Shown here: piece by piece, positions 1-64,000 of the stretch
Position numbering within the stretch: the stretch's first letter is position 1
Layout: the number at the start of each line of letters is the position of its first letter
Assembly: GCF_030684315.1 (NCBI RefSeq)
Contig: NC_081360.1
Span: 29,061,818-29,125,817 of the forward strand
Length of the DNA: 64,000 nucleotides
Direction: 5' to 3'
Source: Stegostoma tigrinum
Taxonomy: Eukaryota
Notes under the pieces: model-generated
What the model was told of the DNA's origin: nothing
The model's database searches: none
What the model saw: only the letters and a program-made list of their open reading frames with translations
Translations under genes and position numbers: made by a program

Positions 1-19
1 GGGGGGGGGGGGGGGGGAA

Positions 20-860
20 ACACACTTTCGCTATTCACCCCATCCATGCCCTGCGTGGTTTTATAGACCTCTATAAGGTCACCCCTCAGCCTGTGACACT
101 CCAGGGGGAACTAAAGCCCCAGTCTATTCAGCCTGTCACTATAGCTCAAACTTTCCAGTCCCAGCAACATCTTGTAAATCTTTTCTGCACACTTGCTCAA
201 GTTTAACAACATCCTTCCTATAGAATGGTGACCAGAATTATACACGCCCCCCCCCACGCCCGTATTCTAAAAGTGACCTTACCATTGTCCTATGCAGCCT
301 CAATGTTCTGACCAATGAAGGCAAGTGTGCCAAATGCTGCCTTCGCCACTCTGTCTACCTGTGGTGAACTTTGAAAGAACTATGCACCTGCATGCCCTAT
401 GTCTCTTTGTTCGGCAACATTCCCAGGGCCCTACCATTAATTGCTATGCCCTGCCCTGGTGTGCCTTACCAAAGTGCAACACCCTTACAGTTATCTAAAT
501 TATCTCCATGTGCTGCTGCTTGGCCCATCTGATCAAGGTCCTGTTGTCCCCTGAAATAATATTCACTGTCCATTACACCACCAATTTTGGTGTTCCCTGC
601 AAACTTTGTAACCATGTGCCCTATATTCACATCCAAATCATTTGTATAAATGACAAAAAAAAATGGACCCAGCGCCGATCCTTGTGGCACACTGCTGGTC
701 ACAGGCCTCCAGTCGGAAAAGCAACCCTCTACCATGATGCTCTGTTTCCTGCCTTCGAGCCAATTTAGTATTCAATTGGCTAGCTCCCCTGGATCCTATG
801 TGATCTGAACTTACTAACAATCTACGATGTGGAACTTCTGGGAAATTTCTTGATGACATA
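20..860 (-). mobile_element. CR1/HER1-type LINE, decayed RT fragment
   Basis: Minus-strand translation WRPVTSSVPQGSALGPFFFVIYTNDLD...KFAGNTKIGG (RT PQG and FADD-like motifs), with frameshifts. Confidence 0.85.
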
Positions 861-1021
861 CGATATAGGGAAAGTTAAGTTCACTTCACAGGTCCATCTG
901 TCCCTTTTTGGGCAGAGGAGTTTGGATACTGTGGAGAGGTGTCAGTAATTGCACAATGGAATGCCTCATATTTGACTAAAATCTACACTAGGTTGGGCTT
1001 GTAGAGTGTAGATTGCACTGA

Positions 1022-1462
1022 GTTAGCTATGGCTCAGTTGGTGATGCTCTCAACTCTGAATCACAAGGTTCCATGTTAAAGTTCCATTCCAGTGTCTGAG
1101 CAGAAAAAAAAATCTATGCTCACTCCAGGACTGTATGGAGACAATGCTGCACTGATCAGAGATGCTGTCCATCAGGTGAGACAGTAAACTGACCTCCTTT
1201 CTCTGGCTGATCTCGCAACACTTACTTTTAAAATAAGAGTAGGGAAGGTCATCTAGTGTCTTTGGCAATATTTATCTGTCAATCAATAGACAGATTAGAG
1301 TTTTCATTTTTATCATGGTGCTGTTTGTGGGAGTTTCGCTGTGTTCAAGTTGGCTGCCACATTTCCTACAACAGTGACTACACTTCCAAAGTATTACATC
1401 AGTTGTAAAGTGCTTGCAGAGACTTAATGATTTTGAAAGATACTATATAAAGCAAGACTTCC
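1022..1462 (+). mobile_element. tRNA-derived Deu-domain SINE (SacSINE1/AmnSINE1-like)
   Basis: A-box-like TGGCTCAGTTGG head; Deu-like core tgctgcactg..gatgctgtc..ggtgagacagtaaac; tail tgtaaagtgctt...gaaagatactatataaa. Confidence 0.7.
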
Positions 1463-1754
1463 TTTATTATCGTGGACTTCTGCAACTGCAGAACAAAATT
1501 TTGAAAAGGTATTTTCTGTAATGTGTTCTGCCATAAAAGTGGGATGTTGAAAATCTATCTGCCTTGATTTGAAGCCTTTTTAAACTTCATCTTGAATTTT
1601 TCAGAATTTGGTTCTATGGCTTTGGATAGTGCTAAATGGATTGTTCATTTTGGAAGAAAGTGTCTTGTGTGATTGTAGCTGGAACTAAAGTACCATAAGG
1701 TCTACTTGGACGAAATGATTACTCTAATGACCACTCTGAATTCTATTTTGTTAG

Positions 1755-1852
1755 GTTTTGTCTGATGAAGAGAAGAGGAAACAATACGACATGTATGGGG
1801 AAGAGGGCTTAAAAGAAGGTCGTCAAGGTTCCCATGATGACATATTTTCACA
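1755..1852 (+). CDS. DNAJB11: DNAJB11 (ERdj3) coding exon 3, end of J-domain
   Basis: ttag|GTTTTG...TCACA|gtaagt; translates [32 protein letters not shown](H), matching DNAJB11; 98 bp. Confidence 0.96.
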
Positions 1853-2283
1853 GTAAGTAGATGACTGATCATCTAAATTAGCAACTTTTTAGATGTATCT
1901 TAAATATATTTATCACAATTGTTTGTGACCAGTTTTACACTCTACTCTGGAATCCAGGGAAGATTACATTTATCAAAGAAATACCGAATTTATTTTCACT
2001 TGCCAGAGAAATGTGTTTTAAATTGTCTCTGGTTTTGATTGAAGGTTGAAGCACAGGGCTAATTTTAAACTAGAGGTAATTGTGTAACCATCAGAAATGA
2101 GAATAATGAGCAGTATATTTGTTCCCCCCCCACCCCTTCACTGTCTTTACCCAACAGCACAACAGCTGTTTGTGCAGCCTCCCTACTCCTAGTCGACATC
2201 AGTTAATTTAGCAAGGTTAAAGCATTGAACTTGGAAACTCCTTGGTCTTAATGGGTCAGAAATGATAACTTAGCTACAGTCTA

Positions 2284-2489
2284 AGAACCGAGAGAAGTAT
2301 GGATGCTGTACATCAGGAACAAAAACAAAGTTCCTGGAAAAGCTCAGCAGGTCTGGCAGCATCTGTGGAGGAGAAAACAGAGTTAATGTTACTCAGAAGG
2401 ATCACCAGACCCGAAACATTAACTCTTGTTTTCTCCTCCACAGATGCTGCCAGACCTGCTGAGCTTTTCCAGCAACTTTGTTTTTGTTC
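2284..2489. mobile_element. PLE-terminus-derived fold-back mini-element with 15-bp TSD
   Basis: ~76-bp inverted arms (about 2314-2390 and 2415-2491); flanking direct repeat CTTAGCTACAGTCTA at 2269-2283 and 2490-2504. Confidence 0.85.
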
Positions 2490-2494
2490 CTTAG

Positions 2495-2779
<285 letters not shown>

Positions 2780-4521
2780 TAATTACACTGTTATCTATTA
2801 ATTTGTACCTGTCTAAATATTTTGATCTCTTGTTTGCTGATTACCTCAGGACACATTGTTCTTATCCATTTATCAACATGGTCAGGTCACTCTTAGCAGC
2901 ATGTATATTCTGGTGAAAAAGGATAACAGTTAATTTCGAAAAGGAAACTTTATGAATTGTTCTCCTTAAAGTTTGAAAAACAAAGATCAGAGATCGTTGA
3001 TCTCCATTTGACTGTTAGTGTAAGGAATGGGTTATGAGTACTGACCATCTAAGATAACAATAGCAAAATAAAAGAAACATCAAGGTATTCTGTTGAGAGG
3101 ACTGCAAAATTAGCATACATTAACTCGAAGTAGTTGTGAAAATTGAGCCGCCTTTGTTTTAATGTTAGGTGTGTAGTTATGCAATTTCCGTCTTATGAAG
3201 TGCTGTTGTTTCAGAGACTTTCTGCTACAATGCTTATTTGCAGGTAAAGGGACCCAGAGTGCAGGAATATTGACCTCTGCAATTGTCCAACAAATTTTGA
3301 GGCTCTGTCAGCTTGTTTGGATGAGGTTGGGGGCTGAAGGATGGATGAGCAAAATGCCCATAGTACCGGAAGCAATTCGAGTCGAGGTGCCAAAAGGAAT
3401 ATAGTGGTCATAGAGGACAGAATAGTCATGGGAATTGACAATGGTCTCCTGAAGCAAAGGAAGTGAGTCCAGACAGCTGTACTGTCTGCCTGGTGCCAGG
3501 ATTCAAGACATCTGTTCTGGGCTAGAGAAGAACTTGCAGTGGGATGGGAACGGTTCAGTTGTCATCTCTGTGTAGGCACCAGTGACATAGGCAGAATTAG
3601 GAAGGAGGCACCAAATCAAGAAGCACAACTCAAAGGTGGTAATCTCTCATTAGGGTAAACAAGGTTAAAGGGAATGAATGCATGGCTGAAAAACTGGTGG
3701 GGCAATGTGTTCTGGTTTGTGGGGTAATGGCACCAATACTGGGCAAAATGGGATCTGTACTAGTGCCATGGTCTACACCTGAATTGTACTGGGACTGGTG
3801 GTCTTACAAATCACATAACTAGGGATGTAGAGCAGGTTTTAAACTGAATAGTGGGGTCAAGTGTCTAAACTTAGAAAGTTGTGGTGAATCAGTGGGGCAA
3901 AATGCAACAGAGGAAGGAATTAATGTGGGAAATGGCAAACAGACGACAGGAAGGGACAGAGAATGCAGATTCGAGACCTAATCAGATACAACTCAGTTAT
4001 AAAAATAAGAGGACAAAATTGAAGGCACTGTATTTTGAATGCACATAGTAATTAAAACAAAATAGATGAACTAGTAGTTCAAATTGAGATAAATAAGTAT
4101 GACCTAGTGGCCATAACTGAGATTTAGCTGCAGGGTGACCTAGATTGCGACCTGAGTATTAAGGAGTATGTTACGTTTAGAAAAGACAGGAAGCAAGGAA
4201 AGGGTGGTGGAGGGCTCTCTTAATTAAAGATAACATTTGCATGAGAGAGGGATGAGTCAAATTCGGGAAATCAGGTTACAGGAACAGTCAGGGTAGACAT
4301 GGGAATGATCAAGGCAAGAGGTTGCTTGTGGGAGTTCTTTACAGGCCCCCAAGCAGTAACCATATGGTTACCAAAAGTTATCAAGAAAGAAATAATGGGA
4401 GCTTTTCAAAAGACAAAGGGGATTTTAACCTACGTATAGACTGGGGAAAAGAAACAGATTGGGGGGTGGGGGGTGGTTGGGCAGCGAAGTAGTCTAGAAG
4501 AGGAACTTGTTGAATGTGTTA

Positions 4522-4860
4522 TAGTGATAATGGGAACTGCAGATGCTGGAGAATCCAAGATAATGAAATGTGAGGCTGGATGAACACAGCAGGCCCAGCA
4601 GCATCTTAAGAGCACAAAAGCGGACATTTCGGGCCTAGACCCTTCGTCAGAAAAAGGGCATGGGGAGAGGGTTCTGAAATAAATAGGGAGAGAGGGGAAG
4701 GTGGACCGAAGATGGATAGAGGAGAAGATACGTGGAGAGGAGAGTATAGGTGGGGAGGTAGGGAGAGGATAGGTCAGTCTGGGGTGGGGGGGGGGGGGTG
4801 CGGGATGAGGTTAGTAGGTAGGAAATGGAGGTGTGGCTTGAGGTTGGAGGAAGGGCTAGC
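4522..4860 (-). mobile_element. Penelope-like element 3' end with hammerhead motif (4623-4650)
   Basis: Reverse complement reads CTGACGAAGGGTCTAGGCCCGAAATGTC followed by the PLE terminal sequence also seen at 19495, 21138 and 55018. Confidence 0.8.
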
Positions 4861-5954
4861 TGAGACGAAGGACAAGTTAGGAAGGGCTATAATAGATCTG
4901 GTTTTGACCAGTGAGAGAGAATTAATCACTGACCTCATAGTGAAAGCAGCTCTGAGTAGCAGTGACTGTAATATGACTGAATTTTACATACAGTTTAATG
5001 GAGAAAAGTGTGGGTCCAGGACTACTATTTTGAATTTTAACAAGGGCGACAATGAGGGCTAAAAGCAGAGTTAGTGAAAGTGAACTGACAATTTAGATTA
5101 AGGGATAGGTCAATAGAGATACAGGGGCAAAACAATTATGGGGACATTCCAGACAGTGCAGAGTAGAAACATTCCAAGGGATTGACCCATCATTCCTGGT
5201 TAATTAAAGTCAAAGATATTATTGATCTCAAATAAAAGATGTTAATTGCACGAGAATAAGTAGCAGGTCAGAGGACTAGACAGAATATTAAAAAAAGCGA
5301 ATGCAAAATATTACTAAAAGGTTAAGGCAAGAAAAATTAGAGTATAAGAAAAAGTTAGCCAAAGTTATAAAACAGTTAGGAAAGTTATCAATATTTAAAG
5401 AAGTTAACAAAGTAAGTATTGGTCCTTTTAGAAAATGAATCGCTGAGGAATTAATAATACATAACAGAGCAGACAAGTTGAACCAATATTTTGCACTGGT
5501 CTTCACTCAATAAAAGTAGCATCCTGCAAATAGCATTACATCAGGATTTGGAAAGAATGAAGGAATTCCAGAAAATTACAATTAACAAGGAAGGAGTACT
5601 TAGTAAAACGTTTAAATTCCAAGTTAACAAGTTCCCAGGTCCTGATGGATTTCAACCTGGAGTGTTAAAAGAAGTAACCACTTAAATAGTTGATGCATTT
5701 GTTTTAATTCTCCAAAACTTGTTAGATCTAATGAAAGGCATGGAAGTTAGCTAACATAACTCATTTTATTTCAAAAGGGAGGGATGTAGAAACCAGGAAA
5801 GTACAGCTTAATGTCTGTCATAGAAAATGTTGGAAGCTATTATTAAAGATGTTAAAATGGAGCACTTGAATAAGTTCAAGGGTTGAGTCAGCATGGTTTT
5901 GTGATAGGGAAATTATATTTAACTAACTTATTGGACTTCTTTGAAGAAGTAACC

Positions 5955-6070
5955 TGGGGGCTTATGACACAGTGGTAGTGTTCTACTGCTAAACAGGAGG
6001 CCCAGGTTCCAAGACCCATCAGCTCCAGAGGTGTGAAATATTATCTCTGAACAGGTTGATTAGAAAATAT
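5955..6070 (+). mobile_element. Short (~115 bp) tRNA-derived SINE
   Basis: acagtggtag A-box, ggttccaagaccc B-box-like, tail ctgaacaggttgattagaaaatat; related copies at ~11900-12012, ~25078-25195 and ~63248-63352 (-). Confidence 0.65.
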
Positions 6071-6624
6071 AAAAATGAAGGCGTAACGTATGCTGTAGAT
6101 AAAGGGGTACCAGTGGATGTATTGCTTTTATAGTTCTAGAATGCATTTAATAAGGTGCCACACCAAAGATCATTGTGGAAAATAAAAGTTTGTAGTGTTG
6201 GTAGTAACTTTGGCATGGATAGAAGATCACCTTGCTAATGGGAAGCAGGGAATAGGAACAAATGGGTCTTTTTCAGACTGGTAGGATGTCACAAGTGGAA
6301 TGCCACAGGGTCGGTGCTGGAATCCCAACTTATTTATATAAATTATTTCAATGAAAGGATCGAAGGTAAGGTAGCTACATTGTCTGTTGACACAGGTAGC
6401 CATTGAGTTGTGAGGAGATTGTAAGGGGTAAGTAGGGAATACAGATGGGTTCAGCGAGTAGGCAAAGATCTAGCAAATAAAAGTACACGGTGGAAAAAGT
6501 ATGAAATTGTCCATTTTGGCAGAAAGAATAAAAAAAGCATTATCTAAATGGTGAGATTGGAGACCTGAGATGCAGAGGGTTTCTTGGTGCATGAATCCCA
6601 CAAGGTTAGTATGCAAGTACAGGA

Positions 6625-7920
6625 AATATCTCTGCCTCCTCCAGTGGTCCCCAGCATTACAGATACCAGTCTTCAACCAAGTCGAATCATGTGGAGTGAA
6701 ATCAAGAAATGGTTGGGGACACTGGATACTGCAAAGGCTATGGCCCGTAACAATATTTAAACAATAGGACTCAAGATTGGTGCTCCAGAACTTGCTGCTC
6801 GTCTAGTGTGGCATCAAGGAGCCCAGCAAAACTGGAATCAACGGGTATTGGAGGCAAACTCTCTGGTAGTTAGAGTTATACCTGACACACATAAGATGAT
6901 GATCGTGGTTGTTGGAGGTCAGTCATCTCAGTCCCAGGACATCTCTGCAGGAGTTCCTCAGGGTAGTCTCCTAAGCCTAACCATCTTTAGATGCTTCATC
7001 AATGACCTTCCCTCCATCATAAGGTCAGATGTGGGGATGTTCGCCAATGATTACACAATATTCAGCACCATTCATGATTTCTCAGATATTGAAGCAGTCC
7101 ATGTTCACATGCAACATATTATGGACAATATCCAGGCTTGGGCTGACAAATGGCAAATAACATTTGTGCCTCACAATGCCAGGCTATGACCATCAACCGT
7201 AAGAAACTAACTACCACCCCTTGGCATTCAACAGTGTTACCATCACTGACCCCAACCAACATACTGGGGGTTATTAGTGACCAGGAACTCAAACGGACTC
7301 ACCACGTAAATACAGTGGCTACAAAGAGCAGTTCAGAAGCTAGGAATACTGTGGCGGTAACTCACCCGCTGACTACCCAAAGCCTGTCCACCATCCACAA
7401 GGCACAACTCAGGTGTGTGATGGGATACTCCCCACTTGCCTGAATGAGTGCAGCCCCAACAACACTCAAGAAGGTTGACGCCAAGCAGGACAAAGCAGCT
7501 CACTTGATTGGCACTACATCCACAAGCAGCACCTCTCTCCATCACCGAAGCTTAGTATCAGCAGTGTGTACCATCTGCAAGATGCACAGTAGAAAATCAA
7601 CAAGGATCCTCAGACAGCACCTTTCAAACCCGTGACCACTTCCATCTAGAAGGAACAGGACAGCAGATATATGGAAACACCACCACCTTCAAGTTCCCCT
7701 TCAAGCCACTCACCATTCTGACTTGCAAATATATCGCCGTTCTGTCACTGTCGCTGGGTCAAAATCCTGGCATTCCCTCCCTAATGGCATTGTGGGTCAA
7801 TTCACATCAGGTGGACTGCAGCGGTTCAAGAAGGCAGCTCACCACCACCTTCTCAAGGGCAACTAGGGATGGGCAATAAATGCCAGCCAACAGCAGCGTC
7901 CACATCCCTCAAATGAATTT
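6625..7920 (+). mobile_element. Second CR1-clade LINE family, 5'-truncated RT plus 3' UTR, nested in the long CR1
   Basis: DISAGVPQGSLLSLTIFRCFINDLP...GMFANDYTIF; 3' tail ttctcaagggcaactagggatgggcaataaatgc. Confidence 0.85.
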
Positions 7921-8499
7921 TAAAAACAAAGTAATCAGGAAAGCTAATACAATGTTATATTACAAGGGGAATTGACTGCAAGATTAGGGAGGTTATACTT
8001 GGATTAAAAGTAGGATTCATCAGACTATGTACTGATTAGCATACTTGTGGAAGGATGTTAGAGTAGGAACAAGTTTCGAGAGTGTTTGTTCAACTAATAC
8101 CTGGAATGAGTGGATTGCCTTATGAGGAAAGGCTGGACAGGCTAAACCTCTATCCTCTTGGAATTTAGAGAAATCAGAGGTGACCTACTTGAAACACAAG
8201 ATCCTGAGGGGTGGGACCTGACCAGGTGGATGCTAAAAGAATGTTTCCCCTTGTTTCAGAATCTAAAACTAGGGGTTATAGTTTAGAAGTGAGGGGATGC
8301 TGATTTTAAAAAAGAGGAGGAAACTTTTTCTCCGAACGTTGAGAGTCTTTGGAATTCCCTTCTTCCAAAAGCATCGGATGAAGAATCTTTAAATATTTTC
8401 AAAGCAGAGGTAAATTCTTGATTTCCAAGGGGTGAAAGTTTTTGAGGATTTGCAGGAATGTAGAGTTGAGGTTAAAACCTGTTCAAATTTCCTTTTCCT

Positions 8500-8810
8500 T
8501 AATTCATGGGATCAGGGCGTCGCTGGCTAGGCAGCATTTATTGCCCATCCCTATAGTCCAGAGTTAACCACTCTGCTGTGGGTCTGGAGTCACATGTCAG
8601 CCAGACTAGGTAAGAATGGCAGTTTCCGTCCCTAAAGGACATTAGTGAACCAGATGGGTTTTTCCCCAACAATCGACAATGGATTCATGGTTATCATTAA
8701 ATTCTTAATTCCAAATACTTATTGAATTCAAGTTTCACTACCTGCCATGGTGGTATTTGAACCCAGGTCCCCAGAACATTATCTGGGTCTCTGGATTAAC
8801 AATCCAGTGG
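8500..8810 (-). mobile_element. tRNA-derived SINE sharing its 3' tail with the 6625-7920 LINE family
   Basis: Minus strand: B-box ggttcaaatacc near 8750-8765; tail tagggatgggcaataaatgc at 8535-8554 identical to the LINE 3' end. Confidence 0.7.
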
Positions 8811-9824
8811 CCTCCCCCTTAATGACCTTTGAATGGTGGAGCTCGATTTGAAGGGCCAACTGACCAACTCTAGTTACTTGTTCGTATGTATTAATAAATT
8901 AATCTTGCTGTTGTCTAGAGAGAATTCAAAATGTACAAACCAAAACAAAGTGGAACATTTGCCTCAATTTAAATATTGAATTGAGAATAATGGTGCTATT
9001 TCAATGTGTTCATGTCAGGGGTATTTAATCTTGAGATATTCACAGTCTCCTTTTGAGAGAGCCCGATTTGTTGTCTTCATTTAAAACTGGCATTGTTGAC
9101 GCAGCAGATGACTGATCCAGACATTGAGTAAAACCTAATAGAACTGCCAGGGCTAATTACTTTCTATTGAAAAATGACTAAAATAGGTGTTTAGGTTATT
9201 GCTACCTCTCTGAGTGATAGTTAATCTTTAATACATGATTTTTTAAAAAATCCTAAAATTCTATAGATGAATGTTTCAAGAAATATACAGCTAAAACTGT
9301 TTAAAATAAAAACAACTTATCATTTATTTATTTCTTCATTAGAATGTAGAAAAGCATGAACATAGTTTTGCCGAGGTTACTCGATGAATAAAAGTTTGCC
9401 TTTTTGTTGAAATGTTAGCTTGGTTTCTCTCTCCACCGATACTGCCGGAGCTGTTGAGTGTTTTCAGCATTTTCTGCCTCTACTTCCTAGGGAAATACTT
9501 AATTGAAAGACCAAAATGTCACCTAATATATTCTTAAAGTATTGCTGTGAGAAACTGAGTTGAGTGGAAATTATTTTGTTGCATCTGTGTACTGTTAGAT
9601 TGCAAAATTTATATCTTGACATTAATGTAACTATAATACTTCAGGTTTCAAGGTATAATTATTTGATCAACAAATTAATTTGAGCAATTAATGATTTGGA
9701 CTTGGAACAAAATTGTACACTATTATTCTACATTTTGTGTTGTGATGCTCAGCCTGATTTTTATTGTAACTTGATAGACCTTTTTTGCAATATAATTTAG
9801 AAACACACAAGGCAAAAATTGAGC

Positions 9825-11040
9825 TTTTTGAAGAAGTGACAAGGAGGGTTTATGAGGGCAGAGCGGTGGACATGATCTATATGAACTTCAGTAAGGTGTT
9901 TGACAAAATTCATCATGGTAGGCTGATTAGCAAGGCTGGGTCACACATATTACAGGGACAACTAGCTATTTGGACACAGAACTGGCTCAAAGGTAGAAGA
10001 GAGTGTGTTGGTGGAAGGTTGCTTTTCAGACTAGAGGCCTGTGACCAGTGGTGTGCCATAAGGATTGGTGCTGGGTCCACTGCTTTTCATCATTTTATAT
10101 AAATGATTTGGATGTGAACAAAGGCGGTATGTCAGTAAGTTTGCAGATGACACCAAAATTTGGGGTGTAGTTGACAGTGAAGGTTACTTCAGTACATTAG
10201 GATCTTGATCAAATGGGCTCAGGAGTGGCAGGTGGAGTTTAATTTAGATAAATGTCAGATGCTGCATTTTGGAAAGGCAAATCAGGGCACTACTTATACA
10301 CTTAATGGTAAGGGCCTGGGGAGTATTGCTGAACAAAGAGCCCTGGGATGCAGGTTTATAGTTCCTTGGAAGTTGAGCCACAGTTAGACAAGATAGTGAA
10401 GAAAGTATTTGGTATGCGGTATGTGTGCCTTTATTGGTCAGTTCATTGAGTTTAGGAGTTGGGAGGTCATTTTGCAGCTGTACAGGACACTGCTTAGGCC
10501 ACTATTGGAATACTGTCAGGTCTCCCTTGCTGTGGGAAGGATGTTGTGAAACTTGAAAGGATTCAGAAAAGATTTATAGGGATGTTTCCAGGCTTTGAGC
10601 TAGAGGGAGAGGCTGTATACACTGGGGCTATTTTCCATGGAGTGTCAGAAGCTGAGGGGTGACTTTACAGAAGTTTATAAAATCATGAGGGGCATGGATA
10701 GGGTAAATAGACAAGGTCTTTTCCCTGGGGTGGGGGAGTCCAAAATTAGAGGGCACAGGTTTAAGGGTGAGAAGGGGAAGATTTCAAAGGGACCTAAGGG
10801 GTAAGTTTATAATGCAGAGGGTGTGCATGTGTGGGGAGTGAACTGCCAGAGGAAGTGGTGGTGACTGATAAAATTACAATGTTTAAAAGGCATCTGGATG
10901 GGGATATGATTAGGAAGGGTTTAGAGCAATATAGGCAAAATGCCGCCAAATGGAATTAGATTTATTTAGGATATCTGGTCGGCATGGATGAGATGGACCG
11001 AAGGGTTTGTTTCCGTGCTGTATATCTCTAGGACTGTACA
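9825..11040 (+). mobile_element. CR1/HER1 LINE 3' portion
   Basis: EEVTRRVYEGRAVDMIYMNFSKVFDKIHH; aagtttgcagatgacacc (KFADDT); tail ggaccgaagggtttgtttccgtgctgtat. Confidence 0.88.
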
Positions 11041-11264
11041 TAATTAGGGTTGTCCCAACTGGAACATATTCTAGATATCATACCACTATTGTGAATTTAT
11101 CACTTGTCACATCACTTACGAATTTCAGCTAAAATTGAACAAATGCTTTCTTGGATATGAGGAATTATGTATTTATAGTTAGTAAATTTTTTAAAAATGT
11201 AGTTCCTAATTAATGTAAGCCTTAAAAATCTGTTTTTATCACACTTTTTCTCTGTCTTCCTCCA

Positions 11265-11822
11265 AAAGGTTTTTAAAGTCTTGAAGAACATAGATAAAAT
11301 GAATAGCAAAGGTCTTTTCCCTAAAGTTGGGGAGTTCAAAACCACGGGGCATATTTTTAAATTGAGGGAAAATATTTAAAAGACATGAGGGATAATTTTT
11401 TTTTAATAGAGGTTAGTGTGATGAATGAATTGCCAGAGGAAAAGGTGGATGCAGGTACAGTTATAATATTAAAAGACAGTGGATAAGTACGTGAATAGGA
11501 AAGGTTTGGAGAGATATGGGCCAAAGGCAGGCAGGTAGGTAGGACTAGCTTAGTTTGATGTGGACTTGCCGGTGTCTACCCCAGTCCAACAAAGTCAGAA
11601 GTCAGTCCAACAGGTTTATTTGAAATCACAAGCTTTCATAGCGCTGCTCCTTTGTCAGGCCTTCAGGACTTTAGCTGATGAAGAAGCAGTGTTTTGAAAG
11701 CTTGTGATTAAATAAGCCTGTTGGACTATTATCTGGAGTCATGCAACTTCTGATTTTAGTTTGAAAACATTGTGGACCAGTTGGACAGTAGGGTCAGTTT
11801 CCATGCTGTATGACTCAGTGAT
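11265..11822 (+). mobile_element. CR1/HER1 3' fragment interrupted by a PLE mini-element
   Basis: Homologous to 10670-11035; tail tttccatgctgtatgactc. Confidence 0.75.
11559..11755. mobile_element. Fold-back PLE mini-element (second family) with two opposed hammerhead motifs and 9-bp TSD
   Basis: Inverted arms 11604-11658 and 11675-11727; CTGATGAAGAAGCAGTGTTTTGAAAGCT (+) and CTGACAAAGGAGCAGCGCTATGAAAGCT (-); TTAGTTTGA at 11550-11558 and 11756-11764. Confidence 0.75.
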
Positions 11823-12299
11823 TCCTGGGGAAGAATTCAACTGGTACTTCATTTTAAGGGGTTATTTTGTACATGTCATATTTATAAACATTGTTTTGTA
11901 GCCCAGTCTTGTCGTACACTAGCAATGTCCCTACCTCCCTGAAGCAGGAGGCATGGGTTTAGGTCCCGACTGCTTCAGAGGACTGCTGTAACATTTCTGT
12001 TCAGAAAATATTTTAAAGACTGAAGCTTGGTACTTGTACTTGAAGGCAGTAGTTTAGCTTCTCGCTATAGTTTCCGCTAACCGCTCCTGTGCTACCCATT
12101 CCAAAAGAAAATCATAAGGGTCCTGAGGTAAATTATACTCCTGCTCTATTTTAACTATTCTGACTGAATGTAGCTACATTGCCAGATACGTGTAATGTTC
12201 CTGGTCGATCATCTAAATTTATAGTTAATTTGTCCATTGAGTCAATGAGAGAAGGAGAGAGGCTCTGTGTCTGAATGCCTGCAGGTGACGTAAATGTAA

Positions 12300-13720
12300 T
12301 AAAATATGTTGTACAGATGATGTGGGAAGAATACAGTTGGATATAGGTTGTGGACAAAAATCTAGCAGATAGAATATAGTGTGGGAAAGTGTGAAGTTCT
12401 TCATTTAAGAAGGAACCATAAAAAGCAGAATATTATTGAACTGGAGAATAGTTGTACAATTCAAGTGTAGAGAGATTTGTTTCATTGCACGACTATCAAA
12501 GAGTTGGTATGCAGGCCATGGCCCCTCTAATTTTGCTGCTGTGTGGATCTCCGTGATCCATACGTGGCAGTAACTTCTGTAACTGGAAGTCATCACATCT
12601 GTACACTGGCATGCATGGACCCTCCAAGCAGTTGCACGACTTAGAGGGAACATTGTATGCAGGTACAGAAAATGATTAGGAAGGCTCATCGGATGCTATC
12701 CTTTTACTGTGACAGGAACTGAATGTAAAAGGATGGAGGCTGTGCTTCAGTTGCATTAGAGGCAGTTCACAGGAGATTTACTAGATTGATATCTAGAATG
12801 AGTGGCTTGTCTTATGAGTAAAGATTAGATAGCCTGGACTTGTTTTTATCAGACTTCAGAAAAGTAAGGTGAGATTTGATTGAAGTTTATTAGGTCCTGA
12901 ACTGTCTTGATAAGATGGATATGGAAAAGATGTTTCCTTGTTTGGGTGAGTCCAGACCAGGGGACGTTGTTTGTTTGTTTTTAAATTAACGTTGCCCTTT
13001 TAGGACAGATGTGGGAAATGTTTCTTCTCAGGGGCTAAATGACTTTGGAGCCCTCTATTTAGGAGTTTGGGGGGCATTGAATGTTTTTAAGGCAAAGGTA
13101 GATTAGGTTCAATACCCAACAGGAATGTAAAGTTAAAAATTGTGGAGCTAGAAAAGGTCGGAAAGCATTTAAGCAGGTAAGTCAACATTTCGGGATGGAA
13201 TCCCTTCTTCAAACTGCTTATGATGGTCTGAACATTACCTGGAGTCTGTGGGGGATAAGCTGGCTGTATCGACAAGCATTGAAGAAGGAGTCATGGCTGT
13301 AGTATTGAGATTGCTTCAGAATGTAGTTAGGAGTTTCAAGACAGAGGGGTTGGAGTGGGAGAGAGACTCACTGAGCTCTCTTGAGGGAGGAGGAAATACC
13401 CTTCAAGGTGGGCATCCTTAGAGGCTTCGCAGTATGGTTTTCAGTGATTTGGAGACAGCAAGGATACTGGAAGCTAGAGCCAAAAAAAGGAGCTGGAAAA
13501 GCACAGGAGGTCAGACAGCATCTGAGGAGCAGGAAAGTCAACGTTTCAGATCAGAAGCCTTCTTTTGACTCTAGTTTCCAGAACTTTCCATCTCCAAGAC
13601 TAAAAGGTTATCAGAGGTAGATTAGAATGTGGAATTCACAACACGGCAGATCCGCCATGATCACATTGAATGTTTAAGCAGGCTTGAATGGCCTACTTTT
13701 GCTTCTAATTCGTGTTTGTA
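12300..13720 (+). mobile_element. Decayed CR1 3' half with nested insertions, including a PLE-derived segment at ~13135-13590
   Basis: CR1 RT C-terminal and 3' UTR similarity (ggcttgaatggcctacttttgcttctaattc); PLE terminal motifs at 13185-13213 and 13480-13565. Confidence 0.65.
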
Positions 13721-13822
13721 AAACAAGACAAATCACTACATCAAACAATGCCTTTTAAACTCATGACTAGTATTTCAAGGACTAATTTTAAATATAACTG
13801 GAAAGCAATTTTGTGAACTTGA

Positions 13823-13969
<147 letters not shown>

Positions 13970-13999
13970 TGAGTATCGGTTTTAACATCTTCAATTTGC

Positions 14000-15110
14000 T
14001 GGAGAAGAAATGCATTTGTCAAAGCTTTTTGTCTTGCACTCGTTTGGATAATTCACAAAGGAAAAGTAAAGGTGTTTTTGTAAATTACCACGAGTTACCT
14101 TTAATCTAGGTACTTTATTAAGAAATCTCACACAAACTAGTATTAAAATAATGATTTAGACTTTATTGCATGTAGCAACCAAAATAAGACCACTCAAGTA
14201 AACAAGTTTAAGCCTTGCAACTCAGCTTGACTATTACTGATTAATGGTGTCTATCTCTCGAAGAGTTCAGGTTTAGTCCTTGTGAGTATTGATCTTCAGA
14301 GTTCTACTACTGAATTATTCTGGTGTTGGATTCTTATAGAATGTTCTCTTTCAAATTTGGTGGTGTGACATTATTGATGATTAAATAGATTCTTTCATCC
14401 ACAACATTGACTACTGTCCTGGAGACAACATGTTTGTAGCTTGACTTCTTATTAGAAGTAGCTCCCTGCTCCTTGTTACAATTGGGGTTAGCTGCCTGTT
14501 TTAAAACCAGTTTTTTTTCCTGTAATTAACCCTTTTACTTCAGAATCTTCCTTCTGCAGGCAGACTTGATTACCCATTTGTCATGAGGCAGCAAGTTGTC
14601 AAGCAGTGTTGTCTCCTCTTTCCCAGGAAACAAATTCTCCTTATCAGGGATGGTTAATGAGCAAGTTGCTTCTAATTCCTTTATAACAGCTTCTCCTTGT
14701 CCCTTCTATCTCAAGTTTATTGCAGAAAGAGCTTTTGCTGATTCTTTCAATCCATGAAGGAACTAAAATTCTGAAGTTCACATTGTTAAAGGTAAAACAA
14801 CAATTATACAAGGAGGAGGGTGCTTATTAATTGGCAAGTGTACTTGGAGTGGTAGAGATGTTGCCATGGAGCATGTACCAGTTAATGCTAACTGACAGCA
14901 GCCAATGCATGCTGACGGGTCACTTGCAATGAACTGAAAAACAGTACTAAATCTTTCTTTGGGAATTGAAATGGGCTTGTACATGTTCTGCTTCCATAGA
15001 ACAAAGCCCTGTGTATTAATATATGTAGCTTCCAGTACATGTAAGTACGTCATACTTCAATCTGACTGTCCCAAGTTGGTTGTCAACATAATTCTTTGCA
15101 GTGATTGAGC
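14000..15110 (-). mobile_element. Old PLE 3' remnant split by a ~700-bp TG...CA-bounded insertion (~14080-14780)
   Basis: ORF 14778..15053 LHVLEATYINTQGFVLWKQ resembles a PLE GIY-YIG C-terminus; terminal-like gtgcaagacaaaaagctttgac (-) at ~14018-14040. Confidence 0.45.
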
Positions 15111-15219
15111 AGATGTCATTCTAACCTCCATTCTCCTCTTATGTGGTATGAATGGTGTTTCCCTTTACATTTACTATTTCTCACTCCCAACTGCAAAACA
15201 AAAAGCTTCAATAAATCTG

Positions 15220-15404
15220 GTTAAACACAGCAGGCCGAGCAGGAAAGCTTGATGTTTTGGGTTGGGACCCTTCTTCTGAAGAAGGGTCCCAACCTGAAAC
15301 ATCAAGCTTTCCTGCTCCTCTGATGTTGCTTGGCCTGCTGTGTTCATCCAGCTTCACAACATGTTATCTCAGATTCTCCAGCATCAGCAGGTCCTAGTAT
15401 CTCT
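15220..15404 (+). mobile_element. Fold-back PLE mini-element with 81-bp palindrome and 15-bp TSD
   Basis: Palindrome 15237-15317 centred on 15277; motif CTGAAGAAGGGTCCCAACCTGAAACATC at 15276-15303; GCTTCAATAAATCTG at 15205-15219 and 15405-15419. Confidence 0.88.
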
Positions 15405-15553
15405 GCTTCAATAAATCTGTCTTGTTTGGTAGTTCTGGGGTTCTGTACTACTGACAGATTTTAACTTAATATTATTTGACAGCTGTATCAATAACATTTG
15501 TCACATTTTGTCCAAAAGATGTCATCACAAGCTGAAGTACAGGTAAAAGTTAA

Positions 15554-15706
<153 letters not shown>

Positions 15707-16149
15707 TAGTATATTTTTGTTGGACGTCGGACTGCACAGGAGTTCCCTGGCTATTGTAATTTAGGCATGCTTTTAAACAAAATAAGATCTCATGCTGACA
15801 AGTGGATTTCCTATGTTTGGAAGTAAATGACAGCCTATTACAAGTTGATTCTTTAGGCCAACCAAATCTTATCTGTCTATTTTCCTGTCACTTCATCTCT
15901 AAAGGAGGGGAACAGGAGCTGCATGGAAGGCTGGTCAAATGGGTAAACAGCTTTTCTTTCCACTTCTACACATCCTGTATTATCCCATGATTGTGCAACA
16001 TGAATGTATCCTCTTTCCCCAGCCAATGTAACAAGGTGCATTAACTAAATAGTTAGTTCAGTTGTCACCTGCATGATGATAACACCTGGATCTATCTCTG
16101 TCCCACTAATCTGTCCCTATTTGAGAGATTGCTTGCCTGACATGAAAAG

Positions 16150-17075
16150 CAGAAGTTGATGTAGGAGTAGGCCATTTGGTCCTTCAAACCCACTCCTCCA
16201 TTCAGTTGGGTCATAGCTGGTACTCCCTAATCTATTGCAGCACTTACCTTCTCAAAATTTCTAATCGATTTGTAAAGCATGATTTGTCATAATCCATGCT
16301 GACTTTGATTAACTGTAAATGCTTTCCAAGTGTTCTGTACCATGTCTTTTATAGTAGACTGTAGTAATTTTCCTACTACTGGTCTGTACTCTTTTAGCTC
16401 TTCTTCCCTCCCATTTTAAATTGTGCAATATCATTTGATCCCCTCCAATCTGTAGGAACTACAGTGTCAATAGCACTTTGCATGGCCATTTTAAATGCAT
16501 CCAGTATTTTCAGGGCTAATTCCTTTAGTACCCTGCAAAGTAGATTTGTCAACCTTTAACCCCATTAATTTCCCCAGCACCATTTTTGTTGTAGTACTGA
16601 TTTCCGTCAATTCTATTCTGTTACTGATCTATGGTTCCCTTCCATTTCTGGAAGATTATTTGTGCTCTCTTGTGAACGCAGAAGTAAAGTATCTATTCAA
16701 TTCTGTCATTTCATTGTTCCCCAACTTCTGACTGTGAGGAACCTACATTTTGGTTTTGCTAATCTTTTTTGCCTTCGCTACACAGGTTTCAGTCTGTTTC
16801 TATGTTGCTAGCAATTTTATTCTTTTTTTTTGTTTTTCCTTCCCCCTTTTCATTGAAACTTTTTCAGCTCTTCTGAATTCTGAAATGCTCCCAATCCTTG
16901 GGTTTGTTGTTTGTTTTTTCTGGAAATTTGGTATGTCTCCTTTTTGAATACAATACTATACAGAACTTTTTTAGTAAGTCATTGTTGAGCCACTTTCCTT
17001 TTTCATTTTTGCAGTAGGCAGAAATAACTAATTCATGAACGCATTCTTTAAATGTGAACCATTGCCTATCTACCT
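16150..17075 (-). mobile_element. Old CR1 remnants
   Basis: CR1 tail reverse complement (gtaggagtaggccatttggtccttcaaaccc) and degenerate ORF2 pieces (atccatgctgact). Confidence 0.55.
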
Positions 17076-17079
17076 ATCA

Positions 17080-17298
17080 AAACACAGAACTGCACATTCT
17101 GGAACTCTGAAACAAAAACAGAAATTACTGGAGGAAACTCAACAGGTCTGGCAGCTTCTGAGGACAAAAAGCGAGAGACAACATTTAGAGTCTAGTCACC
17201 TTTCTGAAGTGTCAGTGTACTCAAAATATTAATTCTGTTCTCTCTGTACAGATGTTGCCACACTTGCTGAGTTTCCTCCAACAATTTGTGTTTATGTT
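17080..17298. mobile_element. Degenerate fold-back PLE mini-element
   Basis: ctggaggaaactcaacaggtctggcagc ... gttgccacacttgctgagtttcctccaac form inverted arms; same family as 2284. Confidence 0.7.
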
Positions 17299-19494
17299 CT
17301 TACAGTCTAATATTGGAGACCTGTCATTTGACTTTCACAAAACAGACTTTGTTCTCTCCAGCTGCTTGCTAAAATAAAACCTGATAGTTTTATAACCCAG
17401 GTGAGCTGAGTTTCCAACCCCCATAGCCTGTCTGTCACTAAAACAATTTGCTTCCATCTCTCAACACTAACCACTTGAACTTGAACCAACTCTGTTTTGG
17501 AAATCTTTATCTCTCATGAATTCTCTCTATTTCACTCCCAAATGATGTTCTGGTTGTTTGTTTCTCTGCCCTTGCTGACCTCCTTTGCTTCCTCCATGTA
17601 CTGGATTAACAAATCAACTGTAGTTTGTCCTTGCTGTGATCCTCCAGATCCTTCAATCTGGTCACATGCCAGCAGTTGTTGATCTTGCCTTGACTACTGT
17701 CTGGTGTTCCCTGCCTTAATGTTTTGCTATACTACTTTTCCATGCTTCCAAAACTCCTTACTTTTCAACTATCCTCCTCGGTCTCCTCTTGCTATACTCA
17801 TACTCTGTGGTATGCTTTTACATATTCTAGTTGTTTAAAGGCAATGCATGACTAAATGCTATTATAAATATGAACTGGTATAAAACTGACACCAAATGTT
17901 GCTGTTATCCAAGCAAAAGACGACGTTCTGTTCTCTAGCTGAGCTAACAACATTTTGAAGTGCTCAATGGCTTTCATGGTTGAGCAGATTGGCCTGCCCA
18001 CAGCTTTGGCACGAATTCAAGGGTTCAATGCGGTCAGGCAGCTAATGTAGCAGAAGAAATATAATTGTTTCGTTTTTTTTCTGAAAAAGTTACAACCAGC
18101 TAAAGCAGTTTGGGGTTTTTTCATCCCAGCTTGGTTTAATTTTTACAGGTCTTTAAGTGAATCCTACCATTTCTGCTTCAAACAACTGGATGACTGTGTA
18201 AAGATGCAGATTGATTCCAATGCTCATTGTGAAGTCCCAGTTATAATTTTCAAAAGAGGAAGTAGTGGAACAGGGACAGTGTATGCTGGTCCTAGGTCTA
18301 ACCAAGTAAGATTAAAGTAACTACTCATGCCACAGATAAAAGTCAGGCTTTTGTTTTTGTTAAAACTCAGGACAAGTGTTCATGTTCTTGGCAGAACAAA
18401 AATCTTATGTGATGACTAGCCCATTCTTAATTTCCTTCTCCACTTGTCCTCCATTTAGGGATATTTTCCCCTTTCACTCCCCTTGCCAATCAAAGTCAAT
18501 GATAAATCAAAATTACAAATTACGTTTACTGGCTCCAAGGAGGATGGCACCATAGAAAGGAATCATCACCTGATGAACAATGGATTAATGGAAACTACTT
18601 TGTCTATGAGGTTGATATCAGATGCAGTTTTACAAAGAAAAGTCAAATGTTTGCACTTCCAGTTGCAACTTCCAAAATTTTCTGTTTTGATCATTTTTGC
18701 TGTTTGTTTATGTGATGTATGGTGTGTGATTTGTATATATTTTAATGTTTCTTTTTGTGATTTTGGACTTGAATTAATATCATATGGGTTTGTGTGACTG
18801 AAAAGGCTTAGTTAACTTGTATTTCTGTAAACAGTGTTAGAGAGAATCTGGAGAGTAATATGATGTTACATTGGAAAAGTTTATGAGCAAACAAAGTCAA
18901 CTGTTGTGCATGGGTTCAGTTTGAAAGGTTGCAGTTTGATTTTTTTTTTCTTGATTATGGAAATACCTATAGCTTGAGGGTGGGTAAATAAACTTTAGTT
19001 TCAGTTTGCTTAAGTATTGAGGTTGCTTCTAAGAAAGGGAGGTAATTTTGGGACTGCTAAGAAAGTGGTTACCTCAGTGTACTAAACTTAGTTTAAAGAC
19101 TCCACATCAGATGCCTTTAGTTAAAACCCTGAAGAGGTTATCTGAAGCTGAGAGTCTTAGCTCAGTTATGAGGGTTCTGGGAAAAACTAATTCTCAAGAC
19201 CCAGAATTGAAGCCAAAGTTAAATTTAAATTTTAGATTTAAAAGAGAATGAAATTCTCTCTGGTCCAAGTACTATAAAGGAGTATTGTTGGGATTAATGA
19301 GATGGTGTTTTACTGCGTTCAAAATCTTCATTTTGCTACACTTTGGATCATTGCATTTATCTTCATTTCTAGAACTTCTGTTTTATTGTTAAACCTGAAT
19401 CCACAGCATTGTGTACTACTCTTTACCTGAAAGACTATCACGTTAAAACAACAAACAAAATCTGAGCTATCAAACCAGATTTCAGTCTGGGAGT

Positions 19495-21228
19495 GATAAT
19501 AGGAACTGCAGATGCTGGAGAATCGGCAATAACAAGGTGTAGAGCTGGATCAGCATAGCTGCCCGAACAGCATCAGAGGAGCAGGAAAGCTGACATTTCG
19601 GGACTAGACCCTTCTTCAGAAATGAGGGAGGCGAAGGGGATTCTGAAATAAATAGGGAGGGGGCGGGAGATGGATAGAAGATGGATAAAGGAGAAGATAG
19701 GTGGAGAGGAGACACAGGTCAAAGAGGCGGGGGTGGAGCCAGTCAACGTGTGTGTAGGTGCGGAGTTAGGGAGGGAATAGGTCAGTCCAGGGAGGATGGA
19801 CAGGTCAAGTGGCAGGATGAGGCTAGTGGGTAGAAGGTGGGGGTAGGGCTTGAGGTAGGAGGAGGGGGGGATAGGTGGGAGGAAGGACAGGTCAGGGAGG
19901 TGGGGACAATCTGGGCTGGTCTTGGGATGAGGTATGGGGAGGGGAGATTTTGAAGCTTACGAAGTTGACATTGATACAATTGGACTGCAGGGTTCCCAAG
20001 TGAAATATGAGGTGCTGTTCCTGCAAACTTTGGGTGGCATCGTTGTGGCACTGCAGGAGGCCCAGGATGGACATGTCATCTAAGGAGTGGGAGGGGGAGT
20101 TAAAATGGTTCATGACTGGGAGGTGAAGTTGTTTGTTGCGAACCAAGTGTAGGTGTTCCAGGTGGAAACTGATATCCATTTCAAGCCTACCACCTCCCAC
20201 AGTTACCTAGAATACACTTCCTCCCACCCTTCCTGCAAGAATGCCATCCCCTATTCCTAATTCTTTCGCTTCCGCTGCGTCTGCTCCCAGGATGAGGCAT
20301 TCTGCTCCTGAACATCTCGGATCTCCTCATTTTTCAAGGACCCCCCCCCCCCCAGTAAAGAACACCCTCAACTGTGTGTCCCACATTTCCTGCAACTCAT
20401 CCCTTACACCCCCTCTCTGCAATAACAACCAAAACAGAATCACCCCTCATTCTCATGTACTACCCCACCAACCTCTGGATCCAACGCATCATCCTCTGAC
20501 ACTTCCGCACATCTGCTAATGTGGTATACTGTATCCACTGTTCCAGATGAGATGGTCTCTACATCGGGGAAACCAAGCGGAGGCTTGGGAACAGCTTTGC
20601 AGAACCCCTACGCTCAGTTCACAACCAACAAATGCACCTCCCAGTCGCGAACCAGTTCAACTCTCCCCGTCCCCACCCCCACTCCTTAGATGACATGTCC
20701 ATCCTGCGCCTCCTGCAGTGCCACAACGATGCCACCCAAAGGTTGCAGGAACAGCACCTCATAGTTCGCTTGGGAACACTGCAGCCCAATGGTATCAATG
20801 TGGACTTCACAAGCTTCAAAATCCCCCTCCCCCACCACCCCCCCCCCCCCCCAACCGTAACCCAAAACCAGCCCAGTTTGTCCCCCACCTCCCTGACCTG
20901 TCCTTCCTCCCACCTATCCCCACCCCCATCTCCTACCCACTAGCATCATCCTGCCCCCTTGACCTGTTCATCCTCCCTGGACTGACCTATACCCTCCCTA
21001 AGTCCCCACCTACACTCACCTTTACTGGCTCCACCCCCGCCTCTTTGATCTGTCTCCTCTCCACCTATCTTCTCCTTTTATCCTTGTATCTGCCTCCCCC
21101 TCTCTCCCTATTTATTTCAGAATCCCCTTCCCCGTTTCTGAAGAAGGGTCTAGGCCCGAAATGTCTGCTTTCCTGTTCATCTGATGCTGTTTGGTCTGCT
21201 GCATTCATCCAGCTCACACCTTTTTATC
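19495..21228. mobile_element. Penelope-like element with inverted halves (GIY-YIG domain), 14-bp TSD
   Basis: 19495-~20160 on -, ~20160-21228 on +; NVVYCIHCSR*DGLYIGETKRRLG at ~20518-20590; hammerhead motifs at 19592-19619 (-) and 21138-21165 (+); TTCAGTCTGGGAGT at 19481-19494 and 21229-21242. Confidence 0.9.
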
Positions 21229-22353
21229 TTCAGTCTGGGAGTTATAACTTAAGCAGTTATAACCTCATCTTAAGTCAAAACAATAGGAAGTGTTTTTGTA
21301 CACCAGCTTATCATTACATTAAAATATCAATTTGAAATTGTCCAGTTGTTACAAAATATGTACTTTAACTCCTGGTCCCCTCATTTAAAAAAAAACATCC
21401 AAACTCAATTGTCTGCTTGCGTTACAAGAATTCTGAACCACAAACTTTTCCCGTAGTGTTTGTAATGGTACTAATTATAGTCTGGAGGATAGACTGTTCC
21501 TGTTGTCTTCTGCATGTCATATTCCACCTTTTTGAGACAGAATGCTTCATTACCTTGTTGTATTGACCTATTGAGATATAGCAAAAATAAGGGAAGAAGG
21601 TTGAATGTCCACTGAAGCACAAATTCATCATGTGCTGGTAGAGAATTCTACGCTGCATTGCTTCCATTTCTGGGCTTCTCATACTCTTCAACTATAATGA
21701 GGTTCAAGTTCTGATTCTTTTTGTAGGTGGTTATGTAATTTCATTATGTTGCAGTAACAAATTTAATAGCATCTATTTCACCTTTCACATGCTTTAAGTA
21801 TTAAAGTCCTTCACAGTGAATTTGACACTTTAAATGCTCACTGATTTTGTTGGTTACCTGGCAACCAGTCTGCATCTTGTAGGTTTCTGTAAGCTTTAAT
21901 GAATTAGGTTATGAAATAATTTGGTCTTGTGCATTCACGTATGGGCTAGGATGTAGCAGAGCTTACCTGCTCATATTTGAATGGTGATACAAGATCTTTA
22001 GCAGCAACCTGAAGACGCAGGTGTAGCATTTGTCTAATGTCTCATTGAAAGGTAAACCTTCTGACAGTCCCTGAAGTGTTGTCATAGTCTACCAATTGAA
22101 ATGGGATTTGCAGTGTGACCTGCCTTGGCTGAATGTAGTATTGTTGAACCAGGCCAGGACTTTAAATGTATGAATACTTGCGCAGGGAGAATGATGTATG
22201 TGCAAGTGTTAAAATGAGGATTTGGCAGCTTGCCTGGTTTTATATAACGCTGCCAGAAACAGTATTGGTTTCAGCAAATGGGTTTTCTATTTATATAACA
22301 GGTACCTTTTTCACATGTGTGAAGATTAAGTTGTACATTGTGCTTTATCACAG

Positions 22354-22411
22354 GTGAACCTCACATAGATGGAGAACCTGGAGATCTGAAATTCAGAATA
22401 AAAGTTTTAAA
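22354..22411 (+). CDS. DNAJB11: DNAJB11 exon 7
   Basis: cacag|GT...AA|gtaaga; [18 protein letters not shown](K); 58 bp. Confidence 0.96.
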
Positions 22412-23714
22412 GTAAGAAATTATTTGATTTACTTCTTTACCTAAGACTAATGGCTCAAGTGGGGAATTTCAATTTTCTTTTTGTCAAAGATATCCAATTC
22501 TCTTTTCACAAAGCACCAGTGGTCATTTGCTGAAATTTTATGACTCAGGTCTGGGACTTGGAATACAATATTTAAAGCCTCTTCAAACTTGCATACCGGA
22601 AATAACCGGTTAGGAGGTTGGGAAGGAGAATGGCTGATGAAATGGTCAAAGAGACTTTATAAAGTAGGCAGTATGGGGGGAAATGTAAAGACTTTTCAGT
22701 GATATGCTGAGATCCTTGAGTTCAACCATCAAAGTCAGTCTGGAAAAATGTAACGCACTGGGCTGAAGCAAGTTTATAAGGATAGGTATAATAAAAGTTG
22801 AATGACACTGATGGAGTTTTGCATGTGTTGATGTTTGGAGTAAAATTCCAGGAGCTGAAAAACCTATTCACCAAATGTTACCCAAAAGTGATGCAGGTTT
22901 TTTCCACGGACATGTAGCAAAAGGTGAGGAAGGTGATACAACAGAGCTGTTGGTGGATGCTCTTCATGATGGCTACGAACCTCTGTTTTAAATTATTTGG
23001 AATTCATGCTCTTTGTACAAGCAAAATTACTAGCTTTTATTTGGGGATGAACAGAAATGTGTTAGTTTTTACTAATTTTTACTTGTAGAAGTTCTTACTC
23101 CATGTTATCTTAACAGCCTGAACTTGGCTAAAGGAGGTAAGACATCAAAGTTTCAACAGGGCAGAAAGATTGGAAATATAGTAAACTGTCTAGAATATAA
23201 TAGCAAAAGGTAATGATTGTGAGCACATTACTACAGATTTTTGAAATTAGCAACCAGATAATTGTCCAAATCGGGGTATCACGCTTTAGCAAGAACATCA
23301 AGGTTTTGGAGGAGATTTTCCAGAATGTTACTGGAGACTTGACTAAATAATTTAAATGCAATGAGAGAAAAGAACTTAGGATACCTTTCTTCCAAACAAG
23401 AGATGGCTATGGGTTAGTAATCAGATGTTTAATATAATATTGTTTAGCAGAAAAATTAAAATATATTCAATGAATTTGCCAGCTCTATCTGGTGTAGCTG
23501 TTCAACAGCTAAGATCAAAAAGGAATTGAATGTATATTTCTAAAAGTGAAAATGTAGGGATATGGACGTGGACCAGAGGAGTAGGACTAAGGACTAATTG
23601 AGTAGCAGTTTCAAAGAGCCAGACAGACATGATTAGTAATATTTCTTCAGCTGCTTTGATCCTATGAATGACTTCAGTTATTTGCATGTTTAATAATTTA
23701 GTAGGATTTGGATA

Positions 23715-26575
23715 TCACAAGGTTGGTACTTATTGCCCATTGCTAATTATCCTCTGTGCTGGAGGTGAAGCAATTTCTTAAACTCTTAGTGCTGTTAAGT
23801 CATGAGTTTCAGGAATTTGACCCAGAGACTTTGATAGAACAATGATAAATCAGGATAGTATGTGACTTGAAGGGAATACGAAAGTGGTGATCTTCCTGCT
23901 TGCTTGCTGCCCTTGCTCTGCAAACAGTAAAAATGGATTTCAGAGATACCATCAGAAGTTTTGGCAATTGCTGAAGTGCATCTCAGATGCTGGACACTAG
24001 CCGTGGTGATGATAGGAAAGAATGTTTAAGGTGCTATATGAAGTTTTTAAAAATTCATCTTGGAATGTAAATGATGGCCTCTTTAATTTATTCACAAGAT
24101 GTGGACATTGGTTAAGCCAGCCTTTATGTCCAGAGTGCTGTTAAGCAACAACCATATTGCTATGTGCCTGAAGTCGCATGTAAGCTAGTTCTGGTAAGGA
24201 GGCCATTTCCTTCCCTAAAGGACAACATTTACAGCCCAGCCCCAGTTGTTCTTGATGTGGCGGTGGGCTGTTTTCTTGAACTGCTATAGGTCCGTAATGC
24301 TTTTGAGGAGAGAATTCAAGGATTTTGTCCCAATGACACTGAAGGAACAGCAATATATTTTCAAGTCAGGATGGCGAGTGGTTTAGAGGGGAACTTGCAG
24401 ATGATATCGTTCCCATGTATCTACTGACCACCTTCTAGGTGGTAGTGGTTGTAGGTTTGGAATGTGCAGTCTGAAGATCTTTGACATGTGCACTGCAGAA
24501 ATTCAGTGTTGGAGGGAGTGGATGTTTGTGGGTGTGGCATCAATGCAGCAGGCTGCTTTGTCCTGGACGATGCCATATTTCTTGAATGTTATTGGAGCTG
24601 GACTTATCCAGGCAAATGAGGAGTACTCCCTTACACTCCTGACTTGTGCCTTCTAAATAATGGACAGGCTTTGGGGAATGAAGAAGTGAGTTACTCATTA
24701 CAATGTTCCTAGCCTCTGACCTGCTGTTGTTGGGACTGTATTTTTATGGCTAGTCAAGTTCAGTTTCTTGTCAATTTCATGGCCCCATGATACTGTTAGT
24801 GGGAGATTCAATTTTGCTAACACCGATGAATAGCAAGGAACAGAGTTCTCTAATTGGCGATGGTCATTACCTGGCATTTGTGTGGTGCAAATATTACTTG
24901 CCACTTGTCAGCCCAAGCCTGATATTGTGCAGGTTTTGCTGCATTTGTACATGCTTCAGTACCTGGGGAGTTGCAAATTGTGCTGAACATCTTGCAATCA
25001 TCAAAAAAACATGATGGAAGGAAGGTCTTTGATGCAAGTGGGGAAATATGCACCTAAGACACTACCCCAAGGAACTAGAGCTCTTGTGCTGTAGTGGCAA
25101 CGTCCTTATCTCTAAGTGAGAGAGCTTGAGTTTAAGTGCCACCTTCTATGGATGTGTATAATAACATTCTGAGCAGGTTGATTTTAGAAAATATCTACCT
25201 TAGGAGCTCCTGTGGAGATCCTGGAGCTGAAAGACCGATTTCCAGTAAACACAACCATCTTCCTGTGTGCCACATATGACTCCAACCAGTGCAGAGCTTT
25301 TACCCTAATTCCCATTGACTTGTTTTGATCAGGCTCTTTGATGCCACACTCGGTCAAATGAAGCCTTGGATGTTAAGAGCAGTCATTCTCATCTCATCTC
25401 TCGAATTAAGCTGTCCTGATCATGTTTGAATCATGGTTTTAGTGAGGACAGGAGCTGAGTGGCCCTAGCAGAACCCAAATTGAGTGCTCGTTACTGTTTA
25501 AGTGTTGCTTGGGATGATATTTGGCCTCAGAAATAGTAGGAACTGCTGATGCTGGAGAATCTGAGATAACAAGGCCTGCTGTGTTCATCCAGCTCTACAC
25601 CGTGTTGTCTAATGTTTGGCCTGCTTTTTTTCTGAATCAGACATTCCTGTGCAATTGTCCACATTGTTGGGCAATGCCAGTGCTGTTGCTATACTAAAGT
25701 AATTTGACTAGGGGTGTGGCAAGTTCTGGACCACAAGTCTTCAGCAGAGTTGTTGAATATTGTCAGGGCCCATAGCTTTTTTTCAGAATGTCGTGCCTCC
25801 AGCAGTCCTTGTTATTCATGAGGAGTGAGTTGAATTGGTTGAAGTTGACTGCTGTGCTGGGGACCACTGGATGATGCCAAGTGGATCATCTGCTTGTCTC
25901 TACTGGCTGAAGATTTGGAACGTTTGAGTCTTAACGTTTGCATCCATCTGCTAGGCTGCCCTATCATTGAGGATACTTGTGAAGCCTCCAGTGAATTGTT
26001 TAATTGTACACCACTATTCAGGACTGCAGAGCTTCAATCTGATCCATTTATTGTGGGATTGCTTAGGTCTGTTTATCACTTGCTGCTTTTGTTTGCAAAA
26101 ATCCCACTTTTGTAGCTTCAAGTTGACACCTCAATTTTAGCTACATCTAGTGCTGCTCTTGGCATGCCTTTTTGCACTCTTCTTTGAGCTAGGGTTGATC
26201 CCTTGGCTGGATGGTAATGCTAGAGTGGGGGGATACGCTGGGTCATGAGGTTGCAGATTGTGTTGGGCGTACAATTCTGCTGCTGAAGGCCCATAGTGCC
26301 TCATGGATCTCGCTTTTCAGTTGCTAAAAATGTTTGAAGTCTGACCCATTTAGTATGGTGAGAGCACCCCACAACATGCTATAAAGTATTATCAGTGTGC
26401 AGGAAGGATTTTGTCTTTACAAAGACTATGGTGGTGGTCATTCATCTCTAACGACAAGTGTGTCTGAAGCCAGCAGATTGGTGAGGACGAGATCACTTAT
26501 GTATTTCCCTCTCGTTGGATCCCTCACCACCAGCCTAGCATCATGTCCTTGCTGCCAAGCCAGACTTGGTGATGA
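23715..26575 (-). mobile_element. Decayed copies of the second CR1-clade family with nested SINEs and a PLE fragment (~25530-25610)
   Basis: AWADKWQVIFAPHKCQVMTI on -, homologous to 7140-7190; tail reverse complement ttattgccca. Confidence 0.8.
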
Positions 26576-26664
26576 ACATTGTACAAATTGCTACCTTAAA
26601 TCAATGACTACAAAGAAAACATTTAAGATTTAGTTTTCATTTTAGTTAATTTGTTTTATTTTAG

Positions 26665-26776
26665 GCACCCAATATTTGAGAGACGGGGTGATGACCTCTA
26701 TACAAATGTCACAATTTCATTAGTGGAAGCACTGATAGGCTTTGAAATGGTTATCTCTCATTTGGATGGTCACAAG
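26665..26776 (+). CDS. DNAJB11: DNAJB11 exon 8
   Basis: tttag|G...AAG|gtaaga; [37 protein letters not shown], with the NVT glycosylation sequon kept; 112 bp. Confidence 0.97.
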
Positions 26777-27051
26777 GTAAGAGGATTGTAATTTATACAT
26801 GCCTTTATTTCTTAACATTTAGACAGAATTGCCTTTATTGAGAATGGAGAATGTTCAGCACATGCTGATTTCTAATAAATGTAGTAAAATTGTAGACTGT
26901 TCAAACATTCACATGGAATATTGTAATATTGATCATAACATCTATAATGTGGCTAATTTCTGAAAGGTAGTAAATTTTACGTAGCCAACATTTGAATGCT
27001 TGATGTTTATCACTTTTAAAAATTTGTTTCTGATTTTATTTTGCCCCTCAG

Positions 27052-27211
27052 GTCCAAATAGTTAGAGACAAGATTACAAAGCCAGGTGCAAAAGTATGGA
27101 AAAAAGGAGAGGGTCTGCCAAACTTCGACAACAACAATATTAGAGGTTCACTCATAATAACATTTGATGTGGAATTCCCCAGGGAACAACTTACTGGTGA
27201 TCAGAAGGAAG
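27052..27211 (+). CDS. DNAJB11: DNAJB11 exon 9 (followed by a GC splice donor)
   Basis: ctcag|GTC...GAAG|gcaagt; [53 protein letters not shown](G); 160 bp. Confidence 0.94.
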
Positions 27212-27834
27212 GCAAGTACATTAACGTGCTAAATGGTATCCTTTCAGCTGTGAAACTTTCAACACTGTCCTATCATAGGTGCATTCAGAATGTAGCAGTA
27301 ATGGGATATTGTTTTGACTCTGCATCCATTATAGAAACAAGTATTCCTGCCACCAAGTTGGGGGGCGGGGGGGGGGAACTTAACAGTCAGTCCTTTGCTG
27401 TGTCATTTTTGATCAGTGATATTCTTTTCTTCCCTTTTCTTCCCCCACCCCCGCCACCCCATTCCATTACATGTGTGTTTGTTTTCCACCTGTCTCCCAT
27501 GCCGATTGATTGTTATGTGCAAATTTGCCCCAAAATCTTTCCCAAAACTCAACAAGTGGTATATTTGGGTTCTATTAGCAAAGGCTCATGATCCACGTTG
27601 TTTGACTTCTCAATACTAATTATTGCATTTGATACTTAGTGATCAATATGGCACTCAATTAATATTATGTTAATTGAAGTAGTACCTCCACCCCAGTGAC
27701 CACACCATAATGACTTGAGGAACCTTTGATTTATTGACTTTTGGATCCTTTATGCTTGTATTTAGTTCATTTTGCTTACAGGAATGATAAATTTTATCTG
27801 ATTAAAATCTTTGTTGTACTAGCTCCTATGACAA

Positions 27835-28730
27835 ATATAAAAATTGTGAATAGTAGCAGGCCATTCAGCCCCTCAAACCTACTCTACCATTTGATAAGAC
27901 CATGGCTGATGTGAATGACCTCTCTCCACTTTCCAGCTTACCTTGTTAGTCAACAATATATATGTCTTAAAAATAGTCAATGGCCCTACTTTCTGGGGTG
28001 AAGAATTCCACAAACAAATGGTCCTTTTTTTTTTAGAAAAAACAGATCCTCATCACTGTTTTGTAAGGGGTCACCCCTCATTTTAAAAAAAAAAATCCCC
28101 TAATTCTAATCTTCCAAGCAAGAGGAAACCTCCTTTCAGCATCCATCCTACCAAGTCCCCTAGGTTCTTGTATACTTCAATAAAACTGCCTCCCAGTCTA
28201 AACTCCAGTGTATAGTCTAAATCAATCTACCCTTTCCCCATAAGATAACCACCTCCTCTTGGGAATCAATTGAATGATCTCCTGTGCACTGTTTCTAATA
28301 TTATGTCCTTTCAGTAGAGATCATTGTGCACAGTCGTCCAAATGTGATCAAAAACTAATATCCCTTACACAGTAGCTTAAAAAATGTTTTTTATTGCAAG
28401 GGGGATTCTAAATAAACAGCATTCCAGTTTCCTTCTAGTCAATGGCTGTACCTCCTAGTTAACATTTTGTGATTCATGTGCCAGGACACTCAGATCCCGC
28501 TGAGCTATAGAGTTCCAGTCCTTTTTTCCATTTAATTAATATGCTGCTTCTCTCTTCCTGCCAAAAAGAATAATTTCACATTTTCTCACATTATACTCAA
28601 GCTACTAAAGTTTTACCCACTCAATAACATCTCTTTACTGCTGTGCAGACTCCTTAGGTCCTCTTCATAATTAAGTTTGCTACCTATCTTTGTGCCATTA
28701 GCAAAGTTAGCAACCATGCATTCAGTCTCT
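27835..28730 (-). mobile_element. CR1 LINE 3' fragment
   Basis: Begins with the reverse-complemented CR1 tail (tagcaggccattcagcccctcaaacc); degenerate RT end gtgccattagcaaagttagcaacc (VANFANGT). Confidence 0.7.
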
Positions 28731-29493
28731 TTTGGTACAGACAGTACAGATGTAATTGTCTATGATCACATGACCCGCCATATACTAGGGCCAAAACACA
28801 GCCCCCTTCGCCGGTCATCTTTTTACAGTGTTATTTGACTTATTTTTACCCTAATCTGACTACTAAACCATACTTGGTAATCAGCTATATTACTTCGAGT
28901 AAACCTTAATCCTATTAAAACCGGTCAGCAGACTGAATTCCTATCTCTTTTGAACTTGCTGGATTGTGTTCTCTTTGCGCTGATTTTTACCATAAGGCCT
29001 CCACTGCTCTTCATACTCTCAGCTTACCAGGACATTCCTCTCTGCATTGCTTTTACAGTGAAGCCTCTGCTAATTCTCATGTGTTTTTTTTCTAAACTTG
29101 CCAGGTCTTCCTCCATGTTACGTTTACAATACACCTTGATCCTATCCAAATCTGTATAAAAGACCAAAGCTGCTGTGATAGTCTTTGCAAATGTTAACAA
29201 AACAAATCTGAATTTCATCACTAATAATTCAGATATAATAGTTGCTGTGTTCAGAATAATTCAAGTTTTAAATTAATTAACGTGCACCTTTTTTAACCCC
29301 TTTTAAATATGGGATTTTAGATTTCTTTGCCTATAAAGATCAACAACCTGTGTAGAGAAATGTAGATGCACATTCACTTCACTGTGAAGCTGTGCATGGG
29401 TTGACTGATATGTTCTGCAAAAACTCTTTGCTTAGATCAATGTAGACTGTCAACACAATGGCTTTGTAACTACTTGCTTTTTCCACTTTGTAG

Positions 29494-29558
29494 GTATAAA
29501 GCAGCTGCTTAAACAAGGACCAGTGAAAAAAGTGTACAATGGACTTCAGGGATATTGA
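29494..29558 (+). CDS. DNAJB11: DNAJB11 exon 10, last coding exon
   Basis: tgtag|GT ATA AAG...TAT TGA; IKQLLKQGPVKKVYNGLQGY*, the characteristic DNAJB11 C-terminus. Confidence 0.96.
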
Positions 29559-30610
29559 TGAAAACACAAATGAAACAGACTTTCATGTGATACTGAAAAC
29601 TATTTATTATGAGGTTTCTAATGTTGAATGTATTTTTTGGGTTGGAAAAGAATTGCTAACATTTTGAAAAACTGAAATCTGTTTGATTCTAAGCAGCACA
29701 AGATATACATTGAAATTTTTATTTCGACCTTTATTCAATTTTTTGACCCCTGCCCCAAAAAAAAAATTGACTCTGGCCAGAACAGCAAAATATGTTAGCA
29801 TTTTAAGATGACTGGATATGTTTCAGTTTTTATATTCTAAACAAAAGAGGCAAACTGTAAACTTCTCTTCATCTTTAACTATGTTCTGTTACTTCTAAAA
29901 TGTTAGGTATTATGGTGGTTCAATTTTTTTCTCAAGAAACAAGTGCATTGATTTCAGTGCAATGTCCAACTTTGTAAAAATTGTTCAGAAGTACTTAAAA
30001 TTCGAATTCTGTTATTTTTGAGATGAGGGGGCCAAATATTGCTCCAATGGTCAAAGCAATTTGGTCTCTGTATTATCGAAATATGAAGAATACACCATAT
30101 AGATTTGAGCAAACTTACCATTTGATTTTAATTTGTCACTACAGCTGTAAATTGACTTTGAAATTTTGAAAGGATGGCACAGTTTGAAAGTGACACTGTA
30201 TTGTACGTTGTCAAATTGAAAGTTAAACAGTAAACAACATTGTTATAAGGTGCAACTCATCAGCTAAAATTGATTGGGGAACAAAATGCATCTTGCTGTA
30301 GACAGCAGGATCTATGCATTTCATTTTTTTGTATTTTGTTGTTTCAGTTGAAGACTTGGAATGCTGAAGTCAATTGCTTCAAATTAAATTCAACAAAAAT
30401 CGTTGAATGTGTGAAACTTGGTGGATTCTAGCATAGTACTTGATCACTACAGATACTGAGGATTTTTTAAAGCGGCAATTAATATAGCTTCCTCAACTGT
30501 ACCTACTCTTAAAAAAAGAGAAAATGACAATTGTACAGATTGCACATTTCAAAGCTTCAGCTGACTTAGAAACATCTTTCAGTCAAACTTTAGTTTGCAT
30601 AAAGCATTGC

Positions 30611-31031
30611 AATAAAGGACCAGGTGCACTGCATACAAGGGTAGATACAGTTTAACTATTTTCATGTAATACTCCACTTATTATGTAAAACTTAAACAAA
30701 ACAGTGTCTGTACAGTTAATTGAAACATACAAGCAAGCAATTGTTTTTAGCATCCTGTTTTCATAGTCCAGAATTGCAAAATATTGAAAATACTGCTACT
30801 AGATCAGCAGAGTGCTCCGTTGCTGTTCAATGTTTTTCAAAAATTGTATTTGAGCACTTCCAAATTGAGTTAATTGTTTTCTTAACTACTTCTATTCAAA
30901 GTTTGATTGTTTTTCTCATTACTTCAAAGTATCAAACAAAAATGCAACAAAATTTTAATTTGAAAAGGTTTGATGTGAAAAGCAAACATTCTTCTAAAAT
31001 TGAACATTTTTTGTATATATAGCTAAATAAA
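30611..31031 (+). terminator. Candidate DNAJB11 polyadenylation signals (AATAAA at 30611-30616 and 31026-31031)
   Basis: Canonical hexamers in an AT-rich stretch with no obvious repeats after the stop codon; usage cannot be determined from sequence. Confidence 0.4.
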
Positions 31032-32123
31032 AGATTTAGTTGAGGCATTTTTGAGAAGCTTACATTTTCACAATGAAAAGTAGAACATTTTGCAACTTTT
31101 TTTAAATGTCTCTGTAAAAGTTGTACAGAAAATTGGGTGATCTGCAGATATTTGCGTTGCTTTTGATGTCCGTGGTGAATATACCAACACTAAATTAAGA
31201 GGCTGTATACACAATACAAATGGTCTTTTACATATACTTATGAACAAACCTGTACATTTTGCTTTGTTTTGTTCTGGGCATTTTCTATTGCACATAAAGT
31301 ACATGAGTGACCATATTTAATAAGATGATCTAGTCAGATACATTGGCTGCAAATGGAAATGCTAATCATTACCATTTTAGTGTAGCTCAGTTAGTAAAAG
31401 TAAATTACAAACTTATTTGTACTAAGCTGTTTTATGAACATATAGATTATACAAGGACTCTTTTGGGATGGAGGGGGGAAACGTGTCTATAACTGAAAGC
31501 AAGGGTCAGTTTTTTTTAAACAACAAGATGCTTAATTCATAGCTTTTCGGTATTGCCACTCTCTCACGTTTTAAAGAAGTGGAGTCTAAGGCAAACCGTC
31601 TCAAATAATGGGTTCAGTCAACATTTTAGGTGTCTCAAGCTTGACCTGAGTGCTTATAGCTGCATGGTCCCTGTAATTCACTTTTTTTTTTCATACTAAG
31701 TGTGGCATAAGTGTTCTTTTTTAGGCCTGATTTACAGCAATGTTTAGCCAGTGAAAAGGGGTCACTGAAAAAAGTTGAGATATACTAATTTAAACTGTAC
31801 CATATAACTTGTGATCAAGTGAAGAATTGCTTAAACCTGAGAGAAGGAAGGAAAGTACAACTTGCTGCCACTTGTTATGAAAGCCGGTAACCATCTGTCA
31901 GCAACAAATAACTATATGGGCAAAAAACAAAGATTGCCTTAAATATCTGCAAATTTAGATTTATACCATTTGGTCCTACTTGGTATGTACGGACTAAAGA
32001 TGACAGAGTCCCGACTCTATAATCAGTAAATCCTGATCGACCTAGTGTTCTTGTACATGTTGCTGTCATCCAAGTGAATCTGTAATGTTAATGCAACCAG
32101 ATCTATTGTTGTGGCTTTCAGCT

Positions 32124-32680
32124 GATGACATTGGTCCTGTCCATGGTGGGGAGTGGGTCTTTAGTTGGACCTACAAGTGCTCACCTGAACTAAAGACCCA
32201 CTCCCTGCCATGGACAGGACTGCTGTCATCTACAAGATTCCCTGCAGAGACTGTGAGAAACACTACAGCGGAAAAACAGGAAGGAAACTAACAGCAAGAG
32301 TACGTGAACACCAACTGGCTACAAAAAGACATGACCAATACTCACTTGTCTCAATCCACATGGACAAGGAGAACCATGATTTCGACTGGGACAACACCAA
32401 GATCCTGGGACAGGCTAGGCAGAGACAAGCATGAGAATTCCTGGAAGCATGGCAATCCACCAAGCAGTTTGTTAATAAACACATTGACCTCGACTCCATA
32501 TACATCCCACTATGGAGGGAAACCGGAAGTGAGGCAATCTATCGCAACGGACCCCAGAGTTTAAAAGCCAGGTGGGGAAAACACAACGATGCTTCATCAG
32601 CACGGTAACGAAATGTTTGCGGAACAACAAATCAGCTTGGCACACTCTCAACCCAAACTACAAATCTACTCCAAAACCTT
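32124..32680 (+). mobile_element. Penelope-like element (third family), GIY-YIG fragment with short 5' inversion
   Basis: AVIYKIPCRDCEKHYSGKTGRKLTARVREH...FDWDNTKIL...*EFLEAW; 32134-32166 is the reverse complement of 32188-32220 (2 mismatches). Confidence 0.85.
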
Positions 32681-34289
32681 AGAGATTTAGACTGTTTTCA
32701 TCAAGTTAAACAGATTTATTATGGGGGGGGGAAAGGGCAATTGACAATCAAAATTTGGCACCCCAAATCAAAAGTCTGGATGTGTAAGACGTACGTGTCC
32801 TATCAGATGAGACGTAGCTGGCAACTGCCAGTTTCAAGTTACCTCATAAGTGGTAATCTGAAATTGACTACATTACTCTATCCTGGCGAGTTCTGTGTTG
32901 CCACCTGCAATTTTTGATTTGTTTTTAATCCTGAATTGGTTTCGAAAAGTGTGATTCTCAATATAAACATATTAGAATACTTTAGTCTTTTTTGTTATTT
33001 ACCTGCTAATTTCCAATCTTGCACACTTGCAGTGCTGAAAAAAAGGAAGAATAAGAGGATTTTTAAAATGCTGGAATTAGATAAAGATAATGTAGTTGTC
33101 CCTATTTGAACAAACTCCTTTGTAGACCATATTAGTTTCACTTTATTTTAAGACAGTCTTGCAAATTAAAAAGAATCTATCTAAGTAGCACCTTTCATGA
33201 TGCAAATGTAAATAATGAAGTATTTTTAAGTATGGTACTGTTGTATTGTGGGAAATAGTAACAAGTTTGCAGGTATCAACGAGACCACTAGATAATCTGG
33301 CTTGAGTAGTGGAGGAATAAATTTAGTATGGGCAGGGGACAATATCCTGATTTAAAGCCAGGGTCTTTTATTTGCGTCCACCTGCTGTTTCATTCTTTTT
33401 TGCTACAATCCTGACGATTACTGAATAAGCTAAAGCTTCCTTTCAGCTGAATAGCAGAAAAACTGGAGATATTGTCTCCATTCCCCAGTTATGAACTTCA
33501 TGCCTTCCCCTGCCAACTGTCTGCAACAAAACCAAACTACAAACGTGTTTGGGATATCACTGAAGTCTGCCTATTTCCATCACCCTAGCACCCACACGCA
33601 CGCTTGCCTAAACTCATCTGTCGAAACTGTACTTTGTTACCTTTAGGCAGGACTCTTCCAGTGTACTGCTGGTCTCCCATACATCACACCTTTAAACTCT
33701 GTTGCCTGTGTTCTCAACGCTATTCATCTGATCACTCACCCAGACTCGAAACGGTAACTTTTATTTTCTTCCAACAGATGCTGCCAGACCTGCTGGGTTT
33801 CTGTCTTTGTTTCAGCTCTCCAGCACCCCGCAGTTCCTTGTTTTATTATCCGAATGTGCTCTTGGAGCTTCCGTCGTTCTTTTTTTATTTATTTTTCTAA
33901 CCAACCGATTCACGTTATTTTCCCATTTCCAGCACTGTAAAAAATTGTTTTTATTTTCTCCAGCACGGAAAAAGGTCAGCACAGGCCACGGCGGTCACCA
34001 AACATTCATGTACTCTATGCTCACCTTGCAGCACTTCGCTCGCAGCCTCAAATGCTGATGTTTCGGCTGTTCATCTAAATAGTTCTCAAACGTCTTGAGG
34101 GGTCCGATGCGTTCGGACTGTACAAACTCTGTAACTGCCAACAGCGTATGCCCCCCCCCCCCCCCTTTCTACCCCGCCTTTTCCCTTCGCAGTACCTTAT
34201 CCACTTTCCAAACTTGTGGCATGAAGCCAGATGATGGGACCTTGCGAACTTCAAAGTGATGGGGGACCTGGCTGGTGTCACTACATTGC

Positions 34290-34498
34290 CGTCACACCGA
34301 GCCAATAGCTTGCGCGTTCGGCGGGGAAAGGGCGGGAAAATGCGGAGTGTCTCCGGGCAGATTAGCAGCGCGCGGGAGGGAGAGTGGCCGTTGGGATTCG
34401 GATGGGAGGACGCGAGCAGCGCGCGCTGGTCGCTAGTCCTCGCCGTTGTTGACAACAACAGCAGCGGTGGCGGGAGCTTGAGCTCCAGTGGCGGAACC
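34290..34498 (+). promoter_or_regulatory. CpG-rich promoter/5'UTR of the CDK2-like gene with CCAAT box and E2F site
   Basis: CCAAT at 34302-34306; GCGGGAAA (E2F consensus TTTCCCGC on the - strand) at 34332-34339 with an adjacent GCGGGGAAA; dense CpG; strong Kozak context ggaaccATGg at 34499. Confidence 0.7.
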
Positions 34499-34614
34499 AT
34501 GGACAACTTCCAGAAAGTGGAGAAGATCGGTGAGGGTACCTATGGAGTGGTCTACAAAGCAATGAATAAAGTCACAGGAGAGATGGTGGCACTGAAAAAA
34601 ATAAGACTGGACGC
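34499..34614 (+). CDS. CDK2: CDK2-like (CDK2/CDK3 subfamily) kinase exon 1
   Basis: [38 protein letters not shown](A)|gtgagt; Gly loop with T14/Y15 and catalytic K33; 116 bp. Orthology to CDK2 vs CDK3 is uncertain. Confidence 0.93.
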
Positions 34615-36033
34615 GTGAGTTATGATCATTAGCAAATCGAAAACTAATAAAAAACACTCGCTGACAGGTGACTTCTGTGAAGTGTCGACTCCAGTACTTC
34701 CTGCTGATGCAAAGCTCCTGTGTCTTATGTGGCTGTAAGATGGCCACACTTAAGTTTTGAAATGTTACGTTATTAATCAGAAAGGCACACATACGCACAA
34801 TGACAATGCTCTTCTGTGTTTGATGACAGTAATATATGATTGGGATGTTTTACTGCACCTAAATCCAAGGAAAATGTGCCGAAAAAAGTAGATTATTAAA
34901 TGTCATCTGAAGATGCTTGTATACACACGTTCATGTTACGTTCAACAGGTTCGTAACAGTTACACCATGGCTAGCGGGGTACAGCTATAAATTAGATTTG
35001 AAAATGGAAATAATACACATGCTGCATAAACATTGATAACATCATCAGATGAAGACAGAGCAGAATAACAATTCTAATAGCAAACAATAAATACAAACGA
35101 AATATTAAGTTGATATCCCAATTTTAATACCATAGATAATTTGAATGAAGTTTTGCTATCAGTGATTTTAATATGATTTGCTTAGTCCAATTGCTGCTTG
35201 CTAATTATTTCCGGGCATTCATCATTCTCTTAGCACCTTATTGTTATGAACTGCCATCTAACCATGTAACGGAAAGACTCATTAAAGAACAGCCAATTGT
35301 TTATTGCAAATGCCGTAACAATTTGAAAAAAAAAGCTCCAAAAGTAATTTTTAGATGATAATAATTCCATGTATAGCGTGGGAGAAACATTCAGATAGAG
35401 TCAATAAAGAGACATTAGGTGCAATTGCTTTTTACTGTTCTGTGAACCATGCTGCTAACCTTTTCAGATATATGTATTAGTATCTCTAAACTGTGTCTAC
35501 GCAGTCTGGCTGGACCCTTTTATTACATTACCACTTGCCTTGGTCTCTGATATCCCCACTTTATCCTTATTCTGGAATAAGGCTTTCTAACTTTTTACAC
35601 TCTGTATTTAAATTTATAGATTACAAGTACTGAATACTTTAATGCAGTGTCCTCAACCCCTGTCTTTACATGCTTCACTCTCCCAAACCTGTTCTATTCT
35701 GCTCATATCAGTGCTATATTATCTACATCACTACCTAGATATTCAGTTATACTTCATTTCCCTTAAGTTTATCCTTTATTTGATTCCCATTAATGAAGCA
35801 ATTTGTTTTTAATCATCTACATTCTCATTATAGCATCAACATCATTAGCATCACCTCACCCAAGTCAAAATCTCAGCGATCAAAACAATCCAGGACTCTG
35901 TATGACTCAATAGGGTTGGCTTGATTTCCACACGAGGGTTAGGGTTCTGTACCATTTCGAGGAACAGCTGAACTGTTCTGTATGAATTTCAATCTAGTGT
36001 AGATATCTCTGTTCCACATCCTGTAATATCATA

Positions 36034-36186
36034 CAGAGTCAACATTTCAGTTCTGGTGACCCTTCCTCAGAACTACCCTTCTGAGGAAGGGACACTGGAC
36101 ACGAAACATTAACTCTGATTTTTTCTTCATAGATGCTGCCAGACCTGCTGAGCTTTTCCAGCATCTTCTGTTTTTGTTTCTGATGT
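36034..36186 (+). mobile_element. Fold-back PLE mini-element with hammerhead motif
   Basis: Arms 36034-36072 and 36079-36117; CTGAGGAAGGGACACTGGACACGAAACATT at 36081-36110, followed by the PLE terminal sequence. Confidence 0.8.
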
Positions 36187-36574
36187 ATAGACGTTTCCTA
36201 CTTCGATTATGTGAATGAGAACTGCACTTAGTCTTGTGGATGATGCATCTGCAGCTGCTATGGTAAATAAGCCTGGATTTAAGTCAACTGATACTTATAT
36301 GGAGAGTAGCTCCTCCTTAATCTTTTGAAAAGCTGCAGTCTGTTCCTGACTTCAGACCATTGCTGGTCTTTCTTCAAAACTTCTATGGTTCAGTAGGATG
36401 AACTTTCCCATTTCATTCACCTTGCATTTATTTCCTCCCCCACTATTGCCCCAAATTATTTAGTATTTTAGGTATGCTTTTAGTGGTTATATACATGCAA
36501 GAGTCAATCCCACTTTACTCCAAGGGTCTAACCAGGGTTTTGTATAACTGCAGCATAATATCTGCACTGTTATA

Positions 36575-37990
36575 TTAGAACAATACAGCGTAGAACAGGC
36601 CCTTCCGCCCTCGATGTTGCGCTGACCTGTGAACTAACCTAAACCCATCCCCCTACACGTTCCCATCATTATCCATATGTTTATCCAAGGACTGTTTAAA
36701 TGCCCCTGATGTGGCTAAGTTAACTACATTGGCAGGCAGAAAATCATGAGATAATAAATGGAACCTACATGGCAGTGTTGAAGACACAAGCTAGCAAACA
36801 TGATTGAGTTGATGAAATTAGTCCTGTTGATGTTATGTATGTGGATTTAATAAGATGTCCCATTGGTTTAACAAGCTGTGGCAGTCACGGTGTTGATACA
36901 ATATTGGCTATCAGACAGAAAACAGAAAATGGTGGTAAATGGATATTTCATAGATTCAAGGGAAATATATTGTGGTATCGTTTAGGTATCAGTATTCAGA
37001 TCACTGCTCTTTTAATATGTATTAATAATCTGGGTATAATTTAAATGTTTTCAGATGACACACAGATTGCAAATATAGTAAATAGCGAGGAGGAGGATAG
37101 CAAACTTCGGGAGGACAGACTGCAGAAAATAACATACACAGCAAGTTTGAGAAGCATGGAAATCCATTTTGGAAGAAAAATTGAGAATAGGCAATTTAAA
37201 CTGAATGGTACACCATGATTATTTTAAGTACCATTACCTTAACAAAAACTGTGCAACTTCTGAGAGAATCGAATAATTTTATTCTGTTATCATGTTCATC
37301 CCTGGGTAGTGTTGTAGAACAGAGAGACCTAGGGGTTCAGGTACATAATTCTTTGAAATTTGCTTCACAGGTAGACCTGGTGGTTAAGAAGGCATTTAGC
37401 ACACTTTGAGTGTAGGAGTTGGGATGTCATGTTGAAGTTGGTGAGGCCACTTCTGGAGTACTATGTACAGTTTGCTTGCCCTGGTATAGGAAGGACATTA
37501 TTAAACGGGAGAGGGTTCAGAAAAGTTTTACCAGGACGCTGCCAGGAATAGAGGGTTGGACTTGTAAAAATAGGCTGGATAGGGTGGGACTTTTTTTCAC
37601 TGGAGCTTAGGGGGTTGAGGGGTGATGTTGCAGAGGTTTATAAAATCATGAAGGGCGTAGGTAAGGTGAATGGCGAAGGTCTTTTCCCTAAAGTGGGGGA
37701 GTTCAAAACTAGGAGGCATCTTTTTGAGGTGAGAGGATAAAGATTTTTAAAGGACACGAAGGGCAACTTTTTTACACAGTGAGTGTTCAGTATGTGGAAT
37801 GAACTGCCAGAGGAAGTGGTAGATGCAGTTACAGTTACAACTTCTAAAAGACATTTTGATAACTACATGAATAGGAAATGTTTGGAGGGATATGGGCCAA
37901 ATGTAGGCATGTTGGACGATTTAATATGGGAATATGGCCAGCGTGGATTAATTAAACCAAAGGGTCTGTTGCCGTGCTGTATGACTTTTT
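36575..37990. mobile_element. Cluster of CR1/HER1 fragments (tail on - at 36575-36740; older and younger + fragments to 37990)
   Basis: GSVVEQRDLGVQVHNSLK; WNELPEEVV; ttttcagatgacaca; tail agggtctgttgccgtgctgtatgac. Confidence 0.8.
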
Positions 37991-38303
37991 GATTTTTCTC
38001 ACTATTCAGGTTGATCTTTGTAAGTTCCAACCAATATTAATATAATTAAGAAGTTGGAAAATTAATCATTAGATTACACTGAACTGCTTATTGAGTAAAT
38101 CATAAGAACATTTGAAGTCTGAATTTTTCAAACATAATTGTAATAGCACAGAGAAGGACACTCAGTTATTAAATTCTTGTGGGTTCTCTGTAGATAAATC
38201 TAGTCAGTCCCATTGACTGGCTATATCCCTGTTATTCTGCAAGTTTATTTCCCTTCAATACTTATCCATTTTCTTTTTAAATAGAGGGTATACAAGAAGA
38301 TAA

Positions 38304-38474
<171 letters not shown>

Positions 38475-38952
38475 TAAGAAAAGTTATTTTTGTTTTTCAA
38501 TCTGATTAGGCAATGTTCTGTGCAACAAGGAAATACAAATAGCTCAGAATTGGCTTTTGTAAAAGTTTAACAAATTTGTAAGCTTTTTCACTTACTATTT
38601 GTTAAATTTTTTTGTATGTTTGACTGCAAGTTATGGGAGTTTATTATTTGCTGAACCATCCATTATTAACACACATTGCTGTTTAGACAACATCAGAAGT
38701 CGAAGGCATCTCTTTCAAATTATTAAATCTAGTCGAACTTTGTTGATAACAAACTTATGGGAGCAGCAAAGTATTGTTAGCATGGTTTGAAAATAAGACT
38801 CCAGAAATAAAGCAGTTTGTTAGCTTTGCAATCAAAAGATCCCCCATTCTACATTCAAGATCTTTAAGTCAGACAATATGCTTAAATAATGCTGGTGAGC
38901 AGATCAGAATATGCAAGACTAGCATTCTGGAGAAATTAACCTAAAATTCCTG

Positions 38953-39092
38953 ATATAAAACCAAGAACTGTGGATGCTAGAAATCTGAAACAAAAACAAA
39001 TTGCTGGAGAAACTCAGCAATTTTGGCAGCATCCTTGGAGAGAATACTGCCAGACCTGTGAATTTCTCCAGCAATTTCTGTTTTAGTTTCAG
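38953..39092. mobile_element. Fold-back PLE mini-element without ribozyme core
   Basis: tctgaaacaaaaacaaattgctggagaaactcagc...ggcagc versus ctgccagacctgtgaatttctccagcaatttctgttttagtttcaga. Confidence 0.75.
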
Positions 39093-39640
39093 AGTTCCTA
39101 GATTTTGGTCAATTCTCATTAAACTTATTCAAAACATTAGTTTTTGTGGACACAAGTTAAGGACAGGACAATATTTGGTTCTGATGCACAAGATGACGGA
39201 CCTTGATGATACACGTTCTGTGGTTTGTATTGACTGGTTACTAATCAGGATGTTGCTGACATATTTGGTTTTATACCATGAGATGAGCTAGTGACTTCAG
39301 GAAAGAAAGAAAGATACCTGAGCATGGATGGGGAAAGGTCTATTTTCAGTGAAGTTTCCATATATTCTTTAATTGTCAGAATAAAACAAAATAAAATAAA
39401 AATAAATAGCATGAAATAAAGAAAGCATGACAGGATTCAAGAGAAGCTAATTGTTGGATGATACAATTTGTTCCATGCTGCAATTCTAAAATTTGCTAGT
39501 GTTTAGACTTTTTGATTGAAAACTGAGATCATGGTAAATTTCTACTTTTCATTTGTCATTTGCAATAACATGAATTTGAATCTACTAAAGCATAGTGTTG
39601 TAAAAAGCAGTCATGATTAATATGTGTACTCTTGTCTTAG

Positions 39641-39761
39641 ACTGTTAGATGTTATCCACAGTGAAAAGAAATTGTACCTAGTGTTTGAGTTTCTGAATCA
39701 AGATCTGAAGAAGTATATGGACTCTGCTCCTCCTACTGGACTCCCTTTGCAATTAGTTAAG
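39641..39761 (+). CDS. CDK2: CDK2-like exon 3
   Basis: cttag|A...AAG|gtaatt; [40 protein letters not shown]; 121 bp. Confidence 0.95.
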
Positions 39762-40074
39762 GTAATTAAGAATTAAACTTATCTTGACATAATTTACACA
39801 GGTTTGGAACGTCATGCAGATTTTCATCACCCAAATGCCAATTCTCCCCATTTTTGACTAACTTTTCCCCATCAACCCTTCTTCGTGATTCAAACCTGTC
39901 ACCATTTTCATTCTGGGAAGACATACAGTTAATAATTTCCCAAGCTTTTGCTAATTTGTAGCTTAAGTCAACCACAAACAGAAGTACAAATACAGAGATG
40001 TTTTGATTGTTTTTATTCTAACACTGTTGTGCCTCATTATTGGCACAGTCACAAGAATGAATAAAATTGTGGAA

Positions 40075-43000
40075 CAAAAGCACACGTTGCTGGAAAAGCT
40101 CAGCAGGTCTGGCAGCATCTGTGAAGAAAAAAATCAGAGTTAATGTTTTGGGACCAGTGACCCTTCCTCAGAACTGATTGTAGCTGGGAAAACGTTTGTT
40201 TATATACAGAAAATAGAGACGAGAATGGGGTGGGCAGTAAACAATAGGATAAAGGTTAGAGGCAGAAAAGAGAGAGAAGCGCAGTAGGATAAATGAAGGA
40301 GTTGATAACGATCTGGCTAAGAGGGTGAATCATTGTTAATGGGACCTGTTAGTGACTGACAGTAGGTAGTATGTAATGGTAGGCTATGTGATATCAAGAC
40401 CTGATATGTCAGGTAGGGGCTAGGATATAGGAGAGTTTAGATCCTAAAATTATTGAACGCTACATTGAACCTGGAAGGTTGCAGGGTCCCCAAGTGGAAA
40501 ATGAAGTGTTGTTCTTCTAGCTTGCATTGAGCTTCTTTGGTACACTGCAGCAAGCTAGAGACAAGAAATGTGGACCAGGGAACAGGGTGGTGTGTTAAAG
40601 TGGCAGACAACTGGAAGCTCAGGGTCTTTTTTGCAAGCAGAATGTAGATGTTCTGCGAAGCGGTCACCCAGTCTACGCTTCACTTCCCCAAGGTAGAGGA
40701 AACCACATCATGAGCAGCAAATACGGTTGACTAGATTCTGGGAAGTGCAGGTGAAGTATTGCTTTGTCTGGAAGCTATGTTTCGGCCCTTGGATAGTGGG
40801 GAGGGAGGATGTAAATGAGCTGGTGTTGCACCTTTGCTGGTTACAGAGGAGGGTGCCATGGAGCTCTGGGGGTTGTTTGGAGTGAAGGAAGACTGGACCT
40901 GGGTGTCCCGGAGGGAACAGTCCCTGTAGAAGGCAGAGCAGGGACGGGAGGGGAAAATGTGTCTGGTGGTGACATCTGGCTGGAGGGTCCGGAAAGGGTG
41001 TCTGGATCTTCTGGATGTGGATGTTGGTGGGGTGGTAGGTAAGGACAAGGGGAACCCTATCACTGTTGCGGGCAGGAAGAGAGGGGTGAAGGCGGAATTG
41101 TGGGAGATGTGTCAGTCCTTTTGAGGGCCCTGTCAAAAACGGTGTTGGGGAATCCTCAATTGAGGAAGAAGGTGAACATTTCATAGGCTCCCTTGTCAAA
41201 GTTGGCCTGATCTGAACGTATGTGACAGAGATGGAGGAACTGAGAGAATGGGATGGAGTCTTTATTGGAAGCAGGGTGTGAGGATGTATAATCCAGGTAA
41301 CTGTGGGAGTCGGTGGGTTTATAGTGATATTAGAGGCAAGTCTATCTCCAAAAATGGAAGCAGATATTTTGAGGAAGGGAAGTGAGGAGTCAGCGATAGA
41401 CCAGTGAGGGCAGGGTGGAAATTGGAAGCAAAATCATGAACTATTCCAAATCTGGACGAGAGAAGGAAGCAGCACCGATGATATCATCGATATATGGAAG
41501 AAAGAGTTGTGGGACAAGGCCAGAATAGGACTGAAACAAGGAATGTTCCATGTCCCCCACAAAGAAACAGGCATAACTGAGGACCATGCGGGTACCCCAT
41601 GACCACCCCTCTGACCTGAAGAAAATAAGAGGAGTTAGAAAAGAAGTCGTTGAGGGTGAGGATGAGCTCGGCCAAGCAGAGGAAGGTGGTGCTGGGTGGA
41701 GATGGTTCAAGTCTTTGCTTCAGGAAGAAGCGGAGAGCCCTAAGACCCTCTGTGGGGAATGGACGTGTAAAGGGATTGCACGTCCATGATAAAGAGGAGA
41801 TGACAGGAACCTGCAAACTGGAAATTTTGAAACCGGCGTAGGGCATCCGAGGAATCACGGATAAATGTGAGCGGGGATTGGACTGGGGAGAGAAGACTGA
41901 GTCAAGTTAGGAAGAGATGAGTTCTGTGGGGCAGGAGCAGCCTGAAACAATGGGTCTGCCCAGACAGTCGTCTTTGTGGATTTTTGGAAGGATGTAGAAA
42001 CGAGCTGTGTGGGGCCGGGGGACTATCAGCTTGAAGACAGAGCCAGGGGGAGGTCACCAGGTGAAATGAGATCAGTTACTGTAGACACAATGGCCTGATG
42101 TGTCATGGTGGGGTCATGGTCCAGGGGAAGATAGGATGAGGTATCTGAGACCTGCCTCTGCAATGTAGAGATCAGTACACCAGACAACATAAACACCACT
42201 CTTATTGGCAGGCACATGGGTTAAATCTAAGCACACCGAGTGCAGTCAGTTCGGGGGGAGATGGGTTGAATTTGGTGAGGGAGTGAGCAGAGAAATTGAG
42301 GCAACCAATATAATGTCAATATTTCTCAGTGAACAGATCGAGTGCAGGTAAAAGGCTAGAGACAGGAGGCCAGGTGGAAGGACGGTGCTGGAACTGGACA
42401 AAGGGGTCTGTGGGATGGGGAGAGGACTCGTGTCCAAAGAAATGGGAATGGAGCGGAAGACGGCGGAAGAAGAGTTTGATGTCATGTCGTGCCCAAAATT
42501 CGTGAAGGTTGGGACACAGAGGAATAAAGCTGAGGCCTTTGCTGAGTACAGAACATTTCAGCATCAGAGAGCGGAAGCTTAGGAAGGATGGTGAATACCC
42601 AACAGGAGATGGGGTTGGGAGAGGAATTGAAGTCAGAGGGAAGAGGAGGAGAGGAAGGTTCCAGAGGGCCATGAGTACCTCTGAGTTGTTGCATCTTGTG
42701 GGCCTTGATACCTCAAAAGAAAAAGTTTCTTGTTAGCACAACAAATGAGTCGGAGGACGAAGTGGAACTGTGGAATGATGCAACTCTGAGCCAGTATTTT
42801 GCAATGGTGTTAGAGAAGAAGGTCAAGAGTGTGCATGTGATGTGCATGGTACTGAGTGTGGATGTCAGGATGTGGTGAAAGCAGTTGTCTGTGGAGCTTT
42901 GAAAGTCATAGAGAAATCTGTGATCCTGGGAGAATTCAAAACATGAGGGTTGAAACTTCAGTCAGAATCCACGTGGGGTGAGGGTGAGCTGGGGGCAGTC

Positions 43001-43227
43001 ACTGAGGAATGTGACATGGATGTAGAAACGAGTTTTACCAAATACTTGGTCAAACACCTGGACTGACAGTGAAATTAATGTCGATGGACAGGAACAAAGA
43101 TTGGAATAGAAATCCTGTCGGAGAGAGGAACAGAACTTCTTCAAGGTGGGCATGCCTAGAAGAGATGTGGTATTGAGTTAAATACTAAATAAAAATCGAA
43201 AGAACTGTGGATGCTGTAAATCAGGAG
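40075..43227 (-). mobile_element. Near full-length, decayed Penelope-like retroelement (RT + GIY-YIG), circularly permuted, 13-bp TSD
   Basis: SVLSKGLSFIP, GV.MG..GP, LFLPYIDDIIG (~41470-41506), RVPLVLTYHP, FTCTSQNLV.RI, EEQHFIFHLGTLQP; TAAAATTGTGGAA at 40062-40074 and TAAAATTATGGAA at 43228-43240. Confidence 0.92.
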
Positions 43228-43309
43228 TAAAATTATGGAATCTGACGTACAGAATTATGAGAATAAACCCATACCGTTACATTCTGTGGCACCACACTTC
43301 AGAATTTTT

Positions 43310-44285
43310 ATTTTATTCTCGTGAATTGGCATCACTGACAAGGGCAATATTTATTACCCAGGCTTAGTAACCCTTGAAAAGGTGATGGTGAGCCATATTG
43401 TGAACATGCTGCTTTCCTTGTATGAAGATTGTTAGTTAGGTAGTGCCAGCATTTAGACGCAGTGATGAAGAAGAAATGGCAATATATTTCCAAGTCAAAA
43501 TGATGAGTGACTTCAAGAGAAATCCACGGAGGTGGGAGTCTCATCTTGTAGTGTTCAGATGAAGAAGCCTTGGTAATTTGGTATAGCACCTCTGGTTTAT
43601 GGGTTCTTTCTTGTCCAGTGGTCCCTTGAAATGAAGAAGATACTTGGCGTAGAGTATAGCTGATGACAAGAACTTATGCATTGTTCTTTTAACACACGCA
43701 GGTTATTGCACTGCAGCTCCAACATGGTTCTGGCTGACCATGAAACTCCCCTGCTCTTATGCCCAGGATTTGTAGGTTGAGAATCAATCTGGTTGCCATG
43801 TTACAAACACACTTTCAATAGCCTTCACTATAGACACATATAGAATGAAGAAGATACTGAATGTTTAAAATAGTGGAAAGAGTCAAAAAGCAGATGTCCT
43901 GAATGGTGTTGAATTTTTTGGGTGTAGTAAGAGTTGCACTTCATTGAGGTAAGTGAGAGCATTCCCTGGTTTGTCCCTTGAAAATCATAAAAAGACCTTG
44001 GAATTCAAGACATGGGTCATTTACTGTGGAGTATTCAGCCTCTGACCTGCTGTTGCAGACACAATCCTTATGAGGATGTTCCAGTTAAGTTTCTGTTCAA
44101 TGATGATCTGCAGAATATTGGTGGGACATTCCACAATGCTAATGCCATTGAATGTCATGGGGAAGTGGTTAGAAACTCTCTTACAGGAAATGATCATTGC
44201 TTGGCAAATGTGTGGCACAAATGTTCTTTGCAGTTTATCAGACCAAGCATGAGTGTTGTCAAAGTTCTGCTGCATCAACTTTAAT
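43310..44285 (-). mobile_element. Decayed second-family CR1-clade LINE
   Basis: HAWSDKLQRTFVPHICQAMII; tail reverse complement at ~43320-43400. Confidence 0.7.
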
Positions 44286-44969
44286 ATTCCATCATTTTAG
44301 TCTTTCTACGTTTCAATGACAAATGAACACTTATTGATTTGGCTTTAATGCAAATGTCAAACATGCATGTCAACTGAATTCTATTTTGTAAGGAACTTGC
44401 TCAGGATAGACTTGTATTTGATTTAATTGTCACAGTGGTGGGCTAATTCAGTCACTGGAAGCCATTGGCAATACTGTCATTGCAATTCACTAATGCCTGA
44501 ACACAATTAGAAAGCATTCAGGCATCCACCTGTTCAGCTTCTTGGCTTCTCAGGTCCTGCATGATGGATATTACACCTCTCAGAATTATTAATAAATCAT
44601 AGACCTAAGCTGAATAGTACCAGCAATTTCACCAGGAGTGGTGGTTTCTTCCAGTACTGCAGCTGTCACTTGGAGGAGGAGCAGTCAGGTTTACCCCAGG
44701 TAAACTGGGTAGGCTCATTGGGTCCAGTCAGGTAGTTCAGAGGTTGCAATGGGAATTGGGTGTCCAAAGGAGGGATAATTTAAAAAGGATGCAGTTTTCT
44801 TATCAAGGCAGCCCTTGCTACCAGCCAATCACATTGACCACAAAAGCCCAAGGAGGAGAGACTTTGCGCTCAAACCACTCATTAATTTATATTCCGATAA
44901 TGTGGCTATCTGCCTCTGTTACCACTGGTCAATGCTGCAAAGATTGTAGGAGTGCAAGAGGATTAGGAA

Positions 44970-45565
44970 AATCATAAACTAGCAAAAGATTATTAAAAGA
45001 ATACACAGAGGCTGAAGTTAGAATATTGAAGTAGACTTGCTGCAAATATGAAAAAAAACAGTCAGAGAGCTTCTACAAGCATATAAAAAGACAGTAGTCA
45101 AACATTATTTCCTTTTAAGAATGAAATTTAGGATTAATAATAGGAAACAAAGAAATTGCAGAGATTTTCATCTCAGGAGATGCAAAAAGCATCCCAGGAA
45201 TAATTGAAAATCAAGGGGCAAAAGGGAGAAAGGAACTCAGAACAATCACTATCACCAGGAACAAATACAGAAATCTTATTCACCCAAAGACTGACAAAGT
45301 ACCTGCACCTGATGAACTCCATCCTAGGATCTGGAAAAATGGCTGTGGAGATAGTGGATACGTTTGTTTTTAAGTTTCTCCTGTTCTTTAGATTGTGGAA
45401 ATGTCCCAAAGGATTGGAACACCACAAATGTCATACCTCTATTCAAAAAGGAGGGAATCAGAAAGCAGGAATCTATAACCCAGTTATCCCAATGTCTAAC
45501 ATCAAAAAATGCTATAATCAGTAAGTTCATGACAGTCAGCCTCAGTATCATTAGGGATGGTTTTT
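44970..45565 (+). mobile_element. CR1 ORF2 internal fragment
   Basis: SLDCGNVPKDWNTTNVIPLFKKEG; acaaagtacctgcacctgatgaactccatcctagg (PGPD..HPR-like). Confidence 0.75.
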
Positions 45566-46063
45566 AGAAGTATTATTTTATTGTTAAGACGTTTTCAAGC
45601 ACTCTTTGTTCTTGCAGAAACCAGAATATCGTACCAACTTCCAAATAATTTACTCACAGCATTCAGACTTAATATTCGATTCAGTCATTCCACCTCCTGG
45701 AATGTTTTTTGCTTGTGATGTTTCAGTTAATAAAAAGCTGGTTTTTGCAATTGGCACAAGTATTATTGCCTGAATGAAAATGACTGCGCTGTAGAGAATT
45801 TCACACTTCTTTGGAGAAGAGGACTGCCTAATTTATCTAATTAAAACAGGCATCAGATTTTTAAAAAGACATTAAAGTCTGCAGGCATCAGGAATAAAAC
45901 ATCCTCTGTGAACAGATTATGCATTTATCCTGGAGCTATTGGAGAAGTTTTGTTACTTCAATTATAAACTAGCACAGTAGGATTTATTTAGATTTGTGAT
46001 GGATTGATAGGATAATAAAACTGAAATTTGTCTGTTATGAACGTTTGAATAATCTATTTCTGA

Positions 46064-46321
<258 letters not shown>

Positions 46322-47047
46322 TGAGACAAAATTTTACTCCCATAACTTTTATGGATTTAGCCCTTGCTCACATGTGGCATTTTTAAAAGGTTACTCAACC
46401 AACTAAAGCGCAATTTCCAAAATCAGAATGCTGCAGGAATTTAGTTTGAAAGCTTGAGTGGACAGCAGCTTAGGTGTCAGTCTTTTAATTGGCCTCAATG
46501 TGTAATATAGCTGCACAGGGCCAACTATTCAGCAAGATGGTGTGGATGAGGGGGGAAAGCACATTACACTTTTAGGTTCTAGTAGCAAAATTCTGTCAAC
46601 AGATCAAAAAAGATAAAGAGTGAATTTATATTTATTAATAAAAAATACTGTAAAAGAATAGCATGCTCCTCCTTTTCATTGCCAACAGGCTTTGAATCAT
46701 GGGATCAGTTAATCAACAACAATTTATCGTAAGTTGAGGCAGGTAATGCCAAATCTGTTATACTCTTGTTTCCCTGCCCTAGGTAGTGCAAAGAGCGACT
46801 TCATTACTCTATTTATATATTAATTATTGAGCCACATATAGACCCCAGTAACAATAAACATTTACATTTTTCAGTAATCACTGAAATCTGCTGATCATTT
46901 AAGACTCTTGAATACTTTTAGAATTTATAGTGGATAGTGATCAGTTGAATATATTTTTAACACATTTAAGTTGAAATGATTTTGGAATTAAACATTCTAA
47001 ATTTTTATTTTTCTGCGATTAAATATCGTTGTTGACTTCATTTTTAG

Positions 47048-47149
47048 GTCGTAACCTTGTGGTACAGAGCACCAGAAATTCTAATGGGATGTAAATTTTA
47101 CTCGACAGCAGTAGATGTTTGGAGCATAGGATGCATCTTTGCAGAAATG
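47048..47149 (+). CDS. CDK2: CDK2-like exon 5
   Basis: tttag|GTC...ATG|gtattt; [34 protein letters not shown]; 102 bp. Confidence 0.96.
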
Positions 47150-47964
47150 GTATTTATCTTCAGAAATATAACTAATTTATAAAATATGTATGTATTTTTG
47201 TTTTTACATGTATTTATATGTATATATAAAATATGTATTTATTTCTTCTTAGTATTTTAAGAATTTTTTTCCTTTTGAAGTCTGAGGAAAATAACACGTA
47301 TAAAAATGTGTTGAATGATCTTATTGCTGAAATGTCATCTGTGCATCTATTAAAAGTCTCGAATACATTTTGACACCCCAGTACATATCAAATTTACTTC
47401 CTATACCTGGTAATAGAAAGACTGGGAATTTTGTTTCGGGTTTGGGACAGTGAGATCAGGGTCCTGACTGCCTACTCATGTCAAAAGTTGTCATCTGACA
47501 TAATTTTTAAATGAATAACAAATTAATAGCTGAAGTGCATGTTTGCCATCCCATTAAATATGCTGAACAAATTCTTGACACTGAAAGACCAATAGGAGAT
47601 TCTCCAACACAAAGGAAATGCAAGTTTGCTGGTAAGGGAAAGGGAGGACGCCACAAGATGGAGGCACCCTCTCAGCATTTCCAAAAGTTTTGAAAACAAA
47701 AATGGTCACAACCGCAAGAGCGCTATTGTGGAGGGACATGCAGAGAACACTGCAGACTCAGCTGTGGCTACTTTTCTGCATTGTCATCATTGCAGGGATG
47801 GGTTGAGCAAATAGCTTAACTTACTATGGAACTCTGGGCCCTAGACCTGCTAATAGGAGACCATCTTCTTGCCCTGAGCATGGTTTGGCCACACGCAGGA
47901 CCCAGATACCAACTGGAAAATTCCCATTGGTGTAGGAAAGGGGCATTAAATAGACTCCTTAGTT

Positions 47965-48135
47965 ATAGTCATAACAATGTACAGCATGGAAACAGACCCT
48001 TCGGTCTGACTCATCCATGCCGACCAAATATCCCAAGGTAATCTAGTCCCATCTGTCAGCATTTGGCCCATATCCCTCTATACCCTTCCTATTCATATAC
48101 CCATCCAGGTGCCTTTAAATGTGACTGCCTCACTA
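47965..48135 (-). mobile_element. HER1/CR1 3' tail fragment
   Basis: acagcatggaaacagacccttcggtc is the reverse complement of the tail at ~10995-11025. Confidence 0.75.
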
Positions 48136-49607
48136 GCACTGCATCTCCAACTCAGCCTCCTTAAAATGGCCCAGAAGTAGGAAATGCTGATGATTGATGT
48201 GCAGCTGTCTCGCAGCAAGTTTTCTGCCCTCTGCTGCCTTTGGGAACAATTGAAAATCTGGTCATATATATACCAACATGTCACAATATATAAATTCCAT
48301 GCCAGCATTTATAACGGGAATTTTCTGTTCCAAAGCATTAAGGTTTCACTATCATTTTATTGTTAGACAAATTAAGTCACCCTTGAAAAACTTAATATCT
48401 GACTGGATATTTCTACAGTTGGAAACCTCTTTCACTGCGTCTGAATTGGTACCAATTACAAAATTTCCCTGTGTGCAATCTATTCAGCATGAGTATGTGT
48501 AATTTTCAAAATATCATGCAATGCAATTTGAGTGTGAGCATGAATTGAAAATAGGAGTGACTTTCCTTCTGTGAAGATTTTAGTCACATCTTTTCAAAGA
48601 CTTTAAAGAAACTGAGGATTGATTTGCATGGGCAACTTTTACATTATCGACAAACTTTAAATTTTGTATTACTCACAAACAGCTTCTATCATTAAAATAG
48701 GCGCAGTTAGGTAGAAGACCTAAGGATATCTTTTACATTAACTTGGACACTGTTCATAATACCAAAATCTGTCCTAGTGCTCCCAGACCTATCCTTTCAG
48801 TATGTTTCAAGGCTCTGGAAACATATTCAAAATCCTCAGGACGAATGGTGTACATCCTGCTGTTCCAAAATGCAGTAGCTACTCCAAACTTGATATGAGT
48901 ATTCTTAGTACTACCACATGGCTAAGCATCCTGTTCTCATAAAACTTTGACTGACAGTGAACAGTAATGCAGAAAATGTGTTGAATATAAAAATAGCAGA
49001 TATACAAATTTCGTAATCATATACTAGCTGGGTTACATACTTTATCAGTTTTTGTGATTTACTTGGATGAGAAAACACCCAAATTTCATTTAATATCCTT
49101 TCTGTGTTTGCTGGTTTGAACTGCAGCTTCAATTGGTTTATTACAGTCAGCTTCAGTATTAATATGGATGGAGATTAGGCACCGGGGATGGGGTGGGAAA
49201 AGCAAGACTTCTTTTTGATCTTAAAATGCATTCCAAAGAAGATTCGTGTTGAACTTGAAATGTTAAGTTTACTCACAAACATCCCAGATGATGCTAAACT
49301 TGCTGAGTTCCCCATCACTTTCTGTTTTTATAATAAGATCCCTCATTTAGATATTAAGTAAGAAAAGTTTGGCCTTGGATTAGTGTCTTTTATAGTTTAA
49401 TAATGTGTTGACACCCGTGTAATCTCACGGATGAAGTATAATAAATTGGGTGAAGAACTAAGATGCAGTTGGATCCCTTGCCCCAATGTCAGATTTCATT
49501 TTCAACAGAAAATGTAAATGAAGGGGATAAAATCAATATAATTCCACAGATCTATGCCCTATACCAATCACCTATAAGACCTATATGAATTCTTTCTTCA
49601 ATTAAAG

Positions 49608-49811
49608 GTCACAAGAAAACCTTTGTTTCCTGGAGATTCCGAGATTGATCAACTTTTCAGGATTTTTCGCACACTTGGTACACCAAATGAGGCTATGTGG
49701 CTTGGGGTAACACAGTTACCTGATTACAAAGCAAATTTCCCTCGGTGGGTCAGACAAGATTTCAACAAGATACTACCCAATCTGGACATAGATGGCAAAG
49801 ACCTACTAATG
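49608..49811 (+). CDS. CDK2: CDK2-like exon 6 (GDSEID motif)
   Basis: taaag|GTC...ATG|gttagt; [68 protein letters not shown]; 204 bp. Confidence 0.95.
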
Positions 49812-49847
49812 GTTAGTAGTATATCCCAATAAATTACTATTCTAACT

Positions 49848-50330
49848 TATTTTCAAAAAATATACTTTATTCATATCATATGTAAAAATATATTACATAA
49901 CAGTTCAATATTAGCATTAAAGTACAATCCAATTACTTTCAATATAATTGAGGTGCCTTACTACGCTTACAATTTCCGACTAAACTTAAAATATCTAATC
50001 CATATTAATTATCTAGTTCAAGGTGTTGTACATTTCATTCTAGCCTTCTCAGTGTACCATGGCAGCGGGGCTTAGACCATGATCTTTTCCCATTCAGTCT
50101 TTAAGGCTGCTAGCCCAAGCTTCAGAGTGTCCCTCTGTAGTCTTGAAATTGCAATGTCTCAATCTACAACTGTCAGTCATTGACAACTACTTGCAATGGA
50201 AGCTTCAGGCTAACCAAAGAGCATCTTTCTCTGAGTTGATGGTCCTCCGTAGTAGTTGATATTTGTCTAGGCCCATGGCTCTGGGAACAGCCTTCAGAGA
50301 ATAAAGACTTGTATTGTGGGATATAATTCA
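49848..50330 (-). mobile_element. Tx1/L1-clade LINE 3' remnant
   Basis: Minus strand ends tgaataaagtatattttttgaaa; degenerate translation LFPEP..TNINY.RRTINSEKDALWLA resembles a Tx1-type ORF2 C-terminus (recalled similarity, not searched). Confidence 0.5.
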
Positions 50331-51976
50331 CAGTTGTGTATCCATTTATAAAGTGGCGTAGATACTGCTCATAACTTTAAGGAATGTCTTTATATCAGTA
50401 CCCTGTTGCTGTCCCACTGAAAACATATATAAATGTCAACATATCAGTTGACCTTTGTCATTTTGAAAAATACCTCCAAAAACAGGGTTAATTTATTTGC
50501 TGAATAATAATGCATGGTGTGGATGTTCACTGTGTTTGTTGTTTGCTATCCAGGGTCTGCTCTGTGTGAGCATACTTTAAACTCCTGCACATGGTCATAA
50601 TACACCCCGTCCTATCTGCTTGATCACTTATACTTAGTTGTAAGATACTGTAAGTAAAGCATCCATTTGTTGGTGAAAAATTGAAGCTGACTAACGCAAA
50701 TATGACCTGTTGTGGCTGAAACATTGAGCAATTTGACTTCCATGTCAAACATATAATTATGCGCATACATGCTTTTTGGGGCAAACAGCTAGCCGTCTAA
50801 AAGGCCAGGCTGACTTCCATGCTGTAGTTTTTTGAGTTAGATTTGACCTGTTGGGTCTCACATGCTAAATTAAGGTTGCAATATCCAAGTACACGAGTTG
50901 AATTGTACCATTGTTTCTTCTTGTCATTCTGTGGTACAGATTACAGAATTTTTTGCTTTTAAGAGGACAGTAAAATGGCAAAGGCACACAGGATTTAGAT
51001 CTGTAATTTTGTTTTAAAATACAACATCAAATTTATAAAGATATTAAAATGGTGGGTGAGACTGTAGGTTTTGTAAATAGGGATAGAATTTGATTTTGTA
51101 TGATAGCATAAATGGCTGATGGCAATGTGCCTGAACATTTACATCTTCCAAATTTTGCATTACATATTCAACATGCCTTAGACTATAAAAATGATTGACC
51201 TTCAACTTGCACAGATGATTTGTCAGGTTGCAGTAAGAATTGTGTGTATGAATAGGTAACCATAAGAAAGTCCAGAACGTGAAAAGGATAGAGAAGAGAT
51301 TCACTAAGATGATTCAAGGATAAAAGAATTTCAGAATGTTAAGCATTGATCTGAAATATATTCAAAAACAGTTCTGACCAGTGCATAGGAAAAAAAAAAT
51401 CCCACTTGTGGATGAATCATCAACAGTGAACTTAGAATGAGCAAAAGATCCAAAAAGGTTTGGAATATATTTTTATGAAGACGATTGATACAACAACAGT
51501 AAAGCAGAAACTATGTTAAAGGAAAATGTTCTAATATTTGAGAAACCTTTAAAGAGGAAGGAGGAAGGGCAGGGAAACTAGATTGAGTGCATAATTATTT
51601 CAGAATATTAGGCTGGTTAGATTCAGTTGGAAGCAATTTGTTACCTTTCTAGACTTATATTTCTTATTGTTAAATGGTTTCCCAGTAGTTTTCTGAAGTT
51701 TTTACATGTTATTAATGAGCTCATATGCATTTAACAACATGCTCTGCTGTTCTTAACATGATAAGATTCCTGAATTTTCTTGTTCTTGTTTATCATAGAT
51801 TTAGGTTGAATGTTACATTCTTTGCTGTTAGTTCTCTATAGGAAATTATATGCTGGTTAATTTTTTAAAAATTAACAGTAGTTATTTTAATCAGAAATGT
51901 CCATCTGTGTTCTTGTTACTTTTAGAGACCAATAGGTAAAATAAAAGATTTTGAAACGTTTTCTTTTCATTTGTAG

Positions 51977-52081
51977 CAAATGCTCCAGTATGATCCAAAC
52001 AAGCGGATTTCTGCAAAGGTTGCTATAAGTCATCGATATTTCCGTGATGTCACTATTCAACTGCCACATTTACAGCTGTAA
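51977..52081 (+). CDS. CDK2: CDK2-like exon 7, last coding exon
   Basis: tgtag|CAA...CTG TAA; [34 protein letters not shown]; the seven exons sum to 897 nt = 298 aa + stop. Confidence 0.95.
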
Positions 52082-52540
52082 ATATTTGGTTATTGGAAGA
52101 AAAAGGAACCATCTCAATTTTCTTGCTTTTATCACTTTTACATGAAAGTATTACTTTCTTAACTATCCTAAGTTGCAAAGTTGTATTTGTAGAGTGTTTT
52201 GGCAAGAGCCTAGACAAGTCTGTCATAAAGTTACTAAAAATTAGTCATAAATGCTTGAGATGACATGTAAATACATGTATGATACTAGGTAGGTAGATTG
52301 ATAGGTTTAATTTCTGTTATAGATTATTAGACATTCTATGCAGTTGAATCTGTTGTTAGATTTGAAATCTCATGTTTGTAAAAATATTTTGCAATAGTAC
52401 AAGTGAGAGGTAGATATTTCACAAATATAAATCGATATGCAATGCAGAAATTTACTATAGAGAAGTATTTTTCACAATGATCTCTTGAGATTTTACAGCA
52501 TGTAATAACTTAAACTTTCTGAGATTTTTCTTGTTCCCTC

Positions 52541-52546
52541 AATAAA
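52541..52546 (+). terminator. Candidate polyadenylation signal of the CDK2-like gene
   Basis: First AATAAA I found after the stop codon, followed by T-rich sequence; further hexamers near 53320 and 54080. Confidence 0.4.
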
Positions 52547-54411
52547 GGTATTTTTATGGCAAGCTGAGAATCATGGTCATAGACCACAACTTCACATTGA
52601 AAGATCTGCTCTCAATCTCATTGACGTTCAAATTTGTTTTGCCTTGGGCATGAACTTGCATGTATCTGTATAGCTCTTTTTTCTGATCAAAATCCCTATA
52701 AACCTCCACTGACAATGAAACTTTTTTTTGTGTTTTACCTGTCAGTTTGCTTTGCGTGGTATATGCCCAGTGTTCCTCTGGCCAATTCATTTGTGTTGAT
52801 AATTTTCTGAAAGGTCATTAAGCAGTTCTAACATCCCTTTCCTCAAATTTTGGTAGGTCCTGTACAAACTTAAACATTTCTTTGTGTGACCTTATACTAT
52901 TACTGGGATTCTCCCCACTGGAGTCCTCATTAACACTGACATCACTTTTCAAACTACACATTTTAGCCTGTATTCAAGTTTCTTGCTATACTTTGCAATT
53001 CTAATTCTTGTTTTCTAAATTTCATTATTTTTAATTCAATCTACCCTTCCTTAACTTTTCAGCCCTTTGAAATTCCATCTCCAGCTTTTTCATTTGTTCA
53101 TAATCTTCAAAATGTTTAAACTGTAACTTATTTTAACTAATTCCATTGCTTCACTGTCCAAATCATCCTGGTCTCCCTTCATTTATAGTAAACAATAGTG
53201 CTGTGCTAGCCCTTAAATATGTCTGTAGTCTTAGTTTTAGCAGGCAATTCCACTGCCCAGCTTACTTGACAATTCGAATAATCTGGCTTTTGTAATTTAA
53301 TAATAAAATGTTGAAGCTGTCTTAGACAAATGGATGGTTAAATGAGTTGAAACATCATCTAATCCCATACTGAGCCTTAGGTTAGAAAAATCCTCAGTTT
53401 AATTTGAACTCTATGTTGCATTAAGTGAATTAAACAGAAATTGTCATGGGTACATGCCAGCTGACCTCACAGATTATTAGACTTGGGAAAATAGATATCC
53501 ACATGGACTTTTTCCTCCCGTTCCCAATCTGTTGTTCCAAAGTACATATGTGGACACTGGTCAAGTACTGGCTTAAATTTTGTATGCTCTTGAAATGATC
53601 ATATGAAGTCACATGTAAAAATATTTGATGATGTGGCAGAGGACTGTTGGTACCTGCAAAATTGTAGTTGAAATGAGTTGCTATGTTTAGCGAAAAGATA
53701 ATGGAAAAAGATAAATGGGAAAAATTAAATAACAAGCCTGTGATCTAGGGTAGGCTTTACAATGAAACCAATGTTTAGAAAGTGTATGAATGGAGTAGTT
53801 GGGATTGCTTCATCACATTTTTGTTATGGTATCTGAGAGATTGCTATTGAAATCCTGTGTAACATCTCAACATGACATTGCTTTGTTTTTCTTAATTCAT
53901 AGTTTCCCATTGTGTATTTTGTTTTTTAATTTACAAGTTGAGAAAATTATTTGGAATGGTGTTTTACGTGTTGTTTCCTACAAAACAATTGCTTTTGATA
54001 CAAGAAAAGTTTTAAAAATGCAAGATAATGATTTCAAAACCTGATTTATTAACAAACTGTTATTCAGGTTATTAAATAATAAAACAAATTGTAATAGTTT
54101 GTGTTCCATACTGCACCATGACAGTATTGTACAAGAAGGAAAGCCTCTTAAATGCTGTCCAATTCCTTGATTTTATTTTTACAATAAATATGCTCTGTTG
54201 ACAGTGTACTAAGTTGACTGATGAGATTACAAAGAATCAATGCCATGCATTGGAATAATAACAAACATTGTATTAAATCATCAAACTGTACCAGGTCGAG
54301 CAGTATCTCTGAGGAGTTATCTTTACAATTGTTCACCTGCTTTACTGGTGGGGGCTACGCTTGACCTCATTAAAATATATAAAATCCAAGGAAACATGCA
54401 ACAGATGATGA

Positions 54412-54775
54412 TGGAGGATCATCCCCAATGGACTACAGTTCACATTCAGGCCTTTCCAATTTGGTCCCAGGTGTGACAATGCCTATATTCAGAACATTGG
54501 GACCCTTCAGAAGCGTTTTTCCCTGCGACTCCTGAACAGATCCTCCCCAATGGACTGTGGTCCACATTCAGATCTTCCCAGTTTGGCCCCAACAGTGACA
54601 ATGTCTACATTTAGAACATTGAGATCCTTCAGAAACTTTTCTTTCTGCGGCTCCTGAAACACACACTTGTAGTAATGCGCTGGCATCTCAAAGGGTCTAG
54701 GCCTGAAACATCAGCCTTCCTGTTCCTCTGATGCTGCATGGCCTGCTGTGTTCATCCAGCTCTACACCTTGTTAT
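54412..54775 (+). mobile_element. Internally deleted PLE with tandem 122-bp duplication and 12-bp TSD
   Basis: Repeat units start at 54417 and 54539; PLE terminus from ~54690; AACAGATGATGA at 54400-54411 and 54776-54787. Confidence 0.75.
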
Positions 54776-55016
54776 AACAGATGATGAATGCAGTTTTTGG
54801 CAAGACATTAACACTATAATTCCTCTAAATTCACTATAATTACAGAAACTCCAGAATCAATATTTTATGCAGGTCTGACACATCTTTCTTGTGTTTGTAC
54901 TCTTTGCCCGTGTTGATAAAGCCCAAGAAAATATATGTTTCATTAACTGTTCTCTTAATGCCTCCTGCTACTTTCTGTAATTAATGAACATATACACCCA
55001 GGACCCTCTACTCCCC

Positions 55017-55108
55017 TCTGATGAAGGGTCTAGGCCTGAAATGTCAGGTTTTGTGCTCCTGAGATGCTGCTTGGCCTGCTGTGTTCATCCAGCTTCACAC
55101 TTTGTTAT
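55017..55108 (+). mobile_element. 92-bp PLE mini-insertion starting at the hammerhead core, 13-bp TSD
   Basis: CTGATGAAGGGTCTAGGCCTGAAATGTC at 55018-55045; CCCTCTACTCCCC at 55004-55016 and 55109-55121; inserted into a - strand CR1 remnant (~54810-55270). Confidence 0.85.
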
Positions 55109-55451
55109 CCCTCTACTCCCCAACCCTGTTTTGAGATGTACCCTTCATTTATACTGTCTTGCTGTATTATTTTTACCAAAATGAATCACCTCACACTTCT
55201 CTGCATTAAATTTCATCTGCCACTTGTCTTCTGATTCCACCAACCTCCCATGTCCTTTTGAAGTTCTCCACTTTTTAAAAAGAATTTGCTCATGGGATGT
55301 GGATTTTGCTGCCTGCCCTTGAGAAAATTTTGGTGAGCTACCTTCTTAAACTCTTGTAGTTTATTTGGTATAGATAGAACCACAATGCTATTTGGGATGA
55401 AGTTCCAAGGTTTTGATCCAGTGACACTGAAGGAAGTCAGATTTCCAAGTC

Positions 55452-55580
55452 ATCTGATGAAGGGTCTAGGCCCGAAACATTAACTTCTGCGGTCCTAAGA
55501 TGCTGCTTGGCCTGCTACGTTCATCCACCTCTACACTTTGTTATCTCGGATTCTCTAGCATCTGCAGTTCCCATATTGTC
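55452..55580 (+). mobile_element. PLE terminal fragment starting at the hammerhead core
   Basis: CTGATGAAGGGTCTAGGCCCGAAACATT at 55454-55481 plus terminal sequence to cagttcccat; nested in a second-family LINE tail (~55285-55650, -). Confidence 0.8.
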
Positions 55581-56688
55581 TGTACCCATGCATTTGTTGC
55601 CTTTGTCCTTCTCGATAGTATTGGTCTTGGGTCGGAAAGTGCTGTCTGTGTAGAACTGATCTCATTGCTCCAAGAATCTAAAGCTGTCCCTTCAGCAGCA
55701 TCTCTTTCAACTATGCATTCATTTGTTCCATCCTCCTGTTTCCATATTTGTACATTGTATTGGAAGCGAAACAGTATACTTTTGAAGTGCTGTTTGCTAA
55801 TTTCTTACCTAGATCCCAAAGTTCGACTGCAGGACTATATCCCTCTTTCTACCTATCATTGGTACCAAGGTGGACCTTGACCACTGGCTGTCCCTCTCTT
55901 GTCAGGGTGCTTGGCATATATTTGGTGACAACATTAACATCCCATCTGAATTCATGGCTGCAGCTACAGAAGTATGCTGTCTTCCTACAGCTAATGAATA
56001 TCATATCACTATTACTCACAATCTCCTTAATGCCCCACTGTACAGCTGAGCCAGCCAGCCATGGAGCAATGAATTTGGCTGTGGCTGCTTACCAGAAGAA
56101 CCATTGCTTTTGTCAGTATTCACTAGTTGGACAGAGATGCATACGAGAGGTGGCTGAATAGCGATGGTCCATTCCCTGTCTACCTCTTTTAATCTGCAGA
56201 GTGGCCACATTTATAAATGTGCTATCTACAAAGCTCTCAAACTCACAACAATGCTTCAAAACCCAGAGTTTGAGCTGCTACAATACATTTTAAGATGATA
56301 CTTTCTATATATTATCCAAGATGCAGGAAATGTTTGTGGGTTCCCAGGTGGAACGGGATGTGCATTACAAGGGTTGGAGTTGCCCTGCCATTCTATCAGA
56401 TAATAAAACTTGCTGTTTAATAAAAGATTCAGCAGCTATTCTCTTTATCAGTTCAGGATAGAGAGGTTAATTGTGTTGCTTTCATTAAACCTTTTTACCA
56501 ACAAATTTGAAATTTTTAATTTCTCAGCTCCATAGATTAAGTTCCTAACTTTGCAGAAAGTGAAAGAAAGCCACAGTATTCACCAACCAATCAACTCATT
56601 GCCTTCCTGTCTTATCACAGTTTTTTTCCCCCCTCTCTTCTTTTACTTCAATAATCATTACCTGGTTCATATTCCACTAAGCGTGGTT

Positions 56689-56853
56689 CACAGTGATCCC
56701 AACCTGCTTCACATTTTACTGGTCTGCTTAGCAGTGATCCCAATCTGCTTTGCTCTCCCCCTGGCCCGCTTCATACTTACGCTGGTCTGCTTTGCAGTGA
56801 TTCTGATCTGCTTCATTGCGATTCTGCTCTGCCTCACAGTGATCCTTACCTGC
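56689..56853. repeat. Degenerate 21-bp minisatellite
   Basis: Units resembling cagtgatcccaatctgcttca / cagtgattctgatctgcttca; gives a 7-aa period in ORF 56551..56889. Confidence 0.7.
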
Positions 56854-58729
56854 AGCACATTCTTCTTGGTTATGAGTATCTTTTTTTAGATCCTGCCTGA
56901 GTTGCTATTTCCAGCATTTTGTGATTTTTGTGGAACTTTAGTTCAGCACTAGAATGATGTAACACAGAAGAAAGTCATTTGGCTCATTGAGTCTGTGCCA
57001 GTTCTTTGAAAGATCAATCCAAATGAGCTTATAACCATAGACTTGGAAAGAAAATTCCTCTTCAAGTATTTGTACAATTCTTTTTGGAAGTTATTATTAA
57101 ATCTGCCTTCACTACCTTTTCAGATAGATACCCTTTCATGCTAGCTAAATCTGTGTCCTTTGACAACTACCCTTCTAAGATTGGAAACAAGTTATCTTTA
57201 CTTTTATCAAAAACCATTCCTGATTTTGAATGCCCCTATCAAGTCTGAACTGCCCTGCACCTTCTCTGCTCCATGGAATTTCTCTACTGTTGCTGTGTAA
57301 CTGTATTTAATTTTCAATACATTTTAAGAATGAATATTAACTGGCCACATTTGGAATAACATGTGAGCCTCAATCTCACATCTATTTGATCATATTTCAA
57401 TTGCTGTATCGCACTTTCATCCCTGGTGCCAATATAATGAATAAACTGCCTCCTTGCTCAGAACTTGACTATAACTGGTCACAGCACTCCCACTGGACTT
57501 TAACCAATATATATGTTAAGTTTTAACTAACTTCCCTTTTTTTCACTTATTGCCACTGTATACTGATTCTGGACATTGGAATCATCTTGCTTCCTTAGTT
57601 TCTTCAAAGATGTCTCAGTTCATATCTTGAAGTTATCTGTCATTTTTTTTATTTTTCTTCTGTTTTTACCTTCAATTTTATTGTTGTCAGGGCAACTCAT
57701 TATAAAGCCAAGGATCTTGTATGGCATCCTTTTTTACTTAGCCTGTTACCTTCAAAGACTTGTATATGCACATTGCTAGGTCACTGTGTTCCTGTACTCT
57801 TTAACATTGTAACATTTAATTTACATTGCCACTCAATCACCCTAACAATACTTAAACTGTGTTAAATTGCATCTGTCAAAGGTCTGTCCTCTCTGTCTAT
57901 GTCTCCATAAAGTCTGTTATTATCTTCTGCGCTATTTACTGCATTTCCAAGTTTCAGGTCATCAGGAAGCTTTGAAATTATGCTATGTGTGGCCAGGTTC
58001 CAATCATTAATATAAACACTTTGTAAAAAAGAGCAGCAGTCCCAACACTAATCCCTACAATACAAGCGCACTCTTGGCTTGGGTCTGAAAGACAATCATT
58101 TATAGTCCTCTCTTTTATTGTCCTGTAGCCTATTTCCTATTCAAATATTACTTCCCCCATAGCCCTGTGAGCTTCAATTTTCTTAAAAGATCAATTAAGT
58201 TACTTTAGCAAATGGTATCATGTATATGAACCATACTACATTCGTTAGTGTGCAGTTTGCAAATGACTGAAAGTAATGTTGATTTGGTAACATAGGTGAG
58301 ACTAATGTAAATAGATTTCTGTTTGTTAGACACTGGTACAGAATCCAGTCTTGTTTAAAATCCATCAGTGTACTAGCATTCATGAAGATTGTAGTTTCTG
58401 GTGTGTTTAGTTTGTGCCTACTTACATGTTTAATCTTCACATTTTGGACATGAGTATTCATAATATTCCATACAAAATAAGTAACTATGAATTAGTTTGT
58501 CAAGATGTTAATTTAGATGTTTCTAACATTTTAATGTTGTTTGCCCATCTTGCAAATAGGATTACGTATATGAATGAAAGTAGGACAAAATTGAATGAAT
58601 TACTAGTAAGGTCTTGATTTGCATCTTTCACAGTGATTGTTAATAGATTAAATAAGTATAATGAAACTGAAATCTGAGGACATATAAATAATAAAAATGA
58701 ACCTACACAATAAGAAATGAATGAAATAA

Positions 58730-60400
58730 AAACAATAAAATGCTTAAAAATACTCAGCAATTCAGGTAGTATCTGTAGAGAGAGAAAACAATGTAGTAAC
58801 ATTTCAGATTGATCATCTTACATTAGAACTGGGAATAGTTTGAAATGTAAGGTATTAAACATTTGAAAAGTGGAAGGATGGAAAAAAACAAAAGGGGCAA
58901 TCTATGATAGTGCAAAAGACAAGATAGATTACTCTGCAAGGGATAGGATAGATTACACTACAAAAGATTTGGCGGCGGAAGGCCAAAGGGTATGACAATG
59001 GGACAAGAGACAAAATATGTGTCTAGAGGAAGTGTTAGTGACAAAATGATGAACAACTACCATTGGAAAGCATGGGAAAATGGAGTCTAAAACTGAAATT
59101 GATGAAGCAAAATGGTAGAAAATTGCTTCGCAGACAAGAAACAAAGAGTATGAAGGAACAGGTCTTTTTCATAATAGGTACAGTGACAAGTTTGTACCAC
59201 AGGGATCAGTGCTAGAACCCCAGATATTCACAGTATATACTGATGATTTAGGAAACTAAATGTAATATCTCCAGATTTACAGTTGACACAAAGCTGGGTG
59301 GGAAGATAGGCCATAAGGAGGATACAGAGATGTGATTTGGGCAAGTAGGCAAATGAGTAGATAAATGCATAGTAGATGCAGTATAATGTGCATAAATGTG
59401 AGGTTTTCCACATTAGGAGCAAAAACAGGAAGGCAGATTACTATCTGAATGGCTACAAATAGAGAGAGGGGAATGTGCAACGAGACTTGTGTGTCCTTGT
59501 ACACCAGTCCAGCAGCAGGTGGTAAAGGCAAATGTACGTTTGCCTTCATTGTGAGAGGTTATGAGTACAAGAGCCCGGGATGGCTTGCTGCAGTTATATA
59601 GAGCTTTAGTGAGACCATACCTGGAATATTGAATGTAGTTTTGATCTCCTTATCTGATGGAGGATGTTCTTGCTTTTGAGGGAGTGCCGTAAAAGTTTAA
59701 CAGACTGATTCCTGGTATAGCAGGACAGATGTATGAGGAAAGGTTGAACTGTTTAGAATTATATTCACTGGAGTTCAGAAGAATGAGGATGGATGTCATA
59801 GAAACCTATGAAGTTCTAACAGGACTAGACAGGGCAGATGCAGGAAGGATGGTCTTGTTGATGGGAGACCATGGGTCAGGGTCTAAGGATACGAGATAAA
59901 CCATTTAGCAGTGAGAAGAGGAGAAATTTCTTCACCCAGAGAGTGGTGAGCCTGTGGAATTTGCTACTACAGAAAGCAGTCAAGACCAAATCATTGTATG
60001 ATTTCAACAGAGTTGGATATAGCACTTGGAACTAAAGGGATCAAAGGATATGGGGATAAAGCAGAAACAGACCTGAAGAGGCAAATATCTGACTTCTGCT
60101 CCTATTTTCTATGTTTTTAAAAGGAAACTGAAGGGGATAAAGATTATAATTTAAAATTGTTCAACTCAATTTGTGTTTAGAAGGCTGTAGAGTGCCTAAT
60201 TTAGAGTTGAAGTGCAGTTCTTTATGTTTAAGCTGAGATTCATTGAAACACAGTTGAGATGCTGAGGACAAAGATCAGTATGAGACCACAGTGGAAAATT
60301 AAAATGACTTGTGACTAGACCTTCAGAATCATACTTATAAATTGAATGGAAGTGTTCTACAAAGTTGTGACTTAAATCTGTGCTTTGTCTCACCACTGTA
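58730..60400 (-). mobile_element. Old PLE 3' remnant interrupted by a CR1 (59155-60115)
   Basis: Terminal motif tactcagc..caggtagtatctgtagagagagaaaac at ~58750; FVEHFHSI...VTSHFNFP..SHTDL at 60196-60396 resembles the GIY-YIG C-terminal region at 20632. Confidence 0.6.
59155..60115 (+). mobile_element. CR1 LINE 3' fragment
   Basis: gtaccacagggatcagtgctag (VPQGSVL); tail tctgacttctgctcctattttctatg. Confidence 0.85.
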
Positions 60401-61119
60401 GAAACGAATGATGGTGTTATTGCAGTTCCAACATTGCTCCATAATTAAAGTTTTCTTATCACATTTTACCTTTTGCATAGCATTTTTCGTTGAAACCTGT
60501 ATACAGATGTAAAAGAGAAAATATTAGGAATGTTGGAGAGCATTGAAGCTCAATGACTGACTGTTTAGAACTTTGAGGAAGAATTATCCTCATAGCATAC
60601 AAACTTTTTGTCAAAGGCCCTGTTTTGAGTATATATAATTAGGAGTTGGTTCTGAGCAGGTCTGGTACACAGCGTTTACTAACAAGATGCCTTCCTGCAT
60701 GACTTTAATTGGATGAGTTAAGGTATCACTGGCTGGTTACAGACAGAAATCAGAAGTGTAATTTCCCCCATTTAAAATAACTAATAAAGGCCTAAACAAA
60801 CTAGAAGAAGCTTAGAATGAATTAAATGAATATTGTGTTGTTTGTACCATAAATTGATTATAAAGAGGAAATCTTGTATTTTTGCTATTTGTGAAAGAAT
60901 TTTTAACTGTAAGACAAATATAATTTACTTGTGAAACAAACAGGCTTGCTGTAACAATGACTGGAAGGCATATCCTGGACATTCACTACTGATATCTAGG
61001 ATTTGATACCTATCATGATGTTACTAAAGGCATGATTAAACACTTGGGCTCTCAATTGTTTGGAAATATTTTTCAATAAGGGATGATCTATATATGACAT
61101 AGTCACAAAGAAAGAAAGT

Positions 61120-61445
61120 GTTTTATGGCCAATAAAGTACTTTCTGAAGTGTATTCAATGTTGTAATGTAGGAAATGGAGAAGGAAATGTCTCTGAATAA
61201 CAATGTTATAATGACCAGATAGCCACTTATTTGTATTGTTGACTGAGGGATTATTCTTGGCCAGAATGCTGGGGCAAGTCCCATTCTCTCTTTTTGAAAT
61301 GGTACCATGGGATCTTTTACAGGGACATGAGCTGGAGCCTTGGTTTTATATCTCACATGAAAGAAGGCACCAGATCATGGCTGCTGTCTCAATGAGGCAT
61401 CAGGGAGTCCAACTACTGTCCTTAATAAGATGACAAGCACAGAGG
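61120..61445 (-). mobile_element. Deu-domain SINE copy
   Basis: Reverse complement matches the 1022-1462 family (aaagatcccatgg...ttcaaaaagag...ccctcagtcaac); a more degraded copy lies at ~33215-33390. Confidence 0.65.
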
Positions 61446-61569
61446 TGATCAATTGAAAGAATCCACCTTATGTAATTTTGCACTGATGTCAGACCCCTAG
61501 TAAGTGCTGACTCCAAAGCCCACAGGAAATTCCAGCCCCCTGTTTCCGGATCCTTCACCTATGTACTTA

Positions 61570-62690
61570 CGTAAGAATGTTAGACATTAGTGTATGAGTA
61601 GAGACTACTCACAGATCAAGTAAGTTCAGCTGTTCAGAACAATCATGGTTGATCTTTGGCTTCAAATCCATTTTCCCATCCACTCCCCATATCTGTTGAT
61701 TCCTTGAGAGACCAAAAATCTATCAATCTCAGCCTTAAATGTGTTTAATGATGAAGCATCCAAAACCCTCTGGGGTAAAGAATTCAAAATATTAATAACC
61801 CTTTGTGTGAAAAAAGTTAACCTCATATCACTCCAAGATGATTATCCACCTATTTTAAGACTTTACTCTCATGTCATAGATTCTTCAACCAGGATAAATA
61901 AACTATGTCTAGAATCAGGCCTTTTCAGAATCTTGAATATTTCAGTGATATCACCTCATTCTTCTAAACTCTAGAGAATATATCCCCAGTTTAATGAGCC
62001 TCTTATCGTTGGTCCTTGGGTTGAACAGATTAACTTATCTGATGAACATTTCCTGTACACCTTCAATGCAAGTTTATACTTCCTTAAAGATGATGACCAA
62101 AACTGTGCCAGGTACAGTCTCACCAAAGCCCTGTACAATTGTAGCAAAACTTCTTTATCCTTGAATTCTAACTCCCTTGCAATAAAAGTGGACATGCCAC
62201 TTGCCTTTCCACTTGCTTGCTGTACTAGCATGACAAATCTTGCGTTCCTTCTAGTAACGTATCCAAGTCCATCTAAATATCAATGTTTAAAACTTCATAT
62301 TTTTTAAAAAGTAATCAACATTTCTATTCTTGTAAACCAAAATGAATAACTTTACACTTGTCCACATTATGACTTTGTCTGTCATTTTGATGTCCACTAA
62401 TTTCACTTGTCTACACCTATTTGTAGCCTTTATGTCCTCATCACAGTTTTTATTCCTACCTAGCTTCTTGACACCAGCAAACTTAGTTACTTTATTTTCT
62501 TCAACCAAGTCATTAATATCACTTGTAAGTATGAAACGCCCCAGCAGTGATTCTTATGGCTCTGCAGTTATAGCTTGCCAATTCGAAAATACCTCTTTTA
62601 TCTCTAAACTTTGCTTCCTGTCCATTAACACATCCTTTATCCATGTTAATGTATTACCCCAACTCCATATGCAATTTTACAATCCATAGG
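61570..62690 (-). mobile_element. CR1 LINE 3' fragment
   Basis: KEVLLQLYRALVR; KVTKFAGVKKLG; tail reverse complement near 61575-61680. Confidence 0.8.
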
Positions 62691-63699
62691 CATACTTCTG
62701 AATTTAGATGATTTTGGAAGATTATGATACCTGCACCTTTAATTTTCTTAAATGTTTCAATATTCTAGAGTAAAAAAGATCAGATTTTTATCACATTATT
62801 AAGATCTTTCTCTTTTGTCCTTTTTTTACTGATATTAAATCAACAAAGGTCCTCACCCATGAATCCATTGCAGTGCTGACATTTTGTCATCTGTGATGTG
62901 AAAGTAGATATGAAGCACTTTATCAAATGTATGCCATTTCTCCTAAGCATGGGTTGGAGCATTTATGCACAGTTCTCAGTTGGCTAATCAACTTACTGAA
63001 ACAAAATTAGGCCTCAACATGAACTCATCCCTTGCTATTTGCTATGTTTGTAACTTTGTCAGCCTAACAACACTCTGAAAATAATTTGTTCCTCCAACCC
63101 TGTTTCTTTGTTCATTCCTTACTTCCATGGTCATGTCTCTAACCACATAGGTCCTATACTCTGGACTCCCTTTCTAAATAGTTTTGACTTTTCTCCTGTT
63201 TTCTTTTAAGACCAACATTGAAATCAATGGTCAAGCTCTTACTCTTTTTAATCAATTAGTTTAGTGATGTTATGACATGTCTCAAGAGCAGGTTGGACTT
63301 GAATCGAGTTCTCTTGGCACAGTCGTAGAGACACTAGCATTGTCCCACAAAGGCTAAAATATTCTGTTTATAAGTGTTACTACACACCTAAACCAGATCT
63401 CTTGACTAACAGGTAGGGAGAATTCAAGTTCTCACTCAAACCCTTGGCATTTTTGCTATGTTAAAGCTCTAATATAAATGCAATTTGCTGGGGGCTCGGG
63501 TGATGCGGTGGTACTGCCTTGACTGCTCTTGGTGATAAAGTGAGCTAGGATGGTCTCGGTTCAATTCCTACTTCTAAAGGAAAGGTTGTGTCTGCGATAT
63601 GTTTTATGGGGAGAAGTAAAATCCAGGCCGAAGACACAATTTGGTTTGATCTGAATTATTTTAAGGAACGCACTCTACCCTACTGAGTGAAGTTGTCCA

Positions 63700-64000
63700 G
63701 GAAATGGGAATGAAGTCCGTGTGCTACTGTCAGTAACAGACAGGTGGCGCAGTGTGTAGCTCGGCGGAGAGTGGTAACCGGCGGCGGCGGTAATATCCGA
63801 AGGAGCGGGACTGGGCCTTGAGCCGATCCGGAGACAATGGCGTTCGTCACCGCCAACTGGAACCCCTTCGGGAAGGTGTTTTACAGGTTAGTGTCAGCGG
63901 GAGCGGAGGTTCTGCCCAGCGACTGAGGATAAATCCCCGCACTGGTAATCTTACCCAAGCCGGCCCGGGCCTTGTCACGACATGCCCGCCCCGCCCCCCA
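63700..64000 (+). promoter_or_regulatory. CpG island / promoter-first exon region of VPS16
   Basis: High GC and CpG, GGC repeats (63780-63790), GC-box-like CCCGCCCC near 63985. Confidence 0.65.
63837..63886 (+). CDS. VPS16: VPS16 (HOPS/CORVET subunit) first coding exon; gene continues beyond the window
   Basis: acaATGg; MAFVTANWNPFGKVFY(R)|gttagt matches the conserved VPS16 N-terminus (TANWNPxG..FYR); lies in a CpG island. Confidence 0.88.

Follow-up and report, generated by a model that had tools for sequence, protein, structure and literature searches.

The hammerhead motifs dispersed through the window (the whole 64,000-nucleotide stretch of Stegostoma tigrinum DNA that was analyzed) are supported as minimal type I hammerheads in the pseudo-LTRs (pLTRs) of several families of Penelope-like retrotransposons (PLEs). 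Taken as a whole, our explanation is that these are decaying pLTR hammerheads (HHRs) from elements with a capped start and a minority of self-cleaved templates, which we regard as fairly probable. The motif class has already been published (Cervera & de la Peña 2014), and the motif finding itself is ordinary.

Hammerhead motifs and PLE remnants in the window

The 10 motifs listed in the initial annotation and its additional copy near 13190 were all found, all 11 with correct places and strands and with refinements of no more than 1 nt (11630-11658, 11675-11703, 40142-40171 and 13184-13212). A strict scan for CTGANGA-stemII-GAAA with a stem II of at least 4 bp gave 7 matches in the window, compared with a mean of 0.115 and a maximum of 1 in 200 dinucleotide shuffles; one of the 7, at 43002, is probably due to chance. 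The relaxed scan returned 14 rows, consisting of 12 PLE copies, one duplicate register and one likely chance match, and it added the copy at 36041-36070(-), which had not been listed before. An Rfam covariance-model scan gave 9 matches at E<=5, none of them to a hammerhead family, and its matches to mir-3202 and other miRNAs were rejected as inverted PLE stub pairs or chance. The core CUGANGA...GAAA..UH is intact in family copies and damaged in several window copies (Table 1).

Table 1. PLE copies, stubs and host-gene coding spans in the window
Positions	Strand	Feature	Details
1755..29558	+	DNAJB11-like coding exons, J-domain end to stop codon; the initial coding exon was not found	translated exons
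2302..2500	.	family B stubs, inverted pair	arm starts +25 and +6; cores truncated
4523..4885	-	family A PLE 3' stub (-234..+128)	HHR core 4623-4650(-); decayed stem III (UGUC) and broken stem I; intron of the DNAJB11-like gene, antisense strand
11603..11659	-	family C stub	HHR 11630-11658, core altered (CUGACAA); inverted pair, left arm
11669..11753	+	family C stub	HHR 11675-11703(+); AGCU retained, stem II chiefly G-U, stem I gone; intron, sense strand
13184..13212	-	HHR, stem II GGGAU-ucc-AUCCC	core base 1 C>U
13490..13564	-	old A-like stub	core truncated
15237..15405	.	older family A stubs, inverted pair	HHR 15276-15303(+), stub spans 0 to +130; stem III decayed (CAUC)
17087..17298	.	old B-like stubs, inverted pair	
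19492..20200	-	5'-truncated inverted PLE arm	GIY-YIG C-terminal remnant, HHR 19592-19619
20159..21232	+	family A PLE remnant	RT thumb, GIY-YIG, 3' region, HHR 21138-21165; ends at +93; intron, sense strand
25527..25610	.	family A tail-only stubs, inverted pair	
32137..32660	+	separate PLE remnant	GIY-YIG part retained without Cys linker, 5' inverted arm, family-E-like pLTR; HHR 5' half deleted
33743..33844	+	B-like stub from +18	
34499..52081	+	CDK2-like coding span, ATG to stop	translated exons
36033..36190	.	family B stubs, inverted pair	HHRs 36041-36070(-) and 36081-36110(+), each decayed; within intron 1 of the CDK2-like gene
38957..39096	.	B-like tail stubs, inverted pair	
40073..41719	-	family B PLE remnant	RT (YIDD), linker, GIY-YIG, TATA-containing pLTR, HHR 40142-40171(-); core GAAA>AAAA
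54691..54775	+	family A stub truncated at +7	lacks the core
55013..55109	+	solo family A stub -4..+92	HHR 55018-55045; target-site duplication
55453..55582	+	solo family A stub 0..+130	HHR 55454-55481

The PLE origin proposed in the initial annotation was borne out. Remnants of an RT thumb and GIY-YIG are followed downstream by the hammerheads at 21138(+) and at 40171(-), and outside the window the element L084 forms a complete pLTR-ORF-pLTR unit in which the motif flanks a full-length RT and GIY-YIG ORF on both sides. This 963-aa stop-free frame contains DKG, YIDD and VVY..YIG and gave Pfam matches to RVT_1 (E 4e-5) and GIY-YIG (E 5e-4), both under the gathering score; the probable ATG of the element lies at about +168. 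Like EN+ PLEs, L084 has a single ORF with an RT plus a GIY-YIG at its C terminus, and the partial tandem (pLTR), the inverted 5'-truncated copy and the 30-40 bp tail of that group were also found. The linker before the endonuclease, CNRRKCYTC, fits CX2-5CxxC, a Neptune trait that is common to Nematis too (PMC8557442). The L084 partial tandems read through upstream of -3, which calls for a longer or circular template, and our model offers no explanation for this. Copies in the window are dispersed or inverted (8 inverted pairs) and do not form the tandem units of retrozymes; short hammerhead tandems occur elsewhere in the genome, as in L101, where the natural tandem measures 59 nt.

Families, stems and covariation

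Intact forms had been inferred from decayed copies, and each has exact matches genome-wide (97,597 for family A, 762 for B and 65 for C), with reversed-pattern controls giving 0. Matches to the core number 191,933 genome-wide versus 953 in the control. Helix I closes the motif in families A, B, C and E, with two-sided changes between families and, in A, a length below the typical one. The earlier figure of 2-3 bp for stem I holds for family A (2 bp) and for family E (3 bp, not represented among the cited copies) but not for B and C, which pair over 4 bp each (AGUU/AACU and UCAC/GUGA). A stem I of only 2 bp speaks against cleavage in family A. Helix II, which has an extra base after A9, covaries between families, and its G10.1-C11.1 pair is G-C in 105/129 and G-U in 17/129. 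The palindromic 15.2-16.2 positions, with no loop III, are CG in A, B and E and GC in C, and the palindromic stem III has decayed in 10 of the 12 window copies.

Covariation between families, as first suggested for stem II, was confirmed in stems I, II and III, with two-sided changes at 9 of 12 pairs. In an alignment of 18 rows, 12 of them decayed window copies, 81% of 191 cells were paired compared with 66% after shuffling, a test that is inflated by relatedness among the sequences; slid controls gave 15-41%. The GGGAU-ucc-AUCCC stem II was the sole copy of its type in the DNA examined.

Host genes and decay of the window copies

Host-gene exons were derived from translation. The first gene, which we take to be DNAJB11 from its translated exons, gave weak Pfam DnaJ/DnaJ_C matches below the cut-off, and the kinase gene is CDK2-like. 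The statement that many motifs lie inside DNAJB11 and CDK introns applies to 9 of the 11 but not to 55018 and 55454, which are ~3 kb past the CDK stop codon. The copies had also been called decayed and probably inactive, which agrees with our finding that none of 8 window cores is fully intact and that none of 6 window copies is predicted to adopt the hammerhead fold; the window's own copies are predicted to be inactive. Among 78 copies the mismatch was 0.047 in the core and 0.057 in the flank, indicating neutral decay, and post-insertion selection on the core was rejected because the two are alike. A domesticated intronic hammerhead would be intact, on the sense strand and under selection, and the window copies do not show this combination. 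A role in host regulation is unsupported because the window holds no intact copy, only 4 of the 11 are intronic on the sense strand, and decay is neutral. Pairing of 55018 with 55454 as a heterodimer in cis was also considered and rejected: their stem III halves, though decayed, complement each other, but the two would form a stem I of 1 bp. Elsewhere, intact cores occur at 18 per 400 kb of random DNA of this genome.

Insertion junctions suggest a transcript start and a cut site

Genome-wide, 5' junctions of family A copies pile up at -3 (7,928, versus 67 at -10), which is the base of helix I, 30 nt downstream of a TATA-like box. By hand count, 83 of the first 100 junctions at -3 were preceded by a G, versus 20/67 in the control; leaving out ambiguous GAG junctions gave 44/61 (versus 20/67; Fisher p 3e-6). 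In family B, represented by 20 source loci chosen for a whole core, 31/125 copies begin at -3/-2 and TATAAA lies at -32. The -3 pile-up likely marks a capped transcript start. A possible 3' splice site, inside the hammerhead or upstream of it, was also considered as the cause, but copies start at -3 and not at the AG at -23/-13.

Junctions are also in excess at the predicted cut site of family A, with 3,158 at +29 versus 231 at +24 and 759 at +37. Among the first 100 junctions at +25..+32, a hand count placed 36 at +29, 4 at +30 and 10 at +31; a script check put the +29 share at 10/30, and only 2/155 family A matches in fetched DNA start at +29. This position begins the 4-nt palindrome AGCU, on which ~58 of the first 100 +29 junctions are symmetric, and 9 of the 36 junctions counted at +29 show microhomology with the inverted arm. 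For family B, 23/100 junctions fall at the cut position +31, ~2x the flanking classes (3-12), with 6 being microhomology cases, and 26/100 fall in the pooled class at or beyond +34. Judged from junction counts, the +29 excess likely marks self-cleavage in vivo, a signal that family B replicates weakly. At the other end, copies stop at +90-95/+126-133 in family A and at +97-98/+132-133 in family B, two sites ~35 nt apart.

We propose that a TATA-driven promoter in the upstream pLTR would direct transcription from the 5' base of helix I, and that the hammerhead likely once formed the first ~30 nt of each element's capped RNA. The PLE protein would then likely prime RT internally, at about +93 or +130 and on both target strands, and copying to the RNA 5' end would produce the stubs of 100-130 bp, which frequently form inverted pairs. 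The majority of templates would be uncleaved and give stubs from -3 with a cap-derived G, and a minority, self-cleaved after N17, would likely give stubs from +29. Because the monomer is predicted to fold as an inactive hairpin (in family A, +1..+6 with +25..+30), cleavage would need a second copy, whose ACGU/AGCU palindrome would supply stem III, and probably also the assistance of protein.

Alternative readings of the junctions and the intronic copies

The +29 excess could instead reflect RT stalling at the inactive hairpin, or joining of arms at the AGCU palindrome, with a ribozyme that rarely or never cuts in vivo. We consider this unlikely, if well short of negligible. Stalling could leave ends near +29..+31 because the predicted hairpin, the MFE structure, has its 3' edge at +30, and the many junctions symmetric on AGCU and the weak family B signal point the same way. 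So do the low hammerhead activity given in the consulted parts of PMC4209133 and the findings on PAc (Poseidon, Anolis; Frangieh et al. 2024, PMC11167929), where cleavage was not needed in vitro and no RNA reads end at the cut, unlike the excess of genomic junctions here. However, an equal-length ACGU palindrome 5 nt upstream holds 231 junctions against 3,158, a 13-fold gap between ACGU and AGCU that CpG decay of ~0.14 per base cannot account for. Moreover, a stall should smear over +30/+31, yet +30 is the emptiest class (4/100), and by hand count ~26 of the 36 +29 cases are without arm microhomology. Under the stall or repair reading, the motifs would still be PLE hammerheads, and the start site would still lie at helix I.

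It is very improbable that -3, at the structure's 5' edge, is where truncation or template switching preferentially occurs and not a transcription start. Inverted arms joined over short overlaps do account for many of the -3 junctions, in favor of that reading, but RT encounters the structure from its 3' side, the extra G exceeds its control, a TATA-like box stands ~30 nt upstream in A and B alike, and untemplated G in L1/SVA is attributed to the cap in the part of PMC3287187 consulted. We give scarcely any credence to the idea that DNAJB11 or CDK pre-mRNA is cut by some of the intronic copies, acting as active or domesticated ribozymes in the way proposed for amniote intronic hammerheads. Four copies are indeed intronic and in sense orientation, and the density of intact cores in random DNA means that other genes may carry active pairs; against this stand the damaged window cores, the lack of a predicted hammerhead fold, the flank-like rate of core decay and nearest partners that are chiefly on the opposite strand.

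Relation to known elements

According to the portions of Cervera & de la Peña 2014 (PMC4209133) consulted, the minimal hammerheads of metazoan PLE pLTRs share with ours the type I topology, a palindromic 15.2-16.2 pair without further helix III, the extra base between 9 and 10.1, G10.1-C11.1, and many covarying families of mostly single dispersed copies. The same portions give helices I and II of 4-5 and 7-8 bp in S. mansoni, versus 2 and 4 bp in family A, and ~4,000 matches in coelacanth and ~9,000 in Xenopus by that paper's own descriptor, versus ~190,000 core matches here; no shark term was found in the two supplements or text portions searched. PAc likewise has its hammerhead near the ORF 5' end, two internal RT start sites that leave a 30-40 bp tail (matched by the double 3' ends of A and B), extension on both target strands, uncleaved RNA as the main template and protein-assisted cleavage (PMC11167929). 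It differs in that its ATG lies inside the hammerhead and in not sharing the CX4CxxC linker found here.

Neptune/Nematis-type EN+ PLEs (Craig et al. 2021, PMC8557442) share the C-terminal GIY-YIG, the Zn-finger-like linker, partial tandems, inverted 5'-truncated copies and tails, a likeness of features and not of a tree, whereas most copies here are 100-130 bp stubs. Non-LTR retrozymes, present in one chondrichthyan genome, also carry a type I hammerhead related to PLE pLTRs but form tandem arrays, in contrast to the dispersed or inverted stubs of the window, according to bioRxiv 10.64898/2026.07.22.740005 (see also PMC7229834). D. virilis Penelope, like our element, starts its transcript within the upstream pLTR; its promoter is described as internal and lacking a TATA box, and an intron follows 46 bp beyond the start (Schostak et al. 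2008, PMC2377424), whereas our element has a TATA-like box upstream and a hammerhead that begins at the inferred start. In a literature search with subscription papers and bioRxiv supplements outside its scope, we found no paper on shark or elasmobranch PLE hammerheads and none on TATA, start-site or cut-site junction evidence.

We lean slightly toward reading this genome as a fossil record of PLE RNA processing, with the hammerhead forming the very 5' end of a TATA-driven, capped transcript and with germline insertions, in the thousands, derived from hammerhead-cut RNA. With ~100,000 identical cores in a young family, insertion junctions can be used to map the 5' ends of templates, which yields directly testable predictions of the start site and the cut product, along with natural tandem substrates. 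If true, this reading would provide genomic evidence of in vivo cleavage by PLE minimal hammerheads, and such cleavage would remove the cap together with the first ~32 nt or free unit-length RNA from tandems.

Hammerhead structure and abundance

All of the hammerhead motifs reported in the initial annotation are present in the window at the coordinates it gave. A strict scan requiring the core plus four or more base pairs in stem II returned seven matches, one of them probably due to chance, whereas 200 dinucleotide shuffles averaged 0.115; a relaxed scan gave 14 rows, 12 of which are copies of Penelope-like elements (PLEs). An Rfam search of the window returned no hammerhead family. The intact forms that had been reconstructed from decayed copies were recovered as exact genome-wide matches, with 97,597 for family A, 762 for family B and 65 for family C, and zero for each reversed control. 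A family-free pattern that imposes no stem II pairing (CTGANGA-N12-20-GAAACGTH) matched 191,933 times genome-wide versus 953 for its control, and 400 kb sampled at random positions held 33 core matches, 18 of them fully intact.

Judged by sequence covariation, the motif is a hammerhead. Stem I is CU/AG in 10/10 family A copies and, by majority of 20 copies each, AGUU/AACU in family B and UCAC/GUGA in family C; families E, F and G, each with other stem II sequences, were found in additional fetched genomic DNA. In an alignment of 18 rows (six family representatives and 12 window copies), 81% of 191 cells were paired versus 66% in shuffles and 15-41% in slid-register controls, and two-sided changes occurred in 9 of 12 pairs, in line with the annotation's claim of covariation in stem II, with the caveat that relatedness among rows inflates tests of this sort. 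Core columns were invariant while all three helices varied.

The family E hammerhead (L165:363-396, a locus elsewhere in the genome, and other loci) has a 6-bp stem II, a U bulge and a 3-bp stem I. It looks young and common, accounting for 11 of 100 core matches listed (of 191,933), and the copies seen run upstream and do not begin at helix I. The family A stem II with its CUAG loop is nearly palindromic (L084:2761-2772), which predicts pairing between two copies by way of stem II in addition to stem III.

Association with Penelope-like elements

The hammerheads belong to PLEs, as had been proposed: in the window, two reverse transcriptase (RT)/GIY-YIG remnants have one downstream on the sense strand, and elsewhere two bracket the ORF of a complete unit at L084, one of 20 fetched regions. 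Here a probable ATG at about +168 after the first hammerhead opens onto a frame of 963 aa without stops that contains DKG, YIDD, a CX4CxxC linker and GIY-YIG, and the second hammerhead lies 3,565 nt beyond the first, after an inverted truncated copy. Pfam matched RVT_1 at E 4e-5 and GIY-YIG at E 5e-4, each below the gathering score. In a protein search, 150 of 114,773 candidates were scored, and all were 98-100% identical. The linker is a mark of Neptune/Nematis-type PLEs (PMC8557442).

Features located in the window
Feature	Position	Strand	Remarks
DNAJB11-like host gene	ends at 29558	+	exons placed by translation
CDK2-like host gene	34499-52081	+	exons placed by translation
RT/GIY-YIG remnant	20159-21232	+	hammerhead downstream on sense strand
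RT/GIY-YIG remnant	41719-40073	-	hammerhead downstream on sense strand
Inverted PLE arm	19492-20200	-	
Different PLE remnant	32137-32660	+	GIY-YIG, family-E-like pseudo-LTR, inverted 5' arm

In the last of these remnants the 5' half of the hammerhead is deleted and GAAAUGUU remains. Tandem arrangements also occur elsewhere in the genome. A natural 59-nt tandem at L101:4789-4900 (G000:C1:2722793 and 2722852) carries two intact family A hammerheads, both with G at -4, and is a ready-made substrate for a dimer assay. A 59-nt tandem of three units lies at G000:C10:55343807-55343949, and nine family A tail-probe matches spaced exactly 208 nt apart (G000:C2:58043060-58044748) may form a retrozyme-like array.

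Decay and gene setting of the window copies

The window copies are relics, in agreement with their earlier description as decayed: none of the eight cores passing the filter was fully intact, and none of six copies folded by prediction adopted the hammerhead fold. Unselected DNA yielded 105 anchored copies of family A; for 78 of them the mismatch rate was 0.047 for the core, 0.048 for stem II and 0.057 for the flank, rising to 0.14-0.18 at CpG, which indicates no selection after insertion.

Introns contain nine of the 11 cited copies, four of them on the sense strand; those at 55018 and 55454 lie past the CDK stop codon and four AATAAA sites. We call the gene ending at 29558 DNAJB11-like from its translated exons. 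The decayed stem III halves of 55018 and 55454 (AUGU and ACAU) are exact complements 436 nt apart on the same + strand, and their pairing would leave a stem I of just 1 bp. A census found 26 matches to stubs, short truncated PLE copies, and eight inverted pairs, counting the 19492-21232 insertion; such pairs can offer no same-strand partner.

The bulk of the remaining repeats are LINE RT 3' remnants, presumably CR1-like (9770-11539, 37375-37994, 59693-60117 and others). Downstream of the CDK gene are a two-copy 122-nt tandem (54417-54658) and a degenerate ~21-nt minisatellite (56678-56855).

Many copies begin at the base of helix I

Positions are numbered with the C of CUGA as +1 and the preceding base as 0. 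Of 155 family A matches (at least 85% identity, part of the DNA having been picked around known motifs), 70 begin over 100 nt upstream, 48 between -10 and +8, including 31 at -3 to 0, and four at +25 to +33; their ends cluster at +90-95 and +126-133. Genome-wide, family A probes of three non-consensus and 22 consensus bases found 7,928 junctions at -3 versus 67 at -10. By hand count, G precedes 83 of 100 listed -3 junctions (of 7,928) versus 20 of 67 at -10 (p 5e-12), and 44 of 61 when symmetric GAG joins are left out (p 3e-6). A TATTTA box lies at -33. Similarly, -3/-2 is the starting point of 31 of 125 family B matches; this family has TATAAA at -32, and its ends fall at +97-98 and +132-133. 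PMC3287187 ascribes the untemplated G seen at full-length 5' junctions of L1 and SVA to copying of the cap. From the -3 pile-up, the preceding G, the TATA-like box and this precedent, we infer a capped transcript start at the base of helix I. A check for target duplications in a small number of solo copies gave a mixed outcome, and in one the G came from the target.

Junctions at the predicted cut site

Cleavage is predicted between +28 and +29 in family A and between +30 and +31 in family B. Family A probes found 3,158 junctions genome-wide at +29 versus 231 at +24 and 759 at +37. Among 100 listed junctions in the +25 to +32 range (of 2,498), counted by hand, 36 fell at +29, with 6, 13, 11 and 10 at +25 through +28, 4 at +30, 10 at +31 and 10 at +32 or beyond; a script check placed 10 of 30 loci at +29. 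About 58 of 100 listed +29 junctions (of 3,158) join symmetrically on AGCU, and their outer ends lie near +92 and +130 like those of other twin-primed insertions. The ACGU palindrome, 5 nt upstream of AGCU, seldom forms symmetric joins. Many +25 to +27 junctions belong to inverted arms with a chance complementarity at their end. Against reading the +29 excess as cleavage, the predicted fold of the family A monomer pairs +1 to +6 with +25 to +30, so that an RT stall near +30 is possible. The family B signal is also weak, with 23 of 100 listed junctions at the cut, 3-12 per neighbor and 26 pooled at +34 or beyond; a script check gave 9/30 at the cut and 9/30 beyond. At L039:1531-1555, a family B locus, a 3'-splice-site-like pyrimidine tract ending CAG-ATG comes after the cut site; no spliced joint was seen there.

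Relation to known elements and proposed mechanism

The literature already describes PLE minimal hammerheads from fishes, coelacanth, Xenopus and reptiles. Our search of the accessible literature found no paper on shark PLE hammerheads, start-site placement or junction footprints; the accessible part of one survey (bioRxiv 10.64898/2026.07.22.740005) covers one chondrichthyan. As far as the accessible texts go, these hammerheads have low, dimer-dependent activity (PMC4209133), PLE transcription starts from the upstream pseudo-LTR (PMC2377424, PMC6765202), and PLE RT initiates internally at two sites with both strands extended, while hammerhead cleavage is protein-assisted, with no reads at the cut (PMC11167929). 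Setting these beside the observed architecture, covariation, decay and junction counts, we suggest that transcription would begin at helix I and that, with priming some 95-130 nt into the RNA, RT would copy to the RNA's 5' end and generate stubs, with a minority of templates already self-cut. The cut would either strip the cap or release unit-length RNA between the 5' and 3' hammerheads of a tandem.

What the first reader, a model, noticed from the sequence alone, without database searches (positions are those of the whole stretch)
40062..43240. Circularly permuted, unit-length Penelope element in CDK intron 3
Seen: the ~3.15-kb PLE between 13-bp TSD copies has ends that are contiguous in the family terminal sequence. 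The right end ...GGATGCTGTAAATCAGGA (43209-43226) joins the left end GGAACAAAAGCACACGTTGCTGGAAAAGCTCAGC (40071 onward). Together they recreate the uninterrupted GGATGCTGTACATCAGGAACAAAAACAAAGTTCCTGGAAAAGCTCAGC seen at 2301-2348. So there is one unit, opened about 70 nt downstream of the hammerhead, with almost no redundancy instead of the usual pseudo-LTR duplication. Inference: cDNA made once around a circular (ribozyme-processed and ligated) RNA, or a unit-length copy from a tandem-array transcript. The GGAA shared between TSD and element suggests microhomology priming.
Basis: partly seen in the sequence, partly recalled or inferred. Interest (0 to 1): 0.75.

Follow-up and report, generated by a model that had tools for sequence, protein, structure and literature searches.

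The report
One-unit Penelope copy without end-repeat
This is an old, broken, full-length copy of a Penelope-type jumping gene in an intron of a CDK2-like gene; it is exactly one unit long, likely because copying began at the family's usual start point and was joined off one unit later where the landing site happens to resemble that same point, so by itself it does not show a circular RNA.

Summary
One 3,153-nt Penelope-like (PLE) unit lies antisense in intron 3 of a CDK2-like gene, between target duplications (12/13, extending to 14/16). Its two ends meet within ±3 nt of the family's head-to-tail junction, which contigs of all 4 runs laid also show.

The reading needs correcting. The 'opening point' is not a random permutation. 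It is the family's usual tail-less 3' end (site A): 7 of 17 PLE arms scored in the window end there, 9 end after the tail. Only the 5' end is unusual. It has a local explanation: the target begins GAATAAAA, 7/8 like site A (GAACAAAA). So the 5' end was likely joined by microhomology after one lap of a linear, end-redundant RNA.

A one-lap product (5'-to-3' strand transfer, or a covalent circle) is not excluded. No genome or RNA run was available to test enrichment. PLE copies without pseudo-LTR, solo ORFs starting at the tail, and the circle hypothesis are all in print. The scan noted similar one-lap mini-copies elsewhere in this genome.

The parts
40059..40074 (+). Left target-site duplication, 16 bp. 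Its last 4 nt (GGAA) also read as the element's site-A end; its first 8 nt match site A at 7/8.
43225..43240 (+). Right target-site duplication, 14/16 identical; both differences are A/G transitions.
40075..43224 (-). One PLE unit (3,150 nt unshared; 3,153 nt with the junction letters), no pseudo-LTR duplication, antisense in the host intron.
40071..40075 (-). 3' end of the element = site A, the family's tail-less end (likely RT start site).
   Evidence: PMC11167929 for the two start sites
40142..40171 (-). Minimal hammerhead-like motif (CUGAGGA, stem II, AAAACAUU). The first G of the GAAA box is A in this copy. Predicted cut next to 40142.
   Evidence: no Rfam hammerhead hit
40437..43153 (-). 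Broken full-length ORF: N-terminus, RT (YIDD motif), degenerate Cys linker, C-terminal GIY-YIG; many stops and frameshifts.
   Evidence: tblastn with 750-900 aa relatives; RVT_1 and GIY-YIG in those relatives
43180..43226 (-). 5' end of the element = the 'tail' between site A and site B. Other copies end (3') at 43180-43182 and up to about 43192.
39641..39761 (+). Host CDK2-like gene, exon 3 (start approximate).
46103..46273 (+). Host CDK2-like gene, exon 4 (bounds approximate).
2269..2504 (.). Reference short inverted insertion of the same family, 15-bp TSD. One arm ends at site A; the other runs across the junction and ends after a 32-nt tail.

Best explanation
This is a decayed, full-length Penelope-like retrotransposon copy whose two ends both lie at the family's site A, likely because its enzyme primed at site A on a nicked AT-rich target, copied one whole unit of a probably linear, end-redundant or tandem RNA, and was likely joined to the second target strand at the upstream site A by a short match. 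Shown: the unit, the 16-bp duplication, site A as a standard 3' end, the head-to-tail junction in the family, and the target's likeness to site A at both ends (GGAA, 4/4; GAATAAAA vs GAACAAAA, 7/8). Inferred steps: (1) the GIY-YIG domain cuts both strands 16 nt apart; (2) the strand ending GGAA pairs with UUCC at site A and primes cDNA; (3) RT copies hammerhead, 3' UTR, ORF, 5' UTR and tail and runs about 8 nt into the upstream U-rich site A, where the rU:dA hybrid is weak; (4) the A-rich cDNA end pairs with the other target strand and second-strand synthesis fixes the join. The product lacks the upstream pseudo-LTR, which carries the promoter in Drosophila Penelope (PMC2377424), so it was likely dead on arrival.
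For: Site A is a standard 3' end: 7 of 17 scored arms end at A, 9 after the tail, 1 about 10 nt past A (read by eye; 5 of 22 rows dropped). Two RT start sites with the tail between them are shown in vitro. The head-to-tail junction is common in all 4 runs, so end-redundant templates exist. Only 197 of 60,802 window positions (0.3%) match site A at 7/8 or better; 1.9% match at 6/8. A second cDNA end about 8-10 nt past site A is in the hairpin at 25517-25622, another family. In one search the top 5'-type loose end is in the other U/A tract (43195, 21 contigs, A-rich continuation). Microhomology 5' joins are described for PLEs, and so are TSD-flanked copies without pseudo-LTR. A rough estimate gives 2-15 copies within ±3 nt of A per genome from background truncation alone (inference).
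Against: The 7/8 match holds only if the left TSD copy is ancestral; the right copy gives 6/8. Six places in the unit match the left target 8-mer at 7/8 or better, three of them in the first 60 nt, so site A was not the only option. The junction also fits a cDNA that stopped after exactly one lap with 1-3 nt of overrun. The 43195 pile could equally be one-lap copies primed at site B. Its agreement (0.44) and median length (85) lie between flank (0.37, 255) and family run-on (0.70-0.74), so it may not be 5' ends at all. In the anole element the RNA needs ORF sequence beyond the start sites, which a simple pLTR-ORF-pLTR transcript lacks at its 3' end; that favours tandem, circular or jumped templates. 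Drosophila solo ORFs that start with the 34-bp repeat suggest a site-specific rather than target-dependent 5' end.
Confidence: 0.5

Rival explanations
1. One lap by strand transfer. RT primes at site A near the RNA's 5' end, runs off the end (giving the abundant ~100-nt stubs), sometimes jumps to the redundant 3' end of the same RNA, copies the ORF and stops on meeting its own start.
For: The terminal 144-nt bin is about 400-fold deeper than the 5' ORF bins (4.3 million vs about 10,000 summed depth in X1; not a copy number). Five window stubs start at the hammerhead's front edge (read by eye). The binding region in the anole RNA lies in the ORF start.
Against: It does not need the 7/8 match beyond the lap point. 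No pile of 5' ends was listed at 43179-43181 next to the counted 3' ends at 43180-43182 (only 6 of 162 rows were shown, so this is weak).
Confidence: 0.18
2. One reading: the RNA is cut at two hammerheads, ligated into a 3.15-kb circle, and copied once around from site A.
For: Exact unit length ±3 nt; hammerhead-like motif in the family; published hypothesis; small hammerhead circles exist in animals (PMC7229834).
Against: Minimal PLE hammerheads cleave poorly. In the anole element cleavage was not needed, uncut RNA was the main substrate, and no RNA reads ended at the cut site. A seamless circle leaves no mark that separates it from the other models at this locus.
Confidence: 0.12
3. Site-specific 5' end: the element's endonuclease cuts the intermediate at site A, or a bound protein blocks RT there, whatever the target and wherever priming began.
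For: [quoted passage not shown] The tail is ascribed to endonuclease resolution.
Against: The primary Drosophila sequences were not seen. It does not explain the extended target match. No enrichment at A could be measured here.
Confidence: 0.12
4. The copy inserted with a normal ~100-nt upstream pseudo-LTR, which was later deleted through the match between its site A and the start of the right TSD.
For: The same 6-7/8 match would serve. Microhomology deletions often disable Penelope copies. The copy is old.
Against: Both samples of this species show the same right junction. It needs a second event that happens to spare the whole TSD.
Confidence: 0.08

Closest known systems
Penelope copies without terminal repeats, and the solo ORF flanked by 34-bp repeats (Schostak 2008, PMC2377424; Introduction, Discussion and passages read)
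   Same: Single ORF unit, TSD-flanked, no pseudo-LTR; the solo form begins with the tail repeat, as here.
   Different: The Drosophila solo form also has the repeat at its 3' end (34-bp overlap); this copy ends at site A, so the overlap is about zero. Different PLE clade.
Anole Poseidon PAc, internal RT initiation (Frangieh 2024, PMC11167929; parts 1-2 of 4 read)
   Same: 3' ends at two fixed sites downstream of the hammerhead with the tail between; AT-rich target.
   Different: PAc primes without homology, and its ORF starts in the hammerhead. Here there is a 4-nt match at priming, and the main ATG lies about 70 nt past site A.
Neptune/Nematis-type endonuclease-bearing PLEs (Craig 2021, PMC8557442; passages read)
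   Same: RT plus C-terminal GIY-YIG, Cys linker, tail, hammerhead, 5' truncation, inverted arms in sister copies.
   Different: No partial tandem or inverted copy at this locus; clade not placed on a tree.
Circular-RNA model for PLEs and animal non-LTR retrozymes (PMC4209133, parts 1-2 of 4; PMC7229834, passages; bioRxiv 10.64898/2026.07.22.740005, part 1 of 5)
   Same: Hammerhead-bearing unit whose ends join head to tail.
   Different: Retrozymes are 200-400 nt, non-coding, usually tandem, with shown circles; this is a 3.15-kb coding monomer with no RNA evidence.

Membership tests
EN+ Penelope-like element | One ORF with RT followed by GIY-YIG endonuclease | tested here: met
   Collinear tblastn with P0059, P0066, P0067, P0075 over 43081-40443; these carry RVT_1 and/or GIY-YIG. 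Direct Pfam scan of 9 broken pieces: 0 hits.
EN+ Penelope-like element | CCHH zinc motif in the endonuclease | tested here: inconclusive
   Cys pair region is interrupted by a stop; two His present (by eye; definition).
EN+ Penelope-like element | Minimal hammerhead in the terminal repeat | tested here: met
   CUGANGA / stem II / GAAA pattern in 10 aligned window copies, decayed in this one. No Rfam hit. Cleavage not tested.
EN+ Penelope-like element | Optional 30-40 nt tail | tested here: met
   32-nt tail at 2285-2316; tail ends at 43180-43182 in 119 contigs.
EN+ Penelope-like element | Pseudo-LTR / partial tandem (common, not obligatory) | tested here: not met
   Absent in this copy. The junction it rests on is present in the family; copies without it are known.
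Neptune/Nematis clade | CX2-5CxxC linker before the endonuclease | tested here: inconclusive
   C-x4-C-x2-S at about 40840-40820: two of three Cys.
Neptune/Nematis clade | RT phylogeny | not tested
   No tree built; no named reference set at hand.
Circular-RNA-derived insert / retrozyme | Circular RNA joined at the hammerhead cut | not testable with these tools
   No RNA holder listed.
Circular-RNA-derived insert / retrozyme | Short non-coding tandem unit | tested here: not met
   3.15-kb monomer with ORF.
Circular-RNA-derived insert / retrozyme | Excess of copies with matched 5' and 3' ends | tested here: inconclusive
   One search showed 6 of 162 loose-end rows; the 43195 pile fits several readings; site A itself was outside the stretch laid.

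The most novel reading that the evidence does not exclude
Exact one-lap copies are a real class: PLE reverse transcriptase primes near the RNA's 5' end and reaches the ORF only by jumping to the redundant 3' end, like retroviral strong-stop transfer, or by going round a ribozyme-made circle, and it stops at its own start. Pseudo-LTRs would then be overrun products, and this copy a full-length record of the lap.
Probability: 0.3. Interest if true: 0.7.

Novelty: new member of a known kind. Interest (0 to 1): 0.3.

Why it matters
How PLEs regenerate their pseudo-LTR is an open question: Schostak 2008 says there is no obvious mechanism. Long copies with both ends mapped are the data that can decide between linear, jumped and circular templates, and this family is abundant enough for a census. 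One copy cannot decide it, and this one has a target-sequence explanation. Its value is to fix the right test: pair each long copy's 5' end with its own 3' start site, and control for target microhomology.

Tried and rejected
Whole genome: none held, so no census of long copies. RNA: no RNA holder listed; this is no evidence either way. Pattern scans: 0 hits in viral contigs and 0 in metagenomes. A shorter pattern gave 7 loci matching only over 22-23 nt, GC 53-66%, treated as chance. Rfam: no hammerhead hit. Folding single copies did not give the hammerhead and no z-score was below -1.5. Pfam on 9 ORF pieces: none. Word-based homolog search among longer proteins: none; the full scan gave 84. 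Reads on the whole element: the loose-end table was swamped by the terminal repeat and some events were not counted. The other two organisms' listed pieces did not cover the junctions, so filled or empty site is unknown. Rejected: assembly artefact at the junctions; chance TSD; random permutation point; opening at the hammerhead cut (67-71 nt away). Earlier-findings look-ups by sequence, near place and words for a full-length one-unit copy gave nothing or only unrelated or mini copies. PMC3681739 passages added nothing.

Full report
Observation. The sequence is as described. Two differences are expected for a copy this old, and the chance of such a repeat is about 2e-4. The unshared element is 40075-43224. 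Against the family junction at 2301-2348, the ends overlap by 3 nt or miss by 3 nt, depending on how shared letters are assigned: one 3,153-nt unit. Contigs of two samples of the species carry both junctions. Joints from the right end back to the left end occur in all 4 runs laid, from three organisms. Earlier notes call the organism a shark; I did not test that.

What it is. The minus strand holds a broken full-length ORF from an ATG at 43153 to about 40437. It is collinear with 750-900 aa relatives that carry RT and GIY-YIG domains. The Cys linker is degenerate but Neptune/Nematis-like (definition). A minimal hammerhead-like motif lies at 40171-40142 with a substitution in its GAAA box; Rfam does not detect it. 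The host is CDK2-like, exons on the plus strand, and the element lies between exons 3 and 4. Most contigs laid are under 95% alike, so the copy is old.

The 3' end is ordinary. One search listed 22 hits for two PLE families in the window. I dropped 5: two rows of a third-family locus that runs on into its ORF, this element's own 5' end, one weak hit and one duplicate. Of the 17 left, read by eye, 7 end at site A, 9 end about 30-45 nt later after the tail, and 1 about 10 nt past A. Hairpins at 2269-2504, 19481-21247 and 25517-25622 have one arm of each kind inside one TSD. This matches the two RT start sites shown for the anole element (PMC11167929, parts 1-2 of 4 read; supplements not read, and its Fig. 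S2 may bear on 5' ends). So any PLE copy that reaches the ORF start is 'permuted' relative to its RNA. The only special thing here is that the 5' end is also at A and begins with the tail.

The 5' end has a local cause. The target starts GAATAAAA (left copy) or GAGTAAAA (right copy); the element at site A reads GAACAAAA: 7/8 or 6/8. Only 0.3% (197 of 60,802) or 1.9% of window positions match site A that well. Against this, six places in the unit match the left 8-mer equally well, and I cannot tell which copy is ancestral. The target also ends in GGAA, matching site A at the primed end. Other window TSDs share at most one letter there by eye, so priming does not need such a match. A second cDNA end 8-10 nt past site A is in the 25.5-kb hairpin.

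Population test, partial. With no genome held, I laid one run's contigs on 43060-43215: 1,716 laid, 554 only partly, 6 of 162 loose-end rows shown. 3'-type ends pile at 43180-43182 (51, 37, 31 contigs). The top 5'-type row is 43195 (21 contigs, A-rich, agreement 0.44). If rows are ranked by count, all others hold 11 or fewer. That pile fits drop-off and microhomology in U-tracts, one-lap copies primed at B, or a divergent subfamily. Site A was outside the stretch, because tail-bearing stubs would swamp it. Summed depth suggests of the order of 450 copies with this 5' UTR (9,057 against about 20 for single-copy flank; the tool warns this is no copy number). A background of 0.1-0.5% 5' ends per base (inferred) would give about 2-15 copies within ±3 nt of A by chance. 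This is a rough estimate.

Mechanism. I commit to priming at A, one full pass over a linear end-redundant or tandem RNA, and a microhomology join at the upstream A (0.5). All enzymatic steps are inferred. The junction sequence alone cannot separate the first three.

What is known. TSD-flanked Penelope copies without terminal repeats, and a solo ORF flanked by 34-bp repeats, are described (PMC2377424: Introduction, Discussion and passages; its source paper not seen). The circular-template idea is in PMC4209133 (parts 1-2 of 4). Tail and microhomology joins are in PMC8557442 and PMC3846280 (passages). Retrozyme circles are in PMC7229834 (passages) and bioRxiv 10.64898/2026.07.22.740005 (part 1 of 5; supplements closed). 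In the listings of five searches I saw no census of exact unit-length PLE copies; subscription papers are not covered.

Verdict. Real, well bounded, a known kind of product with a tidy coincidence that the target sequence largely explains. Interest 0.3. The one-lap class remains possible (0.3) and would be worth 0.7.

Noticed in passing
window 25517-25622: Small hairpin of a second PLE family with an 11-bp TSD (1 mismatch); the tail-bearing arm stops only about 8-10 nt past site A.
   Followed up: partly
window 19481-21247: 1.75-kb head-to-head PLE insertion with a 14-19 bp TSD, tail on the left arm only, and endonuclease-coding pieces inside.
   Followed up: partly
window 13165-13562: Third PLE family, minus strand: hammerhead-like motif, tail, 5' UTR and about 200 nt of ORF start, then a second hammerhead-like motif; a roughly 350-nt mini unit; no TSD found.
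   Followed up: partly
window 2285-2362 and 43178-43225: An ATG just downstream of the hammerhead opens a frame through site A and the tail that is the frame of the main ORF, with one TAA at 43180-43178 between. It may be an upstream ORF or the original ORF start.
   Followed up: partly
window 55017, 55450, 15272, about 36072, about 2396: Short PLE arms begin at the front edge of the hammerhead core, a likely RNA start (by eye).
   Followed up: partly
window 43120-43167: Local depth peak at the ORF start (up to 44,000 against 6,000-12,000 beside it): a stretch shared with other PLE subfamilies.
   Followed up: no
window 1755-1855 and about 2612-2745: Exons of a DnaJ-type gene upstream of the CDK gene; weak DnaJ hit (E 0.083); likeness to DNAJB11 is recalled, not tested.
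   Followed up: partly
window 54417-54658: Two tandem copies of about 122 nt, 80% alike; not PLE-like.
   Followed up: no
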